From the NCBI RefSeq assembly GCF_030144855.1, contig NW_026779564.1, positions 682,001-746,000 of the forward strand: a stretch of DNA of 64,000 nucleotides. Reading direction: 5' to 3'. The stretch comes from Hypanus sabinus (taxonomy: Eukaryota). How positions within the stretch are numbered: position 1 is the first letter of the stretch; each line of letters begins with the position of its first letter. The position numbers were made by a program, and so were the translations under genes. Shown here in pieces: positions 1-64,000 of this stretch. Under the pieces are notes generated by a model. It searched no databases and had not been told where the DNA came from. It was given only the letters and a program-made list of their open reading frames with translations.

Positions 1-910
1 TTCTCAGCCGAGGAAACTGCGGTCTCTCCAAATGCATCACGCGTTACCTGGTGGCGATGGCTGCGGCGGATCTAATGGTGTAATTATCGAAGTCCTGTTC
101 TACCAGATGGATCAAGCAAACGGATTTCATTTCGGAATCCTGGACCACGCTCCGTTCTGGCTTGTCCACTACGTCATGTGTCACGTGACCGTTGACTGTT
201 CCGTGTGGTTTACTGCCGCTTTCACTTTCGATCGCTTTGTGGCCATTTGCTGCGCTAAATTTAAAACTAAATACTGCATCCCCAGAGTTGCAGGACTGGT
301 GATTGTTGCAATATCTGTCGGTTTCTGTTTAAAAAACATCCCATTTTATTTCCTCTATATGAATGGAGCAACTTTGTTGGTAAATGGTAACTGGGTCTGT
401 ACCAACAGGCCTGCACTTCCTTTCACGGGACCGTTTGAGGGGTTTTATTGGGTGGACCGTCTGTTGAATCCGCTACTTCCTTTCATCCTCATTTTGACCC
501 TCAATGCTCTGACCGTCAGACAGATACTGGCGGCGAGCAGAGTCCGCAGGGGACTGATGGGACGGGGAAATTCCGGGAAACAGCGAGATCCGGAGATGGA
601 GAGTCGAAGACAATCCATCATTCTGCTCTTCAGCCTGTCGGTGAGTTTCCTTCTCTGTTGGGCGACAACCACTCTGGTCTTTATTCTCATGCAATGCCTC
701 TGCATCGACCTGGAAACGTCCATTCGGCTTTATCAGGCACAGCTTGCGGGTTCTGTGATTCAGAACTTCAGCAGCTGCGCAAATACTTTTATCTACGATG
801 TGACACAGACCAGATTCAGAGAGCAGTTGGAAGTTATTTTGATCTCCCCCGCTAATTTTGCTTTGAAAAATTTTAGAAGTCTTTACCGCTCAGTCGAAAG
901 GGTCAATTAA
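1..910 (+). pseudogene. G1: GPR139/GPR142-like class A GPCR, exon 2 (5' end outside window), frameshifted
   Basis: Frame 3 reads LSRGNCGLSKCITRYLVAMAAADLMV then TAA at 81-83. The receptor continues in frame 2 (VIIEVLFY...SVWFTAAFTFDRFVAIC...NTFIYDVTQTRFREQL) to the stop at 910. Paralog G4 has ATG GTG GTG ATT here, so one G is missing near 80. TM3 Cys is TGG (APFW, 158-160) versus APFC in G4. AATAAA at 926-931. Confidence 0.85.
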
Positions 911-1169
911 TTTTGACATTCAGAAAATAAATTCACACCTGCTCTACAAGCGCTTAAATAAATTGAACTTCCTGGAAACGTTGTTGTTCCCAGCAGTTCA
1001 GCCTTTCCATTATTTCAGGAAATGAGGTATTGTTATTTATATATAGGTTGTGGAGATAATCAGGTAAGAAGTTGTGAAAGGGAGACATGAATGCCGAATG
1101 GTGAAGAAATTGTGGGAGTGAGTGTGAGCAATGACCAGTCGTTAGTGAAATCGATATAATATTATATAA

Positions 1170-2170
1170 TATTTGAGGCTACCCTGACGGAATACAAGGT
1201 GTCAGTACTCGAACCTGTGTGTCGCCGCCTTGGCAGTAGAGGAGGCCGCGGACTGACATGTCAGAATGGGAACGGGGAGTAGAATCGAAAGGGGAGGCCA
1301 TCGCTTTTCGTGGCAGGTGCTCGACGAGCGGGAGGGGCCTTCCGATCTACGTTGTGTCTCACTGATATATAGGAGCTCTCAACGACCGGATACAGTAGAT
1401 GACCCCAACAGACCCGCAGGTGAGGTGTCGCCACACCCGGAAGGACTGTTTGGGGTCTGAGGGAGGGGGTGTAAGGGCAGATGTTGTGCTTGTTCCAGTT
1501 ACCATGATAAGTGCCAAGAGGAAGATCAGTGGGGAGGGACAAGAGAGTCACACAGGGAGTCACCCTGCAGAAAGCAGAAATGGTCGGGAGTTGCATGAGG
1601 ACGGGAAGATGTGCTCGGTCGTGGGATCCCGTTGGAGGTGGTGGAAGTTATGTACAATTATGTGCAGAATGTGCATTGTGTTGTGGTAAGTGAGGACAAG
1701 AGGGACACTATCCGTGATGGGGCGGCGGGAGGATGGTGTAAGGGCAGATGTGTGTGAAATGGAAGAGATGCGGGTGAGGCAGCGTTCATGTTGGGGGAGA
1801 GGAAGCACCTTTCTTTGAAGAAGGAGGACATGTCAATTGCTCTGGAATGAAAAGCATCAGCCTGAGAGCAGATACAGAGGGGACGGAGGAGCTGAAAGAA
1901 GGGGTGGCATGAGGTACCGTCCGGACAGCTGTGAGTCTGTAGGTTTATTAAATATACCAGTGGATAGACTGTCTCCGGAGATGAAGGCAGAGATGGAGAA
2001 AGGGAAGAGAGGAGTCGGAAATGGACCAGGTAAGTTTGAGCGCAGGGTGGAAGTCGGAGGCAAACTTGAATAATTCCACGAGTTCTGCACGAGTGCGGGA
2101 AGCAGCAACTATGCAATCGTCGATGTCGTGTTGGATGATTTGGGGATCGTTGCTGCTGTAGGCTTGGAAC
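1170..2170 (-). mobile_element. Penelope-like retroelement fragment (RT C-terminus + GIY-YIG), degraded
   Basis: Minus-strand pieces SDFHPALKLTWSISDSSLPFL, ISGDSLSTGIFNKPTDS and HNICPYT match the PLE RT and GIY-YIG linker pattern; many frameshifts. Confidence 0.75.
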
Positions 2171-2176
2171 AAGTCC

Positions 2177-2620
2177 AGCTGACATCCAACTTGATGCTTT
2201 CCAAATGCTCCAGCACATCTTTTTCCATAATATTTACATGCTCAGGCTTTTCAGTCCGCTGTAGCTTATCCCTACAATCGTCAAGATCCTTTCTCCGTAG
2301 TGAATACTGAAACAATGTACTCATTAAGTACCTCCGCTATCTCCCCCGGTTCCATACACTCTTTTCCACTGTCACACTTGAATGGTTCTATTCCCTCATT
2401 TCTTTTACTCTTCACATACTTGTAGAAGGCCTTGGGGTTTTCCTTAATCCTGTCCATCAAGGCCTTCTCATGGCCCCTTCCGGCTCTCCTAATTTCGTTC
2501 TTGAGCTCCTTCCTGCTAACGTTATAATCTTCCAGCTCTCTCTCATTACCCAGTTTTTTAAACCTTTCGTAAGCTCTTCCTTTCTCTTGACTAGATTTAC
2601 CACAGCTTTTGTACATTTCT
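2177..2620 (-). mobile_element. CR1 LINE ORF2 fragment
   Basis: IKENPKAFYKYVKSKR...EIAEVLNEYIVSVFT is the typical CR1 ORF2 linker. Confidence 0.8.
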
Positions 2621-3129
2621 TCGGCTTCTCTGCTCCAGGACGAGTAATAACAGCTTTTCCGGTCTTACCTGCGTCTGAGGTTCCTTAGCGGTGGAAATAT
2701 CCCCAGGAATATTCTCGGCTGCATGACGGATACGTCCACATCCATCCTAAATTGACGGGACCTGAATTGGGACCCACAGCCCAGATGTGCCCAGCCCTGC
2801 TCCAACATATTCCTGTTTCTCCCTCTGGGCTTCGAAGTGTCCAATGACCCTCACTCCCCACTCTCTCAACGAAGCAGTCCAACGCATCACAAGCACATCG
2901 CTTCTCGGAGTGAGCAGTATCTACAGGATGCTCCTCCTCAAGAAAGAAACAGCGTCATCAAAGGTCCCGTCATTCAGGTCATTCCGTCCGTCACAGCTGC
3001 AGTCAGACAGGAGCCGTATGCGTGTCACGTGCTTTTGTCGTCATGCGGTAACCATGCATTCCATTACAGAATAACACAGTTATAAATTATTCTCTACAGT
3101 ATCTGCAGAAATAAATGACATATATCGTG

Positions 3130-3700
3130 CAGAACGAAATAGAAAAATCCGGAGAAAGATTTCATCAGCGGATCGATCTCCATTCACAAATCTGATTGCA
3201 GATGGGCTGAAGCTGCTCCTGAAACGCTGAGTGTGTGTGGTCGGGCCCCTGTGCCCTCTCGGCGAGCGAAGTGGGGTGGGGTGAGCTCTTTTCTGATGGA
3301 CGCAGCATTTTGAGGCATCCATCAGTTTTTTGACGGTATCTTGTGTGCGTGGGAGGCTAGCGCCTGTGATGCAGCCTACCGAGAAAACATCTTTCAGCAG
3401 ACTGTTCTGATCCTGTGCAGTGGCCCCTCCATGGCGGACGGTGATGCTTTCAGTTAGAATGCTCTCCACGGTACATCTGTCGAAATGTGCGAGAGTCCTG
3501 CGTGACAGACCGATTCCTCTCAAACTCTGAATAAACTACAGCCGCAGTCGTGTTCTCTTTGAGACTGTATCAATATATTGTGCCGGGAATGGATCCTCAA
3601 AGAGGTTAACACGAATGAAATTGAAACTGCTCACTCCTTCCACTTCCGGTCCGTCAACGAGAGGACTGTTGGATGTTCCGTCGACCTCCCCTTCCTGAGC
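3130..3700 (-). mobile_element. Rex1/Babar-like LINE 3' fragment
   Basis: RRTLAHFDRCTVESILTESITV...FRSSFSPSAIR is a typical Rex1 RT C-terminus. Confidence 0.7.
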
Positions 3701-4613
3701 ACGGAGGCTGTGGGGAAGATCCGGCAGAACCTGAAAATGTTATGAGAGGCCTAGAAGGAGAATTATTGTGGCCAAGGTAGAAATATCAAGTCAGTGATGG
3801 TTTGTTTTTAACGCGAGAGGAGAGTAGCTTAGAGGAGATGCGCCGGACAAGTTTGTGTTTTTTTTTCCACAGATAATGGTGGGTGCCAGGAAAATTTCTC
3901 AAGTGTGGCTGTCGGTAATACATTGTTGTTTACGACGTTGTTGGCTTAGCAGATGTACAGACAGTGAATGAACGGATATGGGCTATGTACAGTCAACAGA
4001 GTTCAGTCTCATTCGGTATCTTGTTGAGCGCAGGGTATGTTCCTGTTCTCTGCTGTTCCATGATCCCAACATCTCCAGGTGATGTGTTCACATTGTGATA
4101 TCAGTCTGTTCAGCATCTTAGGTCCATTCACCCCATTCATCTCGTTCTTCTGCACTGATGGCTGTAATATCGGACAGTGTATAATGCAACACCGGAGTAC
4201 CTCTTCCGCGCACCATGTCCCTGACGAGGGGAATATTCCCAGCTGCGCAGTGACATAATCAGTGACGTAATCAGTGCCGCCAAATTTCTCAGGATTCTTC
4301 CATCAACCGCGTGCTGCAGTGAGCAGCTTTGGGTGATTCAAAATGTGAAACTGAGCTTCCCTCGCATTCAGACTCACAAACTCTCTCAGTGCAGCACAGA
4401 ACAAGGCTGTCACAATTGTATCAATGAAAAAAGCATTGCATATTGCAGAGCAGTCTGAGGCTGTCATGAGAAAACCGAAATGAATATTATATTATTTGTG
4501 ACTGGAAAATAACTCTAGTTAATTCATGGACAGGTGCACATTGAGGAATATGTGACAGAATAGTGAAATATAAGGGTGCAGAATACACGGTGAAGGGCGT
4601 AATTTAGAACTGT

Positions 4614-5232
4614 TCAAGTCAAGTCCAGTCAAGTCACATTTTATTGTCAGTTCGACCATTACTGCTGGTACAGTTCATGGTAAAAACGAGGCAACTGTTT
4701 TCAGGACCATGGTGTTACATGAAACGGTACAAAAACTAGACTGTACTATGTAAAAGAAAAAAACAACACAGAATAAAACTACACTAGATTACAGACCTAC
4801 CCAGGGCTGTATAAACTGCACAAAACAGTGCAGGCATTACAATAAATAATAAACAAGACAATAGGCACGGGAGAGAGCAGTAAATTCGTGTCAGTCCAGA
4901 CTCTGGCTACTGAAATGTCTGATAGTTTGCGGGGAAGAAACTGTAACATAGTCTGGTCGTGAGAGCCCGAATGCTTCAATACCTTTTCTCAGATGGCAGG
5001 AAGAAGAGGAGTTTCTATGACGGGTGCGTGGTGTCCTTCACAATGCTGGTTGCTTTCTGGAACCAGAGTGCAGTGTAAATATGCGAAATGGCGTAAGAGA
5101 GACCACGATGATCTTCTCATCTGACCTCACTATCCGCTGCAGGATCCTGCGATCCGAGATGGTGCAATTTCCGAACCAGGCAGTGATGCAGCTGCTCAGG
5201 ATGCTCGCAACACAACCCCAGTAGAATGTGAT
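4614..5232 (-). mobile_element. Rex1-like LINE 3' insertion within cassette A
   Basis: Starts with a (TCAAG)n-type tail and ttttattg. Absent from copies B and C, where tttagaa...tgagag is contiguous. Confidence 0.7.
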
Positions 5233-5750
5233 GAGAGAAATGCATATAAATGCTGCTCCAACGGGAAACTCGCAGCGCCTGTGGGCTTTATTTCAATTAA
5301 TTTGTTAATTTAGTTGTGCACTTATTTTATTAACATAATTAAAATATTTATTTTTCTTATTTCATTTCAACATTTCAGAGATTGTTTTACCAAACCATAG
5401 AAATATGCGGATCAGATTCTGTTCGGTTGGCCCTATGTAGTTTAATAACGAATCGCATGCAGAATGATCTTGGGCCGAACAGTCTGTCTGCCATAAGACT
5501 CTATTACGCATACGTGTACTGCTCCATACAACCGTCATCATTCATCAGTGCACTGACTCTCAAAATTTTAACGTAAACCAACTGCAAGAGGCTCTTCTTC
5601 TAAAAATAGCTCAGGGAATACAGAGTCGATTTACAGAGTATTTCCTGAATTGGAGGAACAGCGGGAAAAAAAAAGAGGAAAATTCACCCGACCGGACTGA
5701 ATCAGAGACTCACAGGTACAGGAGTGAGACGACAGACGTAATACTCGAGC

Positions 5751-6148
5751 AGAGACTGACAGACACAAAATGAAACCCAAACTCTCACACTGTAACAAAG
5801 ACTGACAGATACAGAATGAAACCCACACTCTCACACTGTAACAGAGACTGACAGATACAGAATGAAGCCCACACTCTCACACTGCAACAGACTGACAGAT
5901 ACAGAATGAACCCACACTCTCACACTGTAGCAGAGACTGAGAGATACAGAATGAAACCCACACTCTCACACTGTAGCAGTGACTGACAGATACAGAATGA
6001 ACCCACACTCTCACACTGTAACGGATACTGACAGATGCAGAATGAAACCCACACTCTTACACTGTAGCAGAGACTGAGAGATACAGAATAAAATGCATTC
6101 TCTCGCACTAAACCAGAGACTGACAGATACAGCAACCCACACTCTCAA
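5751..6148 (+). repeat. 46-bp minisatellite (about 8 units)
   Basis: Unit gagactgacagatacagaatgaaacccacactctcacactgtaaca; actgacagat recurs at 5801 and 5847. Confidence 0.9.
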
Positions 6149-6644
6149 ATTCCTCCAGGGAATGATATCTGCAAAAATGAACCCCGCACTGTCACCTTGC
6201 ACCGGAGACAGGTGGGTGCAAAATGAGCCACCTTTTAAAATTATACCGGCGACAATTCAGTGGAGATTTAAACCCACACTCTCATGCTATTCGACTGAAT
6301 GTCTCCCGTTGCTTGTTTGTCTCTGCACTGCTGTCGGTCTCTCTCACTAGTTCTTCATTTCATTTAAAATGGATATGAAGTCTCTCTTCCTTTTCGGCTT
6401 GAAGCCTACTGCATGATCAGCGGTCTGGTGGACTGAGTAATTACGCGATATCTCCCTACTCCCTATTCATTTTGCCCTCTAGTTTCTACAACGTGGTACT
6501 GCGGCTGCTGAAAGATCTCTTCTGTTTCTTCTCTCCCTTTATCGATGATAAGATCAATTGTAAGATACCCTATTTCACTGGTTCAGTGCAGGAAGTGAAA
6601 GGAACGGACAGGGTATGAGGCAATAAATTTAATACATGCACTAG

Positions 6645-6823
6645 NNNNNNNNNNNNNNNNNNNNNNNNNNNNNNNNNNNNNNNNNNNNNNNNNNNNNNNN
6701 NNNNNNNNNNNNNNNNNNNNNNNNNNNNNNNNNNNNNNNNNNNNNNNNNNNNNNNNNNNNNNNNNNNNNNNNNNNNNNNNNNNNNNNNNNNNNNNNNNNN
6801 NNNNNNNNNNNNNNNNNNNNNNN
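6645..6823. other. Assembly gap (others at 26612-26775, 49020-49187, 49572-49759, 60316-60455, 62286-62542)
   Basis: Runs of N, most flanked by (TG/CA)n-like sequence. Confidence 0.99.
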
Positions 6824-6854
6824 GCCGTGTGTTTGCAAAAGAGAGCTGGAGGAA

Positions 6855-6885
<31 letters not shown>

Positions 6886-7339
6886 ATGGTTTCTGATATG
6901 ACCTTATCTGATGATGTGACCTTACCTGGCGATCCTGCATTTATTTCTACAAGGGCACCTCGGAGGGAATGACAAGGACACGGGTATTTTTATGTTAAAG
7001 CAGCAGATGAAGACCTCTGTGTACCGAGTGGAATCTATACATGGCAGAGAATATTCTTTTCAATGATGCCTGTATTCTCACCAGAGACATACATGTTGAT
7101 GGTTGCGTTTTTAACCCACAGTCAATGGACTTATCCGCCCATTATATTCCTACAGCTAACTGAACGCCACAGTATTTCAGCCTCTCACTGTTCCTCAGGT
7201 AGATTCAACAAAGAAGACAGTTTAAGAGATGGGGGGGGGGGTTCTACATGGACAGATCTGGACTTCAAGATATCAGATATAATACTAATCATGGAGAAGC
7301 TGATCACAATGACGAAAACATCGATGTCCTCCAGGTCTG

Positions 7340-10110
7340 TTCGAGAACTGGACAAGGTGTCTCTCAACAAAGCTGGTATGTTTTATATCTGATGGCACAT
7401 AGTGGGACGGAGTGGGGAGAGTTTGGTGTCTGATGGGGAACTGGACAGGGTGTCTCTGTACACACCGTGTTTGTTTTATATCTGATGACACATAGTGGGA
7501 CGGGGTGGGGAGGGTTTGGTATCTGATGGGGAACTGGACAGGGTGTCTCTGTACACACCGGGTGTGGTTTACATCTGATGGCACATAGTGGGACGGAGTG
7601 GGGAGGGTTTGGTGTCTGATGGGGAACTGGACAGGGTGTCTCTGTACACACCGTGTTTGTTTTATATCTGATGACACATAGCGGGACGGGGTGGGGTGGG
7701 TTTGGTGTCTGATGGAGAACTGGACAGTGTGTCTCTGTACAGAGCGGGTATGTTTTATATCTGATGACACATAGTGGGACGGGGTGGGGAGGGTTTGGTG
7801 TCTGATGGGGAACTGGACAGGGTGTCTGTAGACAGCGGGGATATTTTATATCTGATGACACATAGTGGGACGGGGTGGGGTGGGTTTGGTGTCTGATGGA
7901 GAACTGGACAGGGTGTCTCTGTACACACCGGGGATGTTTTATATCTGATGACACATAGTGGGACGGGGTGAGGAGGGTTTGATGTCTGATGGGGAACTGG
8001 ACAGGGTGTCTCTGTACACAGCGGGTATGTTTTATATCAGATGACACATAGTGGGACGGGGTGAGGAGGGTTTGATGTCTGATGGGGAACTGGACAGGGT
8101 GTCTCTGTACACACCGGGTACGTTTTATATCTGATGACACATAGTGGGACGGGGTGGGGTGGGTTTGGTGTCTGATGGGGAACTGGACAGTGTGTCTCTG
8201 TACAGAGCGGGTATATTTTATATCTGATGACACATAGTGGGACGGGGTGGGGTGGGTTTGGTGTCTGATGGGGAACTGGACAGGGTGTCTCTGTACAGAA
8301 CGTGTATATTTTATATCTGATGACATAGTGGGACGGGGTGGGGAGGGTTTGGTGTCTGATGGGGAACTGGACAGGGTGTCTGTAGACAGCGGGGATATTT
8401 TATATCTGATGACACATAGTGGGACGGGGTGGGGTGGGTTTGGTGTCTGATGGAGAACTGGACAGGGTGTCTCTGTACACACCGGGGATGTTTTATATCT
8501 GATGACACATAGTGGGACGGGGTGAGGAGGGTTTGATGTCTGATGGGGAACTGGACAGGGTGTCTCTGTACACAGCGGGTATGTTTTATATCAGATGACA
8601 CATAGTGGGACGGGGTGAGGAGGGTTTGATGTCTGATGGGGAACTGGACAGGGTGTCTCTGTACACATCGGGTACGTTTTATATCTGATGACACATAGTG
8701 GGACGGGGTGGGGTGGGTTTGGTGTCTGATGGGGAACTGGACAGTGTGTCTCTGTACAGAGCGGGTATATTTTATATCTGATGACACATAGTGGGACGGG
8801 GTGGGGTGGGTTTGGTGTCTGATGGGGAACTGGACAGGGTGTCTCTGTACAGAACGTGTATATTTTATATCTGATGACATAGTGGGACGGGGTGGGGAGG
8901 GTTTGGTGTCTGATGGGGAACCGGACAGGGTGTCTGTAGACAGCGGGGATGTTTTATATCTGATGACACATAGTGGGACGGGGTGAGGAGGGTTTGATGT
9001 CTGATGGGGAACTGGACAGGGTGTCTCTGTACACAGCGGGTATGTTTTATATCAGATGACACATAGTGGGACGGGGTGGGGAGGGTTTGATGTCTGATGG
9101 GGAACTGGACAGGGTGTCTCTGTACACACCGGGTACGTTTTATATCTGATGACACATAGTGGGACGGGGTGGGGTGGGTTTGGTGTCTGATGGGGAACTG
9201 GACAGTGTGTCTCTGTACAGAGCGGGTATATTTTATATCTGATGACACATAGTGGGACGGGGTGGGGTGGGTTTGGTGTCTGATGGGGAACTGGACAGGG
9301 TGTCTCTGTACAGAACGTGTATATTTTATATCTGATGACATAGTGGGACGGGGTGGGGAGGGTTTGGTGTCTGATGGGGAACTGGACAGGGTGTCTGTAG
9401 ACAGCGGGGATATTTTATATCTGATGACACATAGTGGGACGGGGTGGGGTGGGTTTGGTGTCTGATGGAGAACTGGACAGGGTGTCTCTGTACACACCGG
9501 GGATGTTTTATATCTGATGACACATAGTGGGACGGGGTGAGGAGGGTTTGATGTCTGATGGGGAACTGGACAGGGTGTCTCTGTACACAGCGGGTATGTT
9601 TTATATCAGATGACACATAGTGGGACGAGGTGAGGAGGGTTTGATGTCTGATGGGGAACTGGACAGGGTGTCTCTGTACACACCGGGTACGTTTTATATC
9701 TGATGACACATAGTGGGACGGGGTGGGGTGGGTTTGGTGTCTGATGGGGAACTGGACAGTGTGTCTCTGTACAGAGCGGGTATATTTTATATCTGATGAC
9801 ACATAGTGGGACGGGGTGGGGTGGGTTTGGTGTCTGATGGGGAACTGGACAGGGTGTCTCTGTACAGAACGTGTATATTTTATATCTGATGACATAGTGG
9901 GACGGGGTGGGGAGGGTTTGGTGTCTGATGGGGAACTGGACAGGGTGTCTGTAGACAGCGGGGATGTTTTATATCTGATGGCACATAGTGGGACGGTGTG
10001 GGGTGGGTTTGGTGTCTGATGGGGAACTGGACAGGGTGTCTCTGTACACAGCGGGGATGTTTTATATCTGAAGGCACATAGTGGGTCGGGGTGGGGCGGG
10101 TTTTGTGTCT
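7340..10110 (+). repeat. 93-bp G-rich minisatellite array, about 30 units, with 554/461-bp higher-order repeats
   Basis: Unit ttttatatctgatgacacatagtgggacggggtggggtgggtttggtgtctgatggggaactggacagggtgtctctgtacacaccgggtatg, period 93 (7381, 7474, 7567). An 89-bp marker variant recurs at about 8310, 8864, 9325 and 9879. Confidence 0.95.
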
Positions 10111-10591
10111 GAGCGGACAAAGTGGAGCTGCTGTGTAATAAATCAAATGTAAGTCTGCAGGAGGAGAGTGGGAGGGGTTTTCATGTGTCCCTGCACCCAG
10201 AACACACTGAGGGGAATGCGGATCTATTTGTAGATAAACCAGCAGGCGTAACAGTGAAAAGTGCAGAAAATGCTGGAAACCTCGATTCCGGAATGCTTGT
10301 GGAATTAAAACCACAGTGAAAGTTTCAAGATTGAAAATGGGAACAGTCCTGACCTCTGTCACTATAAGTGTGGATTGTTGTGAGCAGAGTTCTCATTGTT
10401 CACTTATTGGTCTCATTACACATTTTGGTCAAATTACACAGAGGGATCTGACTGAGGTAATGCCAATGATACTGACGTGTTTGTGTTACATGCCTACAGT
10501 ATTTGCTCCTGAGACACTGCCGGTGATGTAATTTGTTTGTTCAATAACAATGGTGGGAGGTGGGACCTTGTCACTGGAGATCGATCCCCTG

Positions 10592-10597
10592 TATAAA
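10592..10597 (+). promoter_or_regulatory. TATA box of G2
   Basis: TATAAA starting 89 nt before the ATG; identical context in paralog G5. Confidence 0.65.
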
Positions 10598-10680
10598 TCA
10601 GAGCCTGTTGCAGTACGTCAGCCCAGAGTGTCTTGCCGAGCTGTGGAATTCAGAGCAATCGCGTTCACTGTGTCACTCAA

Positions 10681-23571: not shown

Positions 23572-26500
23572 CTCACGCCAACAATCCCACTGCCAATAAA
23601 ATTTAACACCCTTGATGCTCTTTGTTTTCAGTTGAGAACTGCGTATTTTTACACTTCAATACAATTCAATACGATACGTTTCTACTCATTGTGCAATGTT
23701 CATTTCCATTCCGACTCTGATCAATCCCGTCGAGGCAGCTTAAACTCTCTGCAGTTCGGAATTTTACTGTCTCGTAAAACTAAAAGAATCAAACTCGGAG
23801 AACGGATTTCAGCGTCAGTGGAAAGAAGTGGACTTTGTCCTTTCGCTCTCCGATTCGCATGGTGACGTATTTTCATCCTCTGTCAGATTCTAATCTCACT
23901 CGATTCCTGTGTTACTGTAGTTGTGGCAGAGTCCACCCGAGGGCATTAGCGTCTCCCTCAGCTGTAGCTAGAGCTTTCCCTGATAAAATCTCCGGTACGT
24001 CTCTGCAGGTGGAGATGTTGCAGATCGCGGGCAGCAAGCGGTAGAAGCGAGCAATATATGGCTAACGTCCCATAGTGTCATTGACTGCAGATCCCCAATC
24101 CCTGAGATTCGATGTAATACAGTTCCCGGCAGTGAGACCATTCGTCAGGCCGACTTTATTTAATTCATAATCCGGTCCTGGCATTTTAAATCGTCATTCT
24201 GTATGCACGTTAGCCGGGAGACCAGTTCCATGAGTTTACATTTTGTTCCTGAATAGAAAATCCCGAAACGTTACTCCTAGTGTAAGGGGACAATGTCAGT
24301 TACTGATGGCTCCCGTCCGTTTACGTCATATGATCACGGCTGCACTTGCCCACGTTTCAAACTATCTTCTTTGGCTGTTTCGCAACCCACGATTTTCTTA
24401 TTTTTTTTAAAGCGTCCATATCCTATTTAAATCAGCCCCGTGCTGTAACATCCACAACCCTGTCTCGTCGAGTAGTCTCTGGTATCAGGAAAGTATGTTC
24501 AGATATTCCGCTTTAATTCGTACTTAAACGATAATTCCTCATCCTGGACATTGTCCTTGACTGTACGCCTCATCCATCGCCTTAGATTCAGCACTTATTC
24601 TATATTCTGCAGTGAACAGTTTTAACATCAGTTGTTCGTCAGAGGACGTGCATTCATCACGGGAGGTGAGTCAGTTAAATTGTTCCGAGCTTCTCCAGTG
24701 CTACTGTACCCTTCAGCATATATGGGGAGTGAAATTGCCGTCACCGCAACAGAGCCAACCTCAGAAACCTGTACAGATGTATCACAATGTTTCCTCTATT
24801 TCTAATTTCCAATCGAGTTGCAATAACCTACAATCTGCAGTTGCCTTCCAAAATACCTGATCCACCCATCGGCTCGCCATCTCTCTTTCGTGAACAGTTT
24901 CCTTTGACAGTCCCACCGCAACCAATCGTCATTTATTTAATACCAATCCCAACGAAGTACATGACCTCACACATTCCGGCAATAAACAGTTTTGTCCAGT
25001 TTGTGCCCTCACTGACCGGACCAATTGCAGCCTAAATATTCTCATTGCAAGCCGCTGTCCGGCTACGTCACGTCATCAGCCTCACACAGTAAGGACAGCT
25101 CATTAATGAGGGGCGATAATAGACCATCACGACATTGACGATGAAAATTCCTCCAATCTGCAAAGGAGCAACGTCGACACAGATGGCACCGGATATCAGG
25201 TTTGAACCTGGGTGTCTAAGGTTATGAGACAGAAACGCTCTTTCAGCGGTTCAGGAACAGCTTCCCCCCTCTGCAATCAGAATCACGAATGGACTTTGAA
25301 GCTGTGAACACGACCTCTCTTTTTTAATATAGTATTTAATTTTTGTACATTTTTCATAATCTATTCAAAAGACGTAACTGATTTGCTTGTTTATTTATTA
25401 TTATGTTTTATTTTATTTATTATTAGTATTACATTTCTCTCTGTCTCTCTCTCGCTCTCTCTCTCTCTCACACACTCTCTCTGCTAGATTATATATTTCA
25501 TTGAATTGCTGCTGCTAAGTTAACACATTTCCCGTCACGTGCCGGCGATAATAACCCTGATTCTGATTCTCTGTTCAACGCGGTACTTTACCGATTCGGT
25601 TTTCATTAACGACATGGATTTCGATGCATTGAGTTCTGGTACCGTATGCGACTCAAATCTGGAGCCGGTAACACGTTCTTCAATAAATCCTGTTTCCTCG
25701 ACTGGGGAGATTCGAGAATTTGTGGAGTTGACATCCCATATTTTTGCCAGTTCAACGCTCGCAGCATTTTTAGCTGAGAATACATACCAGATTCGGAGGC
25801 CCTCATTCAGTACTACATTGGAAAACATTGAAAATCTCTTCCACCACACAACCCTCCCACCCGCATATGCTGGTCGACGTCTTGAATTTCTACTGCGGGA
25901 AAATAACTGACAGTGAATCAATTGATCTGTATCTGCTGACGGGTCTATCCGAAGGGATCATGCATTATATGTAATTGGAGATTACCTCAACGTGAACTCA
26001 AATTTATATTAATGCGCACATCTATCTGTACACACAAGCGCAATGAAAAATGCACTTGCTGATGGGTGAAGACAGGTGGAAACTAGCAAAATCGACATGT
26101 CAATACAGCCTTTTTAGCTACGATATTTTCACTTTGCAACCGAGCGTCTAACAATAGATTTTGAGTAGAAACAGGGCGATTGGTGCCGGTGTGTACTACA
26201 ACTGTACGGACACAGAGCTCCCCGTTTCGTTCACCGACGTACTTCCTTACGTTCAACAGCGGGCGATTTATCGCTCTGAGCAGAATCCTTGCGTCCAAAT
26301 CAGAACTAACATTGGAATTTTAAGAATTAATGGCACTAATTTAATGTCAATTGTCTTTATAATTGAAGAAACTAGGAGAATGGCATCAATAAGTATAACG
26401 TGCTCTTGTTCCTCTGTTGAAGGGCAATGTGTAAACGCATGAACCATTTCTCCTCCTCAGTACAAACGGTGATAATATTTACGAACCCTGCAGCGTTCGA

Positions 26501-27677
26501 GTTTAAATGAAGGGACGGAAAGATCCATTTCGTTTTGTCGGTAAGATGAGTTACACTGGTGGTCAGGAAAACACTGGAGCGAAAAGAGTGGCAGAAAGCG
26601 AACATACAATTNNNNNNNNNNNNNNNNNNNNNNNNNNNNNNNNNNNNNNNNNNNNNNNNNNNNNNNNNNNNNNNNNNNNNNNNNNNNNNNNNNNNNNNNN
26701 NNNNNNNNNNNNNNNNNNNNNNNNNNNNNNNNNNNNNNNNNNNNNNNNNNNNNNNNNNNNNNNNNNNNNNNNNNNCCTCACTCCCACACTTTTCTCACAG
26801 ACTGATGCGAACGGTTGGCGATCAGTGTTCAGTGATTGCGTGATTGCGGTGGGACGTCTATAGATTTTCCTTTACAAGACAGCTAGGGTGGAGCGCAGGG
26901 GAGTGGGTTTAAATTGGTGCTGAAATGTCGGGGCAAACAGGTAAACATGAAGGAGTAGCGATTTTTTAAACAAATCCCTTCCGATTTTGGTTCAGTGCTC
27001 CGGTATGACACGAAAACAATGTGAAATTTTGGTTAGCTGAAAACACTGGAAATATCAACTTATAATAATTTTTTACATATTCAATGTTGTTCAGCTGCTG
27101 AGCGACGGGCGATTGAGATTATGACTGATTCGCTGAACTGGGCAGTACGGTCTCTGAACGGGAAAAGCTTTCGCCGTTTAATATCGCTCACTATACACAC
27201 ACCTCATTACTCTCTTGTCTAGCAAGCGACCGTCCTATTGCCATACACAAATCGGTTCGCTGACCTACGTTCAAAATCACCCTCGCCAACTGTCTCTGTG
27301 GCGGTTTAATGGTCCGACATCAACCAAGCTCGTCAAATGACATGCAACTCACCGAGCTCACATTCGTGTTTGCAGATGTCACTCCAACGTGCTATCCAGT
27401 TGCGGAAAGCGTTTCACCCAAGAGTTGAACCCTCCCACAGACTCTGACTGCTTCTGCCTCCCCAAAGTCCCGTCAATACCGAGCAAAACTCAGAACAATG
27501 TCCCATTATATAACATTCATATCCATACGCTTCAGATCGAAGCTGGGGGCGCTGTCAGTGCGTCGAAGTAAAGGCGGGCGACAGAAGTTTATCTCCTCTC
27601 ACCTGGGGAGACGGTAGAAGATTTGGTGGAGGACACCGGCCGACTTTTGTCCGGCAACTGCGGTATGGGGTGGGTGG

Positions 27678-27757
27678 AGGATTGAGAAAAAGTCTGGTAT
27701 GGCGAGTAGGATTGAGAAAAAGTCTGGTATGGCGAGTAGGATTGAGAAAAAGTCTGG
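27678..27757 (+). repeat. 30-bp tandem repeat (about 2.6 units)
   Basis: ggattgagaaaaagtctggtatggcgagta repeated. Confidence 0.85.
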
Positions 27758-28632
27758 GCCAGCCTGATCTTATTGAATGTCAGGGCGGGCTGAAGAGGAC
27801 GACAGACTCGCCCTTCTTTCTGTTGTCTGTCTGTTTAAAGAAAAGAAATAAACAAGCCTGTCTTGGATCTGCATGCTCCCCCGTGGATATAACAGTTCGC
27901 ATTCTATGTCATCAGTTTGCCTGAGGAATCATTTCCAAGTTTGAAACTGGCACAGGATTTATCTCTATCTTTTGATCATGATGCAGAAATGTACAATTTA
28001 TGTTTTGCGTACTGTCTGTCTTTTCGAGGCTGCAATGATGCTGCACGTGTTTCATTGTACCTGTCCCTCACCGTCCCTGTGCACACGGCAATAAACCCGG
28101 CTGGACCTGACAATACTCACTGAGATATGAGCAGTGATGACCCCGGGCAGATGAGTCAAGGTGATGTCGGCAAACTGTGTGAGCCGGACCAGAGTCCAGT
28201 ATGGGGAATGTATGGTCACACCCTTCCATAGAGAGACAGCGTCTCTGTAAGACCTCGCACAGTTATTTCCAGCTTTATTGAGACTGCACCTGCGATATTT
28301 TTTTCAAAGTCATGTATTCATTGTCTAACAAGTGACATACAGAACAAATAATGAATCGCTGCAGAAACAGAGTATAGCGGGTCAGGCAGCATTTGTAGAC
28401 GGAAAGGGGTTGTACACACAGTAGGAAGCAGGAGAATGGGGCTGAGAGGAAATGTCGAAGCAAACCCGATGGGCCAAACACCCCAATTCTGCTCCTATAT
28501 TTTGTGGTTTTATGGCGCTGAATCAGGCGGATGCAGGTTAAGCACAGACAGGAATGGGGTTGTTGTGGAAGCAATGAATACACAAAATAATTTAAAATCA
28601 ACATATTAATGTTGCAGCAGGAAATATTTTTA

Positions 28633-28712
28633 TTCCCTGCCCGGGAATCGAACCCGGGCCGCGGCGGTGAGAGCGCCGAATCCTAACCACTAGACCACTA
28701 GACCACCAGGGA
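28633..28712 (-). tRNA. tRNA-Glu(CTC) with an 8-nt D-arm duplication (likely pseudogene)
   Basis: Reverse complement TCCCTGGTGGTCTAGT-GGTCTAGT-GGTTAGGATTCGGCGCTCTCACCGCCGCGGCCCGGGTTCGATTCCCGGGCAGGGAA equals vertebrate Glu-CTC plus a duplicated GGTCTAGT and a G7:G66 mismatch. Confidence 0.85.
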
Positions 28713-29239
28713 AGCTGATGATGCGCTGCATCACAGCAACATACACTATCAAATCAGAAAAATACCAAAAAAAAAAATCAATGGATAAATAATAGTAATG
28801 AATGAATGTAAAAAATATTGTCACGAATCTACTGCTCAGCACTTTGCATATCTCTTGTTCACCCAGTGCGTTCTCCAGTGTCTTTCTAAAGATTGTAACA
28901 TTCAGATTCTCGTATGAGCCCTGGGTCATTTGTTGCTTCCGTCTATCGCCTCGAAGCAATTCAGTAGCCGGCCCTCTGATTCCCGCGACATCGTTGCCGA
29001 TACGTCTGGTGTCTTGTTCCTTACCCTCCGCCTGGATGGAGGTAGGAGAAAGAAAACCAGACGTTCAGAATGCCTGAAATATGGTCTGGGGTGGAATGGT
29101 AGGCTTTCCTGATCGTGCCCTAACAGTGGTCGAGTGTGCGGGAGCCCCTGGTACTGAGGATGACGTGCTGGTGACAAATGAGCCTAGATTTCATTAAATA
29201 AGCCTTATAGAAACCCCCGCAATTATTTAAAGGTCTTGA

Positions 29240-29990
29240 GGGTAGGCAGTTCTTTGTTTGCTGGTCGCGTCACTCAGTACATGGTTTGCTTGCTCAACAT
29301 TTGCTCTGGCGGGATGTGAAGTGCCGTCCGGATCAATGAGTAGAAACTCTCGGTAAGCAGCACCGACAGAACTCAATCATTGGGTGTTGTGATTGGGAGA
29401 ACAAGGGTGCGACAAGACCGCTATATACGGAGAAGGTGAAGAATTTATCATGAAACAACACCCCCACTCCCCTCCCAGCACCACAATACCTTCTTATCTT
29501 CTCCGAACGGTGGATTGAGAATCCTTCCGGCAGTTCCACCGAACTGAGCCATGTCTCCATGAAACAGAGAAGACAGCAGCCACTCATCTCCCTCCGAAAC
29601 TGCAATGTTGCGCTGACGTAATGCATCTTGTTTTCAAGTCATTGGCCTTTGGCTAAGAAGATGCCGGGTAGAGGATGCCTCTTAGCCCGTCGATTTAGTC
29701 TGGCTGGAAGTCTTCCGAACCGACCTCTTTTCCGGCAATGGTAATGGCTGACCTTCGCTGATTGCTGAAAGGTGCCTCACCTGCATTCCCGAGAGTCAAG
29801 TCCACCTGGTCCTTCAGCAGCTCGCTACACTGCTGAGTAATTTAGACAGATTAACAGTACGTTTCTTAAAGGGAAATTAGGGGTTTCAGATTGCAGCGAC
29901 AGTGGGTCAGCAGAAATACATCGAGACATTTAGCGATTAGACATTTAGTCGGCAATACTTCGCGTGTATCGCCAGTGCCATCGTGATTCT
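29240..29990 (-). mobile_element. Rex1-like LINE 5' part (APE endonuclease fragment)
   Basis: LQFRREMSGCCLLCFMETWLSS...PEGFSIHR. Confidence 0.7.
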
Positions 29991-30219
29991 TTGGATTTAT
30001 AAACAACTCTCAAAATTCCTAAAGCCTTATCAATAATGTAGACATCCCGTTCTTACTGGAGCCTACAAAATGCATCACCTAGCACCTCATCTCTCTCCCG
30101 TCTATCCCCCTCCCGGTTTCTACCGACACCAAACACCCGACTCCGATCTCTCTCCCCATCGAAAATCTTTCACCAGCCTCGGATCAGGAACAGGAACATT
30201 AGCGATAGACAATATGGAC

Positions 30220-31480
30220 CAGTGCGTAGTAGATCATGTCTAACCAATCTCACAGAGCTTTACAGGTAGTAATCTGGAATGGTGTTGAAGGCAAAGCTGT
30301 GGATGCCGTCTACAGGATCTTCGGCACGGAATTTGCAAGGTTCCGTGTGGGAGGATGCTCGGGAAGGATCAGTCACTTGGCTTTCACAATGAGGAAGTAA
30401 ATTGGATTCGCCATTGGATACGTTGGGGGAGCTAGAGTGTGGTGATGGATGATTGTCTTTCTAACTGAGGACCTGTAATGAGTGGAGTATCCCAGGGATC
30501 GTTGCTGTGCCCCTTGTTCCTTGTCATCCATATCCCTATCTGGATAATAATGTCGTTAAATGGATCAGCAAATTTGCCGATGATAACAGCATTACAGGTG
30601 CAGAGGACAGCGGGGGAAGAGTACCGGAGCATAAAGCGGGATCTGGACCAGCTGGAAAAACGGGTTGAAAATTGTCAGATCGGATTTAACACACACAACT
30701 GTTAGATCTTCCCCTTTGGGCGGACCAGCCAGGGTTGGTCCGACACAATGAGAAATAGGGCACTGAGGAGTACGATAGAACAAACGAATCTGGGAATGCA
30801 GGTTCATAATTCAATGAAAGTTGCGGCACAGTTAGACAGGGTAAAGCTTTTCGCACATTGGCCTTCCCGGACCAAAGTATGGAGTACAGGAGTTGGGATG
30901 TTACGTTGTTACGGTTTACGGCTTTGTTGGGGCCCGAATTGGAATATTGTGAGCTGTTGAGCTCAACTACCTGCAGGAAAGATGCAAATAAGATTGAAAA
31001 AATGAAGAGAAAAATTACACGACTATTGCCAGGACTGAATGTTTTGAATTAAAAAGGAATGATTACATATGTCATCATTTTATTCCCGAGCGGGTAGAAG
31101 ACTGAGGGGAGATTTGATAGAGGTTTACAACATTATGAGGCGTATAGAGAGTGTAAATGCAAGCGGGCTTTCTCCACTGATGTCGGGCGAGAAGACAGCT
31201 GGAGATCATGGGTGAAGGGTGAAATGTGAAATGTTTAAGTGGATCATGAGGGGAATAGTCTGCACTCACAGGGTCGACAGAGTGAAGACAGTGCTGCCAA
31301 CGCAAGTGGTAATTGAGATTCCGATGTCAACGTTTAAGAAATGATTGGAGAAATAAACGGATGAGAGGGAAATGGATGGCTACGGTCCGGGTGAGGTCGA
31401 TGGGAATAGACTTTAAATATTTCCTCAAGGTCCGAACTTACTGAAGACCCAGTTTCTGTGCAGTAGTTTCCTGTGGCTGT
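30220..31480 (+). mobile_element. CR1 LINE RT to 3' end, degraded
   Basis: SGVSQGSLLCPLFLV, LLGPELEYCELLSS...RKD. Confidence 0.8.
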
Positions 31481-32089
31481 CTGACTGTATATCTGGGTTA
31501 GAACCTTACTGTCTCACAGCACCGACCGATCTAGAAAGTCGTTGATGCTGTTCGATTCCATTGTCCTTGCACACACTGAAGCATGGAGACTGAGTTAATG
31601 GATGGTTACAGCATGAGGAGATGGAAGCTTTGGAAATTGTTTATTCAGTATTCTCCGACTGTCTGCGATGGTTTTGAAGGAAGACAAGAGTGATTTCAGA
31701 TATTTGCTTTGCCTTTGCTGCGTTTTTAGTTTGTGTAGTTTTGTATGTTTCGTTTATTAATGATTTCAGAGGGAGACACGGATTCCACACCGGCCATGTG
31801 GATTCAGGGTTATATAGATCGAAATATGAGCGTATCTACACTCGATGCAATAAAACCACGATTCAGAGGTAAATTGGCATTAGGATAAATTAGTGTGTAC
31901 TGGAATTGGGATTTTGGAAGGCTGGATCTTTTAATAAGCACCGGAAGCTGCTGCTGATCACTTTGAAATGCTGGTTTCAAGTTGTCGGGCTCCATCAGAC
32001 TCGCAATAGAGTTGCAAAGTGTGCCAGAAGTTCAACTCTCCATGCGGAAGACGGATGTACTTTGTCTTCCAGCTAGAATTCACTCTATC

Positions 32090-33790
32090 TACTATATCAT
32101 CTTCCTACTGTTAGGAAGCCAATTCTGAATCAACGCAGCCAGGTTTCCTCGATCCCATGTCTCCTCACATTCAGAATGAGTCCACTATCGGGAACTTATC
32201 AGACAGCAACAAAAATTAAAGGACCCACATCGACTGTTCTGATTCAACTGTTAGTTTTATTTTCACTTTTTCAAATAATTCAATCTGGCTCATTAACGAC
32301 AACATGCCATGCTTTCTCTCCGTAGCCAGACTACGTTTCTCCAAATACGCATAAATTCCCTCTTCAATAATCCCCTCCAGTAGTTTACCCACTACTGATG
32401 TGAGGCTCCCTGGTCTATAATTCCAAGACGTATCCCTGTTATTTTTCTTCAACAAATGAATAACTTTTTCCACCCTCCAGTCACCTAGTTCCACTTCCGT
32501 GGCCAGCGAAGACACTAATATCCTGTCCAAAATCACAGCAATATCGGAGTTCGCCTTCCAAAATTACCTGGACTATATCCATTCCGGCACCGGGGAATCA
32601 TCTATCATAATGTTTTCCAAGTTTCCAACGCATCCTCTTTCTCAGCGTCGGCATGTTCGAGCATATCTGCATTTTTTCGCAGTGTTCACATTGATCAATG
32701 TATTCAGTGAGGAGCTTCACCGCCTCCTTGGACTCCAGACACGTTTTCCTCTTTTGCCTCTGATCTGCCCACACTCTCTTTAGTCTCCTCCTGTTCTCCA
32801 CAGTCCAACTAGTCAAGGATTTCTCAACTCCCCCTATCACTCTTTTAAGTCCATTGTTTATTTCCTTCCTGTCTACATTGTGACTTGCTTTAGCCTTACC
32901 TGATCCTTTCTTCCTGTTCTGTTAGTATCGTTCTTTCGTCCCCTTGACGTGTTGTTCCAACTTTCTTGTCTCCCAGCGTTACTTTACGCTATCGTCCTTT
33001 CCCTGCATCGATGAGACAAGCCTATACTGAACCCCGTGTAAGTGCTCCCTAAACAATCCCCACATATCTGTTGCGCAACACCCCGAGTGCATCATTTCCC
33101 AATGTACCATCCTGAGTTCCTGCCAGGCAGCACCATAAATCGCTGATCCCTAATTAAACACATTCCATACTCTCTGGTGCTATCCCTGGGCAAGGTAAAT
33201 GGTGGGGAGTTCGCCCTGTTGATCTGAAATTGCGGACCCGGGGATAGATCTGTCACAAGACCCGTTTCCTTTCGTAATATTAGATCTGACATGGAATGTT
33301 AGCTAGTCAGCCTTTATTCATATTGTGACATGAAGACTTCCTGAACACAACCGAGAATTTATGCAATTCCTAAACATTTTACCTTGGGTAGGTGCCAAAG
33401 ACTATCAGGGAAGTTGCAGGTGCCCTTGCGAATAACGTGGCTCATATCCAGGTTCTGCTTCCCAGTCGGTTCATCACTGTTCCCGTCGCATTTTATTTTG
33501 TTAATCTGGTGGGCGGCTGTACAGAATACTCCAAATGGTGAGATTGCGCCCATTTCAAACGCCAGAACATAATCAGTGTTCGTCTCCAGGTCTATTAACA
33601 AACGAATGCTCCACGTTGTCCTCCCATTCTGCAGCTGTGATACTATCCCTAGTTCCCCATCGTACTCCCTTTAAATTCTGATACCCGACACTGTCCATTT
33701 TGAAACATCTAAAACCCGGAAAGTCCTGAAGCCATCCCTGCCCTTGTGACAGTCGAGTGTCTGTGATAGTTTGGAACATACTTCAACCAA
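32090..33790 (-). mobile_element. CR1 LINE endonuclease/RT fragments
   Basis: DWRVEKVIHLLKK...NYRPGSLTSVVGKLLE; ITDTRLSQGQGWLQDFPGFRCFK. Confidence 0.75.
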
Positions 33791-33993
33791 AGTGACAATC
33801 ACGCCAGCAGCATTGAATGTTTATATAGCTACCTACCTGAACTGTGTGAAGCAAAAACTCAGCAAATTCCGTATGACCAGGCGTGTCATTGTTTGAATAA
33901 ATTGTTTGAATTTATGACATATTTGCTGAACCAGTACTTTGTAAAACGACTTTATTTGAGAAAAAAAAGCTGAATTGCCATTAGACAAGGGCG

Positions 33994-35686
33994 TTATCTA
34001 CACAGATGGCCATTTAATGTAAACACATACTTCATTCCATTGATCAGATCTTCTCTGAATTTCCTCTGTGTCAGTGTGTAGATACAAGTATTGGTGCACA
34101 TGCTGAGAAATTGTAACATGAAACCAAGTTGTTGGAGGATGTATACCGGGGAACTCAAATATCTGTTCTGGTAAAGATAGTTTTGCACTTGCCATTTCAG
34201 AGAACGGGCTACATGGGGCATCCAAAATAATATGAAATTAGCTGATATAGAAAACAGCAAAATCATCGATTTTCTCCGTTTCTCCACCTCGGCATCTTTC
34301 TGATTGTCGCTGCTGTCCCGAAGCTTTCTGCGGACTCTATTTGCCACAACGATATGTCTTACAGTTAACCCATTAAAAATCAGGACTAAGCCGATTGGCA
34401 GCAATGGTGTTAAAATACTGATCAGTATTTGGTATCCTTTCCACAAGGGTGAAGTAACGTATTCATACGTGCTGATGCACCGCCACGGCGTGTTGTCAAC
34501 GATGACGTAAGGTTCAATGGCAAAGTATAACGGGGCACATTTCCCGCCGCTCACTATAAGCACGGTCACCATAACCACTGTTGCTGTTCTCTCGGTGCAG
34601 TATCGCTCCCGAAGCTTTCGGTAACATATTGCGATGCAGCGATCGAAGGTAAAACTGACCGTGAACCAGACAGAACAGTCCCTCGTTACTTGGACAAATA
34701 CAAGAGTCAGAGCGCATACAGGAGTGAGGAGCAGGGTTCTGGAATAAATGTAGATATTGTTGGTCTCTTCCAATAAAGCAGCAACGATAACCACCATCAG
34801 ATCCGCTGTTGCCATTCCAATCAGGTAACGGGTGATGCATTTGGAGAGTCCGCATTTTCCCCGAGAAAGGATCACAATCGCCGTTAAATTAACTGCAAGA
34901 AATTTGGAAACAAAATAGAAATATGGTCAGCTCACTGAATGCTCCCATTCTTGCGATGCTATGTCGGGTATGGTCTGTTTGGAAGTGGAAAGCGGGAATC
35001 CAGTGTGTGCGGTCTCGGTCGCTGCACTCCGGCTGGAGGACAATGACGGATGTGAGTGTCAGTGGATTGGCGACCTTCCCACAGTTTAGAGCGAGGCATC
35101 CGAGTCCCACGACTCACGTACCGGTGAGCAGTCGATCGCTCCTGTAAACGACACCATTTCCATTATTAGAAGTAAAATAGCTGACGGGATTGTTTGTAGC
35201 GGTGACAAAGTGGCATCAAGGAGATGCAAAGTACGCGTTCTCATTTAATGACTTACATAAGAACAGAACCACGTGTCGAAAATAGACGGGACCGTCATTT
35301 AAATAAGCTGCCAGGTTGTTATAAGATCGAAGTGTCTGCACTGATATAGACTCGGACCTAGAAAAGCAGAGATCAGCATCACTTCAGAAAGCTTAGCGAG
35401 GTGACATTCTGAAGCAATGTCAAAATCGGCACCAACTTAATTGACAAAAGCAAGAAACGAAGTATGGAAAATGAAAATAAAAGCACTGGATGCCTGGATC
35501 CTCCATTCCGGAAACACGTTTCAGCCGACGGTAGCATCTGTGCTCAGTAACAGTGCGGATACCGTAGCAGAGTAACGACGGCACCATACATAAAGTGAGC
35601 AGCTCCGGCATCTTACCGGGGACACCAACCGCTACAAGTGTGGGATAGAAAATGGCCGCGATGTAGTAAATAGCCGGATATCCCAT
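33994..35686 (-). CDS. G3: GPR139/GPR142-like class A GPCR, 322 aa, complement(join(33994..34892,35617..35686))
   Basis: Exon 1 MGYPAIYYIAAIFYPTLVAVGVP+G with GTAAG donor; TTGCAG acceptor; spliced GVPVNLTAIVILSRGKC. Open 7TM frame (TFDRCIAIC, FWMPH, CTNTCIY). AATAAA on the minus strand at 33951-33956. Confidence 0.92.
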
Positions 35687-35761
35687 ATTCCGTCAGAAGC
35701 AGCGTTCAGTTGTACGGAGCGTTTCAGCTGCTCAGATGGACTGGTGATCGGTTTAACAGAC

Positions 35762-35770
35762 TTTTATTAA
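35762..35770 (-). promoter_or_regulatory. TATA-like box of G3
   Basis: TTAATAAAA preceded by CCCC, about 80 nt upstream of the ATG, at the same position and context as the G2/G5 TATA. CCAAT/TAATT motif at about 35790-35800. Confidence 0.45.
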
Positions 35771-35857
35771 GGGGAGAGCAATTCCACTGAGCCAATTAGC
35801 GTGGCTATCACGCCAGGGACATTGGTGACAACCAACTGCACAAACACTTACGTTAAA

Positions 35858-36148
35858 CTATTTTTACTCACTGCTCCTGTGTTATTAATTTTACTCCTCA
35901 AGGGATTGTGCAATCTATTTACTTTAAAACAAAATACGATGTGCCTTTTCCAATGTTATTTGTGCATGATACCTGGCTTCAGCATATAAATAGCATATTT
36001 TATATCATTGTAACTTGCGTTAGCCTATTTTTACTCACTGCCGCTGTGTCACAAGTTTGATGTCTCAAGGGATATTACAATCCATTTACATTAGAAGAAC
36101 ACATCATGTGGACTTTTCATGTTATTTTCCATGATACCTGGCTTCAGC
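35858..36148. repeat. About 125-bp direct duplication (period 167) in the G3 promoter
   Basis: ctatttttactcactgc...ctcaaggga...catgatacctggcttcagc at 35858-35983 and 36025-36148. Confidence 0.85.
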
Positions 36149-36959
36149 TATTCAAATATGATACTTTTTGTATCTTTGTTGGTTTAAACAGGCATTCATC
36201 TTGAAGTCAATTTATTTTGTAATCTTTGACCGTGCACATTCGCTGCTGAAGTTGTGGAAGGAGCTGGCGGATGAAATGGAGAAAACTTCTTTATTAAAGG
36301 GGAGCATTCATTCATCTTTTCGTTCGTTCGTTCCAGACATTCCGGGGGTTTGAGTGATGGAAATCACAATGACAGCTGACATTTGTTAAAATAAAACACA
36401 CTGCACATATTCCTCTAAACACTGTAAAAGATCCTCAGCGATATTCCAGAGACGTGTGATCAAAAAGGGAGCGTGACCTCGGGAAATTAGCGAGGGCTGT
36501 GGACAGTTTGAAGCACAATGTTTTCCAGCGCAGACACGGGCCGTTCGGTAGGAATCTGACCTCTGCCAGTGAATGACTTGACCACTTCCTATCCGTTACG
36601 TACGATGTAGTCTGTTTAAATTTAAAGATATTCTCCAACCCCCCACAATACTACCACTATTTCTCCATCCATTCTCTCTTTGAACAAAAGTAGCAAGTGA
36701 AATCTGTGAACAATCTGCAGGTTTCCAGGCTGTGCTATTATTTGTGATTACGTTGTCTTTTTTACCTCCTGATTTACTGTCAGGTATGTTACCTTTCGAG
36801 CATCATTATATGGATGTACAGAACACTGGATCACCTGTTAATCACACTTCCTTCTGCACCTGCAGTGCACCGCTCCGTCCCGATTGTGGTACTCGTACCG
36901 ATGAATGTCCCTCGGCTTATTAGAGAGAGTGTCACCACTCTGTTTCCATTGTGGTACTC

Positions 36960-37430
36960 GTACTAATGTGCGGCCCTGGGTTGACACTAGAAAATATCAC
37001 TACTGCCTTCAAATCCATCTTTCCAAAGTGAATCGCTTCGTACCTTTCCGGGTTGAACTCCATCTGTAACCGCTCAGCCCTGCTCTGCTTCCTGTCACTG
37101 TCCTGTTGTAATCTGTGACAACCTTCTCTACCATCCATAATTCCACCAACCTCCACATCATTGAAAACACAATAAACCACCCTACCACTTCCTCATCTAA
37201 ATCGTTCATAAAAACACGAAAAGCCGGCGGTCTCAGTGCAGACCTCTGCAGGACACCTGTCACCGAAATCCAGGGAGAAATCCATCGACAACTATCCTCT
37301 GTCTTCTGTGGGCGTCAGGTCAGAATCCATCAGCGAACTTTCCCTGGATACCAAATCTTCTGACATTATGAATGGTCCTACGATGGATAAATTTAACACC
37401 TTGTTAAAATCCATTCATATCAGATAAATT
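36960..37430 (-). mobile_element. CR1 LINE RT fragment
   Basis: GVLQRSALRP..FMNDLDEEV; LQQDSDR...LQMEFNPERYE. Confidence 0.75.
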
Positions 37431-37689
37431 ATCAATCACTTTATGTCCAAAGGTCCACGTAACAAAAACACGTTCCCATTTGTTTCTCTTTTCCAGTGTC
37501 TCCGCTTTGGCTCGGGCGAATGCAGAGATGTGAACTGTCTCGATCCTCCGGGTACAAAATGGAAGTAGTCCCCCAACTTACTGAGGGGGCAACCGCTCCA
37601 TCATCCACATCACCGTCGATTGCCTGAAACGTAAATGCAAGAGGATAATCTCATCTCGGAGCAGAGCATCCCATTGACAATATGTTTTC

Positions 37690-39890
37690 TGGAACTCAGT
37701 TACTCGAGGACATTGACTGTCTCCAAGGTGTTTGAGTTGGTTCATATGATACCAACCTAACTTATGTGGAGCGGTCTGAATTCGATATACTGATGGACTG
37801 ACTCTGTCCCGACTAATCTGGAAGGGGTAATGGGGCTCGGCTGATATAGTGACATCATAACCTTCTGTCATATTTTAACCGCCCGCGGTTTTGCTCGCAC
37901 CTCTAAACAAGCATCGCTCTGCCGTTTCTTCCGTCACGTGTTATGGGCGGCATCATAATGAGCCTCCATAAAAGAGTCAATTATTTGCTGTTTGCTATTG
38001 TTCATTCCAATGTATCATACTCGGTCTTCGATAAATCTAACCCTTTCATTTTTTCTCCCGATCGTCAACATAAAACGTTGGATGCTCCTGTACTGAGGGC
38101 TATTCTCAGAACATAGGGTAAGACCGGGACCCATGGGCCGTTTAGTCATTTTGCTTATCTAGCCGATTTATCGGGGTTCTCAGCGGGCACAAACCAAACA
38201 ATTCTTACTATAATGTTGTACATCTCCTCGCAATTTCGGCCACCAACACAGATTCTTCAACTATTCCATAGATCTATCTGAACCTTGATGCCCACAGTTG
38301 CCATGGTGCCAATACATCACTTGATTTCTTTCCCATTTAGGCACCACAGATTTACCATTATTAATTACAATCCGATTCCGTGCCTGCATCACTCGATATT
38401 TCTCAAACTCTTCAGATTCCTCGGCACTTTGTACCTTTTTTAACTCCTGATCCTCTTGCTGTGTCATATGTGTGGGGGGGGAGGGGTTGGGAGTGGCCCC
38501 AAAAGCAAGACACAGACACTGAACTACCAGGAACAGGACTAGGCGTGAGAAGGAAGCAGGGGAAGGAAGGAAGAAAGGACGCTGCACATGACACAGGCCC
38601 CAGACGAGACAAGGAATCCGGGCCTGGGCTAGGTCCTGACTAGGATGGGGAACCTGGACATCGAACCGAGGACTAAGAGCCTGGCCTTGGACTCCGAGCC
38701 AGAGACTGGACAAGGACCCAGAACCTGGGTCTTGACTCGGGCTCGGACTCCAGAACCAGGCGAGGACATGAAGAGGTTACAGGACGGGACGTGAGACTCA
38801 TGAACTGGCAGGCGTACCCCAGCACAGGACGAGGGAACCCCAGCACCGGGATGGGCACGGAACTCCTGGGCTGGGCGATGCACATGGACAAGACGAGAAC
38901 ACATAGCCGTGGCTTGGACAGGACAATGATCTTAGACGTGATTGGGACGGGACGAGACCCCGAAGCCTTGACTTGGTCGAGGGAGAGGCAGGAACGCAGA
39001 GACTTGATCGAGGAAGAACGGGAGCGAAGGACACTGAGCCTGAGTCGAGGGAGAGTCAGGAACATGGAACACCGAGCCGGGACCCCTCCTTGGGTACAGG
39101 ACATAGGGCCGGGACTCATCACACAGAACGCTGAACACGACGACACAGTTCCCAATGCTAGGCAGCGGCAAAACGGCCGGACCTACCTAGCGAAGGCGTG
39201 GACACAGACAGACAGTTCCAATGAGGGCGAGGTTCCAGACACAGGCAAGGCGAGGAAAGGCTGCAGAGAGGCAAGGCAGGGCGAGGCAAGGCTCCAGGCA
39301 GCGGCAAGGCAGGGCGAGGAAAGGCTGCAGAGAGGCAAGGCAGGGCGAGGCAAGGCTCCAGGCAGCGGCAAGGCAGGGCGAGGAAAGGCTGCAGACAGAG
39401 GCAAGGCGAGGCGAGGCAAGGCTCCAGGCAGAGACAAAGCGAGGCGAGGCAAAGCTATGCTATGCTAGGCCTCAGGAGGAAGGTGAAGGGAATGGATGCA
39501 GACAAGGGGTTTGGACAGAAACAATCCGGCAGCCAGAGGCTGAATCGTGAAGCTACTTATGAAGCAGCCCAAACGAGAATCAGTTGCCTGAACAGATACT
39601 GGAGAAACCCGGAAATCCTGGAATAAGGAATTGGGACTGGACCGTGAACCGCAATGCGGTTTTCACAGACCGGACCATGACATGCTGTGTCATGACTAAG
39701 TCTATATGTGTACCGATTGATGGTTTCTCTCACTCACCAGCCTTCCTGCTCCCTTCCCGGAAAGTCTAACTGAGCATTCAACTTTTTGTTAAATTAGGTG
39801 TTTCCTCTTCCCTTCTAAAATATGTACATCAACAAGGGAGCTGATAGTACAGGTTTGCCATCTTTTGAGATATACCCCCCAGCTTCCAGA
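37690..39890 (-). mobile_element. Degraded Gypsy/retroviral pol (RNase H end to integrase), split by a solo LTR
   Basis: Minus strand: VVPKWERNQVMYWHHGNCGHQG and LCWWPKLRGDVQHYSKNCLVCA form the HHCC zinc finger; PFQISRDRVSPSVYRI...WYHMNQLK is the integrase C-terminus. Removing 38462-39687 restores IDLVMTQQEDQELKKV. Confidence 0.8.
38462..39682 (-). mobile_element. Solo LTR, 1221 bp, 5-bp TSD TGCTG, with an internal 64-bp GC-rich tandem repeat
   Basis: Termini TGTCAT...ATGACA. TGCTG at 38457-38461 and 39683-39687. Repeat at about 39245-39455 with period 64. Confidence 0.8.
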
Positions 39891-39944
39891 ACGGTAAATA
39901 TTAAATCAAAGCACACGTGTAGGCAGTGACTGAAGGGAGATGGG

Positions 39945-42550
39945 TCGTGTACAGTCATCAGAGTTTAGTCTCATTCGGTATCTTGTTCAGAGCAGAAGTT
40001 GTGAGTCAATGGGCTTGTTCCCGTGCTGTACTGTTCCCAGGATCCCAACATGTCCATGTGACGTGTTCACCTTGTAATATTAATCTATTAATCATCAGCT
40101 GCCCATTCTCCTCCATTCATCTCGTTCTTCTGCACTGGTGAGTGTAATATAGATCACGGTGTCTTGCTACACAGGAACAAATTCTTCCGTCCACCATGTC
40201 CCTGACGAGCGGAACATTCCCGGCTAAGCTGTGACGTAACCAGTGACGCCAAATTCTCCGGATTTCATCAATTAACCGGATGCTGCAATTTGGAATTTTG
40301 GGAAATTCCAACTTTGAAAATTTACCTTCCCTCGCATTCCTATTCACAAACTCATTCGGTGCTGCACAGAACAACGTAGACACAATTTTATCAATGGGAA
40401 AGGCATGGCATTTGCAGACAATTCTGAGGTTATCTAAGAAAATCGAAATGAATATTATATTATTTATGAGTGGGACATAACTCGAATAGACTAATGGTCT
40501 GGTGCACATTGAGAAATATGTGACAGAATCGGCAAACATAACAGAGCAGATCACGGTGAAGGTAGCAATTTAGAATTGCTGAGAGGAAATGTATTCACAT
40601 AAATACTGCTGGAACATGCAACGCTCTGCCTCAGTTGGTCTTATGTGGAGCAAATTATTAATTTAATTACTCACTCATTTATATAAATTAATGAATTTAT
40701 TTAATTTGATCATTTTCATTCAACATTTACGAGGTTGTTTTGCGAAACCACAGAAAGTTGCAAATCACGTGCTGCTCAATTGGTTCTATGTGGTTGAGTA
40801 AAAAATAGCGTGCAGAATGATGTCGGGCCGAATGGTCTGTTTGCCATATGATTCTACGACGCTGAATGTCCTGCTGGATACAGCCGTCATCATTCATCGG
40901 TGCACTGTCCATCTCACAATCATAACAAAAACCGACTGCAGGAGACTCGTGCTCTAAAAATAGCTCATGGAATACAGAATCTATTTTAAGATTATTTACC
41001 AGGTTTGACGGACAGCTGGGAAAAAAAGGAGAAAAAATACACGTGCTCAGAATGCATCAGAGTCTCACAGGTACAGGACTGAGAAGACACACTTAACGGT
41101 GGATCCGAGGCAGATAAATGGAAAATGAAACCCACACTCTCACATAGTAACAGAGAATGACAGATACGGAATGAAACCCACACTCTCACACTGTAGCAGA
41201 GAGTGACCGATACACAATGAAACCCACACTCTCACACTGTAACAGAGAGTGACAGACACCGAATGAAACCCGCTCTCTCACACTGTAACTGAGACTGACA
41301 GATACAGAATGACACACACAGTCGCACACTCTACAGAGACTGGTATGTACAATATAAAATGCACACTCTCACACTGTGACAGAGACTGGTATGTAGACTA
41401 TGAAATGCACACTCTCACAATGAACCAGAGAGTGAGAACTAAAGAACCGGACACTCCCAGTCTGTACCAGGGACTGATATCTATAAAATGATCCCCACAC
41501 TGTCACATTGCACCGGAGACTGGTGAGTACTGGACGAACCACCCCTCCACACTCTACCGCAGACTGGTGGGTACAGGATGGACCACCCCTCCACACTCTA
41601 CCGCAGACTGGTGGGTACAGGATGGACCACCCCTCCACAATCTACCGGTGACGGGCAGGTGAAGAATGGAACCCACACTCTTATATTATCCGACTGAGTG
41701 TCTCCCGTTTGTCGATTGTCTCTGCACTGCTATCGTTCTCACTCACTAATTCTGCATTTTATGTCAACTGCATATTAACCCTCTCTTCATTTTCACCTTG
41801 TGATCAACTGCATGCTCAATCCTATCCTCTCTCTGGTCGATTGGCCTATTACTCTGTTCTCCCAATTTATTGTTGTTCTTCTTTTATTCTGCTGTAAATA
41901 ATCTTTGCTTCTGCAACATGGCCTTGCAGCTGTTTCAATTCCGCTTTTGCTTCTTCAACCCTTAATCGAAATGCCGACTCCACCGTGAAACATCGTGTTC
42001 AGCGCGTTCCGATTGGGAAGAGAAAGGCATGAACTGGGAGATCGACAAAGAATTTAATATATGTACTGACGTTCATGTGTGTTTGTGTATGTGTGTGGAT
42101 GTTGAGTCCATGTGTTTGTGTTCACGACTGTGTGTGTGTGTATTCGTCTGAGCGAGTGTGTGCCAATATTGGATTTTAATATTGCTTTATGTGATGGGGT
42201 GGCCCTACTTTTCGGTCCTGCATTTATTTCTGCAGGGCACTGCGAAGGTAATGCCAAGGACACGGGCATTTTTATGTTCAACCATGAGAAGAATCGGAAT
42301 GAAATCTACAGACGGCAGAAAGTATTTTATTTTATAACGGTATTCACACCAGGGAGAAACCTGTTGATGGTTGTGCTCGTAACCCCCAGGACAGTGAGTG
42401 ACAGCCTTATCAGCCCATTGTATTCCTACAGCTAAGTGAAACAGTATTTCAGTATTTAACTGTTCCTCAGGTGGATTCCACACCGGCTTTGTCCGTCACT
42501 TTACAGTTTCAAACTCCACAGCACGAGTAGGAAATTTTATACATACTCGT
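39945..42550 (+). repeat. Cassette copy B (46-bp minisatellite at about 41120-41440; 44-bp GC variant x3 at about 41520-41650)
   Basis: Collinear with copy A without the Rex1 insert. Confidence 0.85.
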
Positions 42551-44702
42551 GATAAGATATTTAAGAGGTGCACACTTTAGCAGCTTAATGCGCACTTTTT
42601 TCCTGAATCAACTTCTTTCTGAAATCCAACTTCGAAAATCACCTGGTGACTCTGCAATATCGTCACTGGTACTTCATTGCATTAAAACCGGTGTTGAATA
42701 TTTTCTGTTTTTCTCTGTCTGGTACAGCAGCGGACAATGTCTGTAATGCTGGGGTCATTGGTTTGCATTTCGCGCCGCATACTCGCCAACATCTGTGTTT
42801 GCGACTGACTCCGGTAAAAGTGCAAACAGTGAGGGTTTGCGACAGAAAAAAACAACAACATTAATGCTAATGTATCATATCCAAAAAAAAAACCACCGGA
42901 GAATGAATCATATTAAAGCTGCAAAATAACAAGACAGAGAATCCACTCGCAATGTGAGAGCGCTGATGAGGTGGACTCACCCACAGGATTACACACTACT
43001 GTCGTCACTAGCGATGCGCAGTTAATGTCCTGTCATTACACGGAGTAGTTTGACAACAACTCAGTTTTGCAGTCCCAGCGTCAGCCGCCTCTTGAGGCTT
43101 TAAGAATGGTGTTGCGTTCAGTTCAATGGAATAAGGCGTGTTGCTTCCCCACTGGCATTACAATTCGTTAGAGCAGAGAAATAATTGTTAATTAGCAGTA
43201 ATTAGCAACAATCAATGAACCAGTTATTTTCAACATTGGTAACCGATTATCTACAGAAGAATGTCATTCTGTGCTGCAGCTACATTGAGGACGGAAACAT
43301 CCAGACGCGGTGGACTGTCAACAACGTGTGATCCGTGAAGAGTTTTAACCAGTCGGTTCGAAAGAAATTTGCTCTCTGGGCTTTGTTATAACTGCTTGAG
43401 TTCATTTACTAGCTATTTACAACTTTTATGCCGTTTAGAAATAGGGAACATTCCGAACAGAACTGTAAATACTGTAAATGTGGATTAACGTACCACATTT
43501 GCATTGGAACATTTTAGAGCTTCAATGTATTTTTTGTTTAAAGTTTGCTTCATTGTTTCAAGTTACAACACTGTCAAAGATGGGAACAATAAAGACAGAA
43601 ACCACCAACGCCGTTCAGTCAGAACATTTCACTTTGGTATACTCCCTGTCAGAGGTGACTACCTGACAGGGTTTACCTGTGTTGTGAGTTATGTTTTGTC
43701 ATTGTTTGACAAGCATATTACAGATTTAAAAAAAAATAAAGTGCTGTGCACTTTGCAAACCGTGTAAAAATGTTCTGCTCAGCGCAATGGTTTGTCCACG
43801 AAGCAGCAATGGAAATAAAGACGGAAGATTGCTGGGGTGCAAGATTTTGGTTTCAGAATCTGACTTTGCCATCGAACAATAACTAAAACCGTTGTAAAGA
43901 AGCATAGATGCGCACTTTAATAACACTACCTCTTTCCTTGGTGATAGGCGATTGGAGTTCATGAACACTTTTGGACGCCCTGTTATAGGAAAGGCAGAAT
44001 TACGCTGAGAAGAATGCACATAATATTTACTAAGATGCTGCGTGGACTCCAGGGCCTGAGTTACAGGGAGAGTTTCAGCCGAATTGGATTTTATTCCTTG
44101 AGGCAGGTGATTGACGGATAGCTGAATAGAGTTGCATAAAGTCATGATAATGTATAGATACTGCCTTTCATCTCCGTGAGGTAAGTTAATCGTGAACAAA
44201 AGGGGGTAGTTTTAACTTCAGAGGGCAGAAATGTAGTTTGATTCCGAGCGACGGTTTCTCACACAGAAGTTGCTCTGACAAAGGAAAAGGGCGATAGAGG
44301 TTCATTAACAAAATTTAATATGCACCTGGACAGTTTGAGAAATGTGAAAAACTTAGAGAGATGAGATCAAAACGGGAACAAACGAGACCAGCTCAGATGG
44401 CCATGTCGGTCGGCATGGAAATATTGGGCCGAAGGACCCGTTTCTGTGATCCATCATTCTTGGACTCTGCTCATCGCTGCTGTGTCCGTGAAGGTGAAGA
44501 GATTAATGTGAGCATGCGCTACTGTAAAATGCTTTATAATGTGCTCAGCTGTTCAAACTAATCACATATAGATGGGTATGTATTGCTTCCTCTGATAATG
44601 TCCAGCAGTGATGAACGAACAACTGATGGCTGTATTTCTGCACAAATTGGATTTGATTTTCTTTTTTTTTTCTTATTTTTGGTCATTTTTGATTCACTGC
44701 AG

Positions 44703-45013
44703 TTACTCTTGTGGCGATCATCATACTCAGCCGAGGAAACTGCGGTCTCTCCAAATGCGTCACGCGTTACCTGGTGGCGATGGCTGCGGCGGATCTAATG
44801 GTGGTGATTATCGAAGTCCTGTTCTACCAGATTGGTCGAGCATCCAGATTAGGTTACGGAGTCCGGGACAACGCTCCGTTCTGCCTTGTCCACTACGACC
44901 TGTGTCACGTGGCCGTTGACTGTTCCGTGTGGTTTACTGTCGCTTTCAGTTCCGATTGTTTTGCGGCCATTTGCTCCGCTAAATTTAAAACGAAATACTG
45001 CATCCCCAAAATT
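44703..45013 (+). pseudogene. G4: truncated GPR139-like GPCR exon 2 (TM1 to ICL2), G1 subfamily
   Basis: T-rich tract plus CTGCAG acceptor (ends 44702). Reads VTLVAIIILSRGNCGLSKCVTRYLVAMAAADL...FSSDCFAAICSAKFKTKYCIPKI (DRF changed to DCF), then switches abruptly to LINE RT. Exon 1 and the 3' half were not found. Confidence 0.88.
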
Positions 45014-46700
45014 GTGGGTACCCACAGCTCTAATCTGCTAATTAAATTTCCGAGGACACTGTATTGATTGGCCCTAGACAATAACGAGATAGCCTACAGT
45101 GAAGAAGTCATCTCTCTGACACAGTGGTGTCAAGAAAACAACCTCTCCCTCAATGTTGCTAAAACGAAGGATCTGATTGTGGACTACAGGAGGAATGGAG
45201 ACGGGATAACCCCTGTTGATATAATTGGATTTGGGGTTGAGAGGGTGAACAGCTTCATGTTCCTCGACATAAACATCACGTTGTTTGTGAACTCCAGGTG
45301 TGTTGTGAAAAAGGCACAACGGCACTTATTTTCGCTCAGACGGTTGAGGAAATTTGGCATGAGCCCCTAAACCCTAAGGGCTTTCTAAAGGGTCACAATT
45401 GAGAGCATCCTGATTGGCTGCATCACTACCTGGTATGGGAACTTTACCTCCTTTACTCGCAGGATTCTGCAGAGTGTGGTGCGGACAGCTCAGCACATCT
45501 GTAGTTGTGAACTTTCTATTGTTACGTACTCGTGATACATGACAGTGGAGCCCTTGTCATGTGACTGGGGTTGAAGCTGTACTGGACTTGAGGTGATGGT
45601 CTTGTGATGGTGGAATGACGTCATTTTCCCGCCAGTAGAGATCATGTGACGGGTTTTTTTTACAGGTTATAAAAGGTAGACCCCACCCTGTGAGGAGGGG
45701 CAGTTCGTGGCTGGATTTGCCAGGTTGACTTCATGCCACTGCGTGTTTGAAGTGATGACGCAGTTTAGTTGAAGGATGAAGTTTTTATTTAATGTCTAAA
45801 GTTTAAAAGGTCATTGCCAGCAGGTTCTTTATGAGTCTGTTATTTCGCAATTAGAGGAGAGTGAAGATTCAAGGTTGGAAGTTAAAGATCGAGGAGAATC
45901 GCTTTCTACGGTGAAACGGGGGCGACCTTTGTTTGATCCTTATTTGGAAGGATTTCGTTGACTATCTTCGTGTTAATCCCTGGGTTTACCAGAAAGGATT
46001 GAGGATAGTGTGGAAGGAAAGGTCAGTGCCTTTAAGCCGATCTGTTTCGTAAATTCTTCGTGGGAAGTTCGACGTCGGGGATCGAAGTAAGCGACGTGAA
46101 AGAGAATTTAAATCGTCCTGTAAAGTCTCTCCTTTTAAATGGACTGTGAGCATATCGAACTTTTGGCAATACCACTTTAAAGAACTGTTTTGGAATATCA
46201 CTTTACGAACTGTTTGAACAGCCGCTCAGCAGCTGTTTCCGGTTACGGTAGTGTTTGTTTACTTTTGGGGGGTTTGTTTTCTGTGTTTACTAAACGTGTT
46301 GTTTGTTATAAGAAACCCTTGCCGATCTCATATATTTATTGTTGCCTGAATACGTAACACTATGATTCAGGACATCTACAAAGACAGGTGTAAAAAAGCG
46401 ACCAAAGTATCACTGGGGACCAGAGGCACCCCAACCACAAACTGTTCCAGCTGCTCCCATCCAGGAAATAGTACTGCAGCATAAAAGGCCGGACCAACAG
46501 GCCCCGGGACATCTTCTTCCACCAGACCATCAGACTGATTAACTCACGGTGATTTGAGTGTATTTCTATGTTACATTGACTGTTCTACTTATTATAACTT
46601 ACTATGATTTCACGTTGCACATTTAGACAGAGACGTGACGTAAGTATTTTCCTCTTCATGTGTGTGAAGGACGTAGGAAATAAAGTCAATTCAATTAAAT
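45013..46700 (+). mobile_element. 5'-truncated Rex1-like LINE (interrupted by an LTR)
   Basis: THSSNLLIKF, YSEEVISLTQWCQENNLSLNVAKTKDLIVDYRR, KKAQRHLFSLRRLRKFG. Resumes after the LTR and ends aataaagtcaattcaatt. Confidence 0.85.
45520..46359 (+). mobile_element. Complete solo LTR, 840 bp, 4-bp TSD CTAT
   Basis: TGTTACGTA...TACGTAACA inverted termini. CTAT at 45516-45519 and 46360-46363. Internal TGACGTCA and TATAAAAG. Confidence 0.92.
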
Positions 46701-46844
46701 TCCTCCCTTGACTGACAGCAGCTGTTCTGCCGGTTTCTCAACTATCCACCCGGTTTACGCATTCCGAGGTTTCATTGTCTCTTTTTGCGCTCTAATTGTA
46801 TTGACCTGTGACCCTGTTTGACGGGTCTTGCGTTGCAAGCAGCT

Positions 46845-47505
46845 GGATTGAAAACAATTACTGCGAATTGAAAACGTTGTGTCTGTAGGCACTGGAGTTT
46901 ATCAGTATGAAGGGAGATCTCGTGGCAAACGATCGGACATTGAAAGCTCTCGATACAGAGGATTGGAAACAATCACTGCGGATTGATAACGTTGTGGCTG
47001 TAGGCACTGGAGTTTATCAGTATGAAGGGAGATCTCGTGGCAAACGATCGGACATTGAAAGCTCTCGATACAGAGGATTGGAAACAATCACTGCGGATTG
47101 ATAACGTTGTGGCTGTAGGCACTGGAGTTTAGCAGTAAGAAGGGAGATCTCGTGGCAAACTATCGAAAATTGAAAGCTCTCGGTACAGAGGACTTTGAAA
47201 GGACGTTTCCTACAGTGGGGAGTCTGGGACCAGAGATCAACGCCTCAGAATTGAAAGACATCCAATTAGAACAGAGATGGGAAAAATTCTTCAGCCAGAG
47301 GGAAGTGAATCTGTGGGATTCTTTGGCTGTGCAGTCCAAGGTATTAGTTATATTTAAGGAGGAGTTTGCTAGATTAAAGACGATGATGAGGAGAAGGCAG
47401 GAAAACAGTCTTTAAAGGGATAATAAATGAGTCATAATGGAATGGCGGAGCGGGCCCGATTGATAGAATGGCCTAATTCTGCTCCTAAGGCCTTTGGTCT
47501 TATGG
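46845..47505 (+). repeat. 115-bp tandem repeat (about 3 units) derived from a CR1 3' segment, followed by a CR1 tail
   Basis: actggagttt recurs at 46891, 47006 and 47121; CR1-type 3' end (cctaattctgctcct) follows. Confidence 0.8.
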
Positions 47506-49199
47506 AATTTATTCTGATTCAGCGACACATGGCGTCAGTTTCTCAAGTCTTCTACACTTGTTCTAAGAGCTTAAACCGTAAATCCAAATGGAAATCATCA
47601 GGTGACCTTCTATCTGAAGTTTCTGCTGGACTGAATATATAATCATTCTCCAATATTTTTCACCGGTTTTTCATTAGCACTTTATTTAGATATTACTGGG
47701 TGAATCTCTGTGACGTGAAATTAGTTATGCTTCTTCCTCTGAACCAATCATATTCTCTCCAGTCAGTGTGTGTCATGCCCACGCATCATCAGGCTCAAAC
47801 ACTTTACGGAAAACGCTCCAATCAGTGGAACAACTTTATGTATTGATCGAGTCGCCACCTTTGAAAATGCCACTTCGTTAATTCGGGATTTATGGGAACA
47901 TATTGTGCAACCCGGAATTGGTAAATGACTTTTAAAAAGTTAAGTTATTAAGAAGTTGTTTCCAGAAACACCAGAATCTTCCGGACATTCCTACACACGT
48001 TGTGCCGCTTTGTTTCCCGTTACCCTTTCCGAGGAAAGGTTGCAGAAAGGGTGGGTTTGATAATTTAAAACTCAGGCAGATTATTTTGCATATTTAGCTC
48101 CTAACGTGAAAACTATGCCCGACAAAGCCGTGGTTCATTTTGTATTGCTTAGGAACTAACATTGAAATGCTGAAGCTTCTGGAAGATTCTAGGTCTCTTC
48201 CTGCGCCTTTTCTAATTCCACATGCGTGATCAGCCGGTAAAATCAGCCGGGCACAATCGGCTATGGCCAGGCGTTATCAGCCAGTTGGGATAAATGTCAT
48301 TACGCGATGAAAACTCATTTAATATTATACAATTTAAGCAAAAGATCGTTCAGTCGTGATGCAGACCCGCACCAGCTCTCTGAGTTTATCCGAAGGGGTA
48401 GTATTTCAAATTAGCGAGTGTCAGTGTGATGGCAATAAATGAAAACTCATTTCATTGGAGTGTTTTCCGAGATGAAAACTGATAGAACATAAAACCTGAA
48501 AAATGTACAAGAATAATTAGTAACAATGGAGATCTGACCTCATATCCGGCATTGAAAACGGACGAAACATATTAAACTCAGATTTTCCGGGGTTGTTTTC
48601 TCTCCTGCAGTTACATTTCCGGATCCTCACTCTCCAATGCCATTATTTAATCCCTTCATACATTTCTCCTATCTCGTGATGCAGGATCGCTGATACAGTC
48701 AAGCAATCATAAATATCAATTGTAAATGAACCGAATCAATTGCTTGTCTTATCAGTAGGCAGTGAAAGTGATCGGGAACAAGCCGGACTGTGGGTTTACA
48801 CAGCTAAACCAAATGACATATACAACCACATGTCGCTATGGAACCACCTTCCCAGACAAAGTGGGAGGGGGGATTTTATTCTATTGATTTATTCTGAACG
48901 AATTCATATTTCCTGCAACTTTCAGAGATTCTGAGCACAATCCCAATGCTCCATGCTAATTGGAAGACGAAAAAATTGGGCTAACCACGGTGTTCCCTCC
49001 ATCTGATAAACTATCTGCTNNNNNNNNNNNNNNNNNNNNNNNNNNNNNNNNNNNNNNNNNNNNNNNNNNNNNNNNNNNNNNNNNNNNNNNNNNNNNNNNN
49101 NNNNNNNNNNNNNNNNNNNNNNNNNNNNNNNNNNNNNNNNNNNNNNNNNNNNNNNNNNNNNNNNNNNNNNNNNNNNNNNNNNNNNNNTCATAATACTTA

Positions 49200-51375
49200 C
49201 GTGTGTATGTATGTGTTTCTATGTGTGTATATGCATATATTGATGCGTAAAAGTAACTCTTATATATTTCGTAATTTACATGCAAAAATATTTACTACTT
49301 GCGCTGAGGACAAAGCCGCAATTGAACCCACCTGAGGAATAGATAGATACTGAAATACTGTGGTGCTCAGTTAGCTGTAGGAATATAATGGGCTGATAAG
49401 GCTGCCATTTACTGCCCTGTGGGTTACGAGCACTACCATCAACACGTTTCTCTCTGGTGTGAATATTAGAGACGATTATCAGAACAGACACACATACACC
49501 CACATACACACGCACACACACGCACACACACTCACACACACACACATCATAAAACTCACACACAAACATTGNNNNNNNNNNNNNNNNNNNNNNNNNNNNN
49601 NNNNNNNNNNNNNNNNNNNNNNNNNNNNNNNNNNNNNNNNNNNNNNNNNNNNNNNNNNNNNNNNNNNNNNNNNNNNNNNNNNNNNNNNNNNNNNNNNNNN
49701 NNNNNNNNNNNNNNNNNNNNNNNNNNNNNNNNNNNNNNNNNNNNNNNNNNNNNNNNNNNTCAGATCGTGTATTAGGGTAACTGCCGATCTCCAGGTCCAT
49801 CCCTTTCTTTTCCCTCACTGAGCGTGTCAAACGCGGTATTTTAGGTTTGAGTAAGCATATCGATTAAGGGATGGAAGAAAAGGAAGGGACCTTGAAACAG
49901 ACGTAGAGCCATGTTGCAGAAACAAGAAATATTCAGAGCAGAATGAAAGGGAAGTTAGTGAGAGAGAACGACAGCAGTGCAGAGGCAATCAGCCAACGGG
50001 AGATATTCAGTCGGATAATTTGAGAGACGGTGTTTCATTCATTTCGCGGGTCTAATGTGAAGAGAGGTTGTTCATTCTGTACCCACCAGCCTCCGGTGCA
50101 ATGTGTGAGTGTGGGGTTCATTTTGTACAAACCAGTCCCTGGTACAGCCTGTGACATTGGGTTCCTGTAGCTGTCACTCTCTGATTCAGTTAGAGTGTAT
50201 GCATTTCATTCTGTACATACCAGCCGTGACAGCGTGGGTTTGATTCTGAGTCTCTGTTACAGTGTGAGAGTGTGGTTTTAATTCTGTATCAGTCAGTCTC
50301 TGTTACATTGTGAGAGTGTGGGTTTCATTCTGTATCTGTCACTCTCTGTTACAGTGTGAGAGTGGTGATTTTGTTCTGTATCTGTCAGTCTCTTTTACAA
50401 TGTGGGAGTGTGGGTTTCATTCTGTATCTTTCAGTCTCTGCTACAGTTTGAGAGTGTGGGTTTCATTCTGTATCTGTCAATCTCTGCTACAGTGTGAGAG
50501 TGTGGATTTCATTCAGTATCTGTCAGTCTCAGTTACGGTGTGAGAGTGTGGGTTTCATTCTGTATCTGTCAGTCTCTGCTATAGTGAGAGTGTGGGTTCC
50601 TGCTGTATCTGTCAGTCCCTGTTCCAGCTTTAAGTGTGTCGTCTCAATTCTGAACATATGACTCTCTGAGTTAGTGTGACTGGGCGCATGTTTACACCTT
50701 CTTACGCGCTGTTCCTCAAATTCATTGAATGCTCTTAAAATAGATTCTGGTTCCCTGAGCTACTTTTAGAATAAGATTCTCCGAGTTCTGGTTCATGTTA
50801 AAATTGTGAGATACAGAGTTTACTGATGAACGATGACGATGGTATTCAACAGTCCATTCACTGTAATCGAGTCACATGGCAAGAGACCCTTCGGCCCGGC
50901 ATCAATCTGCACGCTATCCATTACTCTGCCGCCTAGAGCCAATCGAACATCATCTGATCGATAACTTTCCGTGGCTCGGCAACACAACTTCTTAAATGTT
51001 GAATGAAAATAAGCAAATTAAATAAATGTTTTAATTTAAATTAGTAGTCGCATAAGTAAATTAATAAATTGATTGAAATAAACCCAGTGGGGCAGTGGAT
51101 TTCATATTCCGGTATCATTTATATGAATACATTTCTCTGAGAAATTCTAAGTTCTTTCCTTCACCGTGCATCTTTGCACCCTTGTGTTTGACGATTCTGT
51201 CAGGATCTTCCCAATGTGCAGCAGAGTATGAGTTTATTGGAAAGTGATATGCCACTCATAAATAACGTAATATTGATTTCGATTTTCCAATCACGCTTTC
51301 AGCCTGTTCTGTGACTTGCAAATCATTTTTTCATGGATAAAATTGTGACTGAGCTCAGTTTTCACATTTGGAATC
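49200..51375 (-). repeat. Cassette copy C (46-bp minisatellite at about 50250-50625), inverted
   Basis: Reverse complement is collinear with copies A and B. Confidence 0.85.
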
Positions 51376-53129
51376 TGCTTTGGCCAATTCTGGACTATTG
51401 CACGCTGTTCGGGTCGCCCCACTGCCGGAAAGCCTTCGAGAATTTTGAGAAGAAGTACAAGATATTTATCGGGATCCTGGCTGGTTTAGAGGGCTTAGGC
51501 CAACAGGAGAGACTGGAGACACTTGGGCTGTTTTGTCACGGTCAGCGGCGGCTGACGGGAGATCAGGTGGAATTGTTGTGTCTGTGCACAACTATATATC
51601 GATTAACTGAATACACGCACGCAGGAATTGGCTTTAATTGGTGTTTTCACGTTGTGGCGAGAGAGTGAACGCTGAAAAGAGAGAGAGAGAACAATGTGCA
51701 TGCATGGACAACAGTGCATGGGCAGACAACAGATCAACACGTAGTGCTAAGCGGAGGGGGAGGTTATTGCTCCAAAAGAAAAAGATTTCAGACGCCCATT
51801 TAAAATATCTTTAGACATCTTCTGTACAAAACACAGAAGTCCGCAATACCACTAAGCTGCAGAGACATTCAGCCCTGTGAAATAAATATTCGGAAATTTC
51901 GTGCATAAGGAAGGAAGTTGGAGGTCAGAGAGAGAGGGAAGGTGATGGTTGTGAAGTAGGGACGGGGAAAGCGTAGAAAGTGGGGAGAGACGGAGACGGG
52001 GTAGAACGAGAGAGGGCTTTGGGGTTAGGAAATCTGGGGAGAGGAAGGACCTGAGGGAGAGAAACTGTTGGGCCAAGTGGAGAAGACAGACGGGAGAACA
52101 ATGAGGAGAAATGAGGGATATCTGGTGGAGTGCGATGCCAGGGTTATGAGAGAGATTTCGGATGGGTAGAGAAATCTGATTGACGGAGGAGCCGAAGATA
52201 GGATTGAGGAGAGCCCAGTGGAAGGAGGAGATAGACAGGAACGGTATCGAGACGGTGAGTGAACGAGTTGGGAAACAGACACTGTGAAGATAGTGCACTC
52301 AGTGTGCGGCGGGATCGGAAACACAGCATGAGGAAGAGAGAGACGTGGTGCACTGGTCGAAGAAAGAGACCGGGGTTGGGCAGAGGAACGGCGGAGAGAA
52401 ACACAGTGGCCGGGGTGTCTGGGAAGAGGGGAGGCGCGTCAAAATCCTAAAAAAAATGTACTGTGAGGAGCTGGAGGGCTTTCCATTACGCAATGCATTT
52501 TAGGATTGTTGTTTCCCCACTGTGAGGTGCTACAATAACATACAATCCTTCCCGTCTCGGTGACTCTTTCCCTCGACCCTTCTCCTTCCAACCCGCATCC
52601 ACAATCTCCCTCCCTCCAAGCCTTCTTCGCCACCATCATTCTCCCTCACTGTCTGACCTCCAACCTCCCTGCACGTGTATGCAACTTCCGATTATAAATT
52701 TCACAGGGCTGTATGTTGCTGTAGTTTAGTGATATTGTGGAATTCTGCGTTTTCCAGATGAATATCGTGCTTGGCACTGCTACTCCTTAGAGCTACACAA
52801 GTGAGATGAGTGTAACTGGATGAGCCACAAATCGCGAGAACTACATTATGAACTAATTCCACTGTTCTGGGAAGGTCTGGCAAACGTTTTGCTACTAGAT
52901 ATAAAGACAAGCTTTTCAATTGTACCTTAAAGTTCCAGACACGCTGACTCTCCATGACATAAAATATTCGCCAATTGAAGTCCGGTAAGGAATTTCATCT
53001 TCAAACTATTTTTGGCAAATTGTCGTCGTCGAGCATGATTCCGACATAACGGACGATGGAGAAACTAGGGGCAGCAAAGGCAAGTTCGAGTTCGCCATCT
53101 GGTGCGTGTTTCGCTTTGAAGAAGGGAAA

Positions 53130-53410
53130 GGATCATTGGACAGGAGGCCTCCTGTATCCCTTTTGCCAAACTCTTCCGGCTCTCAGCTTCACCCCTCCCC
53201 CTCCGGTCTTCTCCTATCATTTCGCATTTCCGCCCCCACCCCACTACTTTCAAATCTCTTACTATCTTTCCTTTCAGTTACTCCTAATGAAGGGTCTCGG
53301 CCCGAAACGTCGACGGTGCTTCTTCCTCTAGATGCTGCCTGGTTTGTTGCGTTCCACCAGCATTTTGTGTGTGTTGCTTGAATTTCCAGCATCTGCAGGT
53401 TTCCTCGTGC
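53130..53410 (+). mobile_element. Penelope-derived terminal repeat/SINE-like element with hammerhead-like core
   Basis: ctaatgaagggtctcggcccgaaacgtcgac...gatgctgcctgg...ccagcattttgtgtg. Related copies at about 54030-54240 and 56170-56290. Confidence 0.65.
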
Positions 53411-55789
53411 TGCGATATAAATAGGACTTGAAGAGGCGAACGGAACGAAATTTCATTCACGCTTGTGCTTAAAACCGGCAGTCCTTCCGGAGCAGGTAAG
53501 TAGATTCAAGTAGGATGGAAAATAGTTAGAGTAAAGTTGAATCGGAATGCGGGGGAGAGAGTTTCCTGTAAAGAAAAAGACGAAAACCAGGTAAGTAGAT
53601 TGAAGGAAGATGGTGAGTAATGATAGTAAAGTTGATGACCGAAATGCGGAGAGAGTTTAAAGAAGAAAACGAGAAAGAAGCTCCAGAAGGTTGAATGAGT
53701 AACGGAAACCCTGGGAAATCCGCTGGTGCCGCCAACTTCCTCTGCTGAAGGGGTCTCGTTAGAAAGTTGATTACAAGTAGCGTGTGTGGTTGGACACAAG
53801 ACGGTGGCACTATGAGGAGCCTTTTGAGATAAAGAAAATTAAATATTTTATACAGGAAACTGGTAGCGGAGACTGAGACCCTAAGTGTGATTATGATTAT
53901 ACAATAACGTGTTTTGATTTATTCACTTCGCATTATTTATTTGTGCGTGGCTTATCGGAGGATGCTGTCCTTTCTTTCATAAGTAGTTGTGTGCTCTGCT
54001 TCTTTATTTCTACAGTTCTTTCAAGCTTATCCCCTCCCTCTCCCCCTTTATCTTTCCTCTGATTCCACCTGTGGCCTCTAGGCCCTACCCCTCCCCTATC
54101 TCTGTTACTGGGCTTCGGTGCGCTATTCCCACCCCCAAACCCCCCCATTCCTGATGAAGGGTCTCGGCCCGAAACGTTCGCTACTCTTTTCTCACGGATG
54201 CTGCCTGACCTACTGAGTTCTTCCAGCGTTGTGTGTTGAGCGTTCTGAGTGCTGTTTGTGCTGCTGTTCTTTACAACCCGGCTCGGAGAAACCTTGTCTC
54301 GTTTGTGCTATTAAATGACAGTAAACTCGACCGGAGTTAGCCAAGCCACACTAACCTCCGAAAAAACTATAGACTGACACTCCAAACCATGTCCAAAAAA
54401 AAGAAAGGTGAGGAATCTCAAAGTCTCTATCCTCACCTGGACAGCCTGTGCTCAGGCAGGAATCAGGTCTGGTCTAAGTTTTCATGTAAGCAGAAGCTGT
54501 ACGGCTGGATCAATCTCCCCGACCCCGCCTGATAACGTTCAGGCAACCGAAGCAAAGCGGCAGGAGCGGGACAAACGGCAAGACAAAGATCTATCGAAGG
54601 AAAGATGAACACATTTTTAGGGTCGCTTCTGAACCGTCGCAGGGACTGAAAAAGGAGGACACGACTATAATTTGCGTATTAGAACAGGAAACAGAACAGG
54701 AGAAATGAAAAGAAGCGAATTCAGAACCGGCTCTTGTTACATAACATCCAAAAAAAAATGATTTGCACCACGGCGGTAACTGTGCTATAGACCCCTCCTG
54801 AAGTTCGAATATGGGACAAATTTGTGAAATTTCGAACTCCTTGCCTGGAAATGTTCAGATGTTCTGAAAAGTGGTGTGCGGAACCCACTTGGCCTGCAGT
54901 ACAAGTGCAGAGGAATAGAGGAATTCCCCAGAGGAATAGAGGGGGAAACGATAATGATGGATATTCCGTTACCATGGGGACGAGGTTAAAGGCGACCGTG
55001 CTCGGCTGCCCATGTGGGGCAATCCGTCAGCATAGTGATTTTGGAGAGGGAACCAGGTGCAGGCATAAATCAGGAGACAATATAACTGACTTCATTTCCC
55101 GTTTCCCTGACACATGATAGAATAGACTTGCAGAACAACTCTGCGCTGCCGTACACAGAATTGGAAATACACTTGGACTAAGATGTTAACCAACGACAGC
55201 TTATCCTGACAGGCCGACCTCTGATGCATTTCCATCGCACCGCCCGATACACTGAAACATCTCAGCCGAGCGATCACCAGAAGCTCCTTTCCGTGACTAA
55301 CAGAGCAGAAAATGTCTTTAACTGAACACATCTCTTGTGGTCCAAAGGACAAAGTGACAGAAGGGATTTTGAGTGAATATCAGGATGAGCGATTTAAACT
55401 GCCAAAACCTAACCCCTCATGTCACCACAGCCATCAAACCCCCTGCAACTCCTGAACTACTCGGACCCGTGCTTCAGACTTTACATGAGTTAAACCGCAC
55501 ACAGTGTATAACTCTGCCTAATACTAACGCTAATCTACAACTTCATTCCGCTCACGCTGGTTGTGTAATATTTCCTTCTTTATCGTTAAAACAAAGATTG
55601 TCCTGTTTGCGCCGCCCGCTTTGCCTGAGTATGTCGTAGTCTTGCTGCTTTCGTAGACACCTCCCTCTCGGTGGACAATAAACAAAAATCACGAGTGACG
55701 AACGTTCTGCCCCACCACACGAAGACCTATGCTATTCTACCCTCTATACGGCAATATGATTTGTCACTGGAGGCAATGTAAAGCATGAA

Positions 55790-56160
55790 TCCTGTCATAA
55801 GAACACTTTTCGGTTAGCAAGGGCTTATATCAACCTGCGATCTCTTATTTTACCAGTTCCGAAACCAGGTCCTGGTGCATAGACCTCTACTTTTCAAAGT
55901 ACCATTTACCTGTCTGAGAGGCTCTTAAACACCCTACTGTATTCGCTTCCATCACCGCCGCCGGCAGTTTATTCCACACACCCAACACTCTGTGTGAAAA
56001 CTGAACTCTGACATTCCCTCAGTACCTGTTTCCAAGCACCTTAAATGTATATCCCGCGTTTTAGCCGTTTTGTCCTGGGGAAAAAAGCCACGGGTTATCC
56101 ACAAGATCAATGCCCCTCATCATCTTACACATATAATTATGGTAGAAACGTCCGATCCTA
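55790..56160 (-). mobile_element. CR1 LINE 3' end
   Basis: Mirror of the CR1 tail at 14300-14650 (ctcttaaa...gcttccatcaccgccgccggcag...ttccac). Confidence 0.65.
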
Positions 56161-57421
56161 TTAAATTGGATCTCTCTGATGAAGTGTGCCGGCCCGGAAC
56201 ATTGACTGCTTACTCTTTTGCACAGATTCTGCTCGGCTTGCTGAGCTCCTTAGGATTGTGTGGGTATTACTTTGATTTCCAGCTGCAGATGTTCTCCAGT
56301 TTGCGATTAGACTTGGACAACAGTCAACAGTATAAGAACCTGCGCTGCAGACACGAAACAAAATTAACCCTGGGTCAGCGCCAACTCCGGAATGCGATGC
56401 TCTTGTCATTTAATCTTGCCAGACAATTATGTCGTAGTCTTTAAGCTACTCAATCTGATTGGGAGTTAAATTGGACAAGACTAGAACTTGGAGTTCACGC
56501 TGAATGACGTCGCTTGGGATTCACGCTGCTTTTGTGCTCACGGTGGCCGGTGAGAGGACACAATCCTTACGTATCACTGGAAACATTTTTTTTATGATAA
56601 AACGCTGAGTTGGTAATAACTGACGCGAGGTGCATAAATCAATTGTGCGCTTGAAAAGATATCTGTCGTGTCGAATCTTACTTCCGTCAACTCCGGGTGA
56701 GGAGAATCACCGGTGTTGTGTAACGCTGATCGGTGCCAGGACAGACATCAGTGAGACGGAACTGGAAATGCAACAGTGTGAGTAATGTTCCGTCAGAAAG
56801 AGGTACAAAGTCTTTTAAAGTAATTTTAATTCGGATTTTCAGTAACATTCATTTATTTTTCATATATCGATAAAACTTACAGGTAGAGCCTAGTTAGTTA
56901 GAGAGAGAAAAAATAAACAAATAACTTATTTTCCCGTGGCTCTGGAAGTTGATTAAATTTCAGCGTACATTGATGATCAATATAAATATATGTTCCTGCA
57001 ATGAGACTTTGTACTTTGCTCAGTACACGACCGGACAGAATATGTGATCAGAGAGAAACAGAGAACAGAGGGAAGCAGAGGGAAAGAATCAGACTGACGG
57101 GGCCTCGGGATGTGAACAGAGATAAAGCCGGAGAGATGCGGGGACAACGAGGGAGCAGGTCGGAGATGGAGATTGAGTTGAAAAAGAAGGAAAACAACGC
57201 ACACGCTCTGTTCCAGCCCGATCATATCTCCCTCACGGTGAAACTCACTCGTCTGCAATGAGATTAAATTTTGTTCCGAACGGGACCGGACGTGCGGACA
57301 GAGAGAAACAGGGAACAGAGATTCACGGGACCTCAGGATGTGAACGGAGATAAAGGGGCAGATATGAAAGGACAAAGCGGAGCAGTCCGGAGATGGAAAA
57401 GGAGTTGGAAAAGTAAAGAAA

Positions 57422-57463
<42 letters not shown>

Positions 57464-57900
57464 CTCCGCTGTGTTTCAGTCTGATCACGCTCCCCTCACC
57501 GGCGTGGGGGAAGGAGTAAAACACCGTGAGCGGCACTGAGAAGGGTGAAACAGAAACAACGGAGAGAATAGAGAAAAGGGAGAGGATTCTTCCTAACTGG
57601 ACCAGCCCAGAGTAAAACGCTGTCAGATGTGATGGAGATTATTACAGTAAAACGGACGGGACCTGACTATAGACCCTCCATCGGGGCGAATTACAGCTGA
57701 GGTGACCGCTACATATTACATATTCGTTGAAGGACACATTTCACCTGTACAGGGAAAACAGCGAGTGGAATATATCATCACAAAAACGCATGCGTATTTC
57801 AGTGCGCTCAGTTGTTACCAATGGTTCTACATATCGGCAAGTGGATAGATTTTGGAGGAAACATGGTGTTTGACTGAAATCTCCGGCAGAAACCGCTGCT

Positions 57901-59594
57901 CTATGATTTAGGGAATTTGGTTAACAGTTTCAGCGGGTATTTCACCGCGTTCTTCAGCTCCTCTCTGAACTTGCTCTGAGTCACGGCGTAAATACATGTG
58001 TTGGTGCAGGAGCTGAGGATCTGCAGCATCGTAGCCGTGGATTCTGCGATATAAATCGGATCAGTGTCCGTGTAACGAGGGATGTTTGCAATCAGTACGT
58101 AGAGTTCAAAAACCACTAGTGTTAACCACAGAAATATAAAACTACCGGTTATACTGAATAGTAAAACGACCGATTTCCTTCGGTTCTCCAACTCCGGGTC
58201 CTTGTCATTCTTCCCGTTACTGCGGCCCCGGAGCCCCTTCCGGACTTTATTAGCGGACAAAATCCGCCTGACTGTCAGAACATTGAACAATAAAATCAGA
58301 ACAAACGGGAGACAAGGCATGAAAACGCGATGAATCATCTGAAATGCGGCCCACGAGGGAGACGTATAGAAACTCTCTATGCTGACACAGCCATAGAAAA
58401 CTCCATCAATTATCTCCGAATGTTCCAATGTAAAGTAGAAAGAGACACTTTCCAAACAGCCCAGAACACTCACTGTCCCGATAACCACAGCCCCCGTTCT
58501 TTCGGTGCAATATTTCGTTTTCAGCTTTTCACAACAAATGGCCACAAATCTGTCACATGTGAACGCGACTGTCAGCCAGACAGAGACCCCGGTGCTTCCT
58601 ATGAGCAGGCAACGAACAACCCTACAAACGGGAGTCCAATAGAGGAAGGAAGACCGAAAGTATATGAGAACAATCCACTTCAGCAGAGGGTCAGAGATAA
58701 CGACCAGGAGATCGGCCGCTGCCATTCCCAGCAGATAGCGAGTGATGCATTTGGAGAGACCGCACTTTCCTCGGGACAGGATAACAATCGCCACCAGGTT
58801 CACTGCAAGAGGGAGGGAAAGTAGCAGAGAAATTACTCACCTGTCAGGGCAATAGAGCAAAGTTGTTATTATTAGACTTCACCTTGTTTTTTTTTCTGCT
58901 TCAAATGATGGAAACTGGACCAGAACATATGAACACGTTGACGGTGTGCAATATCGGCGTGACAGAGAACTCTCCGCGTGTTTTGTAAATGGGTTCAATC
59001 TGGGTGAACTCCCAAACCGACCAGATGACAGCTAGTTAAACGCTTCCTGACCGCAGTAAGGAATGGGTATGATATACCAACGTCACTGGTCTGAGCATCA
59101 CAGGAATGAAATGAAATCCACATCAGCGGTTCCCTCTGCTGATATTTCTAACATAAATGAGCCATTCGCGTTGTTCCATCACCCAGTCAGGCAATTCACA
59201 GTCGATTTATACGGACAAAACAGAAGGTCGGCTGGCTCCCACGGATGCAGTGTAGCCCGGTTTCCTCATGTGCTGACATTTCAATTCACAATTATTACAT
59301 GGCATCGAGGCAGTGGAGTGGATTTCAGTCAAAGGCAGCATCTCGGCTGCAATATGGAGCGCTGCCTGCTACGAAAGCAATGGGATTAATATTGTTAGCG
59401 ACTTCCGCCCATGACTGAAATGCGGGACTGGGCAGGTGGCTGTGGAAACAAGTAGCGAGAGAAACACTTCAGAACATCAGAATAAACTCTCAGTTTCTGC
59501 CTTTGGAGGTGTGCCCCGGCTTACCGGGGATCCCAACGGCTGAAATAACTGGGTAGTAAATGTCTTCTATCCGCCAGATTACTGGATATCCCAT
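57901..59594 (-). CDS. G5: GPR139/GPR142-like class A GPCR, 323 aa, complement(join(57901..58802,59525..59594)); close paralog of G2
   Basis: Exon 1 MGYPVIWRIEDIYYPVISAVGIP+G with GTAAGC donor; TTGCAG acceptor; open 7TM frame. Intron and flanks align to G2. Confidence 0.92.
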
Positions 59595-59677
59595 TTGACT
59601 GACGTAGTGAACGCTATTGCTCTGAATTCCACAGCTCGACAAGACTCTCTGGGCTGACGTACTGCAACAGGCTCTGA

Positions 59678-59683
59678 TTTATA
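59678..59683 (-). promoter_or_regulatory. TATA box of G5
   Basis: TATAAA with the same spacing and context as G2. Confidence 0.65.
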
Positions 59684-60562
59684 CAGGGGATCGATCTCCA
59701 GTGACAAGGTCCCACCTCTGATCATTGTTACTGAATAAACAAATTACATCACCGGCAGTGTCTCAGGTGTAAATACTGTTGGTATGTAACATGAACATGT
59801 CAATACCATTGGCATTACCTCAGTCTGATTCCTCTGTGTAATTTGACCAAAATGTGTAATGAGACCAGTAAGTGAATAATGAGCCGCCCTATTTACACCT
59901 CTTCATAGTTGTTTTGGCAGTGGTCACGACTGTTCCTATTTTCCAAACAGAAACTTTCACTGTGGTTCCACCAATTTCTGCCGCTTTTCACTGTCACACC
60001 CGCTGTTGCATCGACAAATAGATCCGGTTTCCCCTCAGTGTGATCTGGATCCAGGGATAGATGAAAACCCTCCCGGTCTCCCCCTGCAGACTTCAGTTTA
60101 ATATCATCCACATTTTTTAAATTCAGCTGCTCCACCCCGCCCGACTATGTGCCTCCAGATATAAATCATCCCCGCTGTGTACACGGTTACTCTGCCCAGT
60201 TCTCCATCAGCCCTGGACGACATCGATGTTGAAGTCATTTTTATCCGGTCCCCAGTACAATATATATTCTCGATATCTTGAAGCACAGAGCTGTCCACGG
60301 ATCCTCCATCTCTTANNNNNNNNNNNNNNNNNNNNNNNNNNNNNNNNNNNNNNNNNNNNNNNNNNNNNNNNNNNNNNNNNNNNNNNNNNNNNNNNNNNNN
60401 NNNNNNNNNNNNNNNNNNNNNNNNNNNNNNNNNNNNNNNNNNNNNNNNNNNNNNNCTGTGCGTTTATGTGTAGATGTGTATGTATGTCTGTGTATATATT
60501 TGCGTGAGTGTGTATCTCTGTGTGCATTTGTGTGAATGTACGTGTGTGTGTGGGGGGGGGGG

Positions 60563-60790
60563 GCGGCGTGGCCTATTGGATAAGGCGTCGGTCTAGTGAT
60601 CTGAAGATCCCTTGTATGATCTTAGCTGCGTGTGTGTCCTTGAGCAAGGCACATAACCACACATTGCTCTGCGACGACACCGGTGCCAAGCTGTATGGGT
60701 CCCAATGTCCTTCCCTTCGACATCGCAGGCGTGAAGAGGGAAGACTTGAGGCCTCCCATACAAACTTGCGAAGGCCTCAGTCAGCATCGA
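60563..60790 (+). mobile_element. tRNA-derived CORE-type SINE
   Basis: tRNA-like head gcgtggcctattggataaggcgtcgg, then gtgtccttgagcaaggcacataacc (CORE-like). Confidence 0.65.
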
Positions 60791-60799
60791 AAATCGATG

Positions 60800-61530
60800 C
60801 ACATCCCCTTGATTCAGTGTACACAGGTGAGTGGAGTAGTACTCTTCCAGGTCAGAAGAATAAGTTTCTTAGTCACCACCATTCGTAGATGCAGAACAAT
60901 CTGCATGTCGTGCGGCAACCCAAGAGTCAGTGCAGAGCATCCAAACATGGCGAGGTCGTGATTCGGCTGAATGTCTCTAGAAGAGGCTTTTGAGAGGCAC
61001 TCAAAAGTTGCAGTGCAAAAGTTGTGTAAAGTAGGGTAAAACCAGAAAAGATGTGCTAGTGAGCCCTCAGCAGAGCGGCACTTGTCGCAATCAGGAGTCA
61101 CAGATGGGAAGATGCGATTCAGTTTTGTTTTTGAATAATGCAATCTTTTCATCACCTTGTACTGGATTAACCTGCAGCGTTAATAGAACAACAGCGAACC
61201 CGGGACATTGCCTGCTCCCAAAGTTCCGCTGATACCTCTGAGTTCAAGTCCCTAGCCCAGGCTTCGCTAATAAAATCTGTAGAAACCAAAGGAGTAAAAC
61301 GATTCACAAATTTTGATATTAACTGTTTGGAGTCTGGAGGGAGCAAAAGGTTTTCAAGGAAGGGATGTGTGGTGGAAATAGGCTCGAAGAGTGGGAACCT
61401 TTCGTTAACGTAGTGTCTAACATGGAGACAGCGAAAAATTGTGAATTTGGAAGGTTGAACTTGTGCATCTGCACAACCCCAAATATACGAAACATATCTG
61501 AGAGAATAAGGGGACCTTTCTTGGCTCAGT
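60800..61530 (-). mobile_element. L1/Tx1-type LINE ORF2 C-terminal fragment
   Basis: KRLHYSKTKLNRIFPSVTPDCDKCRSAEGSLAHLFW, a CCHC-type C-terminal domain. Confidence 0.75.
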
Positions 61531-61862
61531 GTCAGATTACCTCACATACATTGTGACCTTGACCTATCTAGTCCCATGAGTGTCTGTGGCGCCTAACCGG
61601 ATTCCTTTATTCATTTTATTTTACATTGATTCCGTGAAACCACTATTCTTTCAACTTTGTTTTTCAAAGTATATTTATGGAGTCTTGTAAATTGTCTGGC
61701 AGCTTTTTTGTTCTTATTTTTGATTTGTTTTGTCCGTGCTCCACCTGGAGCTGCATTTCCTTCGGACTGTTTTGTACGTCTTCAATATGTTTTGTCTTTG
61801 TAAAACTGAAAATTGTAAATAAAGTATTAAAAAAACAGAAAATTGATGGGCAGCCGAAGAAA

Positions 61863-61901
<39 letters not shown>

Positions 61902-61929
61902 TGAGTGTGTGTGTCTGTGTGAGTGTACT

Positions 61930-64000
61930 TCTTACAATTTATATGTATAAAATTTCTTACTCGTGCTGTGGATTTGGAAGGGTTACGTGACGGAAAAACC
62001 TCTGTTAATCCACCCGAGGAACAGTTCGATGCTGAAATACTGTTTTGTAGGAATATAATGGGCTGATAAGTCAGTCATTCACTGTCCCGTGAGTTACGAA
62101 CACATCAACACGTTTGTCTCTGTTGTGAATACCGACATGATTTAACAAAATACCTTTTACCGTGTATAGATTCCATTCCAATTTCATGTCATGGTTTAAC
62201 ATAATACCCGTGACCTTGGCAATACCTCTGCAATGCCTTTGAATAAATAAATGCAGCACCACCAGATAAGGTCACACCATCGCATNNNNNNNNNNNNNNN
62301 NNNNNNNNNNNNNNNNNNNNNNNNNNNNNNNNNNNNNNNNNNNNNNNNNNNNNNNNNNNNNNNNNNNNNNNNNNNNNNNNNNNNNNNNNNNNNNNNNNNN
62401 NNNNNNNNNNNNNNNNNNNNNNNNNNNNNNNNNNNNNNNNNNNNNNNNNNNNNNNNNNNNNNNNNNNNNNNNNNNNNNNNNNNNNNNNNNNNNNNNNNNN
62501 NNNNNNNNNNNNNNNNNNNNNNNNNNNNNNNNNNNNNNNNNNACATTCACACACGCACAGATACTATCCCTCTCACATACACATATACACAAGCACAGAA
62601 ACATAAACGCAGAACGTTCCCTCTCACACACACACAAACCGAAATGCAGACACACTCCCTCTGTCTCTCCCCACCCGTAACACAGAGCCAAGTAAACGGT
62701 TGTGCATCTATGAAATCCTTTGCCGATCTCCCTGCCCATGGCTTTCCCTTCCCAATCCAAATGCGTTAAAGAATGCACTGTGTGGTTGAGTTAGCATGAT
62801 AAAAGAAACAGAAGGGACGTTGAAACAGCTGCAGGACCATGTTGTAGTAACTAAGCATACTCATAGAGGAATGACACACAGACAGTAAACTGGGAGAGCA
62901 GAGAGCAATAGCCCAGGCTGCCAGAGAGCAAAGGATTAATGATTCAATAGGTCCCAAGCTGAAAATGAAGAGATGGTTGATACGTAGTTCACATAAGATG
63001 TAGAATTAGTGAGATGGAACGACAGCAGTGCAGAGACAATCAGCAAAGGGGAGACATTCAGATGGATAATATGAGGATGTGTGTTTCTTTTTCCCCTGTT
63101 TGTCGCCGGTAGAAAGTGAAAACTGTGTTCATTCTGTACCCACCGGTCTCGGGTTCAATGTGAGAGTGGGGGGGGGGGGGCGGATTCATTTTGTCGATAT
63201 CAGTCCCTGCTACAGACTGAGAGTGTGGGGTTCTGTCACTCTCTGGTTCGGTGTGAGTGTGTGAATTTTGTTCTATACAGACCAGTCTTTGTTACAGTGT
63301 GAGAGTGTGGGTTTCATTCTGTATCTGTCAGTCTCTGTTACAGTGTGAGAGTGTGGTTTTCATTCTGAATCTGTCAGTCTCTGTTACAGTGTGAGAGTGT
63401 GGTTTTCATTTTGTATCTGTCAGTCTCTGTTACAGTGTGAGAGTGTGGTTTTCATTCTGTATCTGTCATTCTCTGTTACAGTGTGAGAGGTTGGGTTTCA
63501 TTCTGTATCTGTCAGTCTCTGCTACAGTGTGAGAGTGTGGGTTTAATTCTGTATCTGTCAGTCTCTGCTACAGTGTGAGAGTGTGGGTTTCATTCTGTAT
63601 CTGTCAGTCTCTGCCACAGTGTGAGAGTGTGGGGTTCTTTCTGTATCTGTCTGTTCCAGCGTTACGGGTGTTGTCTCAGTCCCGTACCTCTGAATATCAG
63701 ACTCAGTGTGAGCCGTTGTTTTTTTTTTCTCCTTCTTTCCCACTGTTCCACCAATCTAGTGAATACGCTTAAATTAGAATCTGTATTCACTGAGCTATTC
63801 TTAGAACAAGAGTTTTCTACAGTTAGTTGATATTAAAATTGTGAGAGGGACTGTGAACTGATGAATAATGACGGTTGTGTTGAGCAGAACATTCAGCGTC
63901 ATAGGGTCATATGGCAAACAGACCGTTCGGCCCGGCACAATTATGCATGCTATTCGCTGTTAAACCACGCAGCGCCAATTGAGCAAAATCTGATCCGCAA
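61930..64000 (-). repeat. Cassette copy D (46-bp minisatellite at about 63285-63655), upstream of G5, runs off the window
   Basis: Reverse complement is collinear with copy A at 5400-7210. Confidence 0.85.

What the first reader, a model, noticed from the sequence alone, without database searches (positions are those of the whole stretch)
1..59594. Cluster of GPR139/GPR142-like receptors evolving like a chemoreceptor repertoire
Seen: five related GPCR loci in 60 kb (3 intact, 2 disabled), falling into at least three divergent subfamilies (G1/G4, G2/G5, G3). The three intact genes are about 323 aa with only about 10 residues before TM1 and no N-terminal glycosylation sequon. Established: mammalian GPR139 and GPR142 are single-copy, conserved receptors activated by L-Trp/L-Phe, and chondrichthyans have very few canonical OR genes. 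Inference: a lineage-specific tandem expansion with birth-and-death turnover could be an unrecognised chemosensory (or immune-sensing) receptor family built from an amino-acid-sensor scaffold, rather than true GPR139 orthologs.
Basis: partly seen in the sequence, partly recalled or inferred. Interest (0 to 1): 0.85.

Follow-up and report, generated by a model that had tools for sequence, protein, structure and literature searches.

The report
Shark/ray-expanded GPR139-like receptor gene cluster
This stretch holds three working and two broken copies of an orphan cell-surface receptor that sharks and rays have multiplied into dozens or more copies per genome, with varied ligand pockets as in smell receptors, but where the genes are expressed is unknown.

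Summary
The window has five related rhodopsin-type GPCR loci. Three are intact two-exon genes of 322-323 aa: G2, G3 and G5. G1 has a 1-nt frameshift and is cut by the window edge. G4 is a 109-codon stump followed by retroelement-like sequence. No assembly gap lies inside any of the five.

They belong to a very large elasmobranch family that NCBI auto-names 'probable GPR139': 1,867 protein clusters in at least 19 species. They are not GPR139 orthologs. Identity to GPR139 is about 21-22%, and GPR139's ligand-contact residues are not kept.

A tree puts the elasmobranch genes as one clade. Its sister is a gene seen once per listed species in amphibians and sturgeon, which shares the same phase-1 intron in TM1. 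GPR139 is still the nearest solved receptor (112 vs 86 bits).

Signalling residues are almost invariant, while the outer, ligand-facing half is hypervariable. G2/G5 dN/dS is 1.0 in the outer half and 0.27 in the inner half.

So 'birth-and-death, ligand-diversified repertoire' is supported. 'Chemosensory' remains an inference, because no RNA data could be found. No paper in the searchable library describes this expansion. The scan's first-stage notes mention GPR139 in 36 findings of this genome, including similar clusters on other pieces.

The parts
1..910 (+). G1: exon 2 of a G1/G4-type receptor, cut by the window's left edge. It has a 1-nt deletion near 79-81 (TAA at 81-83 in the original frame) and Cys3.25 replaced by Trp. 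Probable pseudogene.
10681..10750 (+). G2 exon 1 (MGYPVIWRIEDIYYPVISVVGIP plus 1 nt; donor G|GTAAGC)
11450..12351 (+). G2 exon 2, after the acceptor ...CTCTCTTGCAG. The spliced product is 323 aa and intact.
33994..34892 (-). G3 exon 2. The spliced product is 322 aa and intact.
35617..35686 (-). G3 exon 1 (MGYPAIYYIAAIFYPTLVAVGVP plus 1 nt; donor G|GTAAGA)
44703..45028 (+). G4: a 109-codon stump of exon 2, 89.6% identical in DNA to G1. N1.50 is T and DRF is SDC. Homology ends at 45014. Pseudogene.
45068..45367 (+). Retroelement-like ORF tail directly after the G4 stump. It gives a weak sub-threshold PF09004 hit. By recall, that domain sits at the end of fish LINE reverse transcriptases.
57901..58802 (-). 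G5 exon 2. The spliced product is 323 aa and intact, 84% identical to G2.
59525..59594 (-). G5 exon 1 (MGYPVIWRIEDIYYPVISAVGIP plus 1 nt)
10016..12517 (.). Duplicated unit shared, inverted, with 57738-60210 at 82% identity. It carries about 0.66 kb of upstream DNA, exon 1, the intron, exon 2 and about 0.17 kb downstream. Exons are 90-96% identical and the intron 82%.

Best explanation
The window is one tandem cluster of a very large receptor family expanded across elasmobranchs.

Shown:
- Each intact gene (G2, G3, G5) encodes a complete class A GPCR. The signalling residues are kept: N1.50, D2.50, the Cys3.25-ECL2 disulfide, DRF, W6.48, N7.49 and Y7.53. There is also a strongly conserved ICL3 motif, LRGxSxGxNxKDPEMENRRKS.
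- The family descends from an old jawed-vertebrate gene of the GPR139 group. That gene is seen once per listed species in amphibians and sturgeon.
- In sharks and rays it multiplied by local DNA duplication, with the intron retained. The duplicated unit here is at least 2.5 kb and includes the upstream region.
- Copies are lost to frameshifts and to truncation; retroelement-like sequence follows the G4 stump.
- Selection keeps the inner, G-protein-facing half constant. The outer half varies freely or diversifies, including the positions that bind ligand in GPR139.

Inferred:
- Each paralog recognises a different extracellular ligand and signals through a common intracellular partner.
- The family therefore works as a sensory receptor repertoire. 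A chemosensory role (olfactory, gustatory or solitary chemosensory cells) is the most likely.
- Candidate ligands are aromatic amino acids, small peptides or related small molecules.
For: Gene models and intactness.

Family size and taxon range:
- 1,867 clusters at 90% identity with E<=1e-3. The top 120 are all elasmobranch, with at least 36-39 distinct clusters each in Heptranchias and Heterodontus.
- 760 clusters at E<=1e-10 with a basal query.
- 109 clusters at 50% identity with E<=1e-30, followed by a sharp drop.

Tree:
- The elasmobranch clade has support 92/91.
- It is sister (98/88*) to the amphibian plus sturgeon clade. That clade is one protein per listed species and 66-74% identical across 20 amphibians.
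- G1, G3 and G2/G5 fall in three subfamilies that each contain other shark or ray species.

A shared phase-1 intron lies directly after G-[IMV]-P. It is present in the window genes, Heptranchias, Xenopus, Odontesthes and Engraulis.

The nearest solved receptor is GPR139. A single sequence gives E 1e-13 against 6e-10 for the next hit. The family profile gives 112 bits against 86. Shared oddities include SIPYY at the TM4 end, LRGxSTGK in ICL3, and no Pro at 7.50.

Selection:
- Column entropy is 1.53 bits in the outer half and 0.69 in the inner half (p=2e-16).
- G2/G5 dN/dS is 1.02 outer and 0.27 inner, with an even dS of 0.16.
- Exons are more conserved than the intron.
- Microswitch residues are 74-78 of 78 conserved, while pocket sites 3.32, 3.33, 5.43, 6.51 and the equivalent of N271 are hypervariable.

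Background: catshark has only 2 OR, 6 OR-like, 3 ORA, 3 TAAR and 2 TARL genes (PMC11979771). My own knowledge: nearly all class A expansions of this size in vertebrates (OR, TAAR, V1R, T2R, MRGPR) are sensory.
Against: - There is no expression evidence of any kind. No RNA run holding these genes could be listed. The runs that were laid look like low-coverage DNA and show no exon 1-exon 2 joint.
- The catshark sensory-organ study found no GPCR among the 50 most specific genes of its 'brain & olfactory epithelium' library.
- dN/dS of about 1 in the outer half of a single pair cannot separate relaxed from positive selection.
- The family has no N-terminal glycosylation site, which I recall as usual in ORs and TAARs.
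- Another window of this genome is said to interleave such genes with T-cell-receptor V segments (scan note s1-181414, untested). That would fit an immune role as well.
Confidence: 0.5

Rival explanations
1. The family is an internal receptor repertoire rather than a detector of outside chemicals. Its members would be immune-cell or mucosal receptors for pathogen- or host-derived peptides and metabolites, or receptors co-evolving with an expanded endogenous peptide family.
For: - The GPR139/142 group is sister to protostome receptors for peptides with aromatic C-termini, and GPR139 itself responds to peptides (PMC8557429).
- Birth-and-death turnover with a hypervariable outer face is also typical of immune receptors.
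- Scan note s1-181414 reports family members interleaved with TCR V segments elsewhere in this genome (untested).
Against: - No V segment is present in this window.
- No expanded ligand family is known.
- My own knowledge: vertebrate class A families with dozens to hundreds of copies are nearly all sensory.
- No expression data exist either way.
Confidence: 0.25
2. The copies are mostly functionless by-products of segmental duplication in a repeat-rich region. Open reading frames persist only because elasmobranch DNA evolves slowly.
For: - Two of the five loci are dead.
- The region is full of interspersed and tandem repeats.
- Overall G2/G5 dN/dS is fairly high at 0.60.
Against: - Inner-half dN/dS is 0.27 at dS 0.16.
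- Exons are 90-96% identical against 82% for the intron.
- Microswitch residues are nearly invariant across 78 sequences from many species.
- Subfamilies are conserved between sharks and rays.
- Splice sites are intact in all three full genes.
Confidence: 0.1
3. The genes are true GPR139 or GPR142 orthologs or co-orthologs that all still sense L-Trp and L-Phe, as the automatic name 'probable GPR139' implies.
For: - GPR139 is the best hit among solved structures.
- Both have two exons (PMC7318219).
- They share motifs.
Against: - Identity to GPR139 is only about 21-22% in the structural alignment, against 70% between the human and zebrafish orthologs (PMC7318219).
- Of the GPR139 residues needed for activation (F3.33, H5.43, W6.48, N7.38, plus R6.51; PMC5430874), only W6.48 is kept family-wide. 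G2 has I, M, W, T and R at these sites, and G5 has L at 6.51.
- The sister clade is a separate amphibian and sturgeon gene.
Confidence: 0.05

Closest known systems
Human GPR139 (solved structures 7VUG-7VUJ, 9M42) and its paralog GPR142
   Same: Class A fold. GPR139 is the best-scoring solved receptor for one sequence and for the family profile. Both have two exons. Shared oddities: SIPYY at the TM4 end, PC in TM5, LRGxSTGK in ICL3, and no Pro at 7.50 (NTCIY versus NFFLY).
   Different: Identity is about 21-22%. GPR139 has a 43-residue N-terminal part before N1.50, against 24 residues here. The family has an extra conserved ICL3 block (KDPEMENRRKS). Most of the family has Thr at 6.50. The ligand-contact residues are not conserved. 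The family has dozens or more copies per genome, not one. GPR142 itself could not be compared: it was not among the listed PDB or Swiss-Prot fold hits.
Amphibian and sturgeon 'probable GPR139' gene (e.g. Xenopus tropicalis P0289, Pleurodeles P0217, Acipenser P0305)
   Same: It is the sister clade in the tree (98/88*). It has the same short N-terminus and the same phase-1 intron after G-M-P with a G|GTAAGC donor. It also shares the DPE(M/V)xRRxxS ICL3 block and the SxxxN(M/T)CIY TM7.
   Different: One protein per listed species, 66-74% identical across frogs, salamanders and caecilians, and only 31-35% identical to the elasmobranch genes. The Xenopus intron is 15 kb against 0.7 kb here. The Pleurodeles sequence has S at 1.50 and N at 2.50.
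'GPR210A/B' orphans of coelacanth, gar and some teleosts, placed beside GPR139/GPR142 in PMC6504862
   Same: Non-mammalian relatives of GPR139. Coelacanth P0231 and teleost P0245 are the next clade out in the tree. The teleost gene has the same intron position and phase.
   Different: 29-34% identical to G2 and low copy number. Whether P0231 is one of the named GPR210 genes was not checked.
TAARs, ORs, V1R/ORA, T2R and MRGPR: lineage-expanded class A sensory repertoires
   Same: Tandem clusters, many pseudogenes, species-specific recent duplicates on top of old subfamilies, a conserved intracellular face and a hypervariable pocket. TAARs are a precedent for an internal-ligand receptor lineage recruited to olfaction.
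   Different: No sequence membership in any of them: Pfam gives only the generic 7tm_1, and the nearest relatives are GPR139 and neurotensin-type receptors. Sensory expression is not shown. The family has a conserved intron inside TM1, whereas I recall most OR and TAAR coding regions as intronless.

Membership tests
Rhodopsin-like (class A) GPCR | Match to Pfam 7tm_1 above the gathering score | tested here: met
   46.8-78.6 bits against a cut-off of 30.5 for G1, G2, G3 and G5.
Rhodopsin-like (class A) GPCR | Seven helices plus helix 8, and the conserved microswitch residues | tested here: met
   The AF2 model of G2 exon 2 has pLDDT 85.7 and shows TM2-7, helix 8 and an ECL2 hairpin. Exon 1 supplies the rest of TM1. 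N1.50, D2.50, C3.25, D3.49, R3.50, W6.48, N7.49 and Y7.53 are present in G2, G3 and G5.
GPR139/GPR142 orthology | High identity to GPR139 (human and zebrafish orthologs are 70% identical, PMC7318219) | tested here: not met
   55 bits with one sequence. Identity to GPR139 is 21-22% in the structural alignment.
GPR139/GPR142 orthology | Conserved agonist-contact residues F3.33, H5.43, W6.48, R6.51 and N7.38 (PMC5430874) | tested here: not met
   Only W6.48 is conserved. 3.33 is I, I, Q, H in G2, G5, G3, G1. 6.51 is R, L, H, T. The N271 equivalent is T, T, F, S. All these sites are hypervariable family-wide.
GPR139/GPR142 orthology | Single-copy, conserved gene | tested here: not met
   Five loci in this window and at least 36-39 distinct clusters per species in two sharks.
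GPR139 group in the wide sense (deuterostome GPR139/142 and relatives) | GPR139 is the nearest characterised receptor by sequence | tested here: met
   Profile against PDB: GPR139 at 2.9e-31 and 112 bits, next NTSR1 at 1.6e-23 and 86 bits. The same top hit appears for the amphibian, coelacanth and Engraulis relatives. The fold search is not discriminating.
GPR139 group in the wide sense (deuterostome GPR139/142 and relatives) | Groups with canonical GPR139/GPR142 in a tree that also holds other peptide-receptor families | not tested
   No canonical GPR139 or GPR142 sequence could be obtained. Indirect support only: amphioxus 'GPR139' sequences fall next to the family, and amphioxus GPR139-type receptors group with human GPR139/142 in PMC8557429.
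GPR139 group in the wide sense (deuterostome GPR139/142 and relatives) | Two-exon gene with the intron in TM1 | tested here: inconclusive
   The phase-1 intron after G-[IMV]-P is shared by the window genes, Heptranchias, Xenopus, Odontesthes and Engraulis. GPR139 has two exons, but its intron position was not checked here. The amphioxus gene is intronless.
Vertebrate chemosensory receptor repertoire (functional class) | Large, tandemly clustered family with pseudogenes and lineage-specific duplicates | tested here: met
   Two of five loci here are dead. First-stage notes mention GPR139 in 36 findings of this genome (unchecked notes).
Vertebrate chemosensory receptor repertoire (functional class) | Variation concentrated in the ligand pocket, with a constant signalling face | tested here: met
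   Entropy is 1.53 against 0.69 bits (p=2e-16). G2/G5 dN/dS is 1.02 against 0.27. Site table.
Vertebrate chemosensory receptor repertoire (functional class) | Expression in chemosensory cells, one or few receptors per cell | not testable with these tools
   No RNA run holding the genes was listed. The laid runs look like DNA.
Vertebrate chemosensory receptor repertoire (functional class) | Different paralogs respond to different external chemicals | not testable with these tools
   This needs heterologous expression and ligand screening.

The most novel reading that the evidence does not exclude
This GPR139-related family is the largest rhodopsin-type receptor family of sharks and rays and serves as a previously unrecognised odorant or tastant receptor repertoire. 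It would have arisen from an aromatic amino-acid or peptide sensor, and would explain how elasmobranchs smell so well with almost no OR, TAAR or ORA genes.
Probability: 0.3. Interest if true: 0.9.

Novelty: new variant of a known kind. Interest (0 to 1): 0.68.

Why it matters
Cartilaginous fishes are described as poor in GPCRs and in odorant receptors: the catshark has 2 OR, 3 ORA and 3 TAAR genes (PMC11979771), and the whale shark paper notes a 'relative paucity' of GPCRs (PMC8455134). Their olfaction is attributed almost entirely to V2Rs.

A class A family with dozens or more genes per genome, conserved signalling parts and a diversifying pocket would be a strong candidate for the missing repertoire. 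It would be comparable in importance to the recognition of TAARs as olfactory receptors. Even if the role is immune or endocrine, this may be one of the largest receptor expansions in the group, and it is currently hidden under the misleading automatic name 'probable GPR139'.

The amphibian and sturgeon ortholog also gives a tractable entry point in Xenopus or axolotl for finding the ancestral ligand and tissue.

Tried and rejected
1. Single-exon reading. The stop-to-stop frames have no in-frame ATG and run through a polypyrimidine-CAG acceptor. This was replaced by two-exon models.

2. Expression. Two run searches listed no RNA holder. Four 'RNA?' runs that were laid gave short contigs that also cover the intron and showed no 10750-to-11450 joint, so they are probably low-coverage DNA of related species.

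3. Logan protein P0074. I hoped it was a spliced transcript, but it reads through the intron.

4. Fold search against Swiss-Prot models. All class A receptors score about 1e-9. GPR139 ranks 6th and 11th, so the search does not discriminate.

5. Canonical GPR139 and GPR142 for the tree.

6. Chimaeras. None was named among 240 listed hits. This does not exclude them.

7. Tandem neighbours in other species. The catshark locus gave no DNA, and the Heptranchias locus has one gene in 25 kb.

8. Catshark paper supplements. They are not held as text.

9. Literature. Eight searches with GPR139 or related terms plus shark, cartilaginous, elasmobranch, expansion or amphioxus, or 'GPR139-like', found no description of this expansion.

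10. The weak Pfam Srx (nematode chemoreceptor) hit of G3 is below threshold and was disregarded.

11. A scan for immunoglobulin/TCR V-like segments in this window found none.

Full report
**What is in the window.** A tblastn of the window's own long ORFs against the window finds five related loci and no more. Pfam calls the four long ones rhodopsin-type 7TM receptors.

None of the stop-to-stop frames has an in-frame ATG at the right place. Each runs into a polypyrimidine tract ending in CAG just before the codon for N1.50. Full-length homologs begin MGYPxIxxIxxIYYPxxxxxGxP. A scan for that pattern followed by a GT donor found one exon 1 for each intact gene.

- G2: exon 1 at 10681-10750, exon 2 at 11450-12351, plus strand.
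- G3: exon 1 at 35686-35617, exon 2 at 34892-33994, minus strand.
- G5: exon 1 at 59594-59525, exon 2 at 58802-57901, minus strand.

The spliced products are 323, 322 and 323 aa. N1.50 is residue 25, so the N-terminus before TM1 is under 10 residues and carries no glycosylation sequon.

**The two disabled copies.**
- G1 (2-910) starts inside exon 2 at the window's edge. Relative to G4 it lacks one base near 79-81, which gives a TAA at 81-83. It also has Trp where 72 of 78 family members have Cys3.25. The rest of G1 is open, so the loss is recent or the deletion is an assembly error.
- G4 (44703-45028) is 89.6% identical in DNA to G1 over 289 nt. It has lost N1.50 and the DRF motif, and its homology ends at 45014. 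An ORF typical of a retroelement tail follows (weak PF09004 hit), then a repeat that has another copy at 17137-17966.

**Assembly gaps.** All the gaps lie between genes. No reading frame depends on them.

**Duplication.** G2 and G5 sit in an inverted duplicated block of at least 2.5 kb (10016-12517 against 60210-57738, 82% identity). The block includes 0.66 kb of upstream DNA and the intron. Exons are 90-96% identical, the intron 82% and the upstream DNA 84.5%. Copies therefore arise by DNA duplication, not retroposition.

**How big and how old the family is.**
- A search with G2 found 1,867 protein clusters (90% identity) at E<=1e-3. The best 120 are all from sharks, rays and skates, and nearly all carry NCBI's automatic name 'probable G-protein coupled receptor 139'. 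Two sharks alone contribute 36 and 39 distinct clusters in that list.
- A basal family member as query gave 760 clusters at E<=1e-10, again all elasmobranch among those listed.
- Against 1.84 billion representatives the family is sharply bounded. There are 109 clusters at 50% identity with E<=1e-30. Below those come a few vertebrate relatives at 32-35% identity, and then unrelated-looking sequences at 24-28%.
- The few relatives are a salamander gene, a coelacanth gene and a teleost gene.
- The salamander gene belongs to a group with one protein per listed species, 66-74% identical across 20 frogs, salamanders and caecilians. A sturgeon relative is 46% identical. Its next-best hits are the elasmobranch genes at 32-33%.

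**Tree.** A maximum-likelihood tree of 53 sequences (LG+C20) gives these results.
- The elasmobranch genes form one clade (support 92/91).
- That clade is sister (98/88*) to the amphibian plus sturgeon clade.
- The pair is sister to a clade of coelacanth and teleost genes plus amphioxus 'GPR139'.
- G2/G5 are each other's closest relatives and nest among ray and skate sequences, so the genome is probably a batoid (an inference; support 86/83).
- G3 groups with Mobula and Rhinoraja genes, in a subfamily that also holds carpet-shark genes.
- G1 pairs with a catshark gene (100/100).
- The three subfamilies in this window therefore predate the shark/ray split, while G2/G5 is a later duplication (dS 0.16).

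**Relation to GPR139.** Among all solved structures human GPR139 is the best match. A single sequence gives E 1e-13, against 6e-10 for CCKBR. A 63-sequence family profile gives 112 bits, against 86 for NTSR1. The same holds for the amphibian, coelacanth and Engraulis relatives.

The alignment shows shared peculiarities: SIPYY at the end of TM4, PC in TM5, LRGxSTGK in ICL3, and no proline at 7.50.

The phase-1 intron directly after G-[IMV]-P is identical in position in the window genes, a cow shark, Xenopus (even the G|GTAAGC donor), Odontesthes and Engraulis. The amphioxus gene is intronless. GPR139 is reported to have two exons (PMC7318219). I could not check where its intron lies.

Against orthology:
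- Identity to GPR139 is about 21-22%, whereas true orthologs are 70% identical from human to zebrafish.
- Of the residues needed for GPR139 activation (F3.33, H5.43, W6.48, N7.38, with R6.51; PMC5430874), only W6.48 is conserved.

So these are members of the wider GPR139 group but not GPR139 or GPR142. A published survey already noted extra non-mammalian orphans ('GPR210A/B') beside GPR139/142 in coelacanth, gar and some fishes (PMC6504862). It had no sharks.

I could not put canonical GPR139 or GPR142 in the tree, so group membership rests on the evidence above. It also rests on the published grouping of amphioxus GPR139-type receptors with human GPR139/142 (PMC8557429). A Foldseek search of an AF2 model (pLDDT 85.7) against Swiss-Prot models does not discriminate among class A receptors.

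**How the family evolves.** Across 60 family sequences, mean column entropy is 1.53 bits in the extracellular loops and outer helix halves. It is 0.69 bits in the inner halves and intracellular parts (Mann-Whitney p=2e-16). The helix limits I used agree with the AF2 model.

Between G2 and G5, 38 of 52 amino-acid differences lie in the outer half. dN/dS is 1.02 there and 0.27 in the inner half, with the same dS of 0.16 in both. N1.50, D2.50, D3.49, R3.50, W6.48, N7.49 and Y7.53 are conserved in 74-78 of 78 sequences. Pocket positions 3.29, 3.32, 3.33, 3.37, 5.39, 5.43, 6.51, 6.55, 6.58 and the equivalents of GPR139 D268 and N271 each carry eight or more different residues.

This is the pattern of a signalling-competent receptor family that diversifies its ligand pocket. 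One pair cannot tell positive from relaxed selection.

**Function.** This is the weak point. No RNA run holding these genes could be listed. The runs I laid look like low-coverage DNA from related species, with contigs piling up on the conserved first 60-120 nt of exon 2 and no splice joint.

The catshark sensory-organ paper reports very small OR, ORA, TAAR and TARL repertoires. It does not mention this family, and it found no GPCR among the 50 most specific genes of its 'brain & olfactory epithelium' library. The whale shark paper stresses a paucity of GPCRs in cartilaginous fishes.

From general knowledge, class A families of this size in vertebrates are almost always sensory (OR, TAAR, V1R, T2R, MRGPR). 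That is why I rank a chemosensory or other sensory repertoire first, at about 0.5. An internal immune or peptide-receptor repertoire comes second at about 0.25.

**Novelty.** Eight literature searches found no description of this expansion. The library lacks most subscription journals, so prior description cannot be excluded. The genes are also visible in NCBI annotation under a misleading name. The scan's first-stage notes mention GPR139 in 36 findings of this same genome, including similar clusters on other pieces. This window is therefore one sample of a genome-wide family, not a unique locus.

**Verdict.** 'Birth-and-death, ligand-diversified, not GPR139 orthologs' is supported. 'Chemosensory' is plausible but untested.

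Noticed in passing
window 7345-10112: A G-rich 93-bp minisatellite (30 copies, 92% matches, higher-order period 461) ends about 570 nt upstream of G2's ATG. The duplicated G5 block ends at 60210, and an assembly gap follows at 60316-60455. Whether G5 has the array cannot be told.
   Followed up: partly
window 5750-6132, 41124-41435, 50249-50627, 63232-63651: An interspersed element carries an internal array of a 46-bp unit. It occurs at least four times in the window, in both orientations, as part of larger repeats 1-1.2 kb long and 72-75% identical.
   Followed up: no
window 45543-46359 and 17137-17966: Two copies of an interspersed repeat of about 0.83 kb, 81% identical. One lies just downstream of the truncated G4.
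   Followed up: no
window 11454-11575 (start of G2 exon 2): In low-coverage runs of four related organisms, many contigs pile up on the segment encoding NLVAIVILSRGKCGLSKC (summed depth up to 695, against under 25 elsewhere). This TM1-ICL1 stretch is conserved at DNA level across paralogs and species and would make a family-wide probe or primer site.
   Followed up: partly
P0125, P0002, P0098, P0109, P0121, P0090 (NCBI models of other elasmobranchs): Several annotated 'probable GPR139' proteins of 400-490 aa contain two receptor copies or receptor pieces. One carries a reverse-transcriptase domain. These look like gene models that fuse tandem neighbours or adjacent retroelements, so protein counts from annotation are unreliable in both directions.
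   Followed up: partly
L002 10001-26291 (Xenopus tropicalis): The amphibian ortholog has the same exon 1 length class and donor (G|GTAAGC), but a 15.2-kb intron against 0.7 kb here and 2.1 kb in Heptranchias (L006).
   Followed up: yes
P0191 subfamily: The most basal elasmobranch branch looks low-copy and roughly one-to-one across sharks and rays (51-86% identity in 11 listed proteins). This contrasts with the heavily duplicated crown subfamilies. It may keep the ancestral function.
   Followed up: no
another piece of the same genome (scan note s1-181414): A first-stage note says GPR139-like genes are interleaved with T-cell-receptor V segments elsewhere in this genome. No V-like segment is in this window.
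   Followed up: partly
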